From the NCBI GenBank assembly GCA_046540855.1, contig JBKHEJ010000001.1, positions 6,099-70,098 of the forward strand: a stretch of 64,000 bases of DNA, read 5' to 3'. The DNA is from Nitriliruptoraceae bacterium. Lineage in GTDB: Bacteria > Actinomycetota > Nitriliruptoria > Nitriliruptorales > Nitriliruptoraceae. Every line of letters starts with the position of its first letter. Position 1 is the first letter of the stretch. This document shows positions 1 through 64,000 of this stretch, piece after piece. The translations under genes and the position numbers were made by a program. The notes under the pieces were generated by a model. That model did no database searches and was not told the DNA's origin. It saw only the letters and a program-made list of their open reading frames with translations.

Positions 1-624
1 GAGCGGGTCGCCCTTGCGCTGGGGCACCTCGATGGGGTGGATCTCGGTGGCGAAGAAGCCGGCGTCGTGGGCGGCGCTCCAGTTGGCGTGGGAGCGCACG
101 GCCCAGGCGTCCTGCTCCTCACGGGTGATGCCGTACTCGACCGCCTCCTCGCCGGCCTGGACCGCGCGGGGCTTGCCCGTCATCGGGCAGGCGATGACGA
201 GCTGGTCCTTCAGCGTGACGTCCCCGAGCCGGGCGCCCCAGCGCTGCTCGGTCAGGAAGTAGGGCACCTTGCTCATGTTCTCCGTGCCGCCGGCGAGGGC
301 GAGGCGCACGTCCCCGACCCGGATCGAGCGGGCCGCGAGGTTGATGGCGGCCATGGACGAGCAGCACGCCCGGTCGACCGTGTAGGCGACCCGGTGTGGT
401 GGGATCCCGGCCTCGATGAGCACCTGCCGGGCGATGGAACGATCCGCACCCGGCAGGTTCACGCCGGTGGCGACCTCCTCGACGTCCTCGGCCGGGACAC
501 CGGCCCGGTCGATGGCCTCGGCGTACACCACGGCGCCGAGCTCCGGGAGCGTGAGGTCCCTCAGGGCGCCGCCGAAGCGACCGAAGGGGCTGCGGGCGGA
601 GCTGACGAGAACGACGTCGTGCAT
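1..624 (-). CDS. thiolase (acetyl-CoA acyltransferase family), first 208 codons; gene continues beyond window start
   Basis: Own reverse translation from ATG 624-622: MHDVVLVSSARSPFGRFGGALRDLTLPELGAVVYAEAIDRAGV...YTVDRACCSSMAAINLAARS. Absent from ORF track because no stop codon lies inside the window. Confidence 0.85.
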   Translation of the reverse strand, partial: MHDVVLVSSARSPFGRFGGALRDLTLPELGAVVYAEAIDRAGVPAEDVEEVATGVNLPGADRSIARQVLIEAGIPPHRVAYTVDRACCSSMAAINLAARSIRVGDVRLALAGGTENMSKVPYFLTEQRWGARLGDVTLKDQLVIACPMTGKPRAVQAGEEAVEYGITREEQDAWAVRSHANWSAAHDAGFFATEIHPIEVPQRKGDPL

Positions 625-706
625 GGTGCGCCTTCCGGCTCGGGGTGGGACGGGTGGGTGGTGGGCGGCGGCGACGGGGCGAAGCGGCGGCATCGCGCCG
701 GCCGGG

Positions 707-1933
707 TCAGATCACCCCGTCGGCACGCAGGGTCGCGACCTCCTCAGCGGAGCGGCCGAGCTGCTCGGTCAGGATCCGCTCCGCGTGCTCACCGAGCCGG
801 GGCGCGGGCCGGGTGATGGGGGTGGTGCTCGCCGACAGCTTCGCCGCGGGGCCCACCAGCCGGACCTGGCCGAGGACGGGGTCGGGCACGTCGATGAGCA
901 GCTGGCGGGCGGCGAGGTGCTCGCAGGCGACGATGTCCTCCGCCGTCTGGACCGCACCGACGGGGAGCCCCGCCGCGAGCAGCTGCTCGGTCGCCTCCTG
1001 GCGGGTGCGGTCGGCGAACCAGGCCTCGATCGTGCGCCCGAGCTCGCCGCTCATGTTGCGCGCCCGCTCCGGCCCTGAGGTGGTCACGCCCTCGACACCG
1101 ACGAGGTCCGGCCGGCCGATCGCGTCGCAGAACCGACCCCAGTCGCGCTCGGTCGCCACGATCAGCGCGACCCAGCCGTCCGAGCAGGCGAAGGGGCCCC
1201 ACGGGGCCATGTACAGCTCACGGCCCCGCTGGAGGACGTCGCCGGCGAGGGAGTAGGCGCTGACCGAGCGCTCGGCTAGCGCCACCATGGAGTCGTACAT
1301 GGAGACGTCGATGTACTGGCCCTGGCCGGTACGGGTGCGCTGGAGCAGCGCGAGCACGATCGCGTGCGCGGCGTTCATGCCGGAGACGATGTCGCCGAGC
1401 GCGACCCCGAGCCAGGTCGGCGGGCCGTCGGCCTGGCCGGCGGTGTGCATGAGCCCCCCCATCGCCTGCGCGACGATGTCGTAGGCGGGGCGGCCGCTGT
1501 AGGGGCCGGTGAAGCCCTCCATCGTGCCGAACCCGGAGATCGTGGCGTACACGAGCCCGGGGTTCTCGGCGCGCAGGTCCTCGTAGCCGAGCCCGAGGCT
1601 GTCGAGCAGGCCAGGCCGGAAGTTCTCGATCACCACGTCCGCGTCGCGGGCGAGCTCGCGGAAGATCCCCTGGCCGCGCTCGTCCTTCAGATCGAGGGTG
1701 AGGCTGCGCTTGTTCCGGTTGAAGCGCAGGAAGTAGCCGCTCTGCCGCTCCCCGGCATCGTTGGTCACGATCGGGGCGCCGCCGCGCGCGGTGTCACCGC
1801 TGCCGGGGCGCTCGACCTTGATGACGTCCGCGCCCTGGTCGGCGAGCATCATGGAGCAGTAGGGTCCCGCCACCTGGATCTCGAAGCTGAGGACCTTGAT
1901 GCCGTCGAGCGGCTTGGGTGCCGGGTCCGCCAT
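707..1933 (-). CDS. CaiB/BaiF family (class III) CoA-transferase
   Basis: 408-aa C-terminal part of tracked ORF 707..4309, starting at ATG 1933-1931 (MADPAPKPLDGIKVLSFEIQVAGPYCSMMLADQGADVIKVERP...). The rest of that ORF is antisense to real plus-strand genes. Confidence 0.9.
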   Translation of the reverse strand: MADPAPKPLDGIKVLSFEIQVAGPYCSMMLADQGADVIKVERPGSGDTARGGAPIVTNDAGERQSGYFLRFNRNKRSLTLDLKDERGQGIFRELARDADVVIENFRPGLLDSLGLGYEDLRAENPGLVYATISGFGTMEGFTGPYSGRPAYDIVAQAMGGLMHTAGQADGPPTWLGVALGDIVSGMNAAHAIVLALLQRTRTGQGQYIDVSMYDSMVALAERSVSAYSLAGDVLQRGRELYMAPWGPFACSDGWVALIVATERDWGRFCDAIGRPDLVGVEGVTTSGPERARNMSGELGRTIEAWFADRTRQEATEQLLAAGLPVGAVQTAEDIVACEHLAARQLLIDVPDPVLGQVRLVGPAAKLSASTTPITRPAPRLGEHAERILTEQLGRSAEEVATLRADGVI

Positions 1934-2002
1934 GGCAGGCTCCTGGGGTTCGTGGCGAGGTGATCCGCTCGGCGGCGGCCGGTGCCGACGCGCGGGTGCA
2001 AG

Positions 2003-2016
2003 CGAGCGTTTGTTCG
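2003..2016. promoter_or_regulatory. operator-like palindrome site 1 (CGAGCGTTTGTTCG)
   Basis: 2 mismatches to CGAACG-NN-CGTTCG. Lies in the divergent intergenic region 1934-2182; TAGGTG -10-like hexamer at 2024-2029. Confidence 0.45.
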
Positions 2017-2182
2017 TGTACGGTAGGTGGCCGGCGGGGCTCGGGCAAGTCCCGGGGACCGCCGCCGTCGTGCCCGTGCACGGTCGGTCGCGCGAGGGCG
2101 CGGCCGACCGGCACCGGGGGCTCGGCGGCATCACGGACGACGGAGACCGACGCCGCGCGCGTCGGGGTTCGATGGGAGAGGC

Positions 2183-3538
2183 ATGAAGACCGTACGGCTC
2201 GGCAGCGGCTCCGCCTACTGGGGCGACCTGATGGAACCGGCGGTCGAGCTCGCCGAGCGGGGCGGGCTCGACTACCTCAGCTTCGACCACCTCGCTGAGC
2301 TGACCCTGGCGATCCTCCAGCGGCAGCGCTCCAAGGACCCCTCGCGCGGCTACATCGCCGACATCGTCCCCTGGATGGAGGCGATCCTGCCGATCGCCCG
2401 TCGCAACGGCACGAAGCTCATCACCAACGCCGGGGGTGCGAACCCGCCCGCAGCTGGTGAGCGGGTGGTCGAGATCGCCCGCGCGCACGGGCTGGTCGGC
2501 ACGAAGGTCGCGGTGGTCACCGGCGATGACGTGCACCAGGCCATGCTCGACCTGCACGCCGAGGGCCACGCCTTCCCCAACCTCGACACCGGCGAGGTGG
2601 ACCTCTCCCGCGTGCTGGACCGGATCATCGCGGCCAACGCCTACATCGGTGCCGAGGGCATCATCACGGGCCTCGAGCAGGGCGCGGACGTCGTGGTCAC
2701 GGGCCGGGCGTCGGACAACGCGTTGTACGCGGGCCCCCTGATGCACGAGTTCGGCTGGACCTACGACGACGTCGAGAAGGTCGGTGCGGCGGTCACGATC
2801 GGGCACCTGCTGGAGTGCGCGGCACTCGCCAGCGGGTCCCTGTCCAACCTCTGGCAGGAAGCCCGCCCCCTGTCGCGCATCGGCTTCCCCTTCGCTGACG
2901 TCGACGAGGAGGCGACCGCGCTGTTCAGCAAGCTGGAGGGCACCGGCGGGCTCGTCACCGAGCTGACCCTCAAGGAGCAACTGGTCTACGAGATCGCCGA
3001 CCCGACGAGCTACCTCATGCCCGATGGCATCGCGGACTTCACCGCGCCGACCTTCGCCCAGGTCGGCCCGGACCGGGTCGAGGCCACCGGGATGACCGGC
3101 AGGGCCCGTCCGGACCAGCTCAAGGTCTGCGTCGGGTTCGAGGACGGCTGGATCGGCGAGGGGGTCGCGATGTTCTCCTGGCCCGACGCCTACGCCAAGG
3201 CGCGTAACGGCGAGGAGATCGTGCGCGACCGACTGGGGATGCTCGGGGTCTCCCCGCGCGAGATCGTGTTCGAGTACCTCGGCGTCAACACCCTGCACGG
3301 GCCGACCGCGCCCGAGCCCTCCGGTGACCTCAACGAGGTCGGTCTGCGCGTAGCGGCCCACTGCGACACCCGCGCCGAGGCCGAGGTGGTCCGCCGCGAG
3401 ATCCTGCACCTGTGGACCCTCGGCGGGGTCGGCTCGGCGATCATGCCGCCCGGGCGGCCCCGGCCGGTCACCAGCCTGTGGCCGACGCTCATCCCGCGCG
3501 ACGCGGTCCAGGTCGACGTCCAGCTGCTGGAGGCCTGA
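2183..3538 (+). CDS. AtuA-like acyclic terpene utilization family protein (DUF1446)
   Basis: ATG 2183 preceded by GGGAGAGG. MKTVRLGSGSAYWGDLMEPAVELAERGGLDYLSFDHLAELTLAIL... resembles DUF1446/AtuA as I remember it. 451 aa. Confidence 0.75.
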   Translation: MKTVRLGSGSAYWGDLMEPAVELAERGGLDYLSFDHLAELTLAILQRQRSKDPSRGYIADIVPWMEAILPIARRNGTKLITNAGGANPPAAGERVVEIARAHGLVGTKVAVVTGDDVHQAMLDLHAEGHAFPNLDTGEVDLSRVLDRIIAANAYIGAEGIITGLEQGADVVVTGRASDNALYAGPLMHEFGWTYDDVEKVGAAVTIGHLLECAALASGSLSNLWQEARPLSRIGFPFADVDEEATALFSKLEGTGGLVTELTLKEQLVYEIADPTSYLMPDGIADFTAPTFAQVGPDRVEATGMTGRARPDQLKVCVGFEDGWIGEGVAMFSWPDAYAKARNGEEIVRDRLGMLGVSPREIVFEYLGVNTLHGPTAPEPSGDLNEVGLRVAAHCDTRAEAEVVRREILHLWTLGGVGSAIMPPGRPRPVTSLWPTLIPRDAVQVDVQLLEA

Positions 3539-3541
3539 GCG

Positions 3542-4354
3542 GTGCTGCGCGAGGAACGCTCGAAGGACCGGGTCCTCACGCTCACGCTCGCGGCGCCCGA
3601 GCGGCGCAACGCGCTCGACTACGCCGCGGTGCGCGAGCTGTGCGATGCCCTGCGTGCCGCTGATGCCGACCCGGACGTCCGCGCCGTCCTGCTGCAGGCC
3701 GACGGCAAGGTGTTCTCCGCCGGGGCCAACCTGAGGGAGTTCCAGGCCGAGCTCGCCTCCTCCGCCACCGACTTCTACGAGTCGGGTGCGGTGTGGGAGG
3801 AGCTGTTCACGCTCGTGCCGACCCTCGGCACCCCGCTGGTGATCGCGGTGCACGGCCCGGCGCGGGCCGGTGCCGTCGGCCTCGTGGCGCTCGGCGACCT
3901 CGTGCTGGCCTCGCCCTCGGCGGACTTCAGCCTCAGCGAGATCAAGATCGGGCTGTTCCCGATCATGGTGCTGCCGATGGTGCAGCGGGTGGTCGGGTAC
4001 CGGGCCGCCCAGGACCTCGCGCTCACCGGCCGGGTGATCGGCGCCGAGGAGGCTCACGCCATCGGCCTGGTCAGCCGCGTGGTCGGTGACGACGAGCTGC
4101 GCGCTCGGGCCCACGAGGTGGCGGCCGAGCTGGCTGCCAGCGCGCCCCGTGCCCTGGCCTACGGACGGCAGCTGCTCGCGCGCCTCGCCGACCTGCCCTA
4201 CGCCGAAGCGGTCCACCACGCCCGCACGATGCGCGGCACCTTCCTGCACACCCCGGACATCCACGAAGGCGTCGCCGCCTTCCTCGACAAGCGTGCACCT
4301 CAGTGGCACACGCCCGATCCCGCCCGTCCGGCAACCGAGGAGGACCTCTCGTGA
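3542..4354 (+). CDS. enoyl-CoA hydratase/isomerase (crotonase) family protein
   Basis: GTG 3542, 3 nt after the upstream stop. LTLAAPERRNALD...VFSAGANLREF... is a crotonase-fold signature. 270 aa. Confidence 0.88.
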   Translation: MLREERSKDRVLTLTLAAPERRNALDYAAVRELCDALRAADADPDVRAVLLQADGKVFSAGANLREFQAELASSATDFYESGAVWEELFTLVPTLGTPLVIAVHGPARAGAVGLVALGDLVLASPSADFSLSEIKIGLFPIMVLPMVQRVVGYRAAQDLALTGRVIGAEEAHAIGLVSRVVGDDELRARAHEVAAELAASAPRALAYGRQLLARLADLPYAEAVHHARTMRGTFLHTPDIHEGVAAFLDKRAPQWHTPDPARPATEEDLS

Positions 4355-4659
4355 AGCTCGTCGACATCGCGTACGCCCGGTCGGGCGACAAGGGTGACGT
4401 CTCCAACATCGGCGTCATCGCCAAGGATCCCGCGGACTACGAGCGCATCGGGCGGGCGCTGACGCCGGAGCGGATCCGCGCGCACTTCGGCGAGTGGGTG
4501 CAGGGCGAGGTGACCGTCTACCCGATGCCCAACATCCACAGCTACAACGTCGTCTGCGAGCGCTCCTTGGGCGGTGGCGCCACCAGCACGGTCCGCTTCG
4601 ACCAGACCGGCAAGGCCATGAGCACCGCGCTGCTACGGCTCGAGCTCGAGGAGGACTGA
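4351..4659 (+). CDS. DUF4387-like small protein (usual partner or C-terminal extension of DUF1446 proteins)
   Basis: GTG 4351 overlaps the upstream stop (GTGA); RBS GAGGAGGA. VKLVDIAYARSGDKGDVSNIGVIAKDP... Family assignment is from memory. Confidence 0.65.
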   Translation: MKLVDIAYARSGDKGDVSNIGVIAKDPADYERIGRALTPERIRAHFGEWVQGEVTVYPMPNIHSYNVVCERSLGGGATSTVRFDQTGKAMSTALLRLELEED

Positions 4660-4704
4660 GCCGCCACGCACCCGCTCCGACCCGCCCCCGCTGTGGAGGA
4701 CGAC

Positions 4705-5778
4705 GTGCCCGACCTGTTCGACCCGCTCACCCTGCGCTCGGTGACCCTGCGCAACCGCCTCGGGGTCGCCCCGATGTGTCAGTACTCGGCCGTGGACGGG
4801 GTCCCGAACGAGTGGCACCTCGTCCACCTCGCCTCGCGCGCGGTCGGTGGCAACGGGCTCGTCATCGCCGAGGCCACCGGGGTGGTGCCGGAGGGGCGGA
4901 TCTCGCCGGGCTGCCTCGGCCTGTGGAACGACACCCAGACGGAGGCGTTCGCGCGCATCACCGCGCTCGTGCGGGCTGGCGGCGCGGTGCCAGCGATCCA
5001 GCTCGGGCACGCCGGCCGCAAGGCCTCCACCGCCGTACCCGCCGACGGGGAGGGCCCGATCGGACCGGACGAGGGCGGCTGGCCGACCGTCGCCCCGAGC
5101 CCGCTGCCCTTCGCGGAGGGCTTCCCCGTCCCGCACGAGCTGACCGTGGCCGAGATCGCCGCGCTGGTCGGCGCGTTCCGGGCCGCCGCCGAGCGGGCGC
5201 TCGCGGCCGGGTTCGAGCTGCTCGAGCTGCACGGCGCCCACGGCTACCTGATGCACAGCTTCCACTCCCCGGTGTCCAACCGGCGCGAGGACGCCTACGG
5301 CGGCGACCTGCTCGGACGGACCCGCTTCACCCGTGAGATCGTCGACGCGGTCCGTGAGGTCTGGCCGGAGAAGCTCCCGCTCGCGGTGCGGCTGTCCACG
5401 ACCGACTGGATCGAGGGCGGCTGGACCGTGGAGGACTCGGTCGAGCTGTCGAGGTGGCTGCGCGACGCCGGGGTCGACCTGATCGACTGCAGCTCCGGCG
5501 GGGCGGCACCGGGCGTGGCGATCCCGACCGGGCCCGGGTACCAGGTCCCCTTCGCCGAGCAGATCCGCCGCGAGGCGGGGATCGCCACCGCGGCGGTGGG
5601 AATGATCACCGAGCCCGTGCAGGCGCAGGCCATCATCGCCGAAGGCTCGGCCGACGTGGTCCTGCTCGCCCGCGAGTCGCTGCGTGACCCCTACTTCCCG
5701 CGCCGCGCCGCAGCCGAGCTCGGCATGCTCGAGCGGCTCGAGGCACCGACCCCGTACCGCCGCGCATGGGCCTCCTGA
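4705..5778 (+). CDS. NADH:flavin oxidoreductase, Old Yellow Enzyme family (YqjM-like)
   Basis: LRNRLGVAPMCQYSA...WHLVHLASRAVGG...LELHGAHGYLMHSF. GTG 4705 follows GGAGGA; alternative GTG at 4693. Confidence 0.88.
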   Translation: MPDLFDPLTLRSVTLRNRLGVAPMCQYSAVDGVPNEWHLVHLASRAVGGNGLVIAEATGVVPEGRISPGCLGLWNDTQTEAFARITALVRAGGAVPAIQLGHAGRKASTAVPADGEGPIGPDEGGWPTVAPSPLPFAEGFPVPHELTVAEIAALVGAFRAAAERALAAGFELLELHGAHGYLMHSFHSPVSNRREDAYGGDLLGRTRFTREIVDAVREVWPEKLPLAVRLSTTDWIEGGWTVEDSVELSRWLRDAGVDLIDCSSGGAAPGVAIPTGPGYQVPFAEQIRREAGIATAAVGMITEPVQAQAIIAEGSADVVLLARESLRDPYFPRRAAAELGMLERLEAPTPYRRAWAS

Positions 5779-5964
5779 GGTGCAGTGCCCGGACCCGTCG
5801 GACGGCCAAGGCCGGCCGCATGCTTGCCGCGCTAGGCTCACCTCGCCCGCGTCCGTCCGCGGGTTGCGCTGGCGGTTGGCCGATCGGCCTCGCGCTCCGG
5901 GGGTCGGTGACCGAGCGTCATCCCGTCCCGGGCGCGTACCGGGCCTATCGACGAAGGCAGGACC

Positions 5965-6564
5965 GTGGCACAGATAACCGCTGAGGCGCCGACCCGGGCG
6001 CGGATCGTCGATGCGGCGGTCGACCTGTTCCACCGGCAGGGCTACAACGCCACCTCGCTGCGCCAGATCGCCGATGAGGTCGGGCTGCAGGTGGGCAGCC
6101 TCTACAACCACATGGCCTCCAAGGAGCAGCTGCTCTACGACATCATGCGCGAGGTGATGGAGGAGCTCATCGAACACACCGAGGAGGAGATGGCTGCGGC
6201 CGGTCCGGACCCCATCGAACGGGTGCGGGCGTTCCTGCGGGCGTCGATCCACTTCCACGCGACCCGCCAGAAACAGACCTTCATCGGCAACACGGAGCTG
6301 CGGGGGCTCTCCTCCGAGCACCGCAGCGAGGTGGTGGCCCTGCGCGACCGCTACGAGTCGATCCTCCGGGAGGCGCTCCAGACCGCCCAGGACGAGGGTT
6401 CGCTCGACCTCGAGGACGTCCAGCTCGCGACCTTCGCGGCGTTGGCGCTGTGCACCTCGGTCGCGACCTGGTACCGGCCCGACGGCCGGCTCTCCCTCGA
6501 GGACCTCGACCGGCTCCTGCCAGGCTTCTTCGGCCCGCTGTGCCGGGCGACCGACCGTAGCTGA
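5965..6564 (+). CDS. TetR/AcrR family transcriptional regulator
   Basis: N-terminal HTH RIVDAAVDLFHRQGYNATSLRQIADEVGLQVGSLYNHMASKEQLL. 199 aa. Only regulator gene in the window. Confidence 0.9.
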   Translation: MAQITAEAPTRARIVDAAVDLFHRQGYNATSLRQIADEVGLQVGSLYNHMASKEQLLYDIMREVMEELIEHTEEEMAAAGPDPIERVRAFLRASIHFHATRQKQTFIGNTELRGLSSEHRSEVVALRDRYESILREALQTAQDEGSLDLEDVQLATFAALALCTSVATWYRPDGRLSLEDLDRLLPGFFGPLCRATDRS

Positions 6565-6614
6565 GGGCCAGGCCGCACCGCCGCGCTGGGCTCGCTGCGA
6601 CGCGCGTCGAGGTG

Positions 6615-6651
6615 GCGTTCGCCGCGCGAGCGAACGCACGTTAGTGTTCGC
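6615..6651. promoter_or_regulatory. operator-like palindrome site 2, multi-arm (GCGTTCGC-N7-GCGAACGC, core CGAACGCACGTTAG at 6631-6644, GTTCGC at 6646-6651)
   Basis: Between the TetR stop and the MaoC start. The right arm forms a TAGTGT -10-like box. Confidence 0.55.
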
Positions 6652-6689
6652 GCGACGTGCGAGGTTCTTCGAGGACGGGAGGCACGCAG

Positions 6690-7211
6690 GTGGCAGACGG
6701 CGCCGAGGTCGCACCATCGCTCGAGTTCCGGCCCTACGACCGGGCCTGGGAGGACTTCCCCCTCGGCACCTTCGTGCGCACCCGGGGGATGACGGTCACC
6801 GAGACCCACATCGTCAACTGGGCGAACCTCGCGGGCGACTGGCTCCCACTGCACGTCGACCACCACGTCTCCGCCCGGACGCCCTTCGGGTCGGTCATCG
6901 CCCACGGGCCGCTCACCATCGCGCTGGCGCTGGGTCTGGTGATCCAGAGCGGCTTCTTCGGTGACTCGGTCATCGCCTGGCTGGGCCTGGACGAGGTCCG
7001 GCTGCCCCGGCCCGTCCTGCCGGGTGACACGATCTACGTCCACGCCGAGGTGGTCGAGCACGTCGTGACCTCCAAGCCGCACCGGGGGCGCATCAGCCTC
7101 AGCTACGACGTGCGCAACCAGCGCGACGAGGTCGTGCTCACCTTCCGCTCCGGCTTCCTCATGTACCGGCGGGACGTCACGGACGCCAAGCCGGCCGGCG
7201 AGACGGGGTGA
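6690..7211 (+). CDS. MaoC family (R-specific enoyl-CoA) dehydratase
   Basis: Hot-dog fold pattern ...THIVNWANLAGDWLPLHVDHHVSARTPFGSVIAHGPLT... GTG 6690 after GGGAGG; the tracked ORF starts at 6657. Confidence 0.85.
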   Translation: MADGAEVAPSLEFRPYDRAWEDFPLGTFVRTRGMTVTETHIVNWANLAGDWLPLHVDHHVSARTPFGSVIAHGPLTIALALGLVIQSGFFGDSVIAWLGLDEVRLPRPVLPGDTIYVHAEVVEHVVTSKPHRGRISLSYDVRNQRDEVVLTFRSGFLMYRRDVTDAKPAGETG

Positions 7212-7269
7212 GCTTCGAGTGCACCGGTTCGCTCTTGGTCGCCGCGCCGGACCGGTGCTAGCGTTGACC

Positions 7270-7283
7270 CGTACGAACGTTAG
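7270..7283. promoter_or_regulatory. operator-like palindrome site 3 (CGTACGAACGTTAG)
   Basis: 2 mismatches to the consensus. Sits just after TTGACC (7264-7269), upstream of the carboxyltransferase gene. Confidence 0.4.
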
Positions 7284-7396
7284 TTTTTGCTCGGGCCGGT
7301 CGGCTGGCCGAGCCCGGCTCGCACCGCGTGTGCGGACCACGACGAATCGGGTGGTACGGGACGCCGGTGCGCTGGCCGGCGGGTGAGGAGACCAGG

Positions 7397-8944
7397 GTGA
7401 GCGAGGACCACGACGCTGGCGCCTTGCACGAGCGTGCCCGTCAGGCCAACGCGTCGGCGCGGCTCGGCGGCTCCGAGAAGCACCGCAACAAGCAGCTCGC
7501 CGCTGGCAAGATGCTCGTCCGCCAGCGGCTCGAGAAGCTGTTCGACGGCGACTGGGAGGTCGAGGACGGCCTGCTCACCCGCAGCGAGGAGGGGCTGCCG
7601 GGCGACGCCGTGGTGACCGCCTTCGGTCAGGTCCACGGCCGAACCGTCGGGGTCATCGCCAACGACTACACCGTCAAGGCGGGGACCTGGGGCCACAAGA
7701 CCTTCAAGAAGATCACCCGCCTGCAGGAGCAGGCCGTGGAGCTGGGCGCGCCCATCGTCTACCTCGTCGACTCCGCGGGCGCCCGCATCACCGAGCAGTT
7801 CGAGTCCTACGTCGGCCGCAGCGCCTGGGGCAACATCTTCTACAACCAGATCCAGGTCTCCGGGCGCGTCCCGCAGCTGTGCGCGATGTTCGGCCCGTCG
7901 CCGGCAGGCTCGGCCTACATCCCGGCGCTGTGCGACCTGATCGTCATGGTCGAGGGCGAGGCCACCGCCTACCTCGGCTCGCCGCGGCTGGCGGAGATGG
8001 CGACCGGGGAGAAGGTCACCCTCGAGGAGATGGGTGGCGCACGGATGCACTGCACGAGGTCCGGGCTCGGTGACGTGCTCGTCGCCGACGAGGACGCGGC
8101 CATCGCCGCCCTGCGCGACTACCTCACCTTCGTGCCGGACCACTGGGAGGGCGAGCAACAGCTACGCCCCCCCGCCGCGCCCGCGAACCCGACCCCGATC
8201 GAGGAGATCGTCCCGGCCCGGGAGAACCTCGCCTTCGACATGCACGAACTGATCCACGCGCTCGTGGACGCCGACTCGTGGTTCCCGATGAAGGGGCTGT
8301 GGGCCAAGGAGCTGGTGACCGGTTTCGCGCGGCTCGGCGGCCGGCCGATCGGCATCGTCGCGAACAACTCCAAGTTCCGTGGAGGGGTGATCTTCCCCGA
8401 CTCCTCCGACAAGGCTGCCCGGTTCATCTGGCTGTGCAACGCCTACAACATCCCGCTGCTGTTCCTGCAGGACATCTCCGGGTTCATGATCGGCTCCGCG
8501 GTCGAGAAGCAGGGCATCATCCGGCACGGCGCGAAGATGCTCTACGCCGTGTGCGAGGCCCGGGTGCCGCGCATCGCGGTCATGGTGCGCAAGGCCTACG
8601 GCGGTGGCTACCTCGCGATGTCCGGCGCGCCGACCAACCCCGACGCGCAGCTCGCGCTGCCGACCGCCCGCCCGGCACTGATGGGTCCGGCCGCGGCGAT
8701 CAACGCGATCTACGCCCGCAGGCTCGACGAGATGGAGGACCTCGACGAACGGCGGGCCTTCGTCATGGACAAGCAGGCCGAGTACGAGGAGGACATCGAC
8801 ATCTTCCAGGTCGCCTCCGACAACTCGGTCGAGGCGGTGGTCCCCGGTGACGAGCTGCGCGAGGAGCTCATCCGCCGCTTCCACCTCTACAGCCGCCGTC
8901 CGGTCCGCCCGCACGACCGCCGCAACGGCGTCTACCCGGTGTGA
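7397..8944 (+). CDS. acyl-CoA carboxylase carboxyltransferase (beta) subunit (propionyl/methylcrotonyl/geranyl-CoA carboxylase type)
   Basis: GRTVGVIANDYTVKAGTWGHKT...IVYLVDSAGARI...GGRPIGIVANN...RKAYGGGYLAM. GTG 7397 after GAGGAG. Confidence 0.9.
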   Translation: MSEDHDAGALHERARQANASARLGGSEKHRNKQLAAGKMLVRQRLEKLFDGDWEVEDGLLTRSEEGLPGDAVVTAFGQVHGRTVGVIANDYTVKAGTWGHKTFKKITRLQEQAVELGAPIVYLVDSAGARITEQFESYVGRSAWGNIFYNQIQVSGRVPQLCAMFGPSPAGSAYIPALCDLIVMVEGEATAYLGSPRLAEMATGEKVTLEEMGGARMHCTRSGLGDVLVADEDAAIAALRDYLTFVPDHWEGEQQLRPPAAPANPTPIEEIVPARENLAFDMHELIHALVDADSWFPMKGLWAKELVTGFARLGGRPIGIVANNSKFRGGVIFPDSSDKAARFIWLCNAYNIPLLFLQDISGFMIGSAVEKQGIIRHGAKMLYAVCEARVPRIAVMVRKAYGGGYLAMSGAPTNPDAQLALPTARPALMGPAAAINAIYARRLDEMEDLDERRAFVMDKQAEYEEDIDIFQVASDNSVEAVVPGDELREELIRRFHLYSRRPVRPHDRRNGVYPV

Positions 8945-8999
8945 GGTTCCGTCACCGTCCCCTCTGAGGTCCCGCCACCTCCCGTCCGGAAGGCCTGCC

Positions 9000-10328
9000 G
9001 TGTTCGACTCCCTCCTCGTCGCCAACCGGGGTGAGATCGCCTGCCGGGTCCTCAGCACCGCACGCGAGCTGGGCCTGCGCACGATCGCGGTGTACTCCGA
9101 GGCGGACGCTCGAGCCCGGCACGTCGAGCTCGCCGACGAGGCGGTGGCGATCGGCCCGGCCCCGGCGGCCGAGTCCTACCTCGACGTCGACGCCCTCGTC
9201 GGCGCGATCACCGCGACCTCGGCGGCCGCGGTCCACCCGGGCTACGGCTTCCTGTCGGAGAACGCCGGCTTCGCCCGGGCCGTCGAGGCGGCCGGCGCGG
9301 TCTGGGTCGGCCCTCGGCCTGAGACCATCGAGGCGGTCGGGGACAAGCGGGCGGCGCGTGAGGTGATGGCCGAGGCCGGGGTGCCCGTCAACGGCGGTGG
9401 TGCCGTCGAGGACCCCGAGGGGGCGCTCGCGATCGCCGACCGCATCGGCTTCCCCGTCATGGTCAAGGCCGCCGCCGGCGGCGGCGGGATCGGGATGCGC
9501 ATCGTGGACGATCGCGACGCGCTGGTCGCGGCGATCCGAAGCACGAGCGACCAGGCGGCCCGGTTCTTCGGCGACGGCAGCATCCTGCTCGAGCGGTACC
9601 TGCCGAACGCCCGGCACGTCGAGCTGCAGGTGCTGGGGCTCGCCGACGGCCGCGTGGCCGTGCTCGGCGAGCGGGACTGCTCGGTCCAGCGCCGTTACCA
9701 GAAGGTCATCGAGGAGTCCCCGTCCCCGGGCGTGTCCCCGCAGCTGCGCGCCCGCATGATCGAGGCCATCCGCGCCGGCGCGGAGCACCTCGGCTACCGC
9801 AACGCGGGCACCTTCGAGTGCCTGGTCTCCGGCGACGACTTCGTGTTCCTCGAGGTCAACGCCCGCCTACAGGTCGAGCACCCGGTCACCGAGGCGGTCA
9901 CCGGACTGGACCTGGTCGCCGAGCAGCTGCGGATCGCCGCCGGCGAGCCGCCGGGCTTCGACCCCGGCGCGATCACCCCGCACGGCCACGCCATCGAGCT
10001 GCGCGTCTACGCCGAGGACGGCAGGCGGTTCCTGCCCCGGCCCGGGACGATCGCGGCCTACGAGGAGCCGACCGGCCCGGGTATCCGCATCGACAGCGGG
10101 TTCCGGGCCGGCGATGCGATCACACCCTTCTACGACCCGCTGATCGCGAAGCTCGTCGCCCACGGCGAGGACCGGGCGCAGGCGATCGAGCGCGCCCGCG
10201 CGGCCGTGGACGCCTACGTCATCGAGGGGCTGACCAGCAACCTCGACCTCCTCGCCGAGGTGCTCGACGACCCGGGCTTCCGCACCGGCAACTACGACAC
10301 GGGCATCGTCGCGCGCCTGCGCGCCTGA
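9000..10328 (+). CDS. biotin carboxylase (acyl-CoA carboxylase alpha, without fused BCCP domain)
   Basis: VFDSLLVANRGEIACRV...HPGYGFLSEN...MVKAAAGGGGIGMR...EVNARLQVEHPVTE. 442 aa. Confidence 0.92.
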   Translation: MFDSLLVANRGEIACRVLSTARELGLRTIAVYSEADARARHVELADEAVAIGPAPAAESYLDVDALVGAITATSAAAVHPGYGFLSENAGFARAVEAAGAVWVGPRPETIEAVGDKRAAREVMAEAGVPVNGGGAVEDPEGALAIADRIGFPVMVKAAAGGGGIGMRIVDDRDALVAAIRSTSDQAARFFGDGSILLERYLPNARHVELQVLGLADGRVAVLGERDCSVQRRYQKVIEESPSPGVSPQLRARMIEAIRAGAEHLGYRNAGTFECLVSGDDFVFLEVNARLQVEHPVTEAVTGLDLVAEQLRIAAGEPPGFDPGAITPHGHAIELRVYAEDGRRFLPRPGTIAAYEEPTGPGIRIDSGFRAGDAITPFYDPLIAKLVAHGEDRAQAIERARAAVDAYVIEGLTSNLDLLAEVLDDPGFRTGNYDTGIVARLRA

Positions 10329-10431
10329 GCGCGCCCGGTCCGATGGTGCCCCGACCCCCAGACAGCCACGCAGCACCCCCGCGCCTGCCGCCTACCGGCG
10401 GAGCCGGACCCACCCCTTCCAGGAGCGAGCC

Positions 10432-10641
10432 ATGACCGAGATGCGCGCCGAGATGGCGGCCAACGTGTGGAAGATCGTCGTCGCCGACGGCGACGCGGTC
10501 GCCGCGGGCGACACCCTCGTCATCCTCGAGTCGATGAAGATGGAGATCCCCGTCGAGGCCGAGGCCGCCGGGCTGGTCACCCTCGCCGTCGAGGAGGGCC
10601 AGGCCATCGACGAGGACGACCTCATCGCGACGATCCAGTGA
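10432..10641 (+). CDS. stand-alone biotin carboxyl carrier protein (biotinyl domain only)
   Basis: 69 aa, ...GDTLVILESMKMEIPVEA... with an MKM biotinylation motif (Lys codon 10537-10539). Confidence 0.85.
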   Translation: MTEMRAEMAANVWKIVVADGDAVAAGDTLVILESMKMEIPVEAEAAGLVTLAVEEGQAIDEDDLIATIQ

Positions 10642-10854
10642 GCGGTGCCACCCAGGACCTGCCGCCGCTGTCCGCCGACCAGTTGCTGGCGGCTACGCCG
10701 CATCAGCGGGCTAGTGCCCGACCGCCGCTGCCACGGCGACGCGGTCGCGGACGGCGTTGAGATCAGCGTGGCAGCCCACAGATGGTTCCCCGACCTGCGG
10801 ACCACCTCGATCTGCGACGGTGGCCGCAGCCCCCTCGTCGCGGCCGGGCCGTGA
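10638..10854 (+). pseudogene. decayed 5-prime relic of an S9 peptidase gene (paralog of 39787..41634)
   Basis: GTG overlapping the BCCP stop, as at 39787. VSGATQDLPPLSADQLLAATP matches VSTADVSPPLSIDQLLAATP. In another frame, RWFPDL..DGGRSPL matches ELWAFPVDGGAPERL. Premature stops, no long ORF. Confidence 0.55.
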
Positions 10855-11112
10855 GTTGCACGGGGCCGGTGCCGTTGTGTGAAGCGAACCGACGCCCCAA
10901 CCGTCGAGTCGCTTCAGACGATCCGTACGGCCGTCGAGTGGTGAGGTGGAGGCACCGTGGTGGTGCGTTGAGTGAGCAGGGCGTCACGCATGGTCGGGGC
11001 TGCCGATGCCGGGCATCGACCGGACGGCACCTCGGTCACCCGGATCGGGGCGGCACCATCGCTGAAGCCGGGCATTGTCGGGTCCGAGCCGGCTCGCTAG
11101 CCTCTCAGCGCG

Positions 11113-11132
11113 GCGAACGAGCGATCGTTCGC
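11113..11132. promoter_or_regulatory. operator-like palindrome site 4 (GCGAACGAGCGATCGTTCGC, perfect 8-bp arms)
   Basis: Follows a TAGCCT box; 120 nt upstream of the DUF885 start. Confidence 0.6.
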
Positions 11133-11254
11133 AACGAGACGGCGTCGTGACCGCGCGGAGGAACCGGTTGCGGGGAAGCCGCCCAGCACAGGCTGGCCTG
11201 TTGGCGCGGGTCGGATCCCGAAGCAGGCGTCAGCCGCAGGAGGAGGGTTGATCC

Positions 11255-12928
11255 ATGCCAGAGCTCGCGAAGGTCATCGACGATTACCTGGAAGCCACCT
11301 TCACCCTCGACCCGGTGGCCGCGAGCGACCTCGGGGTGCACGACCACGACCACGAGCTCGGCGTGTTCGATGCGGACCGTATGGCCGAACACCGCGACCA
11401 CCTCGTCGCCACCATCGCAGCCCTGCGTGCCATCGACCCCGCAGGCCTCTCCCAGCTCGAGGCGCTCGATCACACGATCGCTCTCAGCGAGGCCGAGGTG
11501 GACCTTCGTCGGCACGATGACCAGCGGGTGTGGGAACGCGCCCCCTACTGGTACGCGGAGCGGCTCGGCGACGCTCTCTCCACCCTGATGACCCGGACCT
11601 CGACCCCGCTCGAGGCCCGTGGGGAGGCGATGCGGGCTCGGTTGCGGGCGACGCCTCGGTACCTAGCGACGGCGTTGGCGACCCTCTCTGACGCGACGCC
11701 CGAGGTGTACGTCGGCATGGGGCGCACGGCCGCCCGCGGGATGCAGGAGTTCCTCGCCGACGCCGTGCCTGCCTTCGCGGCTCAGCTGCCCGATCCACTG
11801 GCCGCCGAGATCGCAGCCGACAGCGCCGCAGCCGGAGCTGCGCTGGAGCGTTTCGACCGGGGGCTCGAGGATCTGGGAGCGCGCGCGGCGGGGGAGTACC
11901 GCGCGGGTGCGGCGCACGTGGACTTCCTGCTCGAGACCTACCACCGCGTCGAGATGGACCACGACGAGCTCTACGCTTGGGGGCGTGAGGCGGTCGATCG
12001 CGATCGCGCGGCGCTGGAAGCGTTGGCTGCCGAACTGGATCCCACGTCATCGTGGATGGAGCAGATCGCACGGGTCAAGGACCATCACCCCGCTCCGGAA
12101 GCCTTCGTGACCGCCTACGGCGATGAGATGGCGCTCGCTCGGGAGCACTGCATCGAGAAGGACCTGATCACCATCCCCGATGGCGAGGTGTGCCGGATGC
12201 GTTGGTTGCCCGCCTATCTGCGGGCCAGCCTCCCCATCGCGGTCATGGCGACCACGCCGCCCTTCGAGCCTGGACTCGAGAGCGAGTGGCTGATCACCCC
12301 GCTGGATCCGGATGCGCCGCAGGAGCGCCAGCGTCAGCACATGCGAGACAACTGCTACGCGTTCTGCCGGTCCATAGCGGGTCATGAGATCTACCCGGGA
12401 CACCACCTCCAGAAGGTGCACCACAAGCTGGCCACGGCGGCATCACCGATCCGCCGCTACACCTCCAGCCCGCTCTTCGTCGAGGGCTGGGGCCTGTACA
12501 CCGAGGACCTCCTGACCGAGACCGGGCTGCTGGCGGAACCCGACGTTCGCCTGTTCAAGCTGCGCAACGCTCTGTGGCGTTCGGCCCGGGTGGTGGTGGA
12601 CACCGGGCTGCACACCCGCGGCATGAACGTGCGGGAGGCTGCGGACGTACTGGAGCGGGAGGTGTGCCTCGATCGTCACATGGCCGAGGGCGAGATCATG
12701 CGCTATGTGCGGCACGACAACCCCACCTATCCATCGTCCTACCTGTTGGGACGGACCGCGATCCACGAGCTAAGGCAGCGGGCGATCCCCGGGAAGTCGG
12801 TCGGTCCAGACCTCAAGGCCTTCCACGACAAACTGCTCTCCTACGGCTCGATCCCCGTCGCGCTGATCGCGGAACAGTTCGCTCTGGACGGGCTGATCCC
12901 TCCCGCCACGGGCACTCTGCCGGGCTGA
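11255..12928 (+). CDS. DUF885 family protein (putative metallopeptidase)
   Basis: RBS GGAGGAGGG. 557 aa. HEIYPGHH motif at 12383-12406. Confidence 0.8.
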   Translation: MPELAKVIDDYLEATFTLDPVAASDLGVHDHDHELGVFDADRMAEHRDHLVATIAALRAIDPAGLSQLEALDHTIALSEAEVDLRRHDDQRVWERAPYWYAERLGDALSTLMTRTSTPLEARGEAMRARLRATPRYLATALATLSDATPEVYVGMGRTAARGMQEFLADAVPAFAAQLPDPLAAEIAADSAAAGAALERFDRGLEDLGARAAGEYRAGAAHVDFLLETYHRVEMDHDELYAWGREAVDRDRAALEALAAELDPTSSWMEQIARVKDHHPAPEAFVTAYGDEMALAREHCIEKDLITIPDGEVCRMRWLPAYLRASLPIAVMATTPPFEPGLESEWLITPLDPDAPQERQRQHMRDNCYAFCRSIAGHEIYPGHHLQKVHHKLATAASPIRRYTSSPLFVEGWGLYTEDLLTETGLLAEPDVRLFKLRNALWRSARVVVDTGLHTRGMNVREAADVLEREVCLDRHMAEGEIMRYVRHDNPTYPSSYLLGRTAIHELRQRAIPGKSVGPDLKAFHDKLLSYGSIPVALIAEQFALDGLIPPATGTLPG

Positions 12929-13550
12929 TGAGCGCCCAGGCCCTTGTCGCTTGGCCTGCGGACGCTCGCCAGGGTGCTGGTGGTCGGCAGCTGAGTTGGG
13001 ATCCACCCCGCTCTGCCTCGGTCGGTTCGCTTGGCGGGGTGGTGCCGTGCCGGACGTCGTGATGACGTGCGTGGGGGTGCTGCGCAACGCACCGATCACG
13101 GAGATGGAGGACGACGACCTCGACGAGGTGGTCGGAGTCCACCTCGCCGGCACCTTCAAGGTGGTCCGGGCAGCGGTACCCCACCTACGGGGAGGCTCGT
13201 CGATCGTGACGGTGTCCTCGGGCGCCGCCTGGGGCTCTACCCGGGGCCACAGCAACTACTCGGCGGCCAAGGCCTCGATCCCCGGCCTCACCCGTGCCCT
13301 GGCACTCGGGTTGGCGCCACACACCCGGGTGAACGCCGTAGCGCCCGGAGCCGTCGAGAGCCGTATGACCCGCCAGACCGCGGCGCAACTGGGCATGGAC
13401 ATGGAGACCTACCGGCAACGGATCGCTGCGCAGGTGCCCCTCGCTCGGATCGGGCAGCCCGAGGACGTCGCCGACGTCATCCGCTTCCTCGCATCGTCGA
13501 TGGCGCGCTACGTCACCGGCCAGGTGATCAAGGTCGGCGGGGCACCGTGA
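12928..13550 (+). pseudogene. short-chain dehydrogenase/reductase fragment lacking the Rossmann N-terminus
   Basis: From about 13047: VGVLRNAPITEM...VTVSSGAAWGSTRGHSNYSAAKASI...NAVAPGAVES...GQPEDVADVIRFLAS (catalytic S/YxxxK present, no TGxxxGxG). An ATG at 12928 overlaps the upstream stop but is in another frame. Span is 623 nt, not a multiple of 3. Confidence 0.55.
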
Positions 13551-13697
13551 CCGGGCAGCTGGCGGGGGAGCAGTGCCGCCGCAGCAACCATCTCAGCCGG
13601 GGTCGTGAGGGTCCCTCGCGCCTCGATCCGGAACGGTGGTCGCATCAGAAGTCGAGGTTGCCCACCTCGCCGCGGGCTGCTTCAGTGCTCCCGGATA

Positions 13698-13711
13698 CGA
13701 ACGAGCGTTAG
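13698..13711. promoter_or_regulatory. operator-like palindrome site 5 (CGAACGAGCGTTAG)
   Basis: 1 mismatch to the consensus. The right arm forms a TTAGCT box; upstream of the amidohydrolase gene. Confidence 0.55.
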
Positions 13712-13805
13712 CTCACTGGCGAAGGGTGGGCCTGTCCGATGCCGGCCATCCTTGCGCCGGCCGAGCGGGAGTGAGAAGCGGCGGTCGGCCGCGGGAGGGC
13801 GCGAC

Positions 13806-14984
13806 GTGGTGGAACAGAGTTGGTACCTGCGGGGCGCACGCTGGTTGGACGTGGCGACCGGTGAGACCGCGCAGCGGGATATCGTCCTACGCGACGGTCG
13901 TATCGCGGCTGAGCCCGGTGATGCGACGGTGGTGGACGCATCCGGTCTCACCGCGCTCTTCGGGCTGTGGGACTGCCACACCCACCCGGGTGGGATGATG
14001 TACGACCCGGACGCTGCCGGCTACTTCGAGGCCGCCCCCGAGCGCACGATCCGCGCGGGCGAGAACCTCCAGCAAGCGGCACGGATGGGGGTCACTGGTA
14101 CGCGGGCAGTCGACGAGGCGAACGAGATCGACCTGGCTTGGGGCCGTGCCTTCGCCGCGGGCACCCCGGTCGGTCCCAGGGTGCTCGGCGCGGGCCGCGG
14201 CATCCGGACCACCGCCGGACACGGGACGGCCTTCCCGCGGGTCTTCACGCAGCTCGATGCGGAGCTCGTGGTAGACGGCCCCACTCAGATGGCCCGGGCG
14301 GTGCGTCTGCTGGTCGAGCGGGGCGCGCACTGGGTCAAGATCATGCTCACCGGCGGCTTGTACAGCCCCCACGAGACCGTGGACGGGGTGCAGTTCACCG
14401 ACGAGGAACTGACGGCCCTGATGGAGGTGGCTCGGATCCGTGGGATCCCCGTCGCCGCCCACTGTGGTGGCTCCGAGGCTGCGGTGCGCTTCGCTGAGCT
14501 CGGAGGCCGCTCGGTGGAACACGGCTACGCCCTCGACGAGCGGGCGGCAGCTGCGATGGCCGCTCATGGCACCTGGTTCGTGCCGACGCTGTCGGTGACC
14601 CACGACCGGGAGTTCATCGAGGCCGAAGGGTGGCCCGCGCATGCCGCCAACCGGGCCTTCGAGACCGCGCCCGGGCATGCTGACGCGGTGCGGGTCTGCC
14701 AGGAGGCCGGGGTGCGCATCGCTGCGGGCGCCGACCTCAATCCGATCGGGCCACGGCTGCACCGCGAACTGGAGATGATGGAGCGTGCCGGCATGGATCG
14801 CCTCGCGGTCCTGGAGGCGGCAACCGTGGGAGGGCGGGCACTGAACGGCTTCGGGGACGACACGCTGCCCGAGGCCGGCGGGATCGGCGATCTCGTCCTG
14901 GTCGAGGGTGACCCACTGGACGATCTCGCGGTGCTCCGCACGCCCCGGATGGTCTTCGCTCACGGACGCCGGCTGGTCGCGTGA
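13806..14984 (+). CDS. amidohydrolase family protein (metal-dependent, COG1228-like)
   Basis: GTG 13806 after GGGAGGG. ...LWDCHTHPGG (HxH)...HWVKIMLTGG...PVAAHCGG...AAGADLNP. Paralog of 43614..44825. Confidence 0.85.
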   Translation: MVEQSWYLRGARWLDVATGETAQRDIVLRDGRIAAEPGDATVVDASGLTALFGLWDCHTHPGGMMYDPDAAGYFEAAPERTIRAGENLQQAARMGVTGTRAVDEANEIDLAWGRAFAAGTPVGPRVLGAGRGIRTTAGHGTAFPRVFTQLDAELVVDGPTQMARAVRLLVERGAHWVKIMLTGGLYSPHETVDGVQFTDEELTALMEVARIRGIPVAAHCGGSEAAVRFAELGGRSVEHGYALDERAAAAMAAHGTWFVPTLSVTHDREFIEAEGWPAHAANRAFETAPGHADAVRVCQEAGVRIAAGADLNPIGPRLHRELEMMERAGMDRLAVLEAATVGGRALNGFGDDTLPEAGGIGDLVLVEGDPLDDLAVLRTPRMVFAHGRRLVA

Positions 14985-15090
14985 GCAGCCGAGCGCTCGC
15001 GCGTGGGCGCGCTCGCACGGTGGCCGGCGCCGGTCGAGGCGTGAAGCAACGCCGCGGTCTTGCCGTGGCAGTTACCTCGATAGTAGGCTA

Positions 15091-15106
15091 ACGAACGGTC
15101 GTTCGT
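15091..15106. promoter_or_regulatory. operator-like palindrome site 6 (ACGAACGGTCGTTCGT, perfect 7-bp arms)
   Basis: Starts 1 nt after TAGGCT (15084-15089); upstream of the binding-protein gene. Confidence 0.6.
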
Positions 15107-15212
15107 CCGTGTCGCCGGCGCGGGCGGGGGAGAGGGACACGAAGGCACGCTGGGAGCAGCGGAGGTGCGAGTACGCGCCGCCGTTCGCATGATCACCAAG
15201 GGAGCTGACTCG

Positions 15213-16961
15213 ATGAAGCAGCCTCAGGAACGCAAGATCCAGCGAGCGGCGCTACTGCTGCTGCTCGCGCTGGCCATGGTCGCCGCAGCCTGCGGGGAGG
15301 CCGAGGACACCACGTCCGCCGACGAGGGTGAGGACGTCGCCGAGGAGACCGAGGAAGGTGAGGAGGTCGAGGACGACGAGGGTGATGAGGAGGGTGGCGA
15401 CGAGGAGGAGGCAGCCGGTGATCGTGTCGATGGCGGCACGGTCATCTTCGGTGCCGAGCAGGAGCCGGCCATCCTCAACCCGTCGATCCAGGAGGGCATC
15501 CTGTTCGCGACCTCGGTGGTCGTCGCGCCCCAGCTCTACCCGTTGTGGCGGATCACGCCGGAGCTGGACTTCGAACCCCTGCTCCTCGACGGAGAGCCCG
15601 TCGTCGAGGAGGATCCCTTCCGCGTGACCTACACGCTGAAGGAGGACGCGGTGTGGAGCGACGGCACCCCGATCACCGCTCGTGACGTCGAGTTCACGTG
15701 GGAGCGCCGGGTCGACCCCGAGGTGGAGGTCGCGAACCGAACCGGTTACGACCAGGTCAGCGACGTCGAGATCGTGGACGACAAGACCATCACCTTCACC
15801 TTCGAGGAGGTCTACGCACCCTGGCGTCTGATGTTCTCCACCATCGACGGGGTGATCCTTCCGGCCCACATCCTCGAGGGTGAGGACCTGAACGAGGTGT
15901 GGCGGGACGATATCCCGGTCGCTTCCGGTCCGTTCATGTTCGAGGAGTGGAACCGCGGCGTGGACCTCACCCTGGTCAAGAACGAGAACTACTGGGGGAC
16001 CGAGCCGAGCCTGGACCGGATCGTCTTCCGGTTCCTCGAGGACTCCTCGACGCAGGTGCAGCAGTTGCGAGGTGGGGAGATCGACGTGCTCGCTCCGCAA
16101 CCGCAGATCGATCTCGTGGAGCAGATCGAGGCCATCGACGACGTCGTGCTGAACGCCGTCGCCGGTCCGAGCTGGGAGCACCTGAACCTGCAGGCGGACA
16201 AGCCGGAGCTCGCACCGCTGTTCGTCCGCCAGGCCATCGCCAAGGGCATCGACCGAGCAGCGCTCGTTGATGCGCTGATCGCGCCGATCCAGCCCGACGC
16301 GGAGCCTCTGGACAGCATCTTCTACCTGACCAACCAGCCGGAGTTCGAGCCGAACTGGTCGGATGCGCTGGCCTTCGACCCGGAGGCGGCCGAGCAGTTG
16401 CTCATCGACAACGGGTGCGAGCTCGGTGACGACGGCGTGTACGTCTGCGATGGTGTCCGCCTGTCGATCCCCTACGCGACCACGACGGGCAACGAGCGCC
16501 GGGAGCTGACCTTCGAGGTCCTTCAGGCGCAGCTCGCGGACATCGGCATCGAGCTGAGCGCGGACTTCTCGGAGGCCTCGGTCCTGTTCGGTACGCGCCT
16601 GTTCGAGCGGGACTTCAGCATCAGCGCGTGGGGTTGGACGGGCACTCCGGATCCCTTCAACACCATCTCACAGTGGGGCTGCACGGATGAGGACGCGGGT
16701 ACCGGTGGGCAGAACTTCACCGGGGTCTGCTCGGAGGAGGCCACCGAGCTCATGCGTGAGGCGAACCAGGAGATCGACCCGGGGCGCCGCACGGAGCTGT
16801 TCCAGGAGGCCGACGCCCTGCTGGCTGAGCTGGTCCCGGTGATCCCGCTCTACCAGACCCCGACGATCACGGCGTACAACACCCGGGTGGCCGGCGTGGA
16901 GACGAACCCGAGCTCGGTGGGTCCGACCTGGAACACCCAGGACTGGTACCTGACCGAGTGA
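15213..16961 (+). CDS. ABC transporter substrate-binding lipoprotein, family 5 (peptide/nickel, DppA/OppA-like)
   Basis: ATG 15213 after AAGGGAG. Signal MKQPQERKIQRAALLLLLALAMVAAAC, then an acidic linker. Alternative in-frame GTG at 15165. Confidence 0.88.
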   Translation: MKQPQERKIQRAALLLLLALAMVAAACGEAEDTTSADEGEDVAEETEEGEEVEDDEGDEEGGDEEEAAGDRVDGGTVIFGAEQEPAILNPSIQEGILFATSVVVAPQLYPLWRITPELDFEPLLLDGEPVVEEDPFRVTYTLKEDAVWSDGTPITARDVEFTWERRVDPEVEVANRTGYDQVSDVEIVDDKTITFTFEEVYAPWRLMFSTIDGVILPAHILEGEDLNEVWRDDIPVASGPFMFEEWNRGVDLTLVKNENYWGTEPSLDRIVFRFLEDSSTQVQQLRGGEIDVLAPQPQIDLVEQIEAIDDVVLNAVAGPSWEHLNLQADKPELAPLFVRQAIAKGIDRAALVDALIAPIQPDAEPLDSIFYLTNQPEFEPNWSDALAFDPEAAEQLLIDNGCELGDDGVYVCDGVRLSIPYATTTGNERRELTFEVLQAQLADIGIELSADFSEASVLFGTRLFERDFSISAWGWTGTPDPFNTISQWGCTDEDAGTGGQNFTGVCSEEATELMREANQEIDPGRRTELFQEADALLAELVPVIPLYQTPTITAYNTRVAGVETNPSSVGPTWNTQDWYLTE

Positions 16962-16995
16962 CCTGACCGGTGGCTGCCAGCGCCACCACCGACAC

Positions 16996-17024
16996 GGAGG
17001 GGGCGGCCACAGGCCGCCCCCTCC
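16996..17024 (+). terminator. hairpin terminator (13-bp GC stem, 3-nt loop)
   Basis: GGAGGGGGCGGCC aca GGCCGCCCCCTCC, 35 nt after the stop at 16961. No T-tract. Confidence 0.6.
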
Positions 17025-17135
17025 TGCGTACCGCCAGCACCATCGCCAGCGTGTGCGGCCATCGCGCGTCGGCGGTGATTATGGCCGGGGTACCTGACGC
17101 CCCCCAGGACGGTCTTCTATCGTCGTCGTAGGAGG

Positions 17136-17149
17136 CGAGCGTACGTTCA
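17136..17149. promoter_or_regulatory. operator-like palindrome site 7 (CGAGCGTACGTTCA)
   Basis: 2 mismatches to the consensus. Embedded in the larger inverted repeat GGAGGCGA...TCGCCTCC (17131-17158); upstream of the second binding-protein gene. Confidence 0.5.
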
Positions 17150-17266
17150 TTCGCCTCCCGTCCAGAGGTACGGGGAGCGTCTGGGACCTCGCCGTGCTCG
17201 GCCACCTCGGTGGATGCCCCGTCAGCAGGCGCGGACCTCCACCGACCGAACCACCGAGGGAGTTGT

Positions 17267-18997
17267 ATGCGTACACCGATGAGCAGAGCAGGCCGAGGCG
17301 TCGCCCTTCCGGCGCTGGTCATGGCACTGGCGCTGGTTGCCGCCGCGTGCGCCGGATCCGCCGAGGCCCCCACCGAAGAGCCGACGGAGGACAGTGCCGA
17401 GGAGGAGGCGGCGGGCGAGGCCGAAGAGGACGCGACCGGCGCTGACGCCGAGGAGCCTCAGGCCGGAGGCACCGTCGTGTTCGGCGCCGACCAGGAGCCG
17501 GCGATCATCAACCCCTTCCTTCAGGAGGGGAACCTCTACGCGACCTCCGTCGTGACGACCCCGGTGTTGATGTCGCTGTTCCGGGTCACCCCGGACCTGG
17601 AGTACGAGCCCTACCTGCTGGCCGGTGAGCCGACCGTTGAGGAGGACCCCTTCCGCGTCACCTACGAGCTGCACCCGGACGCGACCTGGAGCGACGGTGA
17701 GCCGATCACCGCGGAGGACGTGGAGTTCACCTGGGAGCGCCGCATCGACCCGGAGGTCGAGGTGGTATCCCGAGAGGGCTACGACCTGGTCTCCGACGTG
17801 GAGATCGTGGACGACAAGACCATCACCTTCACCTTCGAGCGGGAATACGCTCCCTGGCGCACGCTCTTCTCCGACCAGTCGGGGGTGATCCTCCCCAAGC
17901 ACATCCTCGAGGGTGAGGACCTGAACGAGGTGTGGCGGGACGAGATCCCGGTCGCCTCAGGCCCCTTCCGTTTCGAGGAGTGGAACAAGGGCGTCGACCT
18001 GACCCTGGTACGCAACGAGGACTACTGGGGTGAGCCGGCACACCTTGATCGGATCGTCTTCCGGTTCCTCGAGGACTCCTCCACCCAGGTGCAGCAACTG
18101 CGCGGTGGCGAGGTCGACGTGCTCGCACCGCAGGCGCAGATCGATCTCGTGGAGCAGGTGGAGGAGATCGGGACCATCACCACCGATGTCGCCAGCGGGG
18201 CCCAGTGGGAGAAGGTCTCCTTCGTCACCGAGGGCACCCCGGTGGAGCCGCTCTATGTCCGGCAGGCGATCGCCAAGGCGATCGACCGCGACGCGATCGT
18301 GGAGGCCCTGATCGCCCCCATCAACCCGGACGCCACTCCGCTGAACAGCCTGCTCTACACCTCCAGCGCCCCGGAGTACCAGCCCAACTGGGAGGAGGCT
18401 CTGGCCTACGACCCCGAGGGGGCGGTCGCGCTGCTCGAGGACAACGGTTGCGAGCGTGACACCGACGATGTGTTCATCTGCGAGGGCGAGCGTCTGGAGA
18501 TCGCGTACGCCACCACCACGGGCAACGAGCGTCGCGAGTTGACCTTCGAGATCATGCAGGCGCAGCTCGCCGAGATCGGCATCGCCCTGACCGCGGACTT
18601 CTCCGAGGCCTCCGTGCTGTTCGGCACCCGGGTGTGGGAGAACGACTACGAGATGGCAGGGTGGGCCCTGACCGGCCAGCCCGATCCGGTCGTTGCGCCC
18701 TCGCAGTGGGGCTGCCCCGACGAGGAGCGGGGGACCGGCTCGCAGAACTTCACCCTGTACTGCGAGCAGGAGGCCACGGATCTGATGGTCGAGGCCAACC
18801 TGACCTCGGACCCGGAGGAGCGAGCTGCGCTCATCAACGCTGCTGATGCGCTGCTGGCCGAGACCATGCTGTCCTTCCCGCTGTACGAGTCGCCGGTCAT
18901 CACCCTGGCCAGCGAGCACGTGCGCGGGGTCCGGACCAACCCGACCAGCGCCGGACCCACCTGGAACGCGGCGGAGTGGTTCCGGACCGACAACTGA
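17267..18997 (+). CDS. ABC transporter substrate-binding lipoprotein, family 5 (paralog of 15213..16961)
   Basis: ATG 17267 after GAGGGAG. MRTPMSRAGRGVALPALVMALALVAAAC, then an acidic linker. Colinear with the preceding gene. Confidence 0.88.
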   Translation: MRTPMSRAGRGVALPALVMALALVAAACAGSAEAPTEEPTEDSAEEEAAGEAEEDATGADAEEPQAGGTVVFGADQEPAIINPFLQEGNLYATSVVTTPVLMSLFRVTPDLEYEPYLLAGEPTVEEDPFRVTYELHPDATWSDGEPITAEDVEFTWERRIDPEVEVVSREGYDLVSDVEIVDDKTITFTFEREYAPWRTLFSDQSGVILPKHILEGEDLNEVWRDEIPVASGPFRFEEWNKGVDLTLVRNEDYWGEPAHLDRIVFRFLEDSSTQVQQLRGGEVDVLAPQAQIDLVEQVEEIGTITTDVASGAQWEKVSFVTEGTPVEPLYVRQAIAKAIDRDAIVEALIAPINPDATPLNSLLYTSSAPEYQPNWEEALAYDPEGAVALLEDNGCERDTDDVFICEGERLEIAYATTTGNERRELTFEIMQAQLAEIGIALTADFSEASVLFGTRVWENDYEMAGWALTGQPDPVVAPSQWGCPDEERGTGSQNFTLYCEQEATDLMVEANLTSDPEERAALINAADALLAETMLSFPLYESPVITLASEHVRGVRTNPTSAGPTWNAAEWFRTDN

Positions 18998-19006
18998 CCA
19001 TCGCTC

Positions 19007-19032
19007 GGGGGTGCCGCCGCGGCGGCACCCCC
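19007..19032. terminator. bidirectional hairpin between convergent genes
   Basis: GGGGGTGCCGCC gc GGCGGCACCCCC, between stop 18997 (plus) and stop 19038 (minus). Confidence 0.6.
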
Positions 19033-19037
19033 GCCGG

Positions 19038-20783
19038 TCAGCGGCCCAGGGCGCTGCCCTCGCGGCGCGGGTCGGCCCCGGCTTCCAGCACGCCGTTCGG
19101 CCGCCGACGTACCGCTGAGACCCCTGCGGCCTGCGGCGCGAAGGCCGGGAGCGGTTCGAGGCGGTGCCCCCGCGCGTGCAGGTCCGCTCGGGTCGCGTCG
19201 GACACCCGAGACTCGATCGCGAGCCCGCCCGGGCGCCACGCGTGGGGGAAGATCGAGCTGGGCACCGAGGTGGTGACGATGCGTGGTGCCTCGATGGCCT
19301 CCTGGACGCCGACGCCGCGGTCCAACAGCTGGACCACCACCTGCACCATCGCCTGGCACTGCGCGTCAGCCCCCGGGCAGCCGTAGGCGAGCACGGCCCG
19401 TCCGTCCAGCCGGAGCAGACCCGGGTTGCAGGTCAGGCGGGGCCGTTTGCCCGGGGCGACCACCGAGGGATGGTCGGCCTCCAGCCACAGCATCGAACCG
19501 CGGGTCGAGACGGTGGCGCCCAGGCCAGGCACCACGGGGCCGAGAAGGGCGGGATCCGAGGGCGTGGCGGCGAAGGCGTTGCCGGCCGCATCCATCGCCG
19601 CGACGAAGGCGGTGTCAGGGCCACCCTCTCCCGAGGTCGGGTTCGGTCGGTAGCCCGCGGGCCCGTTCCGTGAGGTGTGCGGCCACGGGTCGCCTGGCGC
19701 CGGCAGACCGGGCGCGGCAACTCGGTGGTCGATGAGCGCACGGCGTTCGCGGGCGTAGGCGGGGGAGAGCAGCCCCTCCACGGGCACGTCGACGTGCTCC
19801 GGATCGCCGAGGAACCCTTCCCGGTCCGCGAAGGCCAGCTTCAGCGCCTCGGCGATCGCGTGGAGGCGGTCCGGCTCCGTGGCTGCCGCCAGGTCCAGAT
19901 CGGCGAGCAGGTGGAGGGCCAGGGGTACGACCAGCCCCTGGCTCCACGGGCCGCATGCCAGCACCTCATGGCCACGGTACTGGCCTCGAACGGGAGGTTC
20001 GATCGTGCAGCGTGCCGCCGCCAGATCCCGGGCGGTGAGGCCGCTGCCGACGTGCGCTAGGAAGGCGGCGAGTTCTCGGCCGATGCCTCCCGTGAACACG
20101 TCCTGGCGCACCGCCAACAGGGCGGCCACCCGTCCGCGGTGGGCGTGGCTGGACTCCAGAGCCACCAGCCGGCGCAGGAGACCGGCGAGATCCTCCTGCA
20201 CCAGGAGCTCACCGGCCTCGGGCGCCCGCCCTCCGGGCAGGAACACCGCTGCCGTGGTCGGCCAGGCAGAGATGGTCGTGTGCTCCGCTGACAGGTAGGC
20301 CGCCAGGCGCGGCGACACCGGGAACCCCTCTGCCAGCTCGATCGCCGGCGCGGCCACCTCCGCGAGGGTGCGGGTTCCGAAGCGCGCCAGGCAGGTCAGC
20401 CACGCATCGATCGCGCCCGGAGACACCATCCGGGGTACCCCGACCGGCAGATCGCCGTGGAACCTGCGCAGGACCTCAGCACGGTCCCATGCCGCTGGCC
20501 ACCGCCCCAGCCCGTCCATCGCCACCGGATCTCCTTGGGCCGGCTGGAGCAGGATCGGGGCCACCCCCAACACGTTCGACAGGTGCGGCTCCACCACGTT
20601 GAGTGCCAGACCCGCGGCCACGCCAGCGTCGATCGCGGTACCGCCGGCGAGGAACACGCGGTGGCCGGCCTCGGTGGCCGCCTGGTGGGTCGTGCTGATG
20701 GCGTGGTGCCGCGCCAGCACGCTGGGGCGCCCGGTGGTCACCAGGGGCGGCGGCGGTACACCCGGCAGGGGCTCAGCGCTCAC
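19038..20783 (-). CDS. gamma-glutamyltransferase family protein, no signal peptide
   Basis: ...ARHHAISTTHQAATEAGHRVFLAGGTAIDAGVAAG...GGPDTAFVAAMDAAGNAFAATPSD... GTG 20783 overlaps the M20 stop by 11 nt; alternative GTG at 20741. The tracked ORF extends to 20879. Confidence 0.8.
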   Translation of the reverse strand: MSAEPLPGVPPPPLVTTGRPSVLARHHAISTTHQAATEAGHRVFLAGGTAIDAGVAAGLALNVVEPHLSNVLGVAPILLQPAQGDPVAMDGLGRWPAAWDRAEVLRRFHGDLPVGVPRMVSPGAIDAWLTCLARFGTRTLAEVAAPAIELAEGFPVSPRLAAYLSAEHTTISAWPTTAAVFLPGGRAPEAGELLVQEDLAGLLRRLVALESSHAHRGRVAALLAVRQDVFTGGIGRELAAFLAHVGSGLTARDLAAARCTIEPPVRGQYRGHEVLACGPWSQGLVVPLALHLLADLDLAAATEPDRLHAIAEALKLAFADREGFLGDPEHVDVPVEGLLSPAYARERRALIDHRVAAPGLPAPGDPWPHTSRNGPAGYRPNPTSGEGGPDTAFVAAMDAAGNAFAATPSDPALLGPVVPGLGATVSTRGSMLWLEADHPSVVAPGKRPRLTCNPGLLRLDGRAVLAYGCPGADAQCQAMVQVVVQLLDRGVGVQEAIEAPRIVTTSVPSSIFPHAWRPGGLAIESRVSDATRADLHARGHRLEPLPAFAPQAAGVSAVRRRPNGVLEAGADPRREGSALGR

Positions 20784-22209
20784 GGCCACCCTCGGCGTGC
20801 AACGCCGCGCCGATCGTGGCGAGCAGCACGGCCTCGGCGCGGCAGGCGCCACGGAAGCCCGCGACCTCGAGGGACTCATCGGGACCGTGAGCGTTGGTCC
20901 GGGGATCCGCCACGGCGGTGATCAGCGCAGGTATCCCGCCCAGCGCTTCCGCCGCTTGGGCCACGAAGGGGATCGACCCGCCCACGCCCGTTGCGACGGC
21001 GGGCACCCCGTAGCCCGCGCTCAGCGCGTCGAGCGTTGCTCGCGCTGGCCGGGTCGCGGGATCGCAGCGGAAGGGTGGCAGCGCGTCGCCCGGGATCACC
21101 TCGGCCGTGAGCCCCCAGGGCACAGCGGCCGTGAGGTGGCGGACCAGGGCATCGCGTGCCCGTGACGGGGACTGTCCCGGGGCGAGGCGCACGCTGATCC
21201 GTGCCCGGGCCGCGGCGACCTGGATGCTGGCCGAACCCTCCACCGAGGGCGCGTCGATGCCTTCGACGCTGAGCGCGGGACGCAGCCACAAGGCCTCCAG
21301 GGGGTGTCGGTCACCGCCGCCGAGCACCACCCCGTCGTGCACACCGACATCCTCGCGCCAGCTGGGCTCGTCGAAGCCGAGCTCGGTGAGGCGAGCACGC
21401 TCAGCGGCGGTCGGTCGGTGCGCGTCGTCGGCGAAGCCATCGATCGCGATCTCCCCCTGTTGGTCCACGCAGGAGGCGAGCACCTGACACAGCGCCAGCA
21501 GCGGATCCCTCACGAGCCCGCCGACGACGCCGGAGTGGACGTCCGTTCGGGTCGCAGCCAAGGTGATCTCGGCGTCCACACGACCGCGCAGGAAGCACGT
21601 CAGGGAGGGCGTCCCGACGCCATGGTTCAGGCCGTCACAGGCCACCAGCGCGTCAGCGTCGATGCGGTCACGGTGGGTGGCGAGGAGCGCGGGCAGCGTC
21701 GGCGAGCCGATCTCCTCCTCCCCTTCGAACAGGACCGCCACGTGGACCGGAGGTGCACCGCGGGTCGCTACCCAGGCTGCGATCGCCGCGACGTGCACCA
21801 TCACACCGGCCTTGTCGTCGGCGATGCCACGCCCGTAGCAACGTCCATCCTCGCGGCTCGGGTCGAAAGGCGCGCGGCTCCAGCCCGGGCCGACCGGCTG
21901 GACATCGTGGTGGGCGTAGAGGAGCACCGTGGGGGCTTGGGGATCGACCCCCGCGGCGCGGCCCAGCACCGCGGGCGCTCCCCCGTCCGCTCGCACCACC
22001 TCGACGTCATCCAGTCCTGCTTGGCGGAGCAGCCTCGCGCACGCTATGGCGCTGGTGGACAGGTCATCCCGGTGCGCCGGTTCCCCGCTGATGCTCGGGA
22101 TGCGCACGAGGTCCTCGAGCGCGGACAGGTGCGCTTCGAGGTGGTCGTCGATGTGGGCCAGGACATCGTCGATGCCGAGGGCGGCAACCGGTAGCGGGGG
22201 TGGGATCAC
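20773..22209 (-). CDS. M20 family metallopeptidase (dipeptidase/ArgE/DapE-like)
   Basis: ...LVRIPSISGEP...LLYAHHDVQPVG...GRGIADDKAG... 478 aa. RBS GAGGAG. Confidence 0.88.
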   Translation of the reverse strand: MIPPPLPVAALGIDDVLAHIDDHLEAHLSALEDLVRIPSISGEPAHRDDLSTSAIACARLLRQAGLDDVEVVRADGGAPAVLGRAAGVDPQAPTVLLYAHHDVQPVGPGWSRAPFDPSREDGRCYGRGIADDKAGVMVHVAAIAAWVATRGAPPVHVAVLFEGEEEIGSPTLPALLATHRDRIDADALVACDGLNHGVGTPSLTCFLRGRVDAEITLAATRTDVHSGVVGGLVRDPLLALCQVLASCVDQQGEIAIDGFADDAHRPTAAERARLTELGFDEPSWREDVGVHDGVVLGGGDRHPLEALWLRPALSVEGIDAPSVEGSASIQVAAARARISVRLAPGQSPSRARDALVRHLTAAVPWGLTAEVIPGDALPPFRCDPATRPARATLDALSAGYGVPAVATGVGGSIPFVAQAAEALGGIPALITAVADPRTNAHGPDESLEVAGFRGACRAEAVLLATIGAALHAEGGRER

Positions 22210-22352
22210 GGTGCGCTCCTCGTTCGGTGCACGTCGGGCCAGGGCTGGCCGGTGGCGACGACCCTAACGGAGCGTGCGCCTCCAGCCTCGCCACCCTGGG
22301 GCGGGGTCGCCGACGGTCTTGTCCCGCGTGGGCGACCCTCGCTAGCCTGCCC

Positions 22353-22370
22353 CGAACGTTCGCTCGTTCG
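22353..22370. promoter_or_regulatory. operator-like palindrome site 8, two overlapping copies (CGAACGTTCGCTCGTTCG)
   Basis: In the divergent region between the M20-GGT operon and the PPOX-BNR operon; TAGCCT box at 22343-22348. Confidence 0.6.
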
Positions 22371-22413
22371 TTCCTCGAACGGGTCTCATCCGGCTGGACA
22401 CGAGGAGAACCGT

Positions 22414-22797
22414 ATGGCCCTTTCGGAGGACGTCGTCGAACTCGCGAAGGGCAGGAACTTCGCCACGCTGACCACCATGCTTGCCGACGGGCACCCCGCC
22501 ACGCAGGTCATGTGGGTCGACTGCGATGACGAGTGCGTGATCATCAACACCGAGGTGCACCGCCAGAAGTTCAAGAACGTCGAACGTGACCCCCGGGTCA
22601 CGGTGTGCATCTGGGAACAGGACAACCCCTACCGCTACGTCGAGGTCCGTGGCGAGGTGGTCGAGATCGTGCGTGGGCAGCGTGCCCGTGATCACATCGA
22701 CGAGTGCGCGCAGTTGTACTTCGGCCGTCCGTACAACCCCGAGATCATCAAGAGCGAGCGGGTGATGCTCCGCATCAAGCCGCTGGCCGACCTCTGA
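22414..22797 (+). CDS. pyridoxamine 5-phosphate oxidase (PPOX) family, F420/FMN-binding split-barrel protein
   Basis: ATG 22414 after GAGGAG. MALSEDVVELAKGRNFATLTTMLADGHPATQVMWVDCDD... 127 aa. Confidence 0.75.
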   Translation: MALSEDVVELAKGRNFATLTTMLADGHPATQVMWVDCDDECVIINTEVHRQKFKNVERDPRVTVCIWEQDNPYRYVEVRGEVVEIVRGQRARDHIDECAQLYFGRPYNPEIIKSERVMLRIKPLADL

Positions 22798-22861
22798 TCG
22801 TGACGCCCGTCCTAGGCGTACGTGAACCCGGCCTCCGGAGCACCTGACATCGGAGAGAGCT

Positions 22862-25800
22862 GTGACCCTGCCGATCGTCCCCCGCCCGCTTGTGGACCTA
22901 CCGCGGTGGCGCTTCGTCGGCCCGCCGCGTGGTGGCCGGGTCGTGGCGGTGGCTGGTGATCCGCGCGAGGCGATGACCTTCTGGATGGGGGCGTGTTCGG
23001 GTGGGGTGTTCAAGACCACCGACGGTGGGCGGTACTGGCTGCCGATGACCGATGGCTGGTTCGGTTCGCCGTCGGTCGGTGCGATCGCGGTTGCTGATAG
23101 TGACCCGAACGTGGTGTGGGTGGGGACCGGTGAGGGGGCGGTACGCAACAACGTGGTCCCTGGTGATGGGGTCTACCGCACCACCGATGGGGGGCGCACC
23201 TGGGACCATCTCGGTCTCGCGGCTACCCGTCACATCCCCCGTGTGCGTGTCCACCCGCTCGATCCCGATGTGGCCTACGTCGCGGCGATCGGGGACATCT
23301 TCGGGCCGAACCCGGAGCGGGGGGTGTACCGCACCACCGATGGGGGGCGTGGTTGGGAGTTGGTGCTGCATGTGGATGAGCGCACCGGTGCGGCGGATCT
23401 GGCGATGGATCCGAACAACCCGCGGATCCTGTTCGCGGCCATGTGGGAGGCTGAGCGCAAGCCCTGGACGATGCGTTCGGGTGGTGAGGGGTCGGGGTTG
23501 TACCGATCCACCGATGGTGGGGACAGTTGGGAGTTGGTGTCGGGCAAGCCGGGGTTCGCCGAGGGCATCCTTGGCCGGATGGGGGTGTCGGTGTCGCCGG
23601 CGCGGTCGGGGCGGGTGTTCGCGCTGGTGGAGGCGGCGGAGGGGCAGGGTGGGCTGTACCGCTCTGATGATCTGGGTGCGACCTGGGAGCAGGTCAGTGA
23701 CCATCGGGGGATCCAGGGCCGACCCTGGTACTACAGCCACGTGGTTGCAGACCCCGTCCACGCTGACACCGTCTACTCGATGAACCTGTGGGCGTGGCGC
23801 TCCACCGACGGTGGCCGCAACTGGACCCAGTTCCAGACGCCGCACGGCGACAACCACGGCCTGTGGATCGACCCTCGGGATCCGCGACGCATGATCAACG
23901 GCAACGACGGGGGCGCGTGTGTGTCGTTCAACGCGGGCGTGAGCTGGTCCTCGATCTACAACCAGCCGACCGCGCAGCTGTACCGGTTCGACGTCGACCC
24001 CCGGTTCCCTCACGACCTCTACGCGACCCAGCAGGACAACTCGGGCATCCGGGTGCCCTCGCGGTCCTGGAAGGGGGCGATCCGTTGGGACGATTGTCAG
24101 GAGCTCGGAGAGGCTGAGTCCGGGGATGTCGCCCTCGACCCCACCGACCCCACCACGGTGTTCCTCGGTGGCGCTGGGTTCGGTCACCCGGGACCACTGC
24201 TGCGCTTCGACCGTGTGACCGAGCAACCGGCCGACGTCGCGGTGTGGCCGGAGTACTTCATGGGGGTTGGTGCGAGTGAGCAGCGGCACCGGTTCGGGTG
24301 GACCTTCCCGATCGAGTTCTCCCCGCATGACCCTACGGTGCTGTACATCGGGGGGGAGCGGGTGTTCCGTTCCACCGACCGTGGTATGAGTTGGGAGGCG
24401 ATCAGTCCTGATCTGACCCGGGATGATCCTGACAAGCAGCGCCCGTCGGGTGGCCCGATCTCCCTCGATACCTCGGGAGCGGAGATCTACTGCACGATCC
24501 ACGCCTTCGCGGAGTCGCCTCTGACGCCGGGGGAGCTGTGGGCCGGTTCCGATGACGGCTTGGTGCACGTGTCTGTCGACGGCGGTGCGAGCTGGCGGGA
24601 TGTCACGCCGCCGGAGTTGCCTGCGTGGTCCACGGTGCAGCGCATCGAGGTGTCCCGCCACACGCCGGGGACGGCGTACCTGGCGGCGCACGCCTACCGG
24701 GTCCAGGACCGTCGTCCGCTGCTGTTCGTCACGCGCGATCACGGTGGTCGCTGGGAGCGGATCACTGCGGGTATCCCTGAGGACGAGTGGACGCGCACCA
24801 TCCGTGAGGACACGGTCGCGAGCGAGGTGCTGTATGCGGGGACGGAGCGGGGGCCGTGGATGTCCCGGGATGGTGGGTCGAGTTGGACCTCGATCGCGGG
24901 GAACCTGCCGGCGGTGCCGATCTACGATCTGCGGTTGCTCGGCCATGAGTTGATCGTGGCGACCCACGGTCGCGGTTTCTGGATCCTGGACGACGTCACG
25001 CCCCTGCGTGAGGAGCCGGCGGAGCTGGAGGATGAGGCCCTGCTCCTGCACGAGCTGCCGCCGGTGTACCGCTATCCGACACCCAACGGCTTCGACATGC
25101 CGGGTGAGGGCGTGTGGAACGGCGGGTTCTTCGGCGTGCCACTGGGCGGGGCCTCGTTCACCCCGGTCCGCCAGCTCGACGGGTCGACGGAGAACCTCGT
25201 CATCGAAGGCGGAACCAACCCGCCGAACGGGGCGACACTCTACTACCACCTCGGCTCAAGACTCGCTGACGATGGGGCTGAGCTCACCCTGACCGTGCGC
25301 GACGAGGCGGGCAGGGAGCTGTGCGTCCTGTCCGACAGCGAGGATGAGGCTGGTCCTCCGCGCCCCACCCTGCCCCGCAGGTCCGGTCTCAACCGGTTCA
25401 CCTGGGACCTGAGGACCACGCCAGCGGCTTCCGTCCCCTCCTCCGAGGGCACTCGCTCCGCCGTCGTCGCGGGGCCACGCGTGCCGCCCGGCCGCTACCT
25501 CCTGGAACTACGGTGCGGTGCGGCGATCGCCACCTCGCGGCTCGAGGTCCGTCGTGACCCCCGCGGGTACGCCACCGACGAGGACCTCGTCACCCAGTTC
25601 CGCTACCTGACACGGGTCCGTGATCTGGTGGCGGTGATCCATGACCAGCTCGAGCTGTTGCGCGGCCTTCGCTCGGCGGTCAGCCGCGTGGTCGGGTTGG
25701 ACGATGCAGGGCTGGTCGCCGGAGCGGAGGACCTGCTCGGCGAGCTCGACCGGTTGGAGGCGATCCTCACCCAGCCGGACATGCTGGACCACGGCGATGC

Positions 25801-26080
25801 GCTCAAGATGCCCGCGGGTCTCGACCAGAAGCTCGTGTTGCTGACCGAGATCGTCGTCGAGCTTTCCGACACCGCGCCGAACCAGGGCGCCTGGCAGGTG
25901 CTCGAGCGCTTCGAGCGCCAGGTCCTCACCGCGGTGGAGGAGTTGGAGCGTGTCCGGACCGAACGCGTGGACGCTCTGGTCGCCGCCCTTCGGGGCGCGG
26001 ATGATGCCACGCTCCTGCCCCTACCGGCGCTGCGGGAGGAGGCCACGCTGGCCACCGTGCGCGCCGAGCCCCTCGCTTAA
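22862..26080 (+). CDS. BNR/Asp-box repeat protein (sortilin/VPS10-like double propeller, often annotated glycosyl hydrolase), copy 1
   Basis: At least 10 SxDxGxxW repeats (TTDGGRYW, TTDGGRTW, STDGGDSW, STDGGRNW, STDRGMSW, SVDGGASW, SRDGGSSW...). 1072 aa. No signal peptide. Confidence 0.85.
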   Translation: MTLPIVPRPLVDLPRWRFVGPPRGGRVVAVAGDPREAMTFWMGACSGGVFKTTDGGRYWLPMTDGWFGSPSVGAIAVADSDPNVVWVGTGEGAVRNNVVPGDGVYRTTDGGRTWDHLGLAATRHIPRVRVHPLDPDVAYVAAIGDIFGPNPERGVYRTTDGGRGWELVLHVDERTGAADLAMDPNNPRILFAAMWEAERKPWTMRSGGEGSGLYRSTDGGDSWELVSGKPGFAEGILGRMGVSVSPARSGRVFALVEAAEGQGGLYRSDDLGATWEQVSDHRGIQGRPWYYSHVVADPVHADTVYSMNLWAWRSTDGGRNWTQFQTPHGDNHGLWIDPRDPRRMINGNDGGACVSFNAGVSWSSIYNQPTAQLYRFDVDPRFPHDLYATQQDNSGIRVPSRSWKGAIRWDDCQELGEAESGDVALDPTDPTTVFLGGAGFGHPGPLLRFDRVTEQPADVAVWPEYFMGVGASEQRHRFGWTFPIEFSPHDPTVLYIGGERVFRSTDRGMSWEAISPDLTRDDPDKQRPSGGPISLDTSGAEIYCTIHAFAESPLTPGELWAGSDDGLVHVSVDGGASWRDVTPPELPAWSTVQRIEVSRHTPGTAYLAAHAYRVQDRRPLLFVTRDHGGRWERITAGIPEDEWTRTIREDTVASEVLYAGTERGPWMSRDGGSSWTSIAGNLPAVPIYDLRLLGHELIVATHGRGFWILDDVTPLREEPAELEDEALLLHELPPVYRYPTPNGFDMPGEGVWNGGFFGVPLGGASFTPVRQLDGSTENLVIEGGTNPPNGATLYYHLGSRLADDGAELTLTVRDEAGRELCVLSDSEDEAGPPRPTLPRRSGLNRFTWDLRTTPAASVPSSEGTRSAVVAGPRVPPGRYLLELRCGAAIATSRLEVRRDPRGYATDEDLVTQFRYLTRVRDLVAVIHDQLELLRGLRSAVSRVVGLDDAGLVAGAEDLLGELDRLEAILTQPDMLDHGDALKMPAGLDQKLVLLTEIVVELSDTAPNQGAWQVLERFERQVLTAVEELERVRTERVDALVAALRGADDATLLPLPALREEATLATVRAEPLA
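22900..25117 (+). repeat. tandem direct repeat unit A (2218 bp, apparently identical to 26146..28363)
   Basis: Offset 3246 bp. The main-frame translation (739 aa) and six off-frame tracked ORFs are identical between copies. Boundaries read directly from the sequence. Confidence 0.9.
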
Positions 26081-26107
26081 CCCTTCGCCCCCATCAGGAG
26101 CGTGACC

Positions 26108-29100
26108 ATGAGGTTGCCGATCCACCCGCGACCCGCACCCACAGCACCGCGGTGGCGCTTCGTCGGCCCGCCGCGTGGTGGCCGGGTCGTGGCGGTGGCT
26201 GGTGATCCGCGCGAGGCGATGACCTTCTGGATGGGGGCGTGTTCGGGTGGGGTGTTCAAGACCACCGACGGTGGGCGGTACTGGCTGCCGATGACCGATG
26301 GCTGGTTCGGTTCGCCGTCGGTCGGTGCGATCGCGGTTGCTGATAGTGACCCGAACGTGGTGTGGGTGGGGACCGGTGAGGGGGCGGTACGCAACAACGT
26401 GGTCCCTGGTGATGGGGTCTACCGCACCACCGATGGGGGGCGCACCTGGGACCATCTCGGTCTCGCGGCTACCCGTCACATCCCCCGTGTGCGTGTCCAC
26501 CCGCTCGATCCCGATGTGGCCTACGTCGCGGCGATCGGGGACATCTTCGGGCCGAACCCGGAGCGGGGGGTGTACCGCACCACCGATGGGGGGCGTGGTT
26601 GGGAGTTGGTGCTGCATGTGGATGAGCGCACCGGTGCGGCGGATCTGGCGATGGATCCGAACAACCCGCGGATCCTGTTCGCGGCCATGTGGGAGGCTGA
26701 GCGCAAGCCCTGGACGATGCGTTCGGGTGGTGAGGGGTCGGGGTTGTACCGATCCACCGATGGTGGGGACAGTTGGGAGTTGGTGTCGGGCAAGCCGGGG
26801 TTCGCCGAGGGCATCCTTGGCCGGATGGGGGTGTCGGTGTCGCCGGCGCGGTCGGGGCGGGTGTTCGCGCTGGTGGAGGCGGCGGAGGGGCAGGGTGGGC
26901 TGTACCGCTCTGATGATCTGGGTGCGACCTGGGAGCAGGTCAGTGACCATCGGGGGATCCAGGGCCGACCCTGGTACTACAGCCACGTGGTTGCAGACCC
27001 CGTCCACGCTGACACCGTCTACTCGATGAACCTGTGGGCGTGGCGCTCCACCGACGGTGGCCGCAACTGGACCCAGTTCCAGACGCCGCACGGCGACAAC
27101 CACGGCCTGTGGATCGACCCTCGGGATCCGCGACGCATGATCAACGGCAACGACGGGGGCGCGTGTGTGTCGTTCAACGCGGGCGTGAGCTGGTCCTCGA
27201 TCTACAACCAGCCGACCGCGCAGCTGTACCGGTTCGACGTCGACCCCCGGTTCCCTCACGACCTCTACGCGACCCAGCAGGACAACTCGGGCATCCGGGT
27301 GCCCTCGCGGTCCTGGAAGGGGGCGATCCGTTGGGACGATTGTCAGGAGCTCGGAGAGGCTGAGTCCGGGGATGTCGCCCTCGACCCCACCGACCCCACC
27401 ACGGTGTTCCTCGGTGGCGCTGGGTTCGGTCACCCGGGACCACTGCTGCGCTTCGACCGTGTGACCGAGCAACCGGCCGACGTCGCGGTGTGGCCGGAGT
27501 ACTTCATGGGGGTTGGTGCGAGTGAGCAGCGGCACCGGTTCGGGTGGACCTTCCCGATCGAGTTCTCCCCGCATGACCCTACGGTGCTGTACATCGGGGG
27601 GGAGCGGGTGTTCCGTTCCACCGACCGTGGTATGAGTTGGGAGGCGATCAGTCCTGATCTGACCCGGGATGATCCTGACAAGCAGCGCCCGTCGGGTGGC
27701 CCGATCTCCCTCGATACCTCGGGAGCGGAGATCTACTGCACGATCCACGCCTTCGCGGAGTCGCCTCTGACGCCGGGGGAGCTGTGGGCCGGTTCCGATG
27801 ACGGCTTGGTGCACGTGTCTGTCGACGGCGGTGCGAGCTGGCGGGATGTCACGCCGCCGGAGTTGCCTGCGTGGTCCACGGTGCAGCGCATCGAGGTGTC
27901 CCGCCACACGCCGGGGACGGCGTACCTGGCGGCGCACGCCTACCGGGTCCAGGACCGTCGTCCGCTGCTGTTCGTCACGCGCGATCACGGTGGTCGCTGG
28001 GAGCGGATCACTGCGGGTATCCCTGAGGACGAGTGGACGCGCACCATCCGTGAGGACACGGTCGCGAGCGAGGTGCTGTATGCGGGGACGGAGCGGGGGC
28101 CGTGGATGTCCCGGGATGGTGGGTCGAGTTGGACCTCGATCGCGGGGAACCTGCCGGCGGTGCCGATCTACGATCTGCGGTTGCTCGGCCATGAGTTGAT
28201 CGTGGCGACCCACGGTCGCGGTTTCTGGATCCTGGACGACGTCACGCCCCTGCGTGAGGAGCCGGCGGAGCTGGAGGATGAGGCCCTGCTCCTGCACGAG
28301 CTGCCGCCGGTGTACCGCTATCCGACACCCAACGGCTTCGACATGCCGGGTGAGGGCGTGTGGGTCGCGGGTACCCCCGGGGTGCCACTGGGCGGGGCTT
28401 CGTTCACCCCGGTCCGCCAGCTTGACGGGTCGACGGAGAACCTCGTCATCGAAGGCGGAACCAACCCCCCCGATGGCATGCTCGTGCACTACCGCATCGG
28501 AGCAGCGTTGCTCGACGGCGAGGAGAAGCCGGAAGCGACCCTGACGATCCGTACCGCCGACGGCGAGCTGGTCCGGCGCTTCCACGCCACGAACCCAGAG
28601 GACCACCCCAAGGTGCCGACGATCCCCGTCGAGCAAGGGCTCAACCGCTTCGTGTGGGACCTGACCGTTGAGGGGGCCGTGGCAGCCCCTGCTGAGGGCG
28701 AGGAGGGACGGACCTTCGTCACCAGCGGCCCTCGGATCCCACCTGGGACCTACGAGGTCGAGCTGGCGCTTGGCGCGCAGCGGTCGATCGGCTCCTTGGT
28801 GGTGCGGCGTGATCCCCGCGCGGAGGAGTCCGACGAGGATCTGGCTGCGCACTACACCGCACACCTGCGCATCAGCCGACGGGTCGGTGAGATCCACCGC
28901 CGCATCGCACAGCTCCGCCGGGTGCGCACCCAGCTCAGCACCTGGGCTGACCGGGTCGATGAAGCGACGAGCGAGCGGCTCCAGGGCCTGGTGGAACGCC
29001 TGGACGTCGTCGAGCGCGAGCTCACCCAGCCCGACTTCAAGGACGGTGGCGATCGCCTCAAGCTTCCGGCGGGACTGGACGGCAAGCTGGCCCACCTGTG

Positions 29101-29281
29101 CGACTCCGTGTTGCAGCTCTCCGATGCTCCACCCACCCCCGCCCTGCTCGCGGTTGAGGAGCAGTTGTGGGGTGAGGCCGAGGCGGCGATGGCACGGCTG
29201 GACACGCTCCTCGCGGAGGTCGCGAGCGTCGATGCCGACCTGCGTGCTCGCGAGGATCTGGTCCTCATCGACCTCAGCTGA
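26108..29281 (+). CDS. BNR/Asp-box repeat protein, copy 2 (divergent C-terminal third)
   Basis: ATG 26108, 7 nt after AGGAG (tracked GTG at 26102). Residues from PRWRFVG to GEGVW identical to copy 1; thereafter homologous but clearly diverged. Confidence 0.85.
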   Translation: MRLPIHPRPAPTAPRWRFVGPPRGGRVVAVAGDPREAMTFWMGACSGGVFKTTDGGRYWLPMTDGWFGSPSVGAIAVADSDPNVVWVGTGEGAVRNNVVPGDGVYRTTDGGRTWDHLGLAATRHIPRVRVHPLDPDVAYVAAIGDIFGPNPERGVYRTTDGGRGWELVLHVDERTGAADLAMDPNNPRILFAAMWEAERKPWTMRSGGEGSGLYRSTDGGDSWELVSGKPGFAEGILGRMGVSVSPARSGRVFALVEAAEGQGGLYRSDDLGATWEQVSDHRGIQGRPWYYSHVVADPVHADTVYSMNLWAWRSTDGGRNWTQFQTPHGDNHGLWIDPRDPRRMINGNDGGACVSFNAGVSWSSIYNQPTAQLYRFDVDPRFPHDLYATQQDNSGIRVPSRSWKGAIRWDDCQELGEAESGDVALDPTDPTTVFLGGAGFGHPGPLLRFDRVTEQPADVAVWPEYFMGVGASEQRHRFGWTFPIEFSPHDPTVLYIGGERVFRSTDRGMSWEAISPDLTRDDPDKQRPSGGPISLDTSGAEIYCTIHAFAESPLTPGELWAGSDDGLVHVSVDGGASWRDVTPPELPAWSTVQRIEVSRHTPGTAYLAAHAYRVQDRRPLLFVTRDHGGRWERITAGIPEDEWTRTIREDTVASEVLYAGTERGPWMSRDGGSSWTSIAGNLPAVPIYDLRLLGHELIVATHGRGFWILDDVTPLREEPAELEDEALLLHELPPVYRYPTPNGFDMPGEGVWVAGTPGVPLGGASFTPVRQLDGSTENLVIEGGTNPPDGMLVHYRIGAALLDGEEKPEATLTIRTADGELVRRFHATNPEDHPKVPTIPVEQGLNRFVWDLTVEGAVAAPAEGEEGRTFVTSGPRIPPGTYEVELALGAQRSIGSLVVRRDPRAEESDEDLAAHYTAHLRISRRVGEIHRRIAQLRRVRTQLSTWADRVDEATSERLQGLVERLDVVERELTQPDFKDGGDRLKLPAGLDGKLAHLCDSVLQLSDAPPTPALLAVEEQLWGEAEAAMARLDTLLAEVASVDADLRAREDLVLIDLS
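26146..28363 (+). repeat. tandem direct repeat unit B (partner of 22900..25117)
   Basis: See unit A. After 28363 there are 18 divergent nt, then about 105 nt with a few mismatches, then diverged sequence. Confidence 0.9.
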
Positions 29282-29289
29282 GGGGCACG

Positions 29290-29327
29290 TGCCTGGGTGT
29301 GGTTCGAGTGATCACCACACCCAGGCA
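29290..29327. terminator. bidirectional hairpin between convergent genes (14-bp stem)
   Basis: TGCCTGGGTGTGGT-N10-ACCACACCCAGGCA. The right arm overlaps the last codons of the minus-strand GGT gene. Confidence 0.6.
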
Positions 29328-31030
29328 TGACTCTCGCGGCGGGGGTCGGCTCCGGCCTCGAGCGTCCCGTCGGGACGGCGCAGGATCGCGCACACCGCCG
29401 CGGCAGCCGGGGTCCACCGGTCCATGACCTCGATGATGTGGCCTCGGCTTGCGAGCTCCTGCCGGGTAGCGAGGGGCAGGTGGGCCTCCGCAGCGAGGAC
29501 CCCCGGTTGCGCACCGTGCGGGTGGAACGAGTCGGGTGCGCTGAAGGTGATCACCCGAGCACGCTCGATCGCGTCCTGGGTCGACAACCCGCGATCGAGG
29601 ATGTGGCTGGCAACCTGGACCATCGCCTGCGACTGGGCGTCCCCGCCAGGGCACCCGAAGGGCATGAGCGGCCGTCCGTCCGCCATCAGCAGCGCCGGGT
29701 TCGGTGTCAACCTCGGACGCTTCCCCGGAGCGATCGCTGAAGGGTGTCGTGGATCCAGCCACAACTGGGTGCCCCGGCTTGACACCGTGCAGCCCAGCCC
29801 CGGGACCAGAGGGGAGTGCAGCGCGGAATCGGAGGGTGTCGCGGAGAAGGCGTTGCCCTCCGCGTCCATGGCGCACACGTAGGTCGTGTCCGGTTGGGCA
29901 GGCCCGCGCGTCAGAGGCGGCACGTAGCCGGGGCGTCCGCGCCGCCCGGCATGAGGCCAGGGGTCGCCGGGCGGCGGGAGGCCGGGGTGCGCCACGGCGT
30001 CGTCGATGACGGCCCGGCGCTCGTCGAGGTAGGCCTCATCCATCAAGCCCTCGATGGGGACGTCGACGAGGTCGGGATCGGCGAAGAACCCCTCCCGGTC
30101 CGCGAGGGCGAGCTTCATCGCCTCGGCGAAGCGGTGTAGGAAGACCGGATCCTCCGGGCTGCGATCCGCGAGATCATCGAACCCCTCGAGGAGAGCGAGC
30201 ACGATGGGGACCAGGGGACCCTGGGACCACGGCCCGTGGGCGTGCACCTCGATGCCGCGGTAGGTGCCCTGGACCCCGTCCCCGACCCCTACCTCCTGCG
30301 CGGCGAGGTCGGCGAGGTCGAGGGCACACCCCTGCTCGGCGAGGAACCTCGCCATGCGTTCGGCGAGGTCCCCGCGGTAGAACTCGTCCCGCGCCGCCCG
30401 GATCGCGCTCTTTCGGCCCTGGTGGCGGTGGTTGCGCTCCACCTCCGCGAGACGCTCCAAGGTGGCGCGTAGTTCCGGTTGCACGAACCGGTCACCCACA
30501 CGCGGGACCCCTCCGCCGGGCAGGAAGGTCCGGGCGCTCGCCTCCCACGTGCGGAGCAGGTCGGTGTGTTCCGCGATCGCCTCGGCCAGCCGCGGGTACA
30601 CCGGGAAGCCGTCACACAGTTCGATCGCTGGCTCCAGCACCTCTGCGAGGGTGCGGGTCCCGTGGCGCTCCAACGTCGTCAACCAGGCGTCGACGGCGGC
30701 CGGGGTGACCGCCCGCGGCAGGCCCATCGGCATCTCGCCGCCGTACCGATCGAGGTATCCCGCGAGGTCGAGGGACGCCGGCCAGTGGCCGAGGCCGTCG
30801 ATGGTCTCGGGACGGGACATCCCTGGGCGGTGGACGATCACGGGCGCGACACCACCGAGGTCCGCGACGTGCCGCTCCACCACCGCGAGCGCGATGCCCG
30901 CCGCCACACCTGCGTCGATGGCGGTGCCGCCGGCCCGGAACAGCCGCGCACCGGCCTCGGTGGCCAGGTAGTGGGTCGTGCTGACCGCGTGTTGCCGGCC
31001 GAGGAGTGGCGGGCGTCCGAGCCGTGCCAC
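29312..31030 (-). CDS. gamma-glutamyltransferase family protein, no signal peptide (paralog of 19038..20783)
   Basis: MARLGRPPLLGRQHAVSTTHYLATEAGARLFRAGGTAIDAG...PAQPDTTYVCAMDAEGNAFSATPSD... RBS GGGAGGGA. Confidence 0.85.
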   Translation of the reverse strand: MARLGRPPLLGRQHAVSTTHYLATEAGARLFRAGGTAIDAGVAAGIALAVVERHVADLGGVAPVIVHRPGMSRPETIDGLGHWPASLDLAGYLDRYGGEMPMGLPRAVTPAAVDAWLTTLERHGTRTLAEVLEPAIELCDGFPVYPRLAEAIAEHTDLLRTWEASARTFLPGGGVPRVGDRFVQPELRATLERLAEVERNHRHQGRKSAIRAARDEFYRGDLAERMARFLAEQGCALDLADLAAQEVGVGDGVQGTYRGIEVHAHGPWSQGPLVPIVLALLEGFDDLADRSPEDPVFLHRFAEAMKLALADREGFFADPDLVDVPIEGLMDEAYLDERRAVIDDAVAHPGLPPPGDPWPHAGRRGRPGYVPPLTRGPAQPDTTYVCAMDAEGNAFSATPSDSALHSPLVPGLGCTVSSRGTQLWLDPRHPSAIAPGKRPRLTPNPALLMADGRPLMPFGCPGGDAQSQAMVQVASHILDRGLSTQDAIERARVITFSAPDSFHPHGAQPGVLAAEAHLPLATRQELASRGHIIEVMDRWTPAAAAVCAILRRPDGTLEAGADPRRESHAWVW

Positions 31031-31063
31031 GGGTCCCTCCCTGCTGCCTGCAACGGCGGAGGT

Positions 31064-31993
31064 TCAGCGCTTGCTGGTCGGGTCCAGGGCGTCGCGCAAC
31101 CCGTCACCGATGAAGTTCACGCACAGGCAGATCGCCACGATCGTCAGGCCAGGCATGGTGACCAACCACCAGTCCGTGAGCATCGCGTTCCGGCCGTCGT
31201 TGATCAACTTGCCCAGCGCTGGGGTGGGAGGTTGGACGCCGAACCCGAGGAAGGACAGCGTCGCCTCGATAAGGATGGCCAGCGCCACCACGAGGGTCGC
31301 GTTGACGATGATCGGTCCCAGGGAGTTGGGCAGCATGTGTCGGAAGATGATGCGGACGTCCGAGGCACCGGAGGAACGGGCGGCTTCGACGAACTCCATC
31401 TCCCTGAGCGCGAGGTAGTTCCCCCGGACGATGCGGGCGATGTTGGTCCATAGCAGCAGCGAGATGATGAGCGCCACCTGGTAGGGGGAGCCCCCGGAGA
31501 TGAACTCTGCGGCGACGAGCAGGATGGCGAGGCCCGGGACGGCGATGACGAAGTCGGTGAACCGCATGAGGACGTTGTCGAGCCAACCTCGGTAGAAGCC
31601 AGCGAGCGCCCCCACGATCGTGCCGATGGTGGTCGAGACCACCGACACCACGAAGGCCACGCTGATGGAGGTCCGGGTGCCGTAGATGACCCGGCTGAAG
31701 TAGTCCCGTCCGATGCGATCGGTGCCGAAGTAGTGCTGGTCCTCGAGTTGGGGCGGGACCCCCCGGTTCTGCAGGTTCACCTCATCGAAACCGTAGGGGG
31801 ACAACTGCTCCGCGAAGATCGCGACCAGGGTGATCCCGAGCAGCACGGCGAGACTCGCCATGGCCATGCGGTGCCGGAGGAAGGTCCGAACCGCCAGCCG
31901 CCACTGGCTGCGGGTCCGGATCTGGTCCTGCGCCTCGTCATCAGGGAGGCCGAAGGGCTGACCCTCGGGCGCGGTGGGGAGGGTTTCGCTCAT
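31064..31993 (-). CDS. ABC transporter permease (DppC/OppC-like)
   Basis: ...HYFGTDRIGRDYFSRVIYGTRTS... 309 aa. ATGA overlap with the upstream gene. Confidence 0.88.
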   Translation of the reverse strand: MSETLPTAPEGQPFGLPDDEAQDQIRTRSQWRLAVRTFLRHRMAMASLAVLLGITLVAIFAEQLSPYGFDEVNLQNRGVPPQLEDQHYFGTDRIGRDYFSRVIYGTRTSISVAFVVSVVSTTIGTIVGALAGFYRGWLDNVLMRFTDFVIAVPGLAILLVAAEFISGGSPYQVALIISLLLWTNIARIVRGNYLALREMEFVEAARSSGASDVRIIFRHMLPNSLGPIIVNATLVVALAILIEATLSFLGFGVQPPTPALGKLINDGRNAMLTDWWLVTMPGLTIVAICLCVNFIGDGLRDALDPTSKR

Positions 31994-32961
31994 GACGTGC
32001 GGATCCTCGGGTTCAGGAGCCCGTAGGCCAGGTCGGCGAGCAGGTTGGCGATCACGACGACCACGGAGGTGACCATCAGGAACGCCATGATGTTGTAGAC
32101 CTCACGGTCGGTCAGCGCGTCGATGAAGAAGGTGCCCATCCCGGGCAGGGCGAAGACCACCTCGGCGACGATCGCCCCCGTGAACACCGTGCCGAAGTTC
32201 AGCGCGGCGAGGGTGGCGATCGGGATGAGGGCGTTCCGCAGCGCGTGACGTCGCATCACCTGGTGTTCCGGTAGGCCCTTGGCCCGTGCGGTCGTGACGT
32301 AGTTCGCGCCCACCACCTCGAGCATGGAGGCCCGCATGTAGCGCGAGTACGCGGCCACGCTGACGAAGGCGATGGTGATGATCGGCAACGTGAGATGCTG
32401 AAGCCGATCGACGACGAAGGCGAGCCCGGTGCCGGCGTCCACGGAACTGACCCCGGCGGTGTAGAACAGCCGGATGCCGGTAGCCGTGAAGAAGTTGGTC
32501 GCGAGCACCTGCAGGATCAGGGCGAACCAGAACACCGGGATCGAGTAGCCGAGGAAGCTGATGGTGGTCGCGGCGTAGTCGAAGAAGGAGTACTGGCGAC
32601 GGGCTGCAACGACACCGATGAGGATCCCGAAGAACAGCGCCAGGACCTCCGCGGCGACGATCAACTGCAGGGTGAACCACATCGATCGGCGCAGGTCCGG
32701 CCAGATCGGGTTGCCCCCGACCGTGGTCCCGAACCCTTCGGTGAACACCGACTGGACCCAGTAGCCGTACTGGACCCACAGGGGGCGGTCGAGATGCCGG
32801 CGTTCGATGATGCGGTCGACGGTGTCCATATCGACACCGGGTGTGATGAGCAGCTCGCCCAACGGGTCACCCACGATGGTGACCCCGAAGAAGACGACGA
32901 TGCTCGCCGCGATGATGACGGGGATGCTGATCAGCAGCCGTCGGAGGACGTATCTGGCCAT
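31990..32961 (-). CDS. ABC transporter permease (DppB/OppB-like)
   Basis: MARYVLRRLLISIPVIIAASIVVFF...TTARAKGLPEHQVMRRHALRNALIP. 323 aa. Confidence 0.88.
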   Translation of the reverse strand: MARYVLRRLLISIPVIIAASIVVFFGVTIVGDPLGELLITPGVDMDTVDRIIERRHLDRPLWVQYGYWVQSVFTEGFGTTVGGNPIWPDLRRSMWFTLQLIVAAEVLALFFGILIGVVAARRQYSFFDYAATTISFLGYSIPVFWFALILQVLATNFFTATGIRLFYTAGVSSVDAGTGLAFVVDRLQHLTLPIITIAFVSVAAYSRYMRASMLEVVGANYVTTARAKGLPEHQVMRRHALRNALIPIATLAALNFGTVFTGAIVAEVVFALPGMGTFFIDALTDREVYNIMAFLMVTSVVVVIANLLADLAYGLLNPRIRTS

Positions 32962-32991
32962 GGGGCGCCTCGGCTCAGGGGGCGATCGCTG

Positions 32992-34056
32992 TCAGCGGTC
33001 GAAGATCTCCCGGGGTTCTGCGTAGAAGCAGGCGGAGGGGTGACCGTGGTTGAACTCGTCGATCAGGCGGGGTTCTTCCTGGGCGCAGCGGTCCTCGGCC
33101 TTCCAGCAACGCGTGCGGAAGCGGCAGCCGGAGGGTGGGTTGGACGGCGAGGGGACATCACCCAGGAGCATGATGCGGTCGATCTTGTCCCGGTCGCGGG
33201 GGTCGGTGATGGGTGCGGCCGAGAGCAGGGCCTGGGTGTACGGGTGGGTGGGGTTGTTGAAGATCTCCTCGGTGTCGCCGAACTCGACGATCTTGCCGAG
33301 GTACATCACCGCGACCCGGTCGGAGATATGGCGGACCACGGACAGGTCGTGGGCGATGAAGAGGTATGCGAGGCCGAGGGCGTCCTGGAGTTCCTCGAGG
33401 AGGTTGATCACCTGCGCCTGGATGGAAACGTCCAGCGCGGAGACCGGTTCGTCGAGGACGAGGAGTTGCGGATCGAGTGCCAGGGCCCGAGCGATACCGA
33501 TGCGCTGTCGCTGCCCTCCGGAGAACTCGTGGGGGAACCGGTTGCCGTGTTCGGGATTGAGCCCCACCAGGCGCATGAGTTCCTTCACACGTTCGCGGCC
33601 ACCGTCCCGCCAGCGGCCGTAGATGCGCAGCGGTTCGGCGATGATCTCGTTGACCGAGATCCTCGGGTTGAGGGAGGCGTAGGGGTCCTGGAACACGATC
33701 TGGATCTCGCGGCGCATCTCGCGCATGGTGCGGTGCGACATGCTGGCCAGGTCGTGACCTTTGAAGAGGATCCGGCCGTCGGTGGGATCCAGCAGCCGCA
33801 CGATGCACCGGCCGGTGGTGGACTTCCCGCAGCCGGACTCCCCCACCAGTCCGACGGTCTCGCCGGCGTTGACCTCGAAGGAGACCCCATCGACGGCGTA
33901 CACCGATCCGTGCTGCCGGTTGAACACACCGCCCCGCAGCGGGAAGTGCTTGGTGAGGTTCTCCACCGTCAGGATGGTCTCTCCACGCGGGGCACGGTCA
34001 TGGAGCCCAGGGCCGACGGGCACGGGGTCGAGAGGCGTCGGTAGAGCAGCCATCAC
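32992..34056 (-). CDS. ABC transporter ATP-binding protein (DppF/OppF-like)
   Basis: Walker [13 protein letters not shown], signature [16 protein letters not shown]-terminal oligopeptide-type extension with Cys residues. Confidence 0.9.
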
Positions 34057-35105
34057 CCGGCCTCCCGTTCGTCAGCGTCGAGGTCCAGGCCGATCGCCGC
34101 CTCGATCCGCGCGATCTCCTCGGGTAGTTCGTCGTGGAAGTGGCAGGCGCTGGAACGCCCCTCGCCCAACGGCACCAGTTCCGGGACCTCCGTGCGGCAC
34201 ACCTCCCGGCCAGCCGACATCCGGCACCGCGGGTGGAACGCGCACCCCTTGGGCAGGTTGATCAACGACGGTGGCTGCCCAGGGATCGGCTCGAGGCGAT
34301 CCACCTGCCGGTCGGTACGCGGCAGCGAGGACAACAGCCCCAGGGTGTAGGGGTGGGAGGGGTTGTGGAAGATGTCCTCCACCGTGCCCGTCTCCACGAC
34401 CTTGCCGGCGTACATCACCACCACCCGGTCCGCCATCTCTGCGATGACGCCGAGGTCGTGGGTGATCAGGATCGTGCCGGCGTTGGTCTCCTGCTGCGCC
34501 CGGGCAAGCACGCTGAGCACCTGCGCCTGGATGGTCACATCGAGCGCCGTGGTGGGCTCATCGGCGATCAGGATCTTGGGCTGGTTGGCGATCGCCATCG
34601 CGATCATCGCCCGCTGTCGCATCCCCCCGGAGTACTCGTGCGGGTACTGGCCGAAGCGCACCGCGGCGTTCGGGACGCCCACCAGCTCCAACAGCTCCAC
34701 CGACCGGCGGCGCGCCTCCGCTTCGTCGACCGTGCTGTCGTGTGTGGTGATCGCCTCGGCGATCTGGGAACCGATCGTCAGCACCGGGTTCAGGGAGGTC
34801 ATCGGGTCCTGGAACACCATCGCGATGTCCCGACCCCGCACCTGCCGCAACTCCGCTTCCGACAGTTCCAACAGGTTGCGATCCTCCAGCAGGATCTCGC
34901 CGCTGGCGATACGCCCCGGCGGTTCCGGGATCAGCCGCAGGATCGACATGACGGTCACAGACTTCCCCGACCCCGACTCCCCGACCACGCCCACGGTCTC
35001 ACCGGGGTGGACGTCGTAGGACACCCCGTCCACCGCGTGCACCACACCATCCGGCGTGGAGAACTCCGTCACCAGGTCACGGATCGACAGAAGCGGTTCG
35101 GTCAC
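34053..35105 (-). CDS. ABC transporter ATP-binding protein (DppD/OppD-like)
   Basis: GTG 35105 after GGGGGTAA: [15 protein letters not shown]...[12 protein letters not shown]...[14 protein letters not shown]. The tracked ORF extension to 35489 looks non-coding. Confidence 0.88.
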
Positions 35106-35308
35106 GGCGTTACCCCCCTGTGTCGTCGTCGCTGGGCATGGGGCCGATCCGCGTGACCGAGCGCACCGGCGCCTGCCTGCCGCTTCGGGCCGGTCGTCGG
35201 CCTCCGCATGCTCGGTCTCGCATCCTCCACCTGCCCCCGGGCAACGTTCCGGACCGGTGATCGCTGCATGTCGCCTGCGCCGGTCGGGGTTCCCTGCTTC
35301 GTCCGTAC

Positions 35309-35328
35309 GCGAACAATCGCTCGTTCGC
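35309..35328. promoter_or_regulatory. operator-like palindrome site 9 (GCGAACAATCGCTCGTTCGC)
   Basis: On the minus strand it lies a few nt after a TAGGGT box (about 35337-35342); roughly 200 nt upstream of the ATPase start. Confidence 0.55.
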
Positions 35329-35813
35329 GAGGGGGACCCTAGCCTTCCTCGGCGCCCTGGTCCAAGAGGGATGGCGTCGCGCGCCGGCGAGGTGGGGGCA
35401 CCGGAGACGTGCGGCGCCTGCGGGGCTGGCCGGTCAGGCTCGAGCTGTTCCCGGCATCCGCGCACCTCGTCGGCCGCGACCCGGCCCACCTCAGCCGCGA
35501 CGACGTCGTCCTAGCGGACTGCGGTGCGGACGGAGCCGCTCGGTCGCCCGGAGCGGGTAGGGAGCCAGGGTCGGTGGCGGGATCGTCACAGGCCCCTCCC
35601 GAAGCTGACGCGCAGCGGCACGGCCAGGGCAGCTCCGGTCGGGGTAGGGGCTTGTACGGACATGGTCATCGCTGGAACGGCTGGTGAGGTTGTTGGTGAA
35701 CGCTGCCGGTGGCCCGTCGCACAGGGTGTGTCACACCTCGCCTTCGGTCCCCCCGCTGGGGCCCGACCCCCTGGCTCCGGTGCGGTCCCTCGGTCGCGGT
35801 GTGCTGCCGGCCA

Positions 35814-36749
35814 TCACCCCCTGACGGAGAGCCGGGTGCGGCTGCGTGGGTCCAGCGCGTCGCGAAGGCCGTCCCCGACCAGGGTCCAGGCCAGGACCAT
35901 GAGGCTGATCGCGACACCGGCCGGAACCGAGATCCACCAGGCGACGCCCAGCAGCCGCTGCCCGTCACGAAGCACGGCTCCCCAACTCATCGCGGGGTCC
36001 GCGCCGACGCCGAGGAAGGCGAGCGACGCCTCGGAGAGCACGGCGAGTCCCGCGATGAAGGTGCCCTGTGCCAGGATGGGTGAGAGTGTCGATGGCAGCA
36101 CATGCCGGACGGCGATACGGACCGGACCGGCCCCGATCGCGCGCGCCGCCTCCACGTGCGGCATGGCGAGTGCGGTCAGCGTCGTGGCTCTGACCAGCCG
36201 AGCCACGACCGGCAGGTGACCGAGGATCAGCGCCAACAGCACGGTCGGCAGACCTGGACCGAGGCGCACCACGACGGCCAGAGCGAGCAGGACGGTGGGG
36301 AAGGCGAGGAGGCCGTCCATCGCGCGCATCAACGGGCCGTCGGCGCGTCGAACGCCGGCGGCCACCATACCGACCACCAGACCGAGCATCACCGTGGTCA
36401 CCCCGACCACGAGTGCCACGAGGAGCGAGGTCCGGGCGCCGAGCAGCAGCCGGACCAACACGTCGCGCCCCAGATCATCGGTGCCGAGCCAGTTGGTGGT
36501 GGACGGAGGTTGGAGTCTGCGCGCGGGCACAAGGGTCTGGACGTCGTCGGCGAGCAGGGCCGGCCCGAGGATCGCTGCGAGGGTCAGGAGGGCGAGCAGG
36601 ACGAGTCCGGCTCGAGCCGTTCCCGAACGCCACGCCGCAGCCGTGACCGCTCGGGCGGTCACCCCGAGCTCCCAGGGCCTGCTCCATGGCGGTCGGAAGC
36701 GGTGCTCGAGCCCGACCGTGACCGTCGGGCTAGACGCGGACATGATCAC
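35814..36749 (-). CDS. ABC transporter permease (DppC/OppC-like)
   Basis: ...NWLGTDDLGRDVLVRLLLGARTS... 311 aa. Confidence 0.85.
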   Translation of the reverse strand: MIMSASSPTVTVGLEHRFRPPWSRPWELGVTARAVTAAAWRSGTARAGLVLLALLTLAAILGPALLADDVQTLVPARRLQPPSTTNWLGTDDLGRDVLVRLLLGARTSLLVALVVGVTTVMLGLVVGMVAAGVRRADGPLMRAMDGLLAFPTVLLALAVVVRLGPGLPTVLLALILGHLPVVARLVRATTLTALAMPHVEAARAIGAGPVRIAVRHVLPSTLSPILAQGTFIAGLAVLSEASLAFLGVGADPAMSWGAVLRDGQRLLGVAWWISVPAGVAISLMVLAWTLVGDGLRDALDPRSRTRLSVRG

Positions 36750-37680
36750 CCCGTGGATCCAGCAAGCTCGACACCAGATCGACCGTCAGGCTGACGAGCA
36801 CGTTCGCCACGGCTGCGAACAGGATGACCCCCTGGAGCACCAGAAGGTCGCGCCGCCCGATGCTGGTCGCTACCAGTTGGCCCATCCCCGGCAGGTTGAA
36901 CACCGTCTCGACGATCACCGCACCGGTGAGCAGATCGGCGAAGCTGCTGCCGAGCACGGCGGTCGTCGGTGCCAGACTCGGCCGCAGCTCGTGGCGCAGC
37001 AGAAGGCCGCGAGGTCGCACGCCACGCGCACGCGCCGCCCGCAGATGGTCCGCATCGAGGCCATCGAGCAGGCTGGCACGTACCACGCGGGCCGGCACAC
37101 CGGCCAGCGGCAGGCCGAGAGCCAGTGCGGGCAGTACCAGGTGGCGCAGGTGCGCGAGGGGATCCTCGCTCAGGGGCACCGCACCGGTGGCGGGCAGCCA
37201 CTCGAGCCGAACGGCGAACACCAGCACCAGGATCATCGCGAGGAAGAAGGAGGCGATGGAGGTCGCGCTCGTCGCTAACAGGGTGATGCCGCGGTCGGTC
37301 CAGGAGCCGGGTCGCCGTGATGCCCAGATGCCTGCAGGCAGCCCGACCATCACGGCCACCAGCAGTGCGCTCACGGCCAACTGGAGCGTCGGCAGCACGC
37401 GTTCGCCCACCAGGGCCGTCACCGGTCGGCCGTGATACACCGAGTTCCCGAGGTCGCCGCGGGAGACGTCAGCCAGCCAGGCGCCGAAGCGGGCGCCGAT
37501 CGGCTGATCGGCCTCGAGCTCCGCGCGTAACGCGTCGATCTGGGCTGGTGTCGCTTCCGGCCCGAGCATCACCGCAGCAGCGTCTCCTGGCAGACCGTGG
37601 ACCATCAGGAAGGCGAGGGTCGCGACCACGACCAGGGTGGGGATCACCGCGGCGATGCGTCGCACCAGCGCTGCGGTCAC
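36730..37680 (-). CDS. ABC transporter permease (DppB/OppB-like)
   Basis: MTAALVRRIAAVIPTLVVVATLAFLMVHGLPGD...RAARARGVRPRGLLLRHELRPSL. GTGA overlap with the upstream binding-protein gene. Confidence 0.85.
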   Translation of the reverse strand: MTAALVRRIAAVIPTLVVVATLAFLMVHGLPGDAAAVMLGPEATPAQIDALRAELEADQPIGARFGAWLADVSRGDLGNSVYHGRPVTALVGERVLPTLQLAVSALLVAVMVGLPAGIWASRRPGSWTDRGITLLATSATSIASFFLAMILVLVFAVRLEWLPATGAVPLSEDPLAHLRHLVLPALALGLPLAGVPARVVRASLLDGLDADHLRAARARGVRPRGLLLRHELRPSLAPTTAVLGSSFADLLTGAVIVETVFNLPGMGQLVATSIGRRDLLVLQGVILFAAVANVLVSLTVDLVSSLLDPRGDHVRV

Positions 37681-39326
37681 CGTGACAGCCAGACGGTGGA
37701 GAGATCGGGCTGGAGATCGGTGTCCTGCAGCCCGCGGAGCTCGCTGCGGTGGGCGACCACCCGGCGGATATCGCCGATCTTGATGCGTGGCACGTCCTCA
37801 TGGAACCGTTGCTGTACCGCCGCCCACAGCTCTTGACGGCTCGGGAGGTCGTCGACGGCGCGCAGCTGGTCGAGCAACGCTTCCTTCTCGGGGTCCTCCC
37901 ACCATCCCCCGGCCTGGGCGGTGAGGTTGCGCATGATCGGATCGGGTCGGAAGCTCGCCGAGGCGACGTAGAGCTCGTAGCGGCTCTCGTCGGACCGCCA
38001 CGACGACAGGGTGGCACCATCGACCACCTCGACCTCGACGGTGAACCCGACCTCGCGCAGCTGCTGGGCGATCACCAGGGAGGCGTTGTGCTCCACGGGC
38101 AGCTCCAGGGTCGTCAGGAGACGCAGCCGGGTACCCAGGGCGTCGGCTTCGGCGAGGAGCGCTCGGGCGCCCTCGGGGTCGCGGGGGTGGTAGTGCTCCG
38201 AGCCGGCCTCGCTGCTCCACAGGGCCGCGCCGGGCAGGAGGTCAGGGTCGAGCTCGTAGGCGCCCGTCCCGACCGCCGCTTGGAGGATGGCATCGTGGTC
38301 CAGCGCCCGTTGGATGGCCTGTCGGACACCCAGCGGCTCCAGGGCCGGTGCGCGGCGGTTCAGTACCAGGTTGAGCCAGACGTCCGCGGCCTCGAGCCGC
38401 GCGGTGATGTCCGGGTCGCGCTCGAGCACGGGAAGCTGGTCCGGGCTGACCGTCTCCAGCAGGTGGACATCGCCGGCGCGAAGCGCTGCGACCCGGGCGG
38501 CTTCGTCGGGCAGCGGGATGAACTCGAGCGCGGCAGCGTGGCGGGGCCGGTAGCCGGCGTAGCCGTCGGCCGGTCCAGGCGGTGGACGGTAGGTCTCCGC
38601 ACGCTCGAGCCGGATCTGGCGGCCTGGCTCCCACCCGTCGACCCGGTACGGGCCGGTGCCGATCGGTGCTGCGAGGCTCGTTGCGTCGGAGCGGTCGAGG
38701 ACGTGGGCAGGATGGATGGTGGCGGCCTGAAGCTGCCGGGTGAGGGACTGGGGGATGGTGCCGTAGGGGTGGTGCAGCTGCAGCCGTACGGTCAGTGGGT
38801 CCGGTGCCGAGAGTGCCTCCACCGCGTCGAGAAGCGCCGCTCCGAGGCCGGAGAGCTGCCCCCACCGCTCAAGCGAGGCGATGACGTCTGTCGCGGTCAG
38901 GGGTGTTCCGTCGTGGAACCGGATCCCGGGCCGGAGGGTGATCGTGTGGACGAGGTCATCGTCCGAGACGTGATGCTCGGCGGCGAGCAGGGGGACCGGT
39001 CGGTGCCGAGCATCGGAGGTGAACAGCGTCTCGTACACATGGCCGGTGATCAGCAGCACCAAGGTGTCCGTGGAGCGGTGAGGGTCGAGATGCGGGGGCT
39101 CCCCGCTCGTGCCGACGCGGATCGTGCCCTCAGGCGTGACCGCCTCGTCACGGTCCACCGTGCTCGCTGAGGTTGCGACCTGCCGCTGGCCCGGCTCCAG
39201 GAGCCCGGCCAGTATCGCGATGCCCCCACCGGTGGCTATCAGCAGGAGGAGCAGGGCTACGGTCGGCGCCCCCCGGCCGGTGCCTCGCTCAGCACCGATC
39301 CTGCGATGCGCGTACCGACCGATCAT
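37677..39326 (-). CDS. ABC transporter substrate-binding protein, family 5, N-terminal membrane anchor (no lipobox Cys)
   Basis: MIGRYAHRRIGAERGTGRGAPTVALLLLLIATGGGIAILAGLL...TIRVGTSGEPPHLDPHRSTD... 549 aa. Confidence 0.85.
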   Translation of the reverse strand: MIGRYAHRRIGAERGTGRGAPTVALLLLLIATGGGIAILAGLLEPGQRQVATSASTVDRDEAVTPEGTIRVGTSGEPPHLDPHRSTDTLVLLITGHVYETLFTSDARHRPVPLLAAEHHVSDDDLVHTITLRPGIRFHDGTPLTATDVIASLERWGQLSGLGAALLDAVEALSAPDPLTVRLQLHHPYGTIPQSLTRQLQAATIHPAHVLDRSDATSLAAPIGTGPYRVDGWEPGRQIRLERAETYRPPPGPADGYAGYRPRHAAALEFIPLPDEAARVAALRAGDVHLLETVSPDQLPVLERDPDITARLEAADVWLNLVLNRRAPALEPLGVRQAIQRALDHDAILQAAVGTGAYELDPDLLPGAALWSSEAGSEHYHPRDPEGARALLAEADALGTRLRLLTTLELPVEHNASLVIAQQLREVGFTVEVEVVDGATLSSWRSDESRYELYVASASFRPDPIMRNLTAQAGGWWEDPEKEALLDQLRAVDDLPSRQELWAAVQQRFHEDVPRIKIGDIRRVVAHRSELRGLQDTDLQPDLSTVWLSR

Positions 39327-39402
39327 CTCCGGGTCCGTTCCTTCGTCGTCGCGTTCAGAGCTGCAGGAGGGGTACCGACCGCTAGGGTAGAAGCACTCCG
39401 TA

Positions 39403-39416
39403 CGAACGCTTGCACG
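39403..39416. promoter_or_regulatory. operator-like palindrome site 10 (CGAACGCTTGCACG within GTACGAACGCTTGCACGTGTAC)
   Basis: 15 nt after TAGGGT (39383-39388). Divergent region between the binding-protein operon and the relic/S9 peptidase. Confidence 0.5.
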
Positions 39417-39429
39417 TGTACTTGCGCAT

Positions 39430-39790
39430 GGAGAGGCGCGCTGCTCGGGCGCTCACGACGGTGTACCCGAAGCGAGGAGGCCGCATGGCAACCGTCACGT
39501 CTGACCACGCCGCGCTCCGCCGGGGCGTGCCTGTCCTGCGGTTGCCCCGCACGGCCACGCCATCGAGCGGGCCCGAGCGGCTCAGCGCGCCTGGTCCGAC
39601 GGAACCTCCGCGCCTGCCGACCACCGGCGGAGCCGGACCCACCCCTTCCAGGAGCGAGCCATGACCGAGATGAGCGCCCAGATGGCGGAGGGAGACCCCC
39701 GTCGAGGCCGGGGCCGCCGGCACGGTCACCCTCGAGGTCAAGGAGGGCCAGGGCAGCGAGGAGGACGACCTCATGGCAACGATCCAGTGA
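39430..39790 (+). pseudogene. collapsed relic of biotin carboxylase plus BCCP genes (paralog of 9000..10641)
   Basis: 39545-39568 identical to 9976-9999. 39605-39688 matches 10376-10459 (79/84, includes RBS and ATG). 39691-39792 matches 10542-10643 at about 87 percent. The 82 nt encoding the MKM motif are replaced by 2 nt (frameshift). 39430-39540 only weakly resembles the carboxylase 5-prime end. Confidence 0.75.
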
Positions 39791-41634
39791 GCACCGCCGA
39801 CGTGAGCCCCCCGCTCTCGATCGACCAGCTGCTCGCGGCCACACCGCTCGCGGGTATCGAGCCGCCGGTGTGGACCCCTGACGGCGGGGCCGTGATCATC
39901 GCCTCGCCGCTGGGAGGTGCTACCGAGCTGTGGGCGTTCCCGGTCGACGGCGGCGCACCCGAGCGTCTGACGACCGGCATGGGCTCGGTCGGCCACCTCG
40001 CCTCGGCGCTGCCGCGGGTCTCCCCCGACGGCCGATGGTTGTCCTACCTCTCCGGTGACATCGGCGACACCGAGGTGTGGCTCCAGCCCTTCGACGGCGG
40101 ACCGGCGGTGCAGCTCACCCGGCTCGGCGCCAACATCACCTCGCTGGCCTGGGCGCCGGACGGCCGTTCCATGGTCGTGGCGGCCAACCGTTACGGCACC
40201 TACGACGTCTTCCACGTCGCCGTGCCGGACGGCACCGCGACCCGGCTGACCTCCGACGTCGCCTACGAGGTCCAGCCGACCCTCACCCCCGACGGTCGGC
40301 ACCTGCTCCATGTGCGCCTGGACGCGACCTGGACCGCACGGGACGTGCTCGTCACCCCGCTCGACGGGGGTGAGGAGCGTCTGCTGGTCCACGACGACCG
40401 CTGGTTCGACTACCAGTACGGCCGCTGGTTCGGCACGCCGGTGCTGTCCCCGGACGGCGGCACCGTGGTGTTCCGCTCCTACCGCTCCGACTGGCTGAAC
40501 CTGTGGGCCGTGCCCTTCGAGGGCGGCGAGCCCCGCCAGCTCGCCCCGGACGCGGCCGACCAGGACCAGGCGGCGTTCTCGCCGGATGGCCGCCGCCTCG
40601 TCTACACCTCCAACCGGGACGCGCGGGTCTCGCTCCACCTCCTCGACCTCGACGGCGGTGCGCCTCGCTCGCTGGTCGATCCCGGCGATGGGGTGTGCGC
40701 CTTCCCGGCGTTCTCGCCCGACGGGCGCTTCGTCGCCTTCACCCTGGCGACGGCGCACCACCCCGCCGACCTGCACGTCGTCGAGGTCGCCACCGGCGAG
40801 GTGACCCGGCTCACCCGGTCGGTGCCGCGCAGTTTCGAGGCGCGGACCGTGACGCCGGAGCGGGTGACCTACCCCGGCCACGACGGGCTCGAGATCCCCG
40901 GGTTCCTCTACCGACCGGAGTCGGTCGGCGTGACACCCAACGGCGCCGGGGTGGTCGTGGTCCACGGCGGGCCGACGATGCAGTGGTTCCCCGCCTACGA
41001 CGGCTACGCGCAGTTCCTCACGCTGCAGGGCTACACCCTGCTGCTGCCCAACATCCGCGGCAGCGCCGGGTACGGCCGGGCCTTCGAGGAGGCGAACGAT
41101 CGTGACTGGCTCGGCGGTGACCTGCAGGACGTGGTCGCCGGTGGCCAGGTACTCGCGGGCCTCGACAGCGTCGATGCGGACCGCCTCGCCGTCACGGGGC
41201 TGAGCTACGGCGGCATCATGTCGATGGGCGTGGCGAGCTTCACCCGCGGGGCGTTCCGCGCTGCGGCAAGCCTGTCCGGGTACGGCGACTTCCTGCACAT
41301 GATGGAGGAGCAGGAGTTCCGGCACCAGCAGTTGCTGCGCAAGGAGCTCGGCGACCCGGTGGAGGACGAGGCGATCTACCGGCGGGCCTCCTCGATCCTG
41401 AAGGTCAAGGACGCGACAACCCCGCTGCTGATCGTGCACGGGGAGGGTCGCTTCCCGGGCTCCGATGCCGGCCGGCGCTTCGCCGAGGCGATGCAGCGCG
41501 AGTACAAGGTCTTCCGGTACGTCGTCTACCCCGGTGAGCACTACTACGTGACGGGCCGGGCCAACGTGCGCGCGATGTGGCGCGAGGTGGACGACTTCTT
41601 CCGCACCTACCTCGACCTCGCGACGGATCGCTGA
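39787..41634 (+). CDS. S9 family serine peptidase (prolyl oligopeptidase/acylaminoacyl peptidase type) with N-terminal beta-propeller
   Basis: WD40/TolB-like repeats (SPDGRWL, APDGRSM, TPDGRHL, SPDGGTV, SPDGRRL, SPDGRFV), then GLSYGG nucleophile elbow and a C-terminal His. GTG 39787 overlaps the relic BCCP stop; the frame is also open from ATG 39661. Confidence 0.88.
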   Translation: MSTADVSPPLSIDQLLAATPLAGIEPPVWTPDGGAVIIASPLGGATELWAFPVDGGAPERLTTGMGSVGHLASALPRVSPDGRWLSYLSGDIGDTEVWLQPFDGGPAVQLTRLGANITSLAWAPDGRSMVVAANRYGTYDVFHVAVPDGTATRLTSDVAYEVQPTLTPDGRHLLHVRLDATWTARDVLVTPLDGGEERLLVHDDRWFDYQYGRWFGTPVLSPDGGTVVFRSYRSDWLNLWAVPFEGGEPRQLAPDAADQDQAAFSPDGRRLVYTSNRDARVSLHLLDLDGGAPRSLVDPGDGVCAFPAFSPDGRFVAFTLATAHHPADLHVVEVATGEVTRLTRSVPRSFEARTVTPERVTYPGHDGLEIPGFLYRPESVGVTPNGAGVVVVHGGPTMQWFPAYDGYAQFLTLQGYTLLLPNIRGSAGYGRAFEEANDRDWLGGDLQDVVAGGQVLAGLDSVDADRLAVTGLSYGGIMSMGVASFTRGAFRAAASLSGYGDFLHMMEEQEFRHQQLLRKELGDPVEDEAIYRRASSILKVKDATTPLLIVHGEGRFPGSDAGRRFAEAMQREYKVFRYVVYPGEHYYVTGRANVRAMWREVDDFFRTYLDLATDR

Positions 41635-41763
41635 GGGGCGGGGCCCGGCCCGGCTCGGATCACCACACCCCGGGAGGTGCCACGTGACCACGCCCGTCCC
41701 GGAGCCGCAGCTCACCTGCCGGCTGGCTGCCAGCGAGCGAACCGTGATGACCCTAGAAGCATG

Positions 41764-41777
41764 CGAGCGAGCGTTCG
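41764..41777. promoter_or_regulatory. operator-like palindrome site 11 (CGAGCGAGCGTTCG)
   Basis: 1 mismatch to the consensus. Extra half-site GCGAGCGAACCG at 41733-41744; TAGGGT at 41792-41797; upstream of the LLM gene. Confidence 0.55.
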
Positions 41778-41860
41778 TTCAGCGGCTCGGCTAGGGTCTC
41801 CTCCTGCAGCCGACCGGCGCCCGCGTTCGCGTGGAGCCGCCGTCACGACAGGAGCGGACC

Positions 41861-42943
41861 ATGACGGTCGAGGTTGGGCTCGGGGTGTTCTCCGGCGAGT
41901 GGCATCCGGGGACGGGACTGGACCACGGCGAGACCCTGCGGGAGTCGATCGATCAGGTCGTCCACGCGGAGCAGGCGGGCCTGGACAGCGTCTGGATCAG
42001 CGAGCACCACTTCCACGAGTCCCGCTTCGTCGGCTCCGTGGCGCCCTACGCGGCGGCCATGGTCCAGGCGACCTCGCGGATCAAGGTCGGACTTGGGCTC
42101 GCGCTCGCGCCGCTGCACGATCCCATCCGCATGGCCGAGGACGCAGCCTTCCTCGACGTGCTCTCCAGCGGCCGCTTCGAACTCGGGCTCGGCATCGGCT
42201 ACCGCGACATCGAGTACGAGGGCTTCGGCGGGCACCGCAAGCAGCGCGTCGGCCGTACCGTGGAGCTGATCGAGATCTGCCGGCAGGCCTGGGCCGACGG
42301 CCCGGTCGACTACGAGGGGCGCTACTACCAGCGGCACGGCATCGAGGTCACGCCCAAGCCGGTCCAGCCGGGCGGTCCGCCGGTCATGATGGGTGGCCAC
42401 CACCCCAACGCCCTGGACCGCTGCGCTCGGCTCGGCGACCGCTTCTGCATGGATGCCGGCACCGACTCCGAGGCCTACGAGGAGGGCGAGGGCCGCAACC
42501 GCGACATCTTCGACCGGGTGGCCTCGGCGGTGCGGCTGTACCGCGAGGCGCTCGAGCGGCACGGCAAGGACACCGCGAACCCGCACTTCTCGCTCAACGT
42601 GGGCGGGTTCCTCCACCCGGATGGTCGGGACGCCGCCTGGGAGACCCTGGCGGAGGCCTACCTGATGACCCGGCGGGTCTACGGCGACTGGTACGGGCTC
42701 GATCCGGCGGACTACGCCGACTGGTACCCGGACCGCCTGACCCCCGAGGAGATCGAGCAGCGCAAGGGGGAGCTGTTGCTCGGGACGCCGGACGACATCG
42801 CGCCCGTGCTCGAGCGGGTGCGGGAGATCGTCGGCGACAACCTCCACGTGATGTTCCGCTCGAAGTACCCGTTGGTGGACGACGCGGCGACGCGCACCTC
42901 CATCGACCTGCTCGCCGAGATCCGTCGCCGCCTGGTCGACTGA
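41861..42943 (+). CDS. luciferase-like monooxygenase (LLM) class flavin/F420-dependent oxidoreductase
   Basis: ATG 41861 after CAGGAGC. ...AGLDSVWISEHHF...GRFELGLGIGY... 360 aa. Confidence 0.82.
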   Translation: MTVEVGLGVFSGEWHPGTGLDHGETLRESIDQVVHAEQAGLDSVWISEHHFHESRFVGSVAPYAAAMVQATSRIKVGLGLALAPLHDPIRMAEDAAFLDVLSSGRFELGLGIGYRDIEYEGFGGHRKQRVGRTVELIEICRQAWADGPVDYEGRYYQRHGIEVTPKPVQPGGPPVMMGGHHPNALDRCARLGDRFCMDAGTDSEAYEEGEGRNRDIFDRVASAVRLYREALERHGKDTANPHFSLNVGGFLHPDGRDAAWETLAEAYLMTRRVYGDWYGLDPADYADWYPDRLTPEEIEQRKGELLLGTPDDIAPVLERVREIVGDNLHVMFRSKYPLVDDAATRTSIDLLAEIRRRLVD

Positions 42944-42969
42944 CCCTCGCACCGCACCGAGGTGGCCGG

Positions 42970-43617
42970 ATGATCACACGGTTCTGGCTCGGGCGGCGTC
43001 GGGATGGGCTGTCCCGCCCGGCGTTCAGCGCGCACTGGCACGGCGTCCACGGGGCGTTCGGTCTGGCGCTGCCGGGCCTGCGCGCCTACGTCCAGAACCA
43101 CCGGCTTCCGATCACGGCGGGCACCACGCCGCCGTCCTTCGACGGGTGCTCGGAGCTGGACTTCGACGACATCGCCGCGATGCAGGCCGCGTTCCGCTCA
43201 CCCGCGGCCGAGGCAGCCGATCGTGACGAGTGGTGCTTCGCCGACCCAGACCGCTTCGGGGTGGTCGTCTCGACCCGCCAGGTCCTACTGGGCGAGGACG
43301 TGGCAGACACCCCGGCCCGGCTGCTCTGCTTCGTCCGCGGGGTGCCCGGCCGGCCGCGGGCAGCGCTCCACGACGCGGTGCTCGCCACCGCTGTCGCGGA
43401 CGGCAGCGGCGCCGGCGCGGTCCGCGTCGAGGTCCTCACCGCGATCGACGACGCACCCGAGCCACAGGCCGCCGATCTCGTCGTGTCCCTGTGGTTCCCG
43501 TCCGTGCCGGTGCTGTCGGCCGGCGTCTCGGGCTGGGCAGCGGCGACGAGCGACGCGCTTGCCGGGCTCGCGTGCGGTCGCGAGACCGCCCTGGTCCATC
43601 CGAAGAGGCTGCGATGA
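42970..43617 (+). CDS. EthD domain protein (tandem dimeric alpha/beta-barrel)
   Basis: MITRFWLGRRRDGLSRPAFSAHWHGVHGAFGLALPGLRAYVQNH... In frame inside tracked ORF 41677..43617. 215 aa. Confidence 0.65.
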   Translation: MITRFWLGRRRDGLSRPAFSAHWHGVHGAFGLALPGLRAYVQNHRLPITAGTTPPSFDGCSELDFDDIAAMQAAFRSPAAEAADRDEWCFADPDRFGVVVSTRQVLLGEDVADTPARLLCFVRGVPGRPRAALHDAVLATAVADGSGAGAVRVEVLTAIDDAPEPQAADLVVSLWFPSVPVLSAGVSGWAAATSDALAGLACGRETALVHPKRLR

Positions 43618-44825
43618 CCGACCGAACCGCCATACCGACCCCGCAGCGCCTGCGCGGAGGGATGTGGCTGGACACCGCGACGGGCGAACGGGAGCCCGCG
43701 GACCTCCTCGTCGTCGGGGGCCGGCTCGTCGCGGACGACGGGCGCGAGGCCAGCGAGTCGGACCTGACCGGCTGCACGGTGCTGTACGGCCCGTGGGACT
43801 GTCACGTCCACCCCGGCGAGGACCTCTACGGCCCCGACGGCGGCGAGTTCCTCGAGACCTCCCCAGCCCGCACGATCCGTGCCGGGGAGAACCTCCGCGC
43901 CGCGGTCGCGGCCGGGATCACCGGGGTGCGCTGCGTCGACGAGGCCGACGACATCGATCTCGAGTACGCCCAGGCGATCGAGGCGGGCCGCTTCGCCGGC
44001 CCCCGCGTCCGTGGGACGGGTCGTGCGCTCCGGGCGACCGGTGGCCACGGCACCTTCTACCCCAAGGTGCACGCGCACGTCCGGTCGATGCACGTCATCG
44101 ATGGCCCCGTCGCGGCCTCCCGGGCGGTCCGGGAGCAGGTCGAGCGGGGCGCGCACTGGATCAAGGTGATGCTCACCGGCGGGCTCGCGAGCCGGTACGA
44201 GGAGGTGGATCAGGCACAGCTGACCGACGAGGAGCTCGCCGCGGTCGTGACCACCGCCGCCCAGCGTGGTCTGCCCGTCGCTGCGCACTGCGGCGGCGCC
44301 GGCCCCGCCATCCGCTTCGCGCAGCTCGGCGGGCGCTCCATCGAGCACGGCTACGCGCTGACCGAGGAGGCGGTCGCCGCCATGGCGGCCCACGGCACCT
44401 GGCTCGTGCCGACGATCGGGGTCACCCACGACCCGTCGTTCCTCGCCGAGGGGGACAACTGGCCGGACTTCTCCCTGGAACGCGCCGAGGCCAGTCGCGC
44501 CCGCCACGCCGAGTCCCTGGCCATGGCCCGGGCCGCGGGGGTGCGTCTCGCGGTCGGCGCGGACCTCAACCCGATCGCCGAGCGGTTCCACGCCGAGCTC
44601 GCCCTGCTCGAGGAGGCCGGGATGCCCCGACGGGAGGTGCTGCACGCGGCCACGGTCGGTGGGCGCGCGATGAACGGGTTCCAGGACGCGTCCGCCCCGG
44701 AGCCGGGTGCGGTCGCCGACCTCGTCGCGGTGGAGGGCGATCCGATGGCCGACCCCCGGGTGCTGGCCGAGCCGGCTCTGGTACTGGTCGGCGGTGCCGT
44801 CCGGGTCAGCCGTCGCGCCAGCTGA
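43614..44825 (+). CDS. amidohydrolase family protein (paralog of 13806..14984)
   Basis: ATG 43614 overlaps the upstream stop (ATGA). ...PWDCHVHPGE...HWIKVMLTGG...PVAAHCGG...AVGADLNP. Confidence 0.85.
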   Translation: MTDRTAIPTPQRLRGGMWLDTATGEREPADLLVVGGRLVADDGREASESDLTGCTVLYGPWDCHVHPGEDLYGPDGGEFLETSPARTIRAGENLRAAVAAGITGVRCVDEADDIDLEYAQAIEAGRFAGPRVRGTGRALRATGGHGTFYPKVHAHVRSMHVIDGPVAASRAVREQVERGAHWIKVMLTGGLASRYEEVDQAQLTDEELAAVVTTAAQRGLPVAAHCGGAGPAIRFAQLGGRSIEHGYALTEEAVAAMAAHGTWLVPTIGVTHDPSFLAEGDNWPDFSLERAEASRARHAESLAMARAAGVRLAVGADLNPIAERFHAELALLEEAGMPRREVLHAATVGGRAMNGFQDASAPEPGAVADLVAVEGDPMADPRVLAEPALVLVGGAVRVSRRAS

Positions 44826-45324
44826 ACAGCCCGGCGTCGCCTCGCGAGATGGCCTCCGGGTCGCTCGCACTGCGCGCGGCGATGCGCTCGGTGTAGCCGG
44901 TCCAGGCCTGACGGTGCGGCTCGAGGAGCTCCCGGTACAACTGCCTGTCCAGCGCCCCGGCGGCGCGCAGGTCCTGCACGGTCCGGTGGAACAGCGCCAC
45001 CTTGAGCAGCGCGACGACGCCCTGCTGGTGCGCCGGGTCGCCGTACTCAGGGTCGGTGAGCACGTAGTGGGAGAAGTGCCGCACCGCGTCGCCTTCGGCG
45101 TGCAGGAACGCCCAGGCGGCGCGGCGGGTCCCGGCCATCGGCTCGGCGAGGAAGCTCTCCAGCAGCGCGACCGTGCGCTCGCGGCGCTCCCGCTGTCGCT
45201 GTGAGCGGGCAACGAGCCCGGCACCGAGCAGCGGCCCAGCGATCACCGAGCCCCCGAGTACCAGCGCCGGGGTGAGGGATGCGGCGGAGACGGCCGCACC
45301 GGGGGAGCGGCTCGGCCGCGTCAT
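44806..45324 (-). CDS. hypothetical protein with one N-terminal transmembrane helix
   Basis: ATG 45324 overlaps the upstream stop (ATGA); RBS GGGAGGA. MTRPSRSPGAAVSAASLTPALVLGGSVIAGPLLGAGLV... No family recognised. Its 3-prime end overlaps the convergent amidohydrolase by 20 nt. Confidence 0.55.
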   Translation of the reverse strand: MTRPSRSPGAAVSAASLTPALVLGGSVIAGPLLGAGLVARSQRQRERRERTVALLESFLAEPMAGTRRAAWAFLHAEGDAVRHFSHYVLTDPEYGDPAHQQGVVALLKVALFHRTVQDLRAAGALDRQLYRELLEPHRQAWTGYTERIAARSASDPEAISRGDAGLFSWRDG

Positions 45325-45806
45325 GGGTTCCTCCCGATGGTGTGCATGCGTGCACGATGGAAGTCGACTGTGCCGGCAGCCTGGAGCGCGAGCTCGGTGA
45401 TGCGCCAGCCGTCCGTGGTCCGCCGGAAGCGGTGCAGGTAGCGGCCCCACAGGAAGCCGTCGGGCGAACCGTCGTGGTAGCGGTGCCAGGCATCGAGGTA
45501 GCTCAGGGAACGGGCGGCGTCGATCCCCTCGAAGGTGATGCTGACGTTGCTGAGGTGGTGGCTGGTGGCGGCGAAGACCGACCTGAGCCCAGCCGCGACG
45601 GAGGCCTCCAGCTCCCGGCCGGTGACCGTCGGAGTGTCGGGCGTGTAGTCGATGACCGCGTCCGGGGTGAACAACGCGGCCACCCCGGCGGGGTCGTTGC
45701 GGTCGAACCGGTCGCAGTAGGCGAAGAGCAGCTCAGTGATCGCCTGGCGGTCCACCAGTTCGCGGAGCAGTCGATCACGCTCATGCGGGTCCAGGGGGTC
45801 CATCAT
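45321..45806 (-). CDS. NTF2-like / SnoaL-like domain protein
   Basis: MMDPLDPHERDRLLRELVDRQAITELLFAYCDRFDRNDPAGVAALFTPDAVIDY...WRITE. 161 aa. Confidence 0.7.
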   Translation of the reverse strand: MMDPLDPHERDRLLRELVDRQAITELLFAYCDRFDRNDPAGVAALFTPDAVIDYTPDTPTVTGRELEASVAAGLRSVFAATSHHLSNVSITFEGIDAARSLSYLDAWHRYHDGSPDGFLWGRYLHRFRRTTDGWRITELALQAAGTVDFHRARMHTIGRNP

Positions 45807-45898
45807 GGGCCTCGCTCGTTGGCCGGGGGCGTCAACGGCGGCGGCCGCCGGACCCGGGGGGATCCGACGGCCGCCGGTGGTGCCTGGTGCAGGCGACG

Positions 45899-47593
45899 TC
45901 AGCCGCCGTAGCCGAGCTTGCCGATGTCGACGATGTAGGTCGGGTGGAACTCGACGTTCGTGACGATCGGGTCGGCGACCAGGGTCGTCGAGGGCTGGAT
46001 CAGCGGCAGGTACGGCCCCTGCTCCTGCAGCGCCCGCTCCCACTCCTGGTAGGCGGCACCGCGCTCCTCGTTGTCGATGATCTGGGACGCCGCCACGCCG
46101 AGGTCGTTGACCTCGTCCGCGGAGCCCTCGGCCCAGCCGGCGCGCAGCCCGACGAGCTCACCGGGGCTGAAGGCGAGGTAGTACGACGGCTCGGGGTAGC
46201 CGGCGTTCCACAGCCACAGACCCATCTCCTCGACGCCTTCGCGGTAGTTGTCCAGCGCGGTGGCGATCGGAGCGGGAGCCAGTTCGATGTTGATGCCGAC
46301 CTCCGCGAGGTTGGCCTGGACCCGCTCGGCCAGCGGGCCGAAGGTCAGACCGTTGGCGGAGAAGTCGCTCGGGTACTCGAGCTCGACGGGGGTGTCGCCG
46401 ACGCCGGAGCGCTCGAAGGCTTCGATGGCGCGGTCGAGGTCACGCGTGACGCACTCCTCGTCGGGGAGACCACCGAGCAGCATGTCCGGGAGGATCCCAC
46501 AGGCCTGGCGGGCGCTCTCGCCGGCCAGTTCCGCGACCGCGTCGTAGTCGATGCCGTACCGCACCGCCTCGACGAAGTCCGGGTTGCTGGTGACCTCGGA
46601 GACCTCCGGGTTCTGGTTGGCGAAGACGAAGAAGGTCACGGCAGCCGGGTCGCCGGCGAGGGTCAGGGAGTCGGGCAGCCCGGCCAGGTCGTCGCCGGAG
46701 ATGTCCAGCGCCAACTGGCTCTCACCGGACTGGATGTTCAGCCGCTGGGTCGCTGCCTCGTTGTTGCGCAGCACCACGCGGGGCCACTCAGGCGCCTCGC
46801 CCCAGTAGTTCTCGTTGCGGACGAGGACGACCTCGGTCTCGAGGTCGAAGGACTCGACCACGTACGGGCCGGAGCCGTGGCCGGCGAGGCTCTCGGTGTT
46901 GAACCACTCCTCTGCGGTGTCGGTCTCCGAGGCGTCCTCCTCCGCGGAGCCGCCGTTCTCGGTCACCAGCTCCGAGTTGACGATGGCCGTCGAGCTGTTG
47001 GTGAGGATGTAGGGCAGGCCCGGGTTCGGCTCCTCGGTGGTGATGGTCACCTCGAAGTCGCCGGTCTGCTCGGTGGTGGTGCCCGCCATGATGAAGGACG
47101 GGTTCCCGGCCAGGTTCACGATCCGCTGCAGCGAGAAGGCCACGTCCGCAGCGGTCAGCGGCGTGCCGTCGGAGAAGACGACGTCCTCGCGGATCTGGAA
47201 CACGAACTCGGTCGCGTCGTCGTTCACCTCGTAGGACTCCGCGATGATCGGCTGTGGCTCGGTGATATCGGTGGTGGGGAACCCCAGCAGCGTGTCGTGG
47301 GTCGCGTGGTGCAGGATCGTGCCCGTCGCCTCGAACTGGCGGTGCGGGTCGTTGGTGCGCAGGTCGAAGGAACGGTCGATCACGAGCTGCGCGTCAGCGG
47401 GCGCGCCACCAGCAGCGTCGCCACCGCCCTCGTCGCCGGCCTCCTCAGCAGCGTCGTCCCCGCCCTCCTCGGTGGCGGCGTCCTCCGTGTCCTCGAGTTC
47501 GGTGGTGTCGGTGTCGTCCGCACCGCCGCAGGCGGTCGCGATCATCGCGAGCGCGAGCAGGGAAGCGAACCATCGGAGCCGGGGCTGTCTCAC
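45899..47593 (-). CDS. ABC transporter substrate-binding lipoprotein, family 5
   Basis: GTG 47593 after AAGGAG. MRQPRLRWFASLLALAMIATAC, then an acidic linker. 564 aa. Confidence 0.88.
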   Translation of the reverse strand: MRQPRLRWFASLLALAMIATACGGADDTDTTELEDTEDAATEEGGDDAAEEAGDEGGGDAAGGAPADAQLVIDRSFDLRTNDPHRQFEATGTILHHATHDTLLGFPTTDITEPQPIIAESYEVNDDATEFVFQIREDVVFSDGTPLTAADVAFSLQRIVNLAGNPSFIMAGTTTEQTGDFEVTITTEEPNPGLPYILTNSSTAIVNSELVTENGGSAEEDASETDTAEEWFNTESLAGHGSGPYVVESFDLETEVVLVRNENYWGEAPEWPRVVLRNNEAATQRLNIQSGESQLALDISGDDLAGLPDSLTLAGDPAAVTFFVFANQNPEVSEVTSNPDFVEAVRYGIDYDAVAELAGESARQACGILPDMLLGGLPDEECVTRDLDRAIEAFERSGVGDTPVELEYPSDFSANGLTFGPLAERVQANLAEVGINIELAPAPIATALDNYREGVEEMGLWLWNAGYPEPSYYLAFSPGELVGLRAGWAEGSADEVNDLGVAASQIIDNEERGAAYQEWERALQEQGPYLPLIQPSTTLVADPIVTNVEFHPTYIVDIGKLGYGG

Positions 47594-47675
47594 GTGGTTC
47601 TCCTTCAGGGTCAGGCGCCCCTGGCGGGGCCTGGGGAGCGGCCAGACGGCCGCGGGGGTCTCCCATGGCGCTGAA

Positions 47676-47689
47676 CGAACGACCGTTCA
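47676..47689. promoter_or_regulatory. operator-like palindrome site 12 (CGAACGACCGTTCA within TGAACGAACGACCGTTCA)
   Basis: 1 mismatch to the consensus. Lies about 15 nt downstream of the putative -10 of the minus-strand promoter. Confidence 0.6.
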
Positions 47690-47704
47690 TGCCATGATCC
47701 GATA

Positions 47705-47733
47705 CTACTACTTCCCTCGTAGCGATGTGTCAA
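47705..47733 (-). promoter_or_regulatory. sigma-70-type promoter candidate for the binding-protein gene
   Basis: Minus strand reads TTGACA (47733-47728), 17-nt spacer, then TAGTAG(TAT) at 47710-47705. Locally AT-rich in a GC-rich genome. The -10 is imperfect. Confidence 0.45.
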
Positions 47734-47767
47734 CCCTCTGGGCGGGCGATGCACCCGTGTTCACCGC

Positions 47768-48718
47768 TCAGCTGTGGTGCAACCAGCAGGCCACCGTGCG
47801 GCCGTCCCCGTCCGCGATGGGCGTGAGGACCGGTTCCTCCGTCCGGCACCGGTCCATGACCATCGGACAACGGGTCTGGAACCGGCAGCCCGGGGGCGGG
47901 TCCGCCGGGTCCGGTACGTCGCCGGGCAGGGCCTCGGGCATCTCCGCGGAGCCGTCCGCGTGCAGGACCGCGCCGATCAGCGCGTCGCTGTAGGGGTGCA
48001 GCGGCTGGTCCCAGACCGGGGTGGTCGGGCCGTACTCGGCGACCTTGCCGAGGTACATGACGGTCACGACGTCGGCGATGTGCCGCACGATGGCGAGGTC
48101 GTGGCTGATGAAGAGCAGCCCGACGTCGAGCTGCTTGGCGAGGTCGTGGAGCAGGTTCGCGATCTGGGCCTGGGCGGAGGCGTCCAGCGCGGAGATCGGC
48201 TCGTCGGCGATGATGACCGACGGGTCCGCGGACAACGCACGGGCGATGCAGATGCGCTGGCGCTGCCCCCCGCTGAACTCGTGCGGGTAGCGGTCCGCGG
48301 CGCGTGCGTCGAGCCCGACGAGCTCGAGGAGCTCGGCGACCCGGGCCCGGCGCTGCTTGCTCGGCAGCTCCTGGGCGAGTTCCAGCCCGTCCGCGATCTG
48401 GTCGCCCACCTTGCGGCGGCCGTTGAGCGAGGAGTTCGGGTCCTGGAACACCATCTGGATCCGACGCTCCCGCGCCGGTCGGGGCTTGCGGCCGAGCGGG
48501 GTGACCCGCTCGCCTTCGAACAGCACCTCGCCGGTGGAGGGCTTCAGCAGCCCGCTGGCGGCGCGTCCGAGGGTGGACTTGCCGCAGCCGGACTCGCCGA
48601 CCAGGCCCACGATCTGTCCGCGCTCGACGGTCAGCGACACGCCGGCGACCGCGGTGACGTCGGGGAGGTGCTTGCGGTGGTAGGTGACGGAGACGTCACG
48701 CAACTCGAGCACGCTCAT
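47768..48718 (-). CDS. ABC transporter ATP-binding protein (DppF-like)
   Basis: [27 protein letters not shown]. 316 aa. ATGA overlap with the upstream gene. Confidence 0.9.
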   Translation of the reverse strand: MSVLELRDVSVTYHRKHLPDVTAVAGVSLTVERGQIVGLVGESGCGKSTLGRAASGLLKPSTGEVLFEGERVTPLGRKPRPARERRIQMVFQDPNSSLNGRRKVGDQIADGLELAQELPSKQRRARVAELLELVGLDARAADRYPHEFSGGQRQRICIARALSADPSVIIADEPISALDASAQAQIANLLHDLAKQLDVGLLFISHDLAIVRHIADVVTVMYLGKVAEYGPTTPVWDQPLHPYSDALIGAVLHADGSAEMPEALPGDVPDPADPPPGCRFQTRCPMVMDRCRTEEPVLTPIADGDGRTVACWLHHS

Positions 48719-49716
48719 GGCTGACCCTCAGCGAAGGGGTCGACCGGGCAGGCGCTGAGGCGACCGGGTGCGACCAGCTCGAGCGTGGGGACGCGCTGGC
48801 TGCAGCTGGGCTGGGCCCACGCGCAGCGCGGGTGCAGGGCGCACCCGCTCGGCCGGTTGGCCGGCGTCGCGGGTGCCCCGTCGATCGGCACGAGCGGCTG
48901 GTCGGGCCGCTCGGGGTGGGGCAGCGAGTCCAGGAGCCCGCGCGTGTAGGGGTGGCGTGGGCACTGCAGGAGCTCACGGGTCGGCCCCGACTCGACGATC
49001 CGGCCCGCGTAGAACACCGACAGGTCGTCGGCGACGGTGGACATCACCCCGAGGTCGTGCGTGACGACGATGACCGCGAGGCCGATGGACTCGCACAGCT
49101 CCTTGAGCAGCCGCAGCACCCCGGCCTGGACCGTCACGTCGAGCGCGGTGGTCGGCTCGTCGGCGATGAGCAGCTGCGGGTCACACGCCAGCGCCACGGC
49201 GATCGCGATGCGCTGCCGCATCCCGCCGGAGAACTGGTGCGGGTAGGACCGCAGCGACCCGACGGGGTCGGGGAGTTGGACGCGACGGAGCAGGTCGACC
49301 GCCTTGTCGCGGGCGTCGTGCCGGCTGAGGTCGAGGTGGCGGCGGACGTGCTCGGTCAGTTGCCGCTCGATGCTGAGCATCGGGTGCAGGGCGGTCATCG
49401 GGTCCTGGAAGACCACGCCGATCTGGTCGCCACGGGTGGAGCGCCACTGCTTGGTCGTCAACCCCAGGAGGTCCTTGCCGAGGAAGTCGACCCTGCCCCC
49501 GGTGACCGCACCGGTCGGTAGGAGCCCGAGCAGGGCGAGCGCGGTCATCGTCTTGCCGGACCCGCTCTCGCCGGCGATGCCCAGCACCTGGCCGGCATCG
49601 ACGCTGAGGTCGACGCCGTCGACGACGCGGACGGGCTCGCCCTTGCTGGGCAGGTCGATCGTGAGCCGCTCGACGGTCAGCACCCGGTCGGTCGCGGTGT
49701 CCGGTAGCGCGCTCAC
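48715..49716 (-). CDS. ABC transporter ATP-binding protein (DppD-like)
   Basis: GTG 49716 overlaps the permease stop (GTGA). VSALPDTATDRVLTVERLTIDL...GIAGESGSGKTM...FSGGMRQRIAIAVA. Confidence 0.88.
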   Translation of the reverse strand: MSALPDTATDRVLTVERLTIDLPSKGEPVRVVDGVDLSVDAGQVLGIAGESGSGKTMTALALLGLLPTGAVTGGRVDFLGKDLLGLTTKQWRSTRGDQIGVVFQDPMTALHPMLSIERQLTEHVRRHLDLSRHDARDKAVDLLRRVQLPDPVGSLRSYPHQFSGGMRQRIAIAVALACDPQLLIADEPTTALDVTVQAGVLRLLKELCESIGLAVIVVTHDLGVMSTVADDLSVFYAGRIVESGPTRELLQCPRHPYTRGLLDSLPHPERPDQPLVPIDGAPATPANRPSGCALHPRCAWAQPSCSQRVPTLELVAPGRLSACPVDPFAEGQP

Positions 49717-50645
49717 TCGCGGCCCCGGATGGCACGGGCGGTGCGCGGGTCCAGCGCGTCCCGCAGGCTGTCGCCGAGGAAGTTGAAGGCCATGACCACG
49801 GTCAGGATGGCGATGCCGGGGAAGGTCCCGACCCACCAGCGGTCGAAGGTGCGGGCACCCTCGGAGACCATCGCGCCCCACTCGGGGCTCGGCGGGCGGG
49901 CTCCGAGCCCGAGGAAGGAGAGCCCGGCGAGCAGCAGCACCGCGTTGCCGAGCTCCAGGGTCGCGAGCACCATCACCGGGCCGCCCACGTTGGGCATCAC
50001 GTCGCGGAGCAGCGAGCGTCGTGAGGAGGCCCCGAGCAGCCGGGTGGCCGACACGTAGTCCATCTGCTTCTGGGACAGCACCAGCCCGCGCACGACGCGC
50101 GCGTAGGTCGGCCAGGCCACCACCACGATCGCCAGCACCGCGTTGCGCAGGTCCGGACCGAGCGCGGCCGCGACGGCCATCGCCAGGATGATGGTCGGGA
50201 AGGCGAAGAACAGGTCGACCAGACGCATGATGACGCTGTCGACCCGGCCGCCGAAGTAGCCCGCGATGCCACCGAGCAGGCTGCCGATGGTCCCGGCGAG
50301 GGTGACCAGGAGGACCGCCAGCGGCAGCGAGATGCGCGCGCCGTGGATGACCCGGCTCAGCACGTCGCGGCCGACGCCGTCGGTGCCGAACCAGTTCTCG
50401 GCTGAGGGCGGCTGGAAGCGGCCGAACTCCTGCGCCAGGGGGTCGGCCGGGGAGATGACCGGCGCGAGCAGGGCGACCAGGATCCAGAACCCGATCAGGA
50501 TGAAGCCGGTGATCGCGAGCGGCTGGCGCCAGACGCCGCGCACCGTCTTCGGCGCACGCCCGACCTGCTCAGCCGGTGCCTCGCTCGGCACCTGGTCGCC
50601 GCCGCCGGGGGTTTCGGTCGATTCGATCGGCTCGATACCACTCAC
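49713..50645 (-). CDS. ABC transporter permease (DppC-like)
   Basis: GTG 50645 overlaps the upstream stop (GTGA). ...NWFGTDGVGRDVLSRVIHGARIS... The remainder of tracked ORF 49713..52307 is an artefact. Confidence 0.88.
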   Translation of the reverse strand: MSGIEPIESTETPGGGDQVPSEAPAEQVGRAPKTVRGVWRQPLAITGFILIGFWILVALLAPVISPADPLAQEFGRFQPPSAENWFGTDGVGRDVLSRVIHGARISLPLAVLLVTLAGTIGSLLGGIAGYFGGRVDSVIMRLVDLFFAFPTIILAMAVAAALGPDLRNAVLAIVVVAWPTYARVVRGLVLSQKQMDYVSATRLLGASSRRSLLRDVMPNVGGPVMVLATLELGNAVLLLAGLSFLGLGARPPSPEWGAMVSEGARTFDRWWVGTFPGIAILTVVMAFNFLGDSLRDALDPRTARAIRGRE

Positions 50646-51673
50646 GAGGTCAACCTCACCCGGGGGTCGATGACGCCGTACAGCAGGTCCACGATGAAGT
50701 TGATGGTGATGTAGACGACCGCCACGAACAGGCTCACACCCATGATCGAGGGCAGGTCGAGGTTGGTGGCGCTCCGGAAGGCGTACTGCCCGATCCCGGG
50801 CCACGCGAAGATGGTCTCGATCAGCACGGTCCCGGAGAGGATCGAGCCGAACATCACCCCGGCGACGGTGATGATCGGTGCGAGCGCGGCGCGCAGCACG
50901 TGCCGGGCCACGATCGTGTACCCCGACAGGCCCTTGGCGCGTGCGGTGCGGACGTAGTCGTTGCTCAGCACCTCCAGCACCGCCGAGCGCGTGAAGCGGG
51001 TGAGCAGGCTGACCGTGTAGGCGGCCAGCACGAAGGCCGGCAGCAGCACGTGCGAGAAGGCGTTCCAGAACAGCGCCCGGTCCCCGGCGAGCAGCGCGTC
51101 GATGGTGAACGCCCCGGTCACGGTGGGGGGTGGCACGGTGCCGGGGTCGAGCCGTCCCGTCCCGGGGAACCAGCCGAGCCGGAAGGACAGCAGGTAGAAG
51201 GCCACGAGCGCCAGCCAGAACACCGGCATGGACACCCCGGCCAGGGAGAAGACCCGCAGGAACTGGTCGATGAACCGGTCCCGGTACAGGGCGGCGATGG
51301 TCCCGAAGGTGACCCCGAGCACGAGCGAGACGACGATGGCGACGGCCGCCAGCTCCAGGGTGGCGGGGACGAACTTGCCCAGCTCGCTCAACACCGGCTG
51401 CCCGTTGAAGGTCGAGGTGCCGAAGTCGCCCTGCAGCAGGTTGCTGAGGTAGATCAGGTACTGCATGGGCAGAGGTTCGTCGAGCCCGTAGCGCGCGCGG
51501 TAGGCGGCCACGGTGGCCTCGTCCTCCAGTGCCCGGTCGGAGAGCGCGGCGGCCATCGGGTCGCCCGGGACGAGGTTGGTGATGATGAAGGACAGGAGCG
51601 TGACCCCGATGCCGAGCAGCACGAAGGCGCCCGCGCGAGCTCCCGCGAAGCGAAGGAACGGCCTCCACTCCAT
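50642..51673 (-). CDS. ABC transporter permease (DppB-like)
   Basis: MEWRPFLRFAGARAGAFVLLGIGVTLLSFIITNLVPGDP...RTARAKGLSGYTIVARHVLRAALAP. 343 aa. Confidence 0.88.
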   Translation of the reverse strand: MEWRPFLRFAGARAGAFVLLGIGVTLLSFIITNLVPGDPMAAALSDRALEDEATVAAYRARYGLDEPLPMQYLIYLSNLLQGDFGTSTFNGQPVLSELGKFVPATLELAAVAIVVSLVLGVTFGTIAALYRDRFIDQFLRVFSLAGVSMPVFWLALVAFYLLSFRLGWFPGTGRLDPGTVPPPTVTGAFTIDALLAGDRALFWNAFSHVLLPAFVLAAYTVSLLTRFTRSAVLEVLSNDYVRTARAKGLSGYTIVARHVLRAALAPIITVAGVMFGSILSGTVLIETIFAWPGIGQYAFRSATNLDLPSIMGVSLFVAVVYITINFIVDLLYGVIDPRVRLTS

Positions 51674-51735
51674 ACGGTGGCTCCTCGTCGTCGCCGGCGG
51701 CTGCGTCGCTCCGTCCTACGGATAGTGGCTCAGAA

Positions 51736-51749
51736 CAAGCGCTCGTTCG
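51736..51749. promoter_or_regulatory. operator-like palindrome site 13 (CAAGCGCTCGTTCG; outer arms GAAC-N8-GTTC)
   Basis: Divergent region between the ABC operon (start 51673) and RidA (51849); TAGTGG box at 51723-51728. Confidence 0.5.
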
Positions 51750-51848
51750 GTGATCGACGGAGACTAGCGTGATGGCCACCGGCCCCGTCAAACGTGTGCG
51801 GACCCTACTGCGGTCCGTCAGGGCCGTCGAGCGAGGATCGGAGCGAGG

Positions 51849-52250
51849 ATGGCGACGCGGCACCACCGCGACGGCGGGGGGTGGGAGCAGGCGGCCGGCT
51901 ACGCCCGTGCGGTCCGGCGGGGGACCCGGATCGAGGTGAGCGGCACCACCGTGGAGGGTCGCGGCCCGAACGCGCCCGAGGAGACGCGTCGGCAGACCGA
52001 GGAGGCTCTCGACCGCGCCCTCGCCGCTGTCGCCGCGCTCGGCGGCAGCGACGAGGACGTCGTGCGCACGCGGCTGTTCCTCGCCCCCGGCGCGGACTGG
52101 CGAGAGGCCGCGGCGGCCCACGCGGCGCGGCTCGGTGTGGTCGCACCCGCGAACACCACCCTGTACGTCGCCGGGCTGATCGCAGGAGCGCTGGTCGAGG
52201 TGGAGGTCGAGGCGGAGGTGCTGGGCGGGAGCGAGGTGGGTGCCGGGTGA
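51849..52250 (+). CDS. RidA/YjgF/L-PSP family protein
   Basis: ...AAGYARAVRRGTRIEVSGTT...QTEEALDRALAAVAALGGSDEDVVRTRLFL...LVEVEVEA. 133 aa. Confidence 0.75.
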   Translation: MATRHHRDGGGWEQAAGYARAVRRGTRIEVSGTTVEGRGPNAPEETRRQTEEALDRALAAVAALGGSDEDVVRTRLFLAPGADWREAAAAHAARLGVVAPANTTLYVAGLIAGALVEVEVEAEVLGGSEVGAG

Positions 52251-53239
52251 GGTACAGCCTGCGGCTGAACAACGACACCGAGCCGGACCTGCTCGTGGCG
52301 CTGGCACGCACGGCTGAGGCAGCGGGGTTCGACCAGCTCTGGGTGTCCAACGACCTGTTCCTGCGCAGCGCGCCGGTGCTGGTGACCCACGTCGCGGCCG
52401 CCACCTCGACGATCTCGCTGGGGACCGGGATCATGAACCCCTACTCGGTGCACCCGGCGGAGCTCGCCATGCTCGCCAGCACCCTGCAGGAGGTCAGCGG
52501 CGGCCGGTTCCTGCTCGGGCTCGGGGCCGGTGCCGAGGACTTCCTGCGCTGGGCGGGTATGGCGCGGGAACGGCCGCTCACGCGCACCCGCGAGGCGGTT
52601 GCGGCGATCCGAGCGCTCCTGGAGGGAGGCTCACCGGTGAGCGTCGAGGCAGCCGGTGCCGGTTGGACCACGGAGGCGTATCTGCGCACCCCGGCCTGTC
52701 CGACCCCCCTCTACCTCGGCGTCATGAGCCCCCGGATGCTGGCGCTGGCCGGTGCGGTCGCCGACGGTGCGCTGCCCCTGCTGTTCCCACCGGAGCACTT
52801 CCCGACCGCCGCGAGCCAGGCGGCCGACGGGGCGCGCGAGGCCGGCCGGGACCCCGCGGAGCTGGACCTCGCCGCGTGCGTCTGGGTCTCGATCGATGAG
52901 GACCGTGCTGCGGCACGCCATGCGCTGGCGACCAAGATCGCCTACTACGGGCCGGCCTTCGCGCCCTACCTGCTCGCTCGCGCCGGGCTCGCGGTCGCGG
53001 ACTTCGCCCCGATCACCGAGGTGCTCGAGCGAGAGGGCCTCGACGCTGCGGCCGAGCACGTGACCGAGCCGATGCTGCGCCTCGGTATCGCCGGTGACGC
53101 CGACGAGGTGGTGGACCGGTGCCGGTGGCTGGTCGCACAGGGCGCCCGTCACCTCTCCTTCGGCCCGCCGCTCGGGCCCGACCCCCTGCGGGCGGTCGAG
53201 GTGCTCGGCACCGAGGTGCTCCCCGCGCTGCGCGACTGA
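52247..53239 (+). CDS. LLM class flavin/F420-dependent oxidoreductase
   Basis: GTG 52247 overlaps the RidA stop (GTGA). VRYSLRLNNDT...AGFDQLWVSNDLF...GRFLLGLGAG... 330 aa. Confidence 0.8.
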   Translation: MRYSLRLNNDTEPDLLVALARTAEAAGFDQLWVSNDLFLRSAPVLVTHVAAATSTISLGTGIMNPYSVHPAELAMLASTLQEVSGGRFLLGLGAGAEDFLRWAGMARERPLTRTREAVAAIRALLEGGSPVSVEAAGAGWTTEAYLRTPACPTPLYLGVMSPRMLALAGAVADGALPLLFPPEHFPTAASQAADGAREAGRDPAELDLAACVWVSIDEDRAAARHALATKIAYYGPAFAPYLLARAGLAVADFAPITEVLEREGLDAAAEHVTEPMLRLGIAGDADEVVDRCRWLVAQGARHLSFGPPLGPDPLRAVEVLGTEVLPALRD

Positions 53240-53292
53240 TCGCGACGCCCCCACGACCGGCCTGGCCGCACCGCTACGCTGCCAGTACCGTA

Positions 53293-53306
53293 CGAACGCT
53301 CGCACG
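53293..53306. promoter_or_regulatory. operator-like palindrome site 14 (CGAACGCTCGCACG; overlapping CGTACGAACGCTCG)
   Basis: 36 nt upstream of the M24 peptidase ATG; preceded by a TACGCT box. Confidence 0.5.
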
Positions 53307-53341
53307 CACCGCCTCCGACCGACCGGTCAGCAGGAGCCGAT

Positions 53342-54490
53342 ATGACCAGCGAGATCGTCTTCGACCACGCGGCCCGCCGCCGGCGCTTCGATGCCCTCAT
53401 GGACCAGGAGGGGGTCGACCTCGCCTGGTTCCCGATCAGCGCGGACCTCGAGTACCTGACCGGCATCCAGCGCCGCGTCCCCACCTTCGGTGAGGTGAAC
53501 TACACCCACGGGTGGGCGACCGGGGCGTTCCTGGCCCGCGGTAGGGAGCCGGTCTTCGTCCTGCCCCGGATGGTGACCGAGTTCGACCTGCCCGAGGGCG
53601 TGCCAGGCGAGGTCGTCACCGTCAACGAGCTCGACGACGGCGACGAGGTGTTCCAGCGCGTCGCGAGCCGGCTGGGCACCCCGCGGACGATCGCGGTCGG
53701 GGCGCGGACCTGGGGTTCGGCGATGCTGCGGATCCTGCAGGCCTTCCCCGGCGCCCAGCTCCAGGACGGCACGCGGCTGCTCAACCGGCTGCGCCGCATC
53801 AAGGACGAGCAGGAGCTCGACCTGATGCGGACGGTGTGCCGGATGGCCGACACCGCGCTCGGCGAGACGACACCGCGGGTCGAGGCCGGGGTCACCGAGC
53901 TCGACCTCGCCGAGGAGGTGAACTACCACCTGCTCCGCAACGGCGCGCGGACCTGGTCCTTCGACACCGCGGTGTGGTCGATGGGTCCGCTCGACGACCG
54001 GGACGCGACCGTGCGCATCTCCCAACAGGCGCTGCGCCCGGGGATGGGGGTCTCGTTCGACTTCGGTGCGGTCCACCTCGGCTACTGCTCCGACTTCGGG
54101 CGCACGATCCACATCGGCGAGCCCGGTGAGGAGTACGAGCGGGTCTACCACCTGGTGATGGCTGCCCAGCAGGCCGGGATCGACGCCGTCCGCCCGGGCG
54201 TGACCGCCGCCGAGGTCCACCAGGCCACCCGCAAGGTCATCGTCGAGGGCGGCTACGGCGACTGGTTCCGTCACCGCACCGGGCACGGCATCGGGCTGGA
54301 CGTCCACGAGGAGCCCTACATCTCCGAGGAGGACCAGACGCCGCTCGAGCCCGGGATGACCTTCACGATCGAGCCGAGCATCTTCTGGCCCGGTCGGGTC
54401 GGGGTGCGGGTCGAGGACATCATCGTGTGCACCGACGAAGGCGGCGTGAACCTCAACGAGTACAGCCACGACCTCGTGGCCCGAGACTGA
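53342..54490 (+). CDS. M24 family Xaa-Pro peptidase (prolidase/aminopeptidase P-like)
   Basis: ...DFGAVHLGYCSDFGRT...HRTGHGIGLDVHEEPYI...EPGMTFTIEPSIF...GVRVEDIIV. 382 aa. Confidence 0.9.
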   Translation: MTSEIVFDHAARRRRFDALMDQEGVDLAWFPISADLEYLTGIQRRVPTFGEVNYTHGWATGAFLARGREPVFVLPRMVTEFDLPEGVPGEVVTVNELDDGDEVFQRVASRLGTPRTIAVGARTWGSAMLRILQAFPGAQLQDGTRLLNRLRRIKDEQELDLMRTVCRMADTALGETTPRVEAGVTELDLAEEVNYHLLRNGARTWSFDTAVWSMGPLDDRDATVRISQQALRPGMGVSFDFGAVHLGYCSDFGRTIHIGEPGEEYERVYHLVMAAQQAGIDAVRPGVTAAEVHQATRKVIVEGGYGDWFRHRTGHGIGLDVHEEPYISEEDQTPLEPGMTFTIEPSIFWPGRVGVRVEDIIVCTDEGGVNLNEYSHDLVARD

Positions 54491-55260
54491 TGCCGAGCAC
54501 CGACCGCTGCCGCATCGGTGTGCAGCTCTGGCCGCAGGCGACCACCACCGACGCGCTGCGCCGCGCCGCCGTGGACGCCGAGGAGGCGGGGGTCGACAGC
54601 ATCTGGATCTGGGACCACTTCTTCCCGCTCCGCGGGGATCCTCAGGCGGCGCACTTCGAGTCGTGGACGCTGCTGTCGGCCGTCGCCGTGGAGACCTCCC
54701 GGGTCCAGCTCGGGCACCTGGTGGGTGGTGCGGCCTACCGCAACCCGCACCTGGTCGCCGACATGGCACGCACGGTCGACCACCTCAGCCACGGCCGGTT
54801 CGTGCTCGGGCTCGGTGCCGGGTGGTTCCAGCGCGACTACGAGGAGTACGAGTACCCGTTCGGTACGGTCGGCACGCGGGTCCGCGACCTGGACGCCTAC
54901 CTGTACCGGGTGCGCCGGCGCCTCACCCGGCTGACACCGCCGCCCGTCGGGCCGCTGCCGATCCTGGTCGGGGGGATGGGGGAGCGGGTCATGCTGCGCC
55001 TCGTCGCCGAGCACGCCGACGTGTGGAACGGCGCCGGTTCGCCGGAGGAGTTTGCGCGCGCCAACGCCACCCTGGACGGCTGGTGCGAGCGGATCGGTCG
55101 GGACCCCGCCACGATCGAGCGCACCTGCCACATCGCTCTCGAGGCTGCGGACGAGGTCGAGGCCTACGTCGCCGCGGGAGCGCAGGAGCTGATGATCCAG
55201 TGCCCCGACCCCTTCGACCTGGGGCCTGCCCGTCGCATGCTCGCGGCCGTGGGCGCCTGA
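54490..55260 (+). CDS. LLM class flavin/F420-dependent oxidoreductase
   Basis: ATG 54490 shares one nt with the upstream stop (TGATG). ...GVDSIWIWDHFF...GRFVLGLGAGW... 256 aa. Confidence 0.8.
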   Translation: MPSTDRCRIGVQLWPQATTTDALRRAAVDAEEAGVDSIWIWDHFFPLRGDPQAAHFESWTLLSAVAVETSRVQLGHLVGGAAYRNPHLVADMARTVDHLSHGRFVLGLGAGWFQRDYEEYEYPFGTVGTRVRDLDAYLYRVRRRLTRLTPPPVGPLPILVGGMGERVMLRLVAEHADVWNGAGSPEEFARANATLDGWCERIGRDPATIERTCHIALEAADEVEAYVAAGAQELMIQCPDPFDLGPARRMLAAVGA

Positions 55261-55321
55261 GCACAGCCGACCCGCGACACCCCCCGCCCCGACGACCCCG
55301 CACCTGGCGACAGGAGCCGAC

Positions 55322-56230
55322 GTGGTCCCCTTTCGGATCGGCGCGAAGCTGCCGAGCTCCGGCGCCCAGCCGGCAGAGCACGGCATCCCGGCCATGGCCC
55401 GGCGGCTCGAGGTCGCCGGCTTCGACTCGGCCTGGGTCTCCGACCACGTGCTGATGACCGAGGACACCTCGCGCTCCTACTACCCCTTCGGCGATGACGG
55501 CTCGCCCGGGTGGGACGTGGAGATGCCGTGGTACGACGCGCTCATCGTGCTCGCGCAGGCCGCGGCCGTGACCGAGACGATCGAGCTCGGGACCGCCGTG
55601 CTCGTGCTCCCGCAGCGGCACCCGATCGTGCTCGCCAAGCAGGTCGCCTCGTTGGACGCGCTCGCGGGAGGTCGCGTGGCGCTCGGGGTCGGGGCCGGGT
55701 GGTTCCGGGAGGAGTTCGAGGCCCTCGGGGTGGACTTCGACGCCCGCGGGAAGCGGTTCTCGGAGTGGCTGGAGCTGCTGCGGCGCTGCTGGCAGGGCCG
55801 CCCCGAAGCCTTCGACGGCGTCCACTACCAGCTCCCTGCCGGGGTCATCCACGAGCCCACCCCCGCACGGCACGTGCCCCTGCTGATCGGTGGGGTCTCC
55901 GGCATCGCGCTGAGGCGGGCGGCGACCCAGGGCGACGGGTGGCTCGGCCTGCAGCGCGCCGACCGCCTCGACCCCGATGAGGTGGCGGGGGCCGTGGCGC
56001 GCATGCGCGCGGAGGCGACCGCCGCCGGACGCGATCCGGCCGAGCTTCGGGTCGTGCTCAGGATCATCCTCTCGGCGGGCCGGACCGATCTCGTCGCCGC
56101 CACTGTCCCGGCCCTCAGGGCCGCTGGTGTGGACGAGATCGTGGTCGACACCGATTGGGAGGCCGACCTCGACGAGCAGCGCGTCCTCGACCGGCTCCGG
56201 GACGCCGCGAGCCAGGGAGCAGCCCGATGA
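55322..56230 (+). CDS. LLM class flavin/F420-dependent oxidoreductase
   Basis: GTG 55322 after CAGGAGC. ...AGFDSAWVSDHVL...GRVALGVGAGW... 302 aa. Confidence 0.8.
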   Translation: MVPFRIGAKLPSSGAQPAEHGIPAMARRLEVAGFDSAWVSDHVLMTEDTSRSYYPFGDDGSPGWDVEMPWYDALIVLAQAAAVTETIELGTAVLVLPQRHPIVLAKQVASLDALAGGRVALGVGAGWFREEFEALGVDFDARGKRFSEWLELLRRCWQGRPEAFDGVHYQLPAGVIHEPTPARHVPLLIGGVSGIALRRAATQGDGWLGLQRADRLDPDEVAGAVARMRAEATAAGRDPAELRVVLRIILSAGRTDLVAATVPALRAAGVDEIVVDTDWEADLDEQRVLDRLRDAASQGAAR

Positions 56231-57867
56231 GCGCCGACGCGAACGTCCGCCAGCTCGGCCTCGAGTTGTGGGAGTGGCGGCTTCCGACGCAGTTCCGGAC
56301 CTCCGACGACATCCCCCGGGTCGACCGGCCACGTGGGTGGCTGCCGAGTATCACGCCCGCCTCGGTCGAGGAGCGACTCGCCACCGCCGAGCACTTCCGC
56401 CGCCGCTGGGAGGCGGTCGACCGCGCCGAGCTGTCGCCGGCGGGGGAGGTCGACCACCGCCTGCTCGGCTCAGCGCTCGCTCGTGTGCGCTGGGAGTGCG
56501 AGCTCCTGCGCAACTGGGAGCGCGACGCGGTCCTGCTCGCCGAGCAGGCGATCGGCCCCTACTTCGACCTGCTGCTAAGGCCACCGCCCTTCCGCGAGGA
56601 GCGGGTCGCAGACCTCGCGCACGTGCTCGCCAACGTGCCGGCGCAGCTCGAGGTCGCCCAGGCCAGCCTCGCCCGTGCCGGGGTCCGCCCGCTCGCCGCA
56701 GCCGCCGTCCGGCTCCTCAGCGGCATCGAGGACGCCCTGCCGGCCTCGATCGCGGGCCTCGAGGGGCTCGTCGGCGCCGGTGACCACGACACCCTCACCG
56801 GGCTCGGCGCTGACGCGGCCGCCGCCCTCGCGAGCTTCCGGGGGTGGCTCAGCGAGAGCCTCGACACCTTCGCGCCCCTCACGCCCATCGGCCGCGACGG
56901 GTTCGTGTGGTTCCTCCGGCACGTCGCGCTCCACCCCGGGCAGCCGGAGGACCTCGTCACCGCCGCCTGGCGCGAACTGGACCGCGCGACCGTGTGGGAG
57001 GCGATCGAGCGCAACCGTCACCGGGACGCCCCCCAACCACCGCTGCCAGCCACCGCCGCGGAGCAGGTCGAGGACCAGGCGCGCCGGGAGCGTGAGGTCC
57101 GGGCCTTCTACGAGCAGGAGGGGCTGCTGACCCAGCCCGCTCGGCTGCGGCACTACCTCACCGCGCCGATGCCGCCCTACCTCGCCCCCATCAGCTGGCT
57201 CGGGGTCACCGACGACCTCACCGGCGACGACCGGTTGGCTGAGGACGGGGTCTCCTACACCCCCGAGCCCGGGCCGGACCTGCCCTACTTCTACGCCGCG
57301 AACGCCCGCGATCCCCGGCTCGGCATCGTCCACGAGGGGGCGCACTACCAGCAGCTCGCCCTCGCGTGGGCCCACCCGAACCCCCTGCGGCGGCGCTACT
57401 ACGACTCGCTCCCGAACGAAGGCATCGCCTTCTACAACGAGGAGTTCCTGCTCCAGGCCGGCCTGTTCGAGGACGCGCCCCGCTCCCGTGAGGTGATCCA
57501 CAACTTCAACAAGCTGCGCTCGCTCCGGGTCATCGTCGACGTCAACCTCGCCACCGGCGCGTTCAGCCTCGAGGAGGGGGTCGCCGCCTTCGTCGAGCTC
57601 GTGCCGATGGACGAGGAGACCGCGTTCGAGGAGACCGCGAGCTACACCGCGAACCCCGGTCACGCCATGACCTACCTGGTGGGCAAGCAGCAGATCCTGG
57701 CGCTGCAGGCCGAGCTGCTGCGGGCCCAGGGGGAGGCGTTCTCGCTGCGGGCCTTCCACGACCGGCTGTGGCTCGAGGGCAACGTGCCCCTCGCGCTGCA
57801 GCGCTTCGAGGTGCTCGGCGACCGTTCGGAGCTCGAGGTCCTCGACGCCGCCGGACCCTGGTGGTGA
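56227..57867 (+). CDS. DUF885 family protein (paralog of 11255..12928) with a plain HExxH motif
   Basis: ATG 56227 overlaps the upstream stop (ATGA). 546 aa. HEGAH at 57331-57345, at the position equivalent to HEIYPGHH in the paralog. Confidence 0.75.
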   Translation: MSADANVRQLGLELWEWRLPTQFRTSDDIPRVDRPRGWLPSITPASVEERLATAEHFRRRWEAVDRAELSPAGEVDHRLLGSALARVRWECELLRNWERDAVLLAEQAIGPYFDLLLRPPPFREERVADLAHVLANVPAQLEVAQASLARAGVRPLAAAAVRLLSGIEDALPASIAGLEGLVGAGDHDTLTGLGADAAAALASFRGWLSESLDTFAPLTPIGRDGFVWFLRHVALHPGQPEDLVTAAWRELDRATVWEAIERNRHRDAPQPPLPATAAEQVEDQARREREVRAFYEQEGLLTQPARLRHYLTAPMPPYLAPISWLGVTDDLTGDDRLAEDGVSYTPEPGPDLPYFYAANARDPRLGIVHEGAHYQQLALAWAHPNPLRRRYYDSLPNEGIAFYNEEFLLQAGLFEDAPRSREVIHNFNKLRSLRVIVDVNLATGAFSLEEGVAAFVELVPMDEETAFEETASYTANPGHAMTYLVGKQQILALQAELLRAQGEAFSLRAFHDRLWLEGNVPLALQRFEVLGDRSELEVLDAAGPWW

Positions 57868-58514
57868 CCGAGGTCGACGCCACCCCCGCTCCGAGGCGCC
57901 GCCCGATCGTCCGGACCGTGCTGTGGCCGACGCGCGCCCAGTGGCGGGTGCGCGGGCCACGCTTGGTGCTCGGGCTCGCCATCATCGCGGTGGGGGTCGC
58001 CCTCATGGTCCGGGCGGAGTTCGGGCTCGCGCCCTACGAGGTCCTGAACCAGGGTGTCTCGGTCCGCACGCCCCTGACGATCGGCCAGGCCTCGATCGTC
58101 ATCGGGGTGGGCGTGCTGCTGCTGTGGTTCCCCCTACGGCAACGTCCGGGCTTCGGGACGGTCGTCAACGTGCTCGGGGTCGGCCTGATGCTCGACGCGT
58201 GGCTGCTCGTGATCCCCGGGCCGCCCACGCTGTGGATCCGGATGACGTTCCTGCTCGTCGGTGTCGTCCTGGTCGGGCTGGGCATCGGGCTCTACATCGG
58301 AGCTGGCCTCGGGCCCGGGCCGCGGGACGGGCTCATGACCGGTCTGGCGGAGTTCGGTGCACCCGTGTGGGCGGTGCGTCTCGCCCTCGAGTCCTCGGCG
58401 CTGCTGCTCGGCTGGTACCTCGGGGGCACGATCGGCATCGGGACGGTGGCCTTCGCGGTCGGTGTGCCCTTCCTCGCCCACTGGTCGCTGCGCCGCTTCG
58501 CCGTCCGCGAGTGA
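57864..58514 (+). CDS. polytopic membrane protein (YczE/YitT-like, about 5 TM helices)
   Basis: GTG 57864 overlaps the upstream stop (GTGA). ...LVLGLAIIAVGVALMVRAEFGLAPYEVLNQG...GPGPRDGLMTG... Family call is tentative. Confidence 0.6.
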   Translation: MTEVDATPAPRRRPIVRTVLWPTRAQWRVRGPRLVLGLAIIAVGVALMVRAEFGLAPYEVLNQGVSVRTPLTIGQASIVIGVGVLLLWFPLRQRPGFGTVVNVLGVGLMLDAWLLVIPGPPTLWIRMTFLLVGVVLVGLGIGLYIGAGLGPGPRDGLMTGLAEFGAPVWAVRLALESSALLLGWYLGGTIGIGTVAFAVGVPFLAHWSLRRFAVRE

Positions 58515-58555
58515 GCGGCCACGCGCCGCGGTCATCCGCGTCACCCCTCGCTGCG

Positions 58556-58569
58556 CGAACGAGCGTTCA
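58556..58569. promoter_or_regulatory. operator-like palindrome site 15 (CGAACGAGCGTTCA)
   Basis: 1 mismatch to the consensus. Immediately followed by TAGGCT (58571-58576), 28 nt before the cupin ATG. Confidence 0.6.
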
Positions 58570-58603
58570 CTAGGCTCCGTGGTCGGCCGCCTCGGAGGTG
58601 CTC

Positions 58604-59023
58604 ATGTCCGCCCGTCCGCTCCACCGCCGCCTCGAGGAGGTGCCGCTCGTCGCGGAGCCGGCGAACGACGTCGAGCTGCGCACGCTGCTCCGGGTCGAGG
58701 ACAGCGCCGCGGATCTGTCCATCACCTGGGTGCGCATCGACGGGCACCACCAGCGCCTGCGCACCGACGCGAGCACACGGCTGTACCAGGTGCTCGCGGG
58801 CGCCGGCACCATCACGGTGGGGGAGGAGCCGCTCGCGGTGGTGGCGGGCGACCTCGTGGTCATCCCGCCGTCGACGCCCTACCACCTCGATGGCACCCTG
58901 ACCTACCTGGTGCTCAACCAGCCCGGCTTCCGTGCCGGGGACGACCTCTACCTCGACGCAGCTGACGAGGTGCTCGGCAGCGAGCCGCCACCGAGGACGG
59001 CGCCGGGCCCTCCCAAGGTGTGA
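58604..59023 (+). CDS. cupin domain protein
   Basis: ATG 58604 after GGAGGTG. ...ITWVRIDGHHQRLRTDASTRLYQVLAGAGTITVGEEPLAVVAGDLVVIPPSTPYHL. Confidence 0.7.
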   Translation: MSARPLHRRLEEVPLVAEPANDVELRTLLRVEDSAADLSITWVRIDGHHQRLRTDASTRLYQVLAGAGTITVGEEPLAVVAGDLVVIPPSTPYHLDGTLTYLVLNQPGFRAGDDLYLDAADEVLGSEPPPRTAPGPPKV

Positions 59024-59544
59024 CGATGTCGACGACCCCCCGAGTCGCGATCCCCGACGGTGCCGTCCGCCCCGACGGCGTGGTCCCGATGGCCGACGTC
59101 ATCGCAGCACACGCCCCCGCTCTGGCCGAGGCGCGGCGGCGGTACTTCGACACCCTGCGGCCGCTCATGGACACCGACCCGGTCGCGCACGAGCTCCTGC
59201 GGCTCGCCACGGCCGAGCTGACCGGATGCCGGCTGTGCCGCAACCAGCGCTCGGCCGCCGCTGCCGAGGCCGGCGTCGACGAGGGCGTGATCGAACGCAC
59301 CCGGCTCGGGCGCTACGACGGGCTGGACGAGCGCTCCCGCACCGCGCTGCACCTCGGTGAGCGCATCCGTGCCCACCCGGGGGACCTCGCGACGGGGCCC
59401 GGGCCGGCGCCGGAGATCGACGCGCTCGCGGTCGCGGCCGGCACCGCGATGGTCATGACGACCACCCGGGCGCTCGCCGACGGCAAGGCGCTCGTCGCGC
59501 TCGGCCTCGAGCCCGAGAGCTACCCCGTCCAGGAGCCCGCATGA
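59020..59544 (+). CDS. carboxymuconolactone decarboxylase (AhpD-like) family protein with CxxC
   Basis: Start overlaps the cupin stop. ...AHELLRLATAELTGCRLCRNQR... 174 aa. Confidence 0.7.
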   Translation: MTMSTTPRVAIPDGAVRPDGVVPMADVIAAHAPALAEARRRYFDTLRPLMDTDPVAHELLRLATAELTGCRLCRNQRSAAAAEAGVDEGVIERTRLGRYDGLDERSRTALHLGERIRAHPGDLATGPGPAPEIDALAVAAGTAMVMTTTRALADGKALVALGLEPESYPVQEPA

Positions 59545-60068
59545 GCCCGGGGTTCGCGGGCGTCGCCCGCCACCATCCCGAGGTGTTCGCCACCTACGCG
59601 GCCTACGTCGACGAGGTCTGGGCCAGCGACGCGCTGCCACCGGGGACGCTCGAGCTGTGCCGGGTCCGGATCGCCCAGCTGCTCGGGGTCGAGAGCGAGC
59701 AGGCGGTCCGGCTCGGTCCCGCGGTGGCGGGGCTCGAGCCCAAGCTCGCACGCCTGGCGGCCTGGACCGACGATGCGCGCTTCACCGACGTGGACCGGGT
59801 CTGCCTCGCCTTCGCCGAGCAGTTCCTGCTCGACACCCAGGCGCTGGACGATCCGACGGCCGCGGCCGTGCGCGAGCGGGTCGGTGACGCGGGGCTGGTG
59901 ACCCTGGCTCTGGGTGTGGGGCTCGCCGAGGGCATGATCCGTGCCGCCGTCACGCTCGGCGACCGGCCGTCAGCCGGTCGCTACGTGTCCGCGGCCGACC
60001 GTGCGGCCGGTGCCGGCGGTGCGGCGGTGCTGGACCAGGCCCACGACCCCGGGCCCGATCGCGGGTGA
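59541..60068 (+). CDS. carboxymuconolactone decarboxylase (AhpD-like) family protein, no CxxC
   Basis: ATGA overlap with the upstream gene. ...LPPGTLELCRVRIAQLLGVESE...DRVCLAFAEQFLLD... 175 aa. Confidence 0.6.
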   Translation: MSPGFAGVARHHPEVFATYAAYVDEVWASDALPPGTLELCRVRIAQLLGVESEQAVRLGPAVAGLEPKLARLAAWTDDARFTDVDRVCLAFAEQFLLDTQALDDPTAAAVRERVGDAGLVTLALGVGLAEGMIRAAVTLGDRPSAGRYVSAADRAAGAGGAAVLDQAHDPGPDRG

Positions 60069-61009
60069 GCAGCCGGTCCGGGCTGTTCGCCACCAGCGAG
60101 GGTTCCCGGCCTGAGGCCTTCGGGCCGGTCGAGTGGGCGCTGCTGGTGGGGACCGCGACCATCTGGGGGTCCTCCTACCTGTGGATCGAGCTGGGCCTGC
60201 GCAGCCTCGAACCCGGGGTGATCTCCGCGGCCCGTGTCCTGCTCGGTCTGGTCGCGATCTGGCTCGTCCCGCGCTCCCGGCGACCCATCGATGCTGCCGA
60301 CCGGGGGCGGCTGTGGCTCCTCGGGCTCGGTTGGTTCGGGCTCCCCATGGTGACCTTCCCGATCGCCCAGGACCTCGGGGTGGCCTCCTCGGTGGTCGGG
60401 ATGCTGAACGGCGCCATGCCCCTGCTCACGACCTTCTTCGCCTCCCTCCTCCTGCGCCGAGCACCCCGTCCACGGCAGGTCATCGGCGTGGTGGTCGGGT
60501 TCGCCGGTCTCGTGGCGATCACGGCGCCGAAGCTCGCAGGTGCCGATGCCACGGCGCTGGGCGTGGCGATCATCCTCGGGACGATGGTCGTCGGCAGCCT
60601 GCTCGTGAGCGTGCTGGTGCCGATGCAGCAGCGCTACGGGGCGCTGCCGGTCCTCAGGCGCACGTTGACGATCGCGCTGGTGCCGACCCTGCCGTTGGCC
60701 GCGGTGGGCCTGCCCCGCTCGAGCGTCGAGCCGTTGAGCCTGCTCGCGATGCTGCCCCTCGGGCTCCTCAGCACCGGCCTCGCGTTCGTGCTGTGGACCA
60801 CCCTGGTGGGGCGTACCGGCGCGAGCCGTGGCTCGGTCGTCAGCTACCTCGTGCCCGTCGTCGCGATCGTGCTCGGGGTGGCGGTGCTCGCGGAACCGGT
60901 GGAGCCGGTGGCGCTCGGGGGGACAGCGCTGGTCCTGCTCGGTGCCTGGGCGGTCTCCGGACGGGAGCAGGGTGCCGCTCCAGGGCTCGGCACCGTCCCC
61001 GAGCGCTGA
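60065..61009 (+). CDS. EamA/DMT family transporter
   Basis: GTGA overlap with the upstream gene. About ten hydrophobic segments, two EamA-like halves. 314 aa. Confidence 0.8.
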   Translation: MSSRSGLFATSEGSRPEAFGPVEWALLVGTATIWGSSYLWIELGLRSLEPGVISAARVLLGLVAIWLVPRSRRPIDAADRGRLWLLGLGWFGLPMVTFPIAQDLGVASSVVGMLNGAMPLLTTFFASLLLRRAPRPRQVIGVVVGFAGLVAITAPKLAGADATALGVAIILGTMVVGSLLVSVLVPMQQRYGALPVLRRTLTIALVPTLPLAAVGLPRSSVEPLSLLAMLPLGLLSTGLAFVLWTTLVGRTGASRGSVVSYLVPVVAIVLGVAVLAEPVEPVALGGTALVLLGAWAVSGREQGAAPGLGTVPER

Positions 61010-61100
61010 CGCGCGGGTGCTGCTCGCCTACGGTGGCGGCCTACGCGCGGCGCCTTGCTCGCCGGCCCCCCCCGGGTGCTAGGCTCCGCCGTGGCACGAA

Positions 61101-61114
61101 CGAACGCTCGTTCT
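61101..61114. promoter_or_regulatory. operator-like palindrome site 16 (CGAACGCTCGTTCT within ACGAACGAACGCTCGTTCTGCACG)
   Basis: About 15 nt after TAGGCT (61080-61085); 46 nt upstream of the bioY start. Confidence 0.55.
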
Positions 61115-61159
61115 GCACGGGTCCACCCTCGGATCCGTGCGCCGTCCCAGGAGAACAAC

Positions 61160-61741
61160 GTGAGCTCGATCGCCGCACCGAACCCGATCGCCCCGGGCCG
61201 TGTCCTGGCCGATCTCGTCCCTGGCAGCCGCGTCAAGGACGTGGCGCTGGTGGGCGCCTTCGCCGCCGCCATCGGCCTGTCGGCGCAGATCGCCGTCCCG
61301 CTCCCGTTCACCCCGGTGCCGGTCACCGGCCAGACCTTCGCCGTGCTCCTCGGCGCCGCGGCGCTCGGCGCCGGCCGTGCCACCCTCGGGGCCTCGCTCT
61401 ACCTCGTCCTCGGGCTGGTCGGGGTCCCGTGGTTCACCGCCACCGGCGGCGCCTCCTTCGGCTACATCGTCGGCTTCCTCGTCGCGGCGGCGCTCGTCGG
61501 CCGGCTCGCGCGGCTCGGCAACGACCGCACCGTCGGGCGGACGGTCGCGCTGATGGCGGTCGGCAACCTCGCGATCTACGCCTTCGGGGTCGCCGGTCTC
61601 GCGCTGTACCTCGGCGTCGGTGTGGTGGAGGCCACCGTTCTCGGCGCCGTCCCCTTCCTGGTCGGCGACGCCCTCAAGCTCGTCCTGGCCGCGGCGCTCC
61701 TGCCGGCCACCTGGAAGCTCGTCGGTCCCACGCAGGGCTGA
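61160..61741 (+). CDS. bioY: BioY family biotin transporter (ECF S-component type), solitary
   Basis: GTG 61160 after CAGGAGAA. ...AFAAAIGLSAQIAVPLPFTPVPVTGQTFAVLLGAAALG...GYIVGFLVAA...VPFLVGDALKLVLAA. Confidence 0.85.
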   Translation: MSSIAAPNPIAPGRVLADLVPGSRVKDVALVGAFAAAIGLSAQIAVPLPFTPVPVTGQTFAVLLGAAALGAGRATLGASLYLVLGLVGVPWFTATGGASFGYIVGFLVAAALVGRLARLGNDRTVGRTVALMAVGNLAIYAFGVAGLALYLGVGVVEATVLGAVPFLVGDALKLVLAAALLPATWKLVGPTQG

Positions 61742-61750
61742 CGCCCCACG

Positions 61751-61790
61751 GGCGCCGGCCGGCCGAACCCCCCGTCGGTCGGCCGGCGCC
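61751..61790 (+). terminator. GC-rich hairpin after bioY
   Basis: GGCGCCGGCCG...CGGCCGGCGCC (11-bp perfect outer stem plus inner pairing), 10 nt after the stop. Confidence 0.55.
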
Positions 61791-61873
61791 GCTCCACCTA
61801 CCCGGCCGGCGGGTCACCCTCGGACCGGTTCCGGTGCGGTGCCCACCGCACCTGTGGACGCTGCCGACCGCTC

Positions 61874-61887
61874 CGAGCGAGTGTTCG
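61874..61887. promoter_or_regulatory. operator-like palindrome site 17 (CGAGCGAGTGTTCG)
   Basis: 2 mismatches to the consensus; 74 nt upstream of the E1 alpha start. Confidence 0.45.
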
Positions 61888-61960
61888 GGCCACCCCAGGC
61901 TCGTCGCTCCGCCCCGCAACTGCCGCACCGACCGATCCCGGCATCACCCTAGGAGCCCCC

Positions 61961-63007
61961 GTGGAACCGAAGCGGATCCTCGACGTCGACGGCACGCTGG
62001 TCGGCGAGCTCCCCGACAGCCTGGACGACGCCACCCTGCACGGGATGATGCGGCTGATGCTGGTCGGTCGGCGCCTGGACCAGAAGGCGATCGCGCTGCA
62101 GCGGCGTGGCAAGCTCGGCACCTACGCGCCGCTGTCCGGCCAGGAAGCAGCCTCGGTCGGTAGCTCCTTCGCGCTGGACACGAGCGTCGACCGGCTCGTG
62201 CCGCAGTACCGCGAGCAGCTCGCGATGCTGCACTGGGGGCTGCCGCTGGGCACCTACCTGCTCCAGCGGTACGGCCACCCCAAGGGCGCTCGACTGCCCG
62301 AGCACGGACGCCTCTACCCGCAGCAGGTGGCGCTCGCGGCGCACGCGCCGCACGCGGTCGGGCTGGCCTGGGGGCTGAAGCTGCGTGGCGAGCAGGCCGT
62401 GGCGATCTGCCACTTCGGTGACGGTGCCAGCTCCGAGGGGGACGCCCACGAGGCCATGAACCTCGCCGGGGTGACGAAGGCGCCCGTGATCTTCGTCGTC
62501 CAGAACAACAACTGGGCCATCTCGGTCCCGCTCAAGCTGCAGACCGCCGGGGTCATCGCCGCGCGCGCGGCGGGCGTGGGCATCGCCGGGGAGCGCGTCG
62601 ACGGCAACGACGTCCTGGCGATGTTCGCGGCGACCCGCCGGGCACGCGAGCGAGCGCTCGCCGGCGACGGTGCCACGCTGCTCGAGGCCGTGACCTACCG
62701 CCTCGGCGCCCACACCACCGCCGACGATCCCACCAAGTACCTCGAACCCGGCGAACTCGAGGAGGCGCGCACCCGCGATCCGATCGAGCGCTTCCGGAGG
62801 TGGCTGACCTCCGAGAAGCTCTGGGACGAGGACCGTGAGGCCGCGGTGCTCGCCGAGATCGACGAGCTGATCGAGGAGGCCACCCACGACTTCGATGCCG
62901 CCGGCCCGGTCGACAAGGCGGCGATGTTCGACCAGGTGTTCGCCGAGGAGCCGGCGCGTCTGACCCGTCAGCGGCTCGCGTACGAGGCCGAGTGGAAGGG
63001 CGCCTGA
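61961..63007 (+). CDS. thiamine-diphosphate-dependent 2-oxoacid dehydrogenase E1 alpha subunit (pyruvate/branched-chain type)
   Basis: GTG 61961 after AGGAG. ...GDGASSEGDAHEAMNLAGV...VVQNNNWAIS... 348 aa. Confidence 0.9.
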   Translation: MEPKRILDVDGTLVGELPDSLDDATLHGMMRLMLVGRRLDQKAIALQRRGKLGTYAPLSGQEAASVGSSFALDTSVDRLVPQYREQLAMLHWGLPLGTYLLQRYGHPKGARLPEHGRLYPQQVALAAHAPHAVGLAWGLKLRGEQAVAICHFGDGASSEGDAHEAMNLAGVTKAPVIFVVQNNNWAISVPLKLQTAGVIAARAAGVGIAGERVDGNDVLAMFAATRRARERALAGDGATLLEAVTYRLGAHTTADDPTKYLEPGELEEARTRDPIERFRRWLTSEKLWDEDREAAVLAEIDELIEEATHDFDAAGPVDKAAMFDQVFAEEPARLTRQRLAYEAEWKGA

Positions 63008-63984
63008 TGCCGACCATGAGCATGATCGAGGCGATCCGCGCCGCCCTCCACGACGAGATGGCCTCCGACGAGCGCGTCATGGTGCTCGGCGAGGACGTCG
63101 GCAAGCAGGGCGGGGTGTTCCGCGCGACGGAGGGCCTGCAGGCCGCCTTCGGCATCGAGCGCGTCGTGGACACCCCGGTGTCGGAGGCGGCCATCGTCGG
63201 CGCCTCGATCGGGCTGGCCACCGCCGGGATGGTCCCCGTGGCCGAGCTGCAGTTCCTCGGCTTCGCCCACCAGGCCTTCCACCAGATCGGCTTCCAGCTC
63301 GGCCGCTTCCGGTACCGGACGCTCGGTCGGTTCCCGGTGCAGGTCACGATCCGCGCGCCCTACGGCGGTGGGGTCCACGCGCCGGAGCTGCACTCCGACG
63401 CCTTCGAGGCGATGCTCGCCAACGCGCCCGGCATCAAGATCGTCGCCCCCTCCACGGCCGCCGACGCCAAGGGGCTGCTCACCGCGGCCATCCGGGATCC
63501 CGACCCGGTCATCTTCCTCGAGGGGCTGAAGGGCTACCGGCTCGTGCGCGACGAGGTCCCCGACGGCGACCACACCGTCCCCATCGGCCGGGCCCGCGTC
63601 GCGCGGGCCGGAACCGACGTCACGATCCTCGCGTGGAGCTACCAGGTGGTCAACGCGCTCGAAGCCGCTGATCGCGCGGCTGAGGAGGGCATCAGCGTCG
63701 AGGTGGTGGACGTCCGCTCGCTCGTGCCGCTGGACGAGGAGACGATCGCCACCTCGGTGTCACGCACGGGGCGGTGCATCACCGTGGAGGAGGCGCCCCG
63801 GACCGCAGGGTTCGGTGCGGAGCTGGTCGCCACCGTGCAGGAGCTGTGCTTCCTCGACCTCGAGGCGCCGATCGTCCGCCTGTCCGGGTTCGACACCCCC
63901 TACCCGATGCCGCTGATCGAGAACGACTACATCCCCGGCCCGGACCGCATCCTCGAGGCCATCCGGCGCACGGTCGAGTTCTAG
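63007..63984 (+). CDS. 2-oxoacid dehydrogenase E1 beta subunit
   Basis: ATG 63007 shares one nt with the upstream stop (TGATG). MPTMSMIEAIRAALHDEMASDERVMVLGEDVGKQGGVFRAT...DTPVSEAAIVG. A further gene appears to start at GTG 63994 after AGGAG (likely E2), too short to call. Confidence 0.9.
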   Translation: MPTMSMIEAIRAALHDEMASDERVMVLGEDVGKQGGVFRATEGLQAAFGIERVVDTPVSEAAIVGASIGLATAGMVPVAELQFLGFAHQAFHQIGFQLGRFRYRTLGRFPVQVTIRAPYGGGVHAPELHSDAFEAMLANAPGIKIVAPSTAADAKGLLTAAIRDPDPVIFLEGLKGYRLVRDEVPDGDHTVPIGRARVARAGTDVTILAWSYQVVNALEAADRAAEEGISVEVVDVRSLVPLDEETIATSVSRTGRCITVEEAPRTAGFGAELVATVQELCFLDLEAPIVRLSGFDTPYPMPLIENDYIPGPDRILEAIRRTVEF

Positions 63985-64000
63985 GAGCGCGACGTGGTGA

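Follow-up and report, generated by a model that had tools for sequence, protein, structure and literature searches.

A 14-base palindrome, CGAACG-NN-CGTTCG, is present at the promoter of almost all operons in the 64-kb stretch of DNA analysed here (the window), which comes from a Nitriliruptoraceae MAG (Actinomycetota), an uncultured actinobacterium. With a probability of roughly 0.7, this palindrome is the operator of a repressor of the TetR_C_24 subfamily, often in two copies with a 4-bp offset, the likeliest binder being the protein encoded at positions 5965 to 6564. The DNA shows the motif itself, its location at promoters, that it is conserved and that it co-occurs with the subfamily; what lies behind these findings is most likely a TetR repressor of the acyl-CoA type whose regulon is unusually large. 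If so, peptide uptake and branched-chain amino-acid breakdown would be switched together by one repressor.

Frequency and structure of the palindrome

Allowing up to two mismatches, CGAACGNNCGTTCG matched the window 34 times, compared with 7.78 +/- 3.10 matches expected from 100 dinucleotide-preserving shuffles of the window, none of which reached 34 (maximum 16). The 17 palindromes listed in a preliminary description of this DNA are real, 16 of them lying within two mismatches of CGAACGNNCGTTCG and site 10 having three. All 11 matches with at most one mismatch are intergenic and fall within these 17 sites; the 10 matches in coding DNA, which makes up 92.4% of the window according to the gene model, all carry two mismatches and are about as numerous as expected by chance. 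With a position weight matrix (threshold 12 bits) trained on the same window sites, 29 of 31 matches were intergenic. The palindrome had also been said to occupy most promoter gaps, and it does: of the 19 gaps that measure 80 bp or more, 16 hold sites, as does the 36-bp divergent gap 1991-2026, and the three without one are 5779-5964 (5' of the TetR gene), 10329-10431 and 45807-45898. CG dinucleotides recur every 4 bp throughout the motif, and about seven sites have the 18-mer form GAAC(G/A)-NN-CG-NN-CGTTC, in which a second 14-mer overlaps the first with a shift of 4 bp.

Predicted operator sites and their conservation

Site 1 (1999-2016; CAAGCGAGCGTTTGTTCG, 17.7 bits) lies in the divergent gap between the CoA-transferase (-) and AtuA (+) genes, and the counterpart gaps in the related loci L004 and L054 hold two sites, each oriented alike relative to its gene. 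Site 2 (6616-6651, with a core at 6631-6644 plus extra arms; CGAACGCACGTTAG, one mismatch) is 5' of MaoC, its right arm overlapping a -10-like box, TAGTGT; in a footprinting of orthologous promoters, as proposed earlier, the motif was the only invariant block in a four-genome alignment (A1) of MaoC promoters. Site 3 (7270-7287; CGTACGAACGTTAGTTTT) precedes the carboxyltransferase-BC-BCCP operon, and carboxyltransferase promoters keep the motif in L003, L004 and L053. At both the MaoC and the carboxyltransferase promoters, the sites are retained at orthologous positions although the surrounding intergenic DNA has diverged. Further orthologues preceded by sites, with AtuA/CoA-transferase among them, encode LLM1, DUF885, amidohydrolase, SBP5, M20/PNPOx, M24, bioY and E1a proteins of 61-90% identity.

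Site 4 (11113-11132; GCGAACGAGCGATCGTTCGC), an 18/20-mer double site 5' of DUF885-SDR, is a perfect GCGAACGA-N4-TCGTTCGC, and the identical core CGAACGAGCGATCGTTCG is found 5' of the DUF885 orthologue in L092. Site 5 (13698-13711; CGAACGAGCGTTAG, one mismatch) precedes an amidohydrolase gene whose orthologues in L092 and L093 are also preceded by sites. Site 6 (15088-15106; no mismatches), 5' of the peptide-binding protein gene SBP5a, contains the perfect palindrome ACGAACG-GT-CGTTCGT at 15091-15106, with a TAGGCT -10 box ending 1 nt before it; the SBP5a orthologue in L093 has sites, and that in L092 only a weak one (12.3 bits). Site 7 (17136-17153; CGAGCGTACGTTCATTCG) is 5' of SBP5b, whose L093 orthologue bears CAAACGAGCGTTCGTTCG. 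The double site 8 (22353-22370; CGAACGTTCGCTCGTTCG), in the divergent gap between M20-GGT (-) and PNPOx-BNR (+), is conserved in L092 and L093. Site 9 (35309-35328; GCGAACAATCGCTCGTTCGC), also double, precedes oppD1-oppF1-oppB1-oppC1-GGT2 (-), and on the gene strand a TAGGGT box lies upstream of it by 21 nt. The weakest, site 10 (39399-39416; CGTACGAACGCTTGCACG, 13.8 and 14.1 bits), lies in the divergent gap between SBP5c (-) and BCCP-remnant-S9 (+), and its three mismatches and 14.1 bits refer to the register first reported (39403-39416; CGAACGCTTGCACG).

Site 11 (41764-41781; CGAGCGAGCGTTCGTTCA), 5' of LLM1-EthD-amidohydrolase, is placed upstream of a TAGGGT box and is conserved 5' of the LLM1 orthologue in L004/L092. 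Site 12 (47672-47689; TGAACGAACGACCGTTCA, one mismatch) precedes SBP5d (-), and site 13 (51732-51749; AGAACAAGCGCTCGTTCG) lies in the divergent gap between the oppB3 operon (-) and RidA-LLM2 (+). Site 14 (53289-53306; CGTACGAACGCTCGCACG) heads the M24 peptidase-LLM-LLM-DUF885 operon, and the orthologous M24 promoter in L085 bears CATACGAACGTACGCTCG after a TAGCGT box. Site 15 (58556-58569; CGAACGAGCGTTCA, one mismatch), 5' of cupin-...-EamA, abuts a TAGGCT -10 box, so that both -10-like boxes quoted in the preliminary description, before site 6 and after site 15, are indeed present. The double site 16 (61097-61114; CGAACGAACGCTCGTTCT), 5' of bioY, is conserved in L085. Site 17 (61874-61887; CGAGCGAGTGTTCG, two mismatches) precedes the 2-oxoacid dehydrogenase E1 alpha/beta genes; E1a orthologues in L089 and L091 are preceded by sites and a site in L095 heads an E1a-containing operon, while no counterpart was found 5' of E1a in L085.

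When a matrix built from the window only was applied to six independent related loci, 25 site clusters were found in 8.1 kb of intergenic DNA versus 2 in 106.9 kb of coding DNA, a density about 165-fold higher between genes than within them; the Nitriliruptoria DNA compared all comes from this one gene neighbourhood or its vicinity. This outcome of a comparison that had been suggested beforehand, together with the conservation above, supports the earlier reading of the motif as a putative regulatory operator.

Position relative to promoters

In 19 of the 21 site-gene pairs, the gene strand has a TANNNT hexamer at a distance of 11-25 bp from the centre of the motif, and the operator would accordingly lie somewhere from about -35 to +20. 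The hexamer centres vary in position, lying up to 25 bp upstream or downstream of the centre of the motif: about 12 sites are just 3' of a -10 box and would therefore be transcribed, and at least five are upstream of the -10 box and thus outside the transcript. Location within about 25 bp of predicted TAGNNT-type -10 boxes is the geometry of a repressor, as had been proposed.

The TetR gene and its association with the motif

The gene at 5965-6564 (+ strand) encodes a TetR-family regulator, the candidate repressor, with Pfam matches to TetR_N (53.6 bits) and TetR_C_24 (105.6 bits), both above cutoff. It had been described as the only regulator gene, and Pfam found no other among the called genes of the window. 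The best sequence matches of its product in the PDB are 3VPR (E 1.4e-26, residues 9-184), 5K7F (5e-19), KstR2 (2.6e-15) and FadR. Orthologues with 79-95% identity occur in syntenic Nitriliruptoraceae loci. The JGI label given to orthologues is 'cholesterol catabolism regulator'.

In five loci, 63 bp separate the TetR gene from the best-conserved site downstream of it, and in a 4.16-Mb genome a 51% identical orthologue resides inside the same cluster. The association extends much further: around 76 distant TetR homologues (29-40% identity), sites number 1.18 per kb up to 350 bp from the gene, versus 0.036 per kb elsewhere; the top match of the whole locus of about 20 kb adjoins the TetR gene in 7 of 14 clade groups; and in seven or more other lineages the motif lies beside TetR_C_24 homologues that share just 33-42% identity. 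Motif-bearing clades have recognition helices of the xGSLYNH, VPGLYHH, LSNLYNY and ASMYAH types, and a myxobacterial clade with an LPGSLHYRY helix has no motif. In L089, E1a and an operon encoding a TetR with 42% identity and the same VGSLYNH helix diverge from a gap that holds a site. The link between motif and TetR made in the preliminary description is thus strengthened by this co-occurrence, as it is by the operators of characterised relatives. The TetR gene's own 5' gap has a TAGGCT promoter and, unusually for a TetR, is devoid of sites in the window, L004 and L054; transcription from the AtuA promoter, itself presumably under operator control, may also run through the gene.

Alternative explanations

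The operator may be real and yet be bound at most sites by a regulator encoded elsewhere. That regulator might be a TetR_C_24 paralogue that shares the recognition helix, or a global regulator from a different family; the local TetR would then act just on the atu/liu-type genes next to it, or on none of the genes here. Nitriliruptoria do have paralogues whose recognition helix is the same or similar (42% identity in L089, 36% in L034), so a different one could occupy some or most sites. The site-free promoter of the local TetR gene points the same way, 17 site clusters are many for a single TetR, and cross-binding is documented for TTHB023 and SbtR, Thermus TetR paralogues with overlapping consensus sequences (PMC7022988). 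However, the motif tracks the TetR subfamily over the lineages described above, the best-conserved sites adjoin the TetR gene, and no second regulator gene was found among the called genes of the 64 kb. We consider outside control unlikely and infer that the sites are bound, and the genes repressed, by the 5965-6564 protein rather than by a same-helix paralogue.

A generic promoter or transcript-start element, or a 5'-leader RNA hairpin on most genes, could account for a motif in almost all promoter-bearing gaps, for the sites that would be transcribed, and for the like orientation of the divergent copies in L004. Against this, the spacing to the -10 box varies and some sites precede that box; imperfect sites do not form the palindrome hairpin, z-scores are weak, an Rfam search of the sequence gave no match, and conservation resides in the sequence and not in base pairing. 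In related genomes, moreover, unrelated cluster neighbours (a CLIPPER_2/collagen-like divergent pair, SDR, AhpC and OsmC) lack the motif, as does the TetR promoter gap in three genomes. The absence from unrelated neighbours argues against a generic element or hairpin, which we regard as improbable, and equally against two still weaker candidates. The Gram-positive Cheo box of LexA is GAAC-N4-GTTC, of which the window motif is formally a subset, and four sites (at 15092, 47676, 58556 and 61101) have it intact; but the downstream genes are catabolic and the window has no DNA-repair gene, motif positions 6 and 9 (G, C), within the spacer of that box, are conserved as strongly as the arms, 26% of arms have G at position 4, and the motif accompanies TetR genes in many genera, making SOS boxes very improbable. 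A REP-like or mobile repeat without regulatory role would explain many intergenic copies, but hardly copies that share only 14-18 bp with unrelated flanks, persist at orthologous positions amid diverged DNA, and lie at promoters and away from convergent gene ends (the convergent SBP5/GGT and TetR/thiolase gaps, for example, are empty); we give it almost no credence.

Proposed regulon

Under repression by the 5965-6564 protein, one dimer, or two on the 18-mers, would sit at or beside the -10 box or transcription start and block RNA polymerase, and about 21 transcription units would be controlled through the 17 site clusters. The programme would comprise: peptide import via four Opp/Dpp-type systems; hydrolysis of peptides and amides (M20, M24, S9, GGT, DUF885 and amidohydrolases); luciferase-like oxidoreductases; leucine/isovalerate-type catabolism (AtuA, enoyl-CoA hydratase, acyl-CoA carboxylase, CoA-transferase, thiolase and branched-chain 2-oxoacid dehydrogenase); and BioY biotin uptake, which would supply the carboxylase. 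Judging only from the ligands of relatives, release would most likely be triggered by a short branched acyl-CoA of the pathway itself.

Comparison with known systems

The characterised relatives PfmR, AibR and PsrA, and PaaR as a presumed relative, bind ..CG-NN-CG.. palindromes built like the window motif. Among solved structures, 3VPR, which we take to be PfmR (TTHB023) of Thermus thermophilus HB8, matches the window TetR best in sequence. KstR and KstR2 are likewise TetR-family repressors of the acyl-CoA type with 14-bp palindromes, the KstR operator being TnnAACnnGTTnnA (AAC-N2-GTT) and that of KstR2 AnCAAGnnCTTGnT. The KstR-type likeness suggested earlier holds for the regulator type and palindrome length but not for the spacing, since the window motif is AAC-N4-GTT, and the comparison is therefore loose; the window has no steroid-catabolic genes.

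PfmR represses acyl-CoA/fatty-acid genes, in an operon with MaoC, acyl-CoA dehydrogenase and acyl-CoA ligase, from sites that cover +1 and have the consensus A(A/C)YG-ry-CR(G/T)T (PMC7022988). The AACG-NN-CGTT of the window fits the REPSA consensus of PfmR, (a/c)Y(g/t)A(A/C)YGryCR(g/t)T(c/a)R(g/t) (PMC7022988). However, PfmR belongs to a different phylum, prefers ACCG/CGGT-like arms, has a handful of target promoters versus at least 17 in the window, and autoregulates through its own promoter, a feature not seen for the window TetR. The statement in the preliminary description that the Thermus thermophilus TetR-family repressor PaaR (TTHA0973) has the promoter-derived consensus CNAACGNNCGTTNG proved correct (PMC6651687). 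This consensus contains the window motif exactly, although in vitro selection gave AACnAACGTTnGTT, without the 2-nt spacer (PMC6651687). PaaR controls phenylacetate degradation from two promoters, and the window has no paa genes.

AibR of Myxococcus xanthus (PDB 5K7F/5K7H/5K7Z) binds isovaleryl-CoA, and its operator is an 18-bp inverted repeat, ACCTACCG-N2-CGGTAGGT, with the 2-nt spacer and CG-NN-CG core of the window motif (PMC5389471). AibR is linked to the isovaleryl-CoA/leucine node, as the window TetR would be through its proposed regulon, and matches it in the PDB at E 5e-19. Unlike the proposed repressor, AibR binds DNA only with its ligand present (co-repressor logic); its arms are ACCG rather than AACG, and it has two or three targets. 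The proteobacterial PsrA, LiuQ and LiuR (PsrA and LiuQ being TetR-family proteins) have regulons for fatty-acid and branched-chain amino-acid use known from comparative genomics, with the Shewanella lipid-catabolism motif AAACgNNcGTTT (PMC2532739); they belong to a different phylum, average 5-14 genes per genome and, unlike the window, have no peptide-transport or peptidase members. The TetR repressor BkaR of mycobacteria (Rv2506/MSMEG_4718) autoregulates and directly controls about 10-12 genes, and its operator, GTTAnTnnnnAnTAAC, is unrelated to the window motif, so that it is no orthologue by the operator test. As it adjoins and controls accD1-accA1-MaoC-like-bkdABC (PMC3920632), BkaR is a functional analogue in another actinobacterial lineage.

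Operator-like palindromes within the window

When the window was searched with the consensus CGAACGNNCGTTCG of the 14-base palindrome CGAACG-NN-CGTTCG, allowing up to two mismatches, 34 matches were found, compared to 7.78±3.10 in 100 dinucleotide-preserving shuffles of the window, none of which reached 34. All matches with no more than one mismatch fall at the coordinates reported in the preliminary description, and the 10 matches located within genes each carry two mismatches and approximate the number expected by chance. Sixteen of the 17 palindromic sites listed in that description were recovered with up to two mismatches; the remaining one, site 10 (39403-39416, in the divergent gap between the peptide-binding protein gene SBP5c and the S9 peptidase gene), has three mismatches and is the weakest. 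The perfect palindromes quoted at 11113-11132 and 15091-15106, as well as the two TAGGCT boxes, are all present. A matrix trained on these same sites gives 31 window matches of at least 12 bits, of which 29 are intergenic.

A site is present in 16 of the 19 window gaps of at least 80 bp and also in the 36-bp divergent gap 1991-2026. The siteless gaps are 5779-5964 (5' of the TetR gene), 10329-10431 (intra-operon) and 45807-45898. The 17 site clusters precede approximately 21 transcription units (divergent gaps counted twice), which hold every called gene with the possible exception of the TetR gene. More than 50 genes and 17 operator clusters occur within one 64-kb stretch.

CG dinucleotides recur every 4 bp through the motif (C1G2, C5G6, C9G10 and C13G14), and an unconstrained EM model yielded (G/A)AA-CGA(G/A)-CG(A/T)N-CGTT-CG. 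About seven sites are 18-mers, GAAC(G/A)-NN-CG-NN-CGTTC, which comprise two 14-mers at a 4-bp offset, each 18-mer having one strong arm and one CGAGCG/CGCTCG arm. As paired scoring at ±4 bp partly reflects autocorrelation of the CG period, we infer, rather than observe, two dimers per long site. Comparison of an asymmetric 22-mer model with the direction of transcription gave a mixed result (agreement at some sites, disagreement at others and ambiguity at several), and therefore no directional claim is made.

Position of the motif relative to promoters

In 19 of 21 site-gene pairs, the gene strand has a TANNNT hexamer no more than 25 bp from the motif centre, the commonest being TAGGCT, TAGCCT, TAGGGT and TAGCGT. 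These G-containing -10 boxes are those that promoters here use, and the TetR gene has one (5834-5839) without an operator. In about 12 cases the hexamer is 11-25 bp upstream of the motif, which would centre the operator at about +2 to +15; in the other cases it is 7-25 bp downstream, which would place the operator within the spacer or over the -35 region (these positions being deduced from the -10-like hexamers). The preliminary description had noted that a right arm reading CGTTAG can itself form a -10-like box, and this is seen in the MaoC and carboxyltransferase (CT) promoters, where CGTTAG merges into TAGTGT or TAGTTT. Such variable spacing to both sides of the -10 box is compatible with a repressor operator, not with a core promoter element.

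Gene content

Because the window has a G+C content of 71%, genes were called from codon-position G+C together with a codon model; they occupy 92.4% of the window and were named by Pfam. In map order, thiolase and CoA-transferase genes on the minus strand come first, and genes for AtuA, enoyl-CoA hydratase, an AtuA-ferredoxin domain and an OYE flavoprotein precede the TetR gene (5965-6564), which is followed by MaoC dehydratase and then by CT, biotin carboxylase and biotin carboxyl carrier protein (BCCP) genes. Next are DUF885 and SDR, an amidohydrolase, two SBP_bac_5 binding proteins, GGT and M20 on the minus strand, PNPOx with two BNR/sortilin-like proteins, three more Opp-type transporter sets with two further binding proteins, and an S9 peptidase. 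Four luciferase-like (LLM) oxidoreductases, EthD, RidA, an M24 peptidase, a second DUF885, cupin, EamA, BioY and then the alpha and beta subunits of a 2-oxoacid dehydrogenase E1 (E1a and E1b, the latter at 62992-63984) complete the map. No other regulator gene was found among the Pfam-named called genes, in agreement with the earlier view of TetR as the only regulator in the window.

Several features of this map deserve mention in their own right. Separate genes (2027-3538 and 4351-4659) code for the AtuA domain and the AtuA ferredoxin-like domain, with the enoyl-CoA hydratase gene in between, a split arrangement also present in the related loci L004, L054 and L094. The BNR/sortilin-Vps10-type repeat proteins are tandem paralogues of about 1,060-1,070 amino acids each (22862-26080 and 26102-29281), located 3' of the PNPOx-family gene as in the related loci L092 and L093. 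The luciferase-like oxidoreductases (possibly F420-dependent) and the PNPOx-family protein are encoded at 41831-42943, 52247-53239, 54490-55260, 55322-56230 and 22414-22797. In the related locus L085, an FrhB/FdhB-like gene (5689-6813) shares operons with luciferase-like oxidoreductases, and there are hints of F420-linked chemistry within the putative regulon. A luciferase-like monooxygenase C-terminal fragment at 35605-35812 (+), inside the 708-bp gap 35106-35813, shows 51-71% amino acid identity to residues 260-327 of LLM2 (52247-53239) and is a pseudogene remnant between two Opp sets.

Just 5' of the S9 peptidase gene lies a degraded duplicate of the biotin carboxylase/BCCP end (39604-39847 versus 10375-10701, also 10662-10730), with 94% identity over 85 nt, 78% identity over 166 nt and an internal deletion of about 80 nt. 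The intact BCCP gene is trailed by an S9 N-terminal remnant, and in L004 the S9 gene directly adjoins the BCCP gene. These observations suggest insertion or transposition of the 11.2-39.6 kb block (DUF885 to SBP5c), with its junctions duplicated. ORF 39661-41634 opens with the BCCP remnant, and the true S9 start is probably near 39787.

Conservation in related loci

Homologues of TetR occur in two Nitriliruptoraceae MAGs with 95% (L003) and 80% (L004) identity, and in JGI metagenome contigs with 89% (L053) and 83% (L054) identity. Further loci were obtained by homologue searches with E1 alpha and SBP5a (another peptide-binding protein) followed by contig look-ups: L085 (85% identity), L089 (77%), L093 (70%), L095 (61%, from a 4.68-Mb assembly), L091 and L094 (from one 4.16-Mb assembly; 68% for E1a and 51% for TetR), and L092, which is on the same contig as L004. 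All related DNA compared is located in or near the same gene neighbourhood.

Phylogenetic footprinting, which the preliminary description had proposed, supported the motif: in MaoC promoters aligned from four genomes, the sole invariant block is CGAACG-A-CGTTAGT. In the aligned CT promoters, the conserved block consists of the -10 box and the motif together, and the CoA-transferase/AtuA divergent gap of L004 and L054 has two motif copies, one for each promoter. A search of the fetched related loci for the exact consensus gave no matches, the sites having emerged from the matrix scan. With the window-trained matrix, sites were found 5' of the orthologues of DUF885 (here with an identical 18-mer), amidohydrolase, SBP5a/b, M20/PNPOx, LLM1, M24, bioY, AtuA, acyl-CoA dehydrogenase/LLM, CT/MaoC and E1a.

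In six related loci with independent gene calls, 25 site clusters are present in 8.1 kb of intergenic DNA versus 2 in 106.9 kb of coding DNA (approximately 165-fold), the opposite of the equal density that had been named earlier as evidence against an operator; 22 of the 39 gaps of at least 80 bp in these loci carry a site. Promoter gaps without a site include the divergent CLIPPER_2/collagen-like and SDR/hypothetical gaps, those 5' of AhpC and OsmC, and the gap 5' of the TetR gene in each genome, and therefore the motif is not on every promoter. Regulon membership varies by lineage, as the matrix scan found no site in the promoter gap of the aminotransferase-LLM-DUF885 operon of L089, nor at E1a in L085. 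No intergenic site was seen in L096 and L097, two distant SBP5 paralogue loci that say nothing about the Nitriliruptoraceae lineage.

TetR and its association with the motif

The candidate repressor carries PF00440 (53.6 bits, cutoff 24) and PF17932, TetR_C_24 (105.6 bits, cutoff 26.4), and a site lies 63 bp downstream of its gene in five loci. Among distant homologues (29-40% identity), a site occurs no farther than 350 bp from the gene in 37 of 76 loci, with hosts that include Rhodococcus, Aldersonia, Pseudonocardia, Brevibacterium, Nocardioides and a Chloroflexota MAG. The site density around the 76 homologues is 1.18 per kb in the 350-bp flanks versus 0.036 per kb elsewhere (about 33-fold). 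As TetR flanks are intergenic by nature, the position of the best hit in each locus of about 20 kb was also examined, and it adjoins the TetR gene in 7 of 14 clade groups (p ~1e-3 by a rough binomial estimate, with about 2 of 15 gaps flanking the gene). Recognition helices in the motif-bearing clades are of the VGSLYNH, VPGLYHH, LSNLYNY and ASMYAH types, and no motif was found in the myxobacterial clade (helix LPGSLHYRY) and several other clades. In L089, a TetR with 42% identity and the same VGSLYNH helix belongs to an operon divergent from E1a, and a site is present in the shared gap. The homologues occur in differing gene contexts (acyl-CoA synthetase, MFS, APH, MaoC), and therefore it is the regulator, not the target genes, that travels with the motif. 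This phylogenetic co-occurrence is the strongest argument for TetR as the candidate binder.

In the window and in L004, no site of at least 11 bits lies in the promoter gap of the TetR gene itself (186-304 bp), and the best that L054 offers there is an 11.4-bit match. An autoregulatory site in the own promoter is typical of the TetR family, not obligatory. The TAGGCT promoter at 5834-5839 may therefore drive constitutive production of the repressor, and additional expression by read-through from the controlled AtuA operon would be possible.

Alternative explanations

A paralogous TetR or another factor may occupy most of the sites, as TetR paralogues occur in related genomes and there is a precedent for cross-binding (PMC7022988). 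In L034, a paralogous Nitriliruptoraceae TetR (36% identity, helix VPAIYYHF) is flanked (1296-1443 and 2212-2225) by CGAACGTTCGCTAG and CTATCGATCGCTAG, palindromes related to but distinct from the window motif, and a family of TetR paralogues with overlapping specificities is suggested.

The motif is unlikely to be a generic promoter or RNA element, given its variable distance from the -10 box, the unrelated promoters that lack it, and the weakness of the hairpins; the RNA-hairpin reading was rejected on these weak hairpins together with the lack of any match to Rfam covariance models at the gathering threshold in the window. Nor is it likely to be a REP-like repeat, as the sites share no flanks, sit at orthologous promoter positions and, unlike REP elements, are absent from convergent gene ends. 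The Gram-positive LexA (Cheo) box of the SOS response is GAAC-N4-GTTC, and the motif is formally a subset of it; four operators (15092, 47676, 58556 and 61101) also fit this box, so that LexA cross-talk is formally possible. However, these four are the only sites with both arms intact, the targets are catabolic with no repair genes downstream, and the internal G/C positions are conserved, making LexA an improbable explanation.

Proposed mechanism and significance

What was observed is a conserved motif that overlaps promoters and co-occurs with a TetR subfamily, and a mechanism of control by TetR can be proposed. When its ligand is scarce, the TetR dimer would occupy the operators and block initiation; release would be brought about by a short branched acyl-CoA (isovaleryl-, 3-methylcrotonyl-, isobutyryl- or 2-methylbutyryl-CoA being candidates) arising from imported peptides by way of the 2-oxoacid dehydrogenase. 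The relatives of TetR and the acyl-CoA-producing target genes point to an acyl-CoA as the probable ligand. Uptake, hydrolysis and catabolism would thereby be induced in a feed-forward manner, along with biotin uptake to serve the carboxylase. We assign a probability of roughly 0.3 to the tentative reading that this Nitriliruptoria TetR is a global nutritional regulator, CodY/Lrp-like, an acyl-CoA-sensing repressor that couples peptide import, peptide hydrolysis, F420/flavin-type oxidoreductases, branched-chain catabolism and biotin uptake through perhaps at least 100 operators genome-wide, many of them with two dimers phased 4 bp apart.

Soda lakes and saline habitats harbour abundant Nitriliruptoria, which have hardly been cultured, and we know of no transcriptional regulons described for them. 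The proposed regulator-operator pair and its regulon are previously undescribed, in a class that is unstudied, although the kind itself is well known and no new regulatory principle is revealed. What is provided is a concrete candidate pair, a map of probably co-controlled peptide-uptake and amino acid-degradation genes, and a physiological context for genes of unknown role (DUF885, LLM, EthD, cupin and BNR/sortilin-like). It also offers an example of a normally local TetR-type regulator with a regulon grown to dozens of genes.

Comparison with known regulators

The best solved-structure match to TetR is 3VPR (E 1.4e-26), which we take to be PfmR/TTHB023 of Thermus thermophilus, followed by 4MXM/4MO7 ("Transcriptional regulator I2", 4e-19), 5K7F/5K7H/5K7Z (5e-19), and later by KstR2 (2.6e-15), DarR and Bacillus/Thermus FadR (1e-11 to 3e-6). 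The consensus selected by TTHB023 is (a/c)Y(g/t)A(A/C)YGryCR(g/t)T(c/a)R(g/t); in the genome, its sites span +1 (PMC7022988). 5K7F, 5K7H and 5K7Z are three states of AibR, which binds the operator ACCTACCG-N2-CGGTAGGT and has isovaleryl-CoA as its ligand (PMC5389471). For Thermus PaaR, the consensus given in the preliminary description matches the promoter-derived CNAACGNNCGTTNG, and in vitro selection gave AACnAACGTTnGTT (PMC6651687); the Shewanella lipid-catabolism motif is AAACgNNcGTTT (PMC2532739). Thus, a CG-ending arm, a 2-nt spacer and a CG-starting arm are common in the acyl-CoA-sensing TetR branch. The FadR-Tt/PfmR/PaaR/AibR/KstR2 subgroup has operators of the type ..(A/C)CG-NN-CG(G/T).., to which the window core AACG-NN-CGTT conforms, and at the sequence level the window motif is a new variant of this CG-NN-CG design. 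The KstR-type operator is TnnAACnnGTTnnA, with a 2-nt spacer between AAC and GTT; the likeness to it proposed earlier fails, as every window site has 4 nt between AAC and GTT.

Two assignments of orthology were rejected. TetR was first guessed from its like neighbours to be an orthologue of BkaR (Rv2506), a mycobacterial TetR adjoining accD1/accA1/bkd, but the proven BkaR operator, GTTAnTnnnnAnTAAC (PMC3920632), is unrelated to CGAACGNNCGTTCG, and because of this difference BkaR is a functional analogue only. The myxobacterial homologues L043-L052 had been considered AibR orthologues; the helix of 5K7F is KAGLYHH versus their LPGSLHYRY, so that they represent another clade.

The regulons of the TetR-family regulators LiuQ, RutR and PsrA average 5-11 genes per genome (PMC5343134), and size is the feature by which the present regulon stands out. 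It reaches beyond acyl-CoA catabolism to peptide transporters and peptidases, an extension that is conserved at 70-83% protein identity.

Follow-up and report, generated by a model that had tools for sequence, protein, structure and literature searches.

Two separated parts of one operon and the genes between them

Across the 64 kb of DNA analysed here (the window), the genes for a carboxyltransferase (CT), a biotin carboxylase (accC), a small BCCP and an S9 peptidase are found in two places (Table 1). A CT-accC-BCCP-S9 operon that is uninterrupted in relatives is interrupted here by 29 kb of native genes from further downstream. A previous reading of the letters without database searches (the sequence-only reading) had described two complementary remnants of one unit, and this holds. 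At locus A, accC and BCCP are both intact by Pfam and NCBIfam profiles, and BCCP carries a biotinyl/lipoyl domain (PF00364), scores above the NF004547 cutoff and contains ESMKME. Locus B holds the intact S9 peptidase, which belongs with the prolyl oligopeptidases by its Peptidase_S9 domain (PF00326, E 2e-31), PD40 repeats for the N-terminal beta-propeller and a GLSYGG nucleophile elbow in the translation.

In three relatives (L001, L006 and L007), CT, accC, BCCP and S9 are adjacent in this order in a single contiguous locus, and an NTGA overlap joins the BCCP stop to the S9 start. The split in the window is therefore derived, and the proposed contiguity and translational coupling of the ancestral unit hold. 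The GTGA overlap reported at both loci is present (10638-10641 and 39787-39790), and an overlap of BCCP stop and S9 start is kept in L003, where accC is not adjacent. Gene trees of CT and accC disagree with that of S9.

Judged by synteny, the 28.6-kb block between the loci appears to be neither a foreign island nor an inserted entity, but two native modules, M and T, that lie downstream in relatives. The left end of M follows the LLM-EthD genes in L001, L006, L020, L021 and L022, all of which show the adjacency LLM-EthD(-x)-DUF885, and its right end adjoins D in L026 and L027, where the order is M-right, D, F, T. Module T is located between the LLM gene F and the M24 peptidase gene E in L008 (order D-F-T-E) and beside F in L009 (order D-F-T), L026 and L027; it is 86% identical to L008, though in L009 and L027 this is the part with lower conservation. 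Operator-bearing promoters (11114-11131 and 35310-35327) flank M, which shows no clear compositional foreignness (GC3 0.86 against about 0.92, with a similar trend in L006). A 296-aa ORF in the block (21304-22194) had no Pfam hit. The BNR paralogs of M share a perfectly identical tract of 2,218 nt, suggesting that gene conversion may occur here.

Downstream of the S9 peptidase, the R/D and F/E junctions of the window are collinear with L005, L025 and L024 in single HSPs, and amidohydrolase 2 overlaps the next gene by 20 nt in the window as in these three. The window's own F matches that of L024 at 127 of 161 positions. Since relatives with R next to D (L003, L005, L025) and others with R next to M both exist, it is uncertain where M lay in the immediate ancestor. 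Each gene survives as a single copy, no segment is inverted, and all blastn matches to relatives keep their relative strand.

Table 1. Features of the two loci, the intervening block and the downstream region (positions in the window; primes denote relics)
Feature	Position	Strand	Basis
Carboxyltransferase (CT), first gene of the ancestral operon	7328-8944	+	Pfam Carboxyl_trans, E 7e-139; collinear with L001, L006, L007
Biotin carboxylase accC, intact	9000-10328	+	Pfam Biotin_carb_N, CPSase_L_D2, Biotin_carb_C; full-length NCBIfam match
BCCP, 69 aa, intact, with ESMKM biotinylation motif	10432-10641	+	NF004547, 94.7 bits (cutoff 75 bits); aligned with relatives
S9' relic: ~25-30 codons from the S9 5' end, after a GTG that overlaps the BCCP stop	10638-10730	+	tblastn, blastn
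Unassignable filler, left deletion junction	10731-11060		No protein match, no codon periodicity
Module M: DUF885, SDR, amidohydrolase, two SBP, GGT, PNPOx, two BNR proteins, GGT, two permeases, two ATPases	11063-35345		Pfam
Unassignable filler, second deletion junction	35346-35667		
F' relic: 3' end (~140 nt) of a luciferase-like monooxygenase gene, carrying insertions of 3 nt and 1 nt	35668-35811	+	Alignment to L008 F
Module T: two ABC permeases and SBP	35814-39326	-	Pfam
T-E intergenic region with promoter-like TAGGGT and motif CCGTACGAACGCTTGCACG (39398-39416)	39327-39484	+	82% identical to L008
E' relic: M24 peptidase gene, reduced to its start codon and about 12 codons	39485-39522	+	Comparison with L008
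accC' relic: accC 3' end shrunk by internal deletions, stop TGA changed to TCA	39538-39603	+	Alignment to accC
Copy of the accC-BCCP spacer with RBS, then BCCP' relic (ATG 39661; 80-nt net deletion at 39688)	39604-39790	+	blastn, alignment
S9 peptidase, intact; translation from ATG 39661 would give an in-frame fusion of 657 aa	39787-41634	+	Pfam Peptidase_S9
R (LLM, EthD, amidohydrolase 2) and D...F (peptide ABC operon, RidA, LLM F)	41831-53239		Collinear with L005, L025, L024
Second, diverged E promoter copy, then intact M24 peptidase gene E (ATG 53342)	53265-54490	+	

Repeats and gene fragments at the breakpoints

About 250 nt covering the 3' end of accC, BCCP and the 5' end of S9 are present twice in direct orientation (blastn E values of 2e-35 and 8e-30), and alignment recovered the repeats that had been read from the letters. 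Positions 10375-10459 matched 39604-39688 at 80 of 85 nt (E 8e-30), with an exact run of 50 nt (10394-10443 and 39623-39672) that spans the RBS and ATG; 10539-10701 matched 39688-39847 with 78.5% identity (E 2e-35; 87% over the first 105 nt), and 9976-9999 was identical to 39545-39568 at 24 of 24 positions. Two further matches, of 10311-10346 to 39567-39602 (29/36, with the accC stop TGA read as TCA) and of 10185-10203 to about 39563-39582 (18/20), indicate that accC' is the 3' end of accC collapsed by several internal deletions, one of which falls between two ATCGAGC repeats. Loss of the MKM region from the BCCP of locus B, with a frameshift, was also found as described: a net deletion of 80 nt takes out the counterpart of 10460-10538 at locus A (ending in ILESMKM, the biotinyl-lysine motif), so that BCCP' is not a functional member of the BCCP family.

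At locus A, the S9' relic matched residues 8-28 of S9 by tblastn (10662-10730, E 3e-5), the blastn match reached 10701, and the relic's ORF terminates at 10760. A second S9 trace had been proposed at 10780-10854 (RWFPDL..DGGRSPL) and was not recovered, tblastn matching residues 8-28 only. Comparison of 10731-11254 with the rest of S9 gave a local score of 17, against 15.6 +/- 1.4 for shuffled sequences, 29 of 100 of which reached 17; by these searches, locus A shows no detectable S9 derivation beyond about 10730. The filler at 10731-11060 matched no R-region protein of the window or its relatives, nor any other locus, and about 330 nt are unexplained at each of the two deletion junctions. An independent Logan assembly (L023) also contains junction A, at 99.94% identity; for junction B, no independent assembly support was found.

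The fragments on either side of T carry alleles of another kind. F', at the left edge of T, matched L008 F at 133 of 161 positions (83%) versus 107 of 161 (66%) for the window's own F. On the right, 39308-39522 is identical at 177 of 217 positions to the T-E spacer and E start of L008, and the start of E' is that of L008, not of the window's own E; motif CCGTACGAACGCTTGCACG has a second copy at 53288-53306. The relic accC' follows directly, and this novel joint of segment end (E') to segment start (accC') is a head-to-tail, duplication-type junction. Its exact breakpoint is eroded, and the microhomology (CCGCCGG) that both parents of the joint carry is no proof; CGCCGCCGGCG likewise occurs in both E (about 53373-53384) and accC (9933-9943), with the relic too eroded for the breakpoint to be placed. 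The E' relic now starts a chimeric ORF that ends at 39664 and overlaps the ATG of BCCP' (ATGA). This BCCP' start codon is in frame with S9 and downstream of E's promoter, and S9 would now be expressed from that promoter through the retained BCCP RBS and ATG, put in frame by the 80-nt deletion.

Doubling of a ~2-kb unit alone, as first proposed, does not account for these fragments. The E'/accC' junction and the F' relic indicate that the doubled stretch was larger, beginning within accC and reaching the 5' end of the M24 peptidase gene, at least 14 kb away, and the F' and E' relics are part of the same event as the accC/BCCP/S9 repeats. The halves described as decayed are indeed complementary; gradual decay did not stand, the losses being mostly breakpoint truncation and deletion. 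Because the accC-BCCP spacer is identical at 54 of 57 positions (95%) between A and B and at 60% or less to any relative, the two are sisters. Identity falls to 83/96 (86%) for the 3' part of BCCP and 43/61 (70%) for the 5' part of S9. This spread of the relic pairs, from 95% down to the 66% of F', is too wide for a single simple within-genome duplication, and the high accC'-BCCP identity has to be accounted for separately, by gene conversion or a shared allele. The gene fragments at the breakpoints are a record of how the operon split arose, which makes it an informative, yet ordinary, sort of genome rearrangement.

Origin of the rearrangement

The explanation we favour, with about an even chance of being correct, is a tandem joining of two versions of the same neighbourhood followed by deletion of the genes that had become redundant; the repeats would be scars of this duplication-type rearrangement. 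The ancestral order would have been U-CT-accC-BCCP-S9-R-M-D-F-T-E, which is a composite of several relatives; no single contig carries all of it. We infer the following order of events from direct observations, namely the relics, the junctions and how the genes are arranged in relatives. Version 2, running from inside accC through BCCP-S9-R-D-F-E, would have been joined head-to-tail to the first ~12 codons of E in version 1, giving the E'/accC' junction at about 39523-39537. Redundant genes of version 1 would then have been deleted, the loss of S9...R leaving S9' and that of D...F leaving F', and the redundant accC' and BCCP' of version 2 would have decayed by small deletions. Left behind by the deletion of the neighbouring S9-R and D-F copies, M and T would have come to lie between BCCP and S9. 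The order (S9R)(M)(DF)(T) has become (M)(T)(S9R)(DF), with all orientations kept.

We infer the source of version 2 from its alleles. It matches relatives that lack M and T, whereas T with its F' and E' flanks has L008-like alleles, which argues for recombination between related lineages; the two versions probably came from related but distinct lineages and not from identical sister copies. The sequence-only reading had offered duplication with reciprocal loss or recombination-mediated insertion. Both are close to the view supported here, but a simple within-genome duplication is not upheld.

In its fullest form, the latter would be a case of tandem duplication-random loss confined to one genome, with a doubling of ~45 kb, between the interior of accC and the 5' end of E, followed by four random losses (S9-R and D-F from copy 1, M and T from copy 2) and by later gene conversion that kept accC' and BCCP similar. 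We consider this unlikely, although one duplication with losses gives the exact permutation observed, with relics in the expected places and orientation kept, and the A/B spacer identity and the conversion-like tract in the BNR paralogs are in keeping with it. F' resembles L008 F far more than the F of the window itself, and E' starts as in L008. Moreover, the R/D and F/E junctions that this explanation must make by deletion are common to L005, L025 and L024, as is the 20-nt amidohydrolase 2 overlap; a very old event is thereby required, yet the spacer is 95% identical.

Rather less probable again is a true insertion, in which circularised DNA of ~29 kb from a relative, consisting of M and T with an accC'-BCCP-S9' anchor, entered the intact operon by a single Campbell-type homologous crossover; homology-facilitated illegitimate recombination is a known route of a related kind. 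Such a crossover automatically yields a left copy without its 3' part and a right copy without its 5' part, and it agrees with the anchor repeats that flank the block, the backbone collinear with M/T-less relatives, the L008-like alleles in the flanks of T and the restriction of high identity to the putative anchor. However, the circle must already hold three odd junctions (S9'/filler/M, M/filler/F' and E'/accC'), implying that the donor had earlier lost the unique S9-R and D-F, a loss that is not neutral unless a duplicate is present, and the composition of M also speaks against it.

It is improbable that the contig is a chimera of two co-occurring related strains, with loci A and B not on one chromosome. 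The window lies on a 70.4-kb contig from a metagenome-type assembly, alpha-type and beta-type alleles stand together, and the exact 2.2-kb repeat within the block could mislead an assembler. Joining through shared k-mers, however, makes no truncated, indel-bearing pseudogene fragments beside unrelated sequence such as those at the junctions; the two relic sets are exactly complementary, and junction A is reproduced in an independent assembly.

That a mobile genetic element or genomic island entered between BCCP and S9 and duplicated its target is close to refuted. The block is bracketed by direct repeats and its GC is slightly lower, but the repeat is more than 250 nt of operon sequence and not a short target-site duplication, no sign of insertion at a tRNA or att site was seen, and in relatives the genes of the block lie in synteny on the chromosome. 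As already noted from the letters, Pfam hits of the block ORFs included no integrase or transposase; no recombinase domain was present in any of these ORFs, the 64 kb contained no tRNA, and no Rfam RNA was present. The least credible origin is from two independent carboxylase-BCCP-S9 loci, ancient paralogs of each other, each of which lost one half: the S9 5' ends of A and B are only about 70% identical, but the lineage-specific spacer they share is unalignable with relatives, relatives have one contiguous locus, and accC' adjoins a fragment of an unrelated gene.

Comparison with known systems

Locus A codes for CT, biotin carboxylase and a small BCCP, biotinyl-lysine motif included, and in this resembles acyl-CoA carboxylase operons in which these subunits are separate. 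It differs in that the BCCP stop of this clade overlaps the start of an S9 peptidase gene, even in L003. To our knowledge, no functional link between acyl-CoA carboxylase and S9 peptidase has been described.

The arrangement is also similar to Campbell-type insertion-duplication and to homology-facilitated illegitimate recombination (HFIR), which integrates small linear DNA fragments (PMC3240628). These combine a homologous anchor with one illegitimate joint, and a direct repeat of the anchor lies on each side of the DNA that was added; such repeats were found here with complementary truncation, the left operon copy lacking its 3' part and the right copy its 5' part. Unlike in HFIR, the DNA concerned amounts to tens of kb, and what was added is in its turn a version of the neighbourhood already present.

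The gene-order model of tandem duplication-random loss, described for animal (metazoan) mitochondrial genomes (PMC5745709, PMC4223735, PMC3283314), differs in scale and setting from what is seen here, on a bacterial chromosome and over tens of kb. The remnant pairs are also neither comparably diverged nor mutual closest relatives (54/57, 83/96, 43/61 and 107/161, with 133/161 between F' and L008 F); some alleles are of another lineage, and the second copy may come from a relative, not a sister strand. The likeness lies in a head-to-tail doubled segment, the loss of one copy of each gene, kept orientation, remnants that mark the losses and an interleaved order. One contiguous duplication of the composite ancestral order followed by one-copy losses gives the observed order, and the remnants S9', F' and accC'/BCCP' are at the positions expected from it.

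Relics at the two loci and the ancestral operon

Locus A (9.0-10.9 kb), which carries the genes for biotin carboxylase (accC) and BCCP, was compared by blastn with locus B (39.4-41.6 kb), which carries the S9 peptidase gene (8.5-11.3 kb against 39.0-42.0 kb). Two strong, collinear matches and two short upstream ones were obtained (table), confirming the repeat of carboxylase, BCCP and S9 sequence described in a sequence-only reading, as well as the exact 24-mer common to accC and the locus B relic. The relic reads as the 3' end of accC collapsed via several deletions, one of them between two ATCGAGC repeats (HGHAIE/RARAA). It is followed by the accC-BCCP spacer with its ribosome-binding site (RBS) and ATG, and then by a BCCP that has lost 80 nt net, among them the ESMKM biotinylation site, in agreement with the loss of the MKM region reported earlier. 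There are 13-14 nt differences in the 3' part of this BCCP relic (BCCP'; primes denote relics), and 11 alter the old-frame amino acid, consistent with a BCCP that no longer functions. In protein searches, BCCP and S9 each matched the opposite locus. Nothing S9-like was seen past 10730, since local alignment of 10731-11254 with the remaining S9 scored no better than shuffles; a second S9 trace proposed at 10780-10854 (RWFPDL..DGGRSPL) is thus unsupported, while all else in that observation stands. Comparison of the junction regions with the loci by tblastx gave high-GC noise only, and a cheap-gap global alignment over-fitted outside the robust blocks; both were set aside.

Features of the region and their coordinates, in the window unless a relative is named
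Feature	Coordinates	Remark
Upstream genes		OYE-type oxidoreductase, TetR (5965-6564), MaoC dehydratase
Locus A genes	CT 7328-8944 (7400-8944 compared in gene trees); accC 9000-10328	Carboxyltransferase (CT), accC, BCCP
Module M (in block)		DUF885, SDR, amidohydrolase 1, two SBPs, GGT, 296-aa ORF without Pfam match, PNPOx, two BNR/sortilin proteins, GGT, two permeases, two ATPases
Module T (in block, after M)		Two permeases and SBP
S9 and R (after locus B)	S9 39787-41634	S9, then LLM (luciferase-like monooxygenase), EthD, amidohydrolase 2 (R)
D to F (after R)		214-aa gene, SBP, two ATPases, two permeases, RidA, LLM gene F
E (after F)		M24 peptidase
Strong blastn match	10375-10459 and 39604-39688	80/85, E 8e-30
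Strong blastn match	10539-10701 and 39688-39847	78.5%, E 2e-35; first 105 nt 87%
Short upstream match	9969-9999 and 39538-39568	28/31, contains exact 24-mer
Short upstream match	10311-10346 and 39567-39602	29/36, spans accC stop codon (TGA to TCA at B)
Exact 50-nt match	10394-10443 and 39623-39672	Contains BCCP RBS and ATG
BCCP aa 36-69, protein match	39686-39787	E 8e-14
S9 aa 8-28, protein match	10662-10730	E 3e-5
F'	35668-35811	3' end of F
E' segment	39308-39522 (T-E spacer and first E codons)	
NTGA overlap of BCCP and S9	10638-10641, 39787-39790	L001 9980-9983; L003 9992-9995; L005 81-84; L006 10001-10004; L007 3317-3320
CGAACGAGCGATyGTTCG sites	1999-2016, 11114-11131, 15088-15109, 22353-22370, 35310-35327, 41764-41781, 51732-51749, 61097-61114	
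Non-coding-like fillers	10731-11060, 35346-35667	About 330 nt each, one at each deletion junction
F adjoining E without T	53226-53342	L024 ~3996-4512
T beside F		L008 9832-13516; also L009, L026, L027
Tandem SBP_bac_5 paralogues	15165-16961, 17210-18997	2,033-nt period, 73-88% identical
GGT paralogues	19038-20879, 29312-31030	
Amidohydrolase paralogues	13605-14984, 43230-44825	
Tandem BNR/sortilin-like genes	22862-26080, 26102-29281	Exact 2,218-nt tract, 22900-25117 and 26146-28363
Second, distant DUF885 paralogue	56155-57867	Downstream of E
Further LLM genes	54316-56230	Adjoin the DUF885 paralogue

The source contig is 70,435 bp long. The S9-R region is 91.7% identical in nucleotides to a contig of a Nitriliruptoraceae MAG (JBKHDS01), and the other relatives were Nitriliruptoraceae/Actinomycetota MAGs and soda-lake or brine metagenome contigs. 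Domain scans of the block ORFs found no integrase or transposase, and RNA scans of the window no tRNA or Rfam RNA. Old duplications are abundant in the region.

An unbroken CT-accC-BCCP-S9 order was present in three relatives, L001, L006 (292-kb contig) and L007, whose S9 proteins are 80%, 81% and 85% identical to that of the window. Their BCCPs are similarly small (L001 and L007, 69 aa; L006, annotated at 86 aa), and in all three the S9 start codon shares bases with the BCCP stop codon. The split seen in the window is therefore a derived state, and the contiguous, translationally coupled ancestral unit envisaged earlier was borne out. All five relatives examined have the NTGA overlap, even L003, in which the pair has hydantoinase B, LLM and amidohydrolase genes as neighbours and not accC. 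BCCP-S9 is a conserved gene pair without evident functional rationale. L003 was dropped as a gene-order outgroup because it is too rearranged (HydB-LLM-amidohydrolase-BCCP-S9). The contig of L005 (GCA_964494675.1), the closest S9 relative (87% aa identity), begins 80 nt ahead of S9, within what looks like an intact 3' end of BCCP; a repeat in that genome may have caused the break.

Origin of the 28.6-kb block

The DNA between the loci had been regarded as a possible insertion, a view that gene order in relatives contradicts. The left end of the block (DUF885-SDR-amidohydrolase 1) follows LLM-EthD(-x) in L001, L006, L020, L021 and L022, and the promoter and operator upstream of DUF885 are conserved in 7/7 lineages, putting the native left end of module M near 11063. 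The right part, with its BNR, GGT, permease and ATPase genes, adjoins D, the peptide ABC operon, in L026 and L027, and both continue D-F-T. Module T sits between F and E in L008, a brine population (SL_7KL_010), and beside F in L009. M and T are thus syntenic downstream in relatives, and the block therefore consists of native chromosomal modules carried downstream of S9. A D SBP orthologue was not found on the L001 or L006 contigs. GC and GC3 are lower in the block than in the backbone (Mann-Whitney p 6e-5), which is weak evidence of foreign origin because L006 shows a similar offset. Since F adjoins E without T in the window and L024 and T lies beside F in others, presence of T is polymorphic among relatives. 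Neither filler matched the relatives; they match each other trivially only and show no coding periodicity.

Further relics extend the event. F' contains frame-breaking insertions. The E' segment is 82% identical to the T-E spacer and first E codons of L008, with an identical start (ATG GCA ACC GTC ACG), and accC' begins 15 nt past its end. Intact F and E adjoin at 53.2-53.3 kb, with a diverged copy of the E promoter motif. Four scars (S9', F', E' and accC'/BCCP') therefore mark the segment boundaries; each gene occurs once and no segment is inverted. The proposed repeat is real, but the event exceeded the first proposal in size and was more composite.

Proposed joining of two versions of the neighbourhood

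The ancestral order accC-BCCP-S9-R-M-D-F-T-E is a composite of relatives. The E'/accC' joint connects a segment end to a segment start, the signature of tandem head-to-tail doubling. Our conclusion is that the present arrangement arose when two versions of the neighbourhood, contributed by related lineages, became joined and redundant genes were lost afterwards. One version would have lacked M and T, like L005 and L024, and the other would have carried both with L008-like alleles. The joint could have formed through a tandem duplication with later allelic replacement, through homology-facilitated illegitimate recombination (PMC3240628) or through a circle that integrated. Near the joint, CGCCGCCGGCG occurs in both parents, but the E'/accC' breakpoint is eroded; a sliding identity profile against L008 gave no clean step marking a homologous crossover right of E.

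A strictly within-genome tandem duplication could give the window order by one doubling after which copy 1 lost S9-R and D-F, provided that copy 2 was without M and T. It fits poorly, however, because the F', E' and T alleles are L008-like: F' matches F of L008 at 133/161 positions versus 107/161 for the window's own F, which groups with L024 (127/161), and the E' start equals that of L008 and differs from the window's own E. T is 85-89% identical to L008, yet T is less conserved than D in L009 and L027. The R/D and F/E joints, which would need new creation, are moreover already collinear in L005, L025 (Ga0450804) and L024. The earlier alternatives, duplication with reciprocal loss or recombination-mediated insertion, were broadly right, except that the block is native.

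Gene trees of CT and accC (with L001, L005, L006 and L007) grouped the window with L006, and L001 with L007, whereas the S9 tree grouped the window with L005 and L007. This disagreement implies that recombination among these lineages is common, and indicates recombination near the BCCP/S9 boundary even in intact-operon genomes. The accC'-spacer-BCCP stretch is 86-95% identical between A and B, with a lineage-specific spacer (<=60% to relatives), unlike the S9 5' end, F'/F and E'/E, at only about 66-72%. Its similarity reflects either gene conversion or an allele common to both versions serving as homologous anchor. The BNR paralogs are only ~60-68% identical outside their exact tract, which is due to either gene conversion or assembly collapse and shows that one of these happens within the block.

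An assembly chimera would not be expected to leave truncated, indel-bearing relics beside unrelated sequence, and junction A recurred in an independent Logan assembly (L023; 3,515 nt at 99.94% identity). Four sequences were looked up by exact match (S9 as a fusion and as the 615-aa protein, the E'::accC' chimera and the SBP of module T) and none was found, so that junction B is without independent support. The finding is real, and the long-range linkage of A to B rests on the assembly.

Predicted expression of S9, and significance

In relatives, S9 lacks a dedicated RBS, and its start overlaps the BCCP stop. Locus B still has the RBS and ATG of BCCP, and the 80-nt deletion brings this ATG into the reading frame of S9, so that a single open frame of 657 aa results. 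Upstream lies a 59-codon chimeric ORF headed by the E' start, whose stop overlaps the BCCP' ATG (ATGA), preceded by an intact E promoter region with an operator-like motif. The intact promoter and the retained RBS and ATG suggest that S9-R is now probably driven from the M24 peptidase promoter. The predicted fusion peptide would be MTEMSAQMAEGDPR... if translation begins at the relic BCCP ATG; GTG 39787 is an alternative start. Annotation of the S9 start needs care, and pseudogene fragment is the fitting label for each of accC', BCCP', S9', F' and E'. Scans for sigma-70 promoters and intrinsic terminators found nothing at either locus, as expected for the 71% GC of the window.

The palindromic 18-nt motif CGAACGAGCGATyGTTCG gave 15 strand matches versus 0.23 expected and precedes several operons. 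It follows a TAGGGT-like -10 element upstream of DUF885, kept in seven lineages, and in L026 and L027 it also precedes the M-right ATPase operon. The motif probably serves as operator for a regulon of peptide/amino-acid catabolism, with the TetR protein encoded at 5965-6564 as one candidate regulator.

The region is a well-preserved record of a coupled operon being split and a 29-kb peptide-uptake set repositioned without a mobile element, with a pseudogene fragment at each breakpoint and an ancestral state that can be reconstructed from relatives. It illustrates that duplication with complementary loss reorders bacterial genes while keeping orientation, that a related lineage can provide the second copy through recombination, and that promoter and RBS capture can rescue a gene severed from its operon. 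It also draws attention to the unexplained BCCP-S9 pair and the local operator. The process is of a known kind and current understanding is not overturned; the value lies in a worked example and in annotation.

The boldest reading carries low confidence: the neighbourhood may have been reordered by mitochondrial-style tandem duplication and random loss, possibly seeded by sister-lineage DNA, with all four breakpoint scars still legible. As a by-product, S9 would have been rewired behind the M24 peptidase promoter, with translation from the BCCP' start codon yielding a fusion extended at its N terminus, and would thereby have shifted from the carboxylase operon to the peptide-catabolism regulon marked by the CGAACG-N6-CGTTCG operator. 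The same duplication/random-loss logic is known from mitochondrial genomes (PMC5745709, PMC4223735), and doubling followed by loss reproduces the window order; the window differs in that its second version may have come from a related lineage and not strictly from within the genome.
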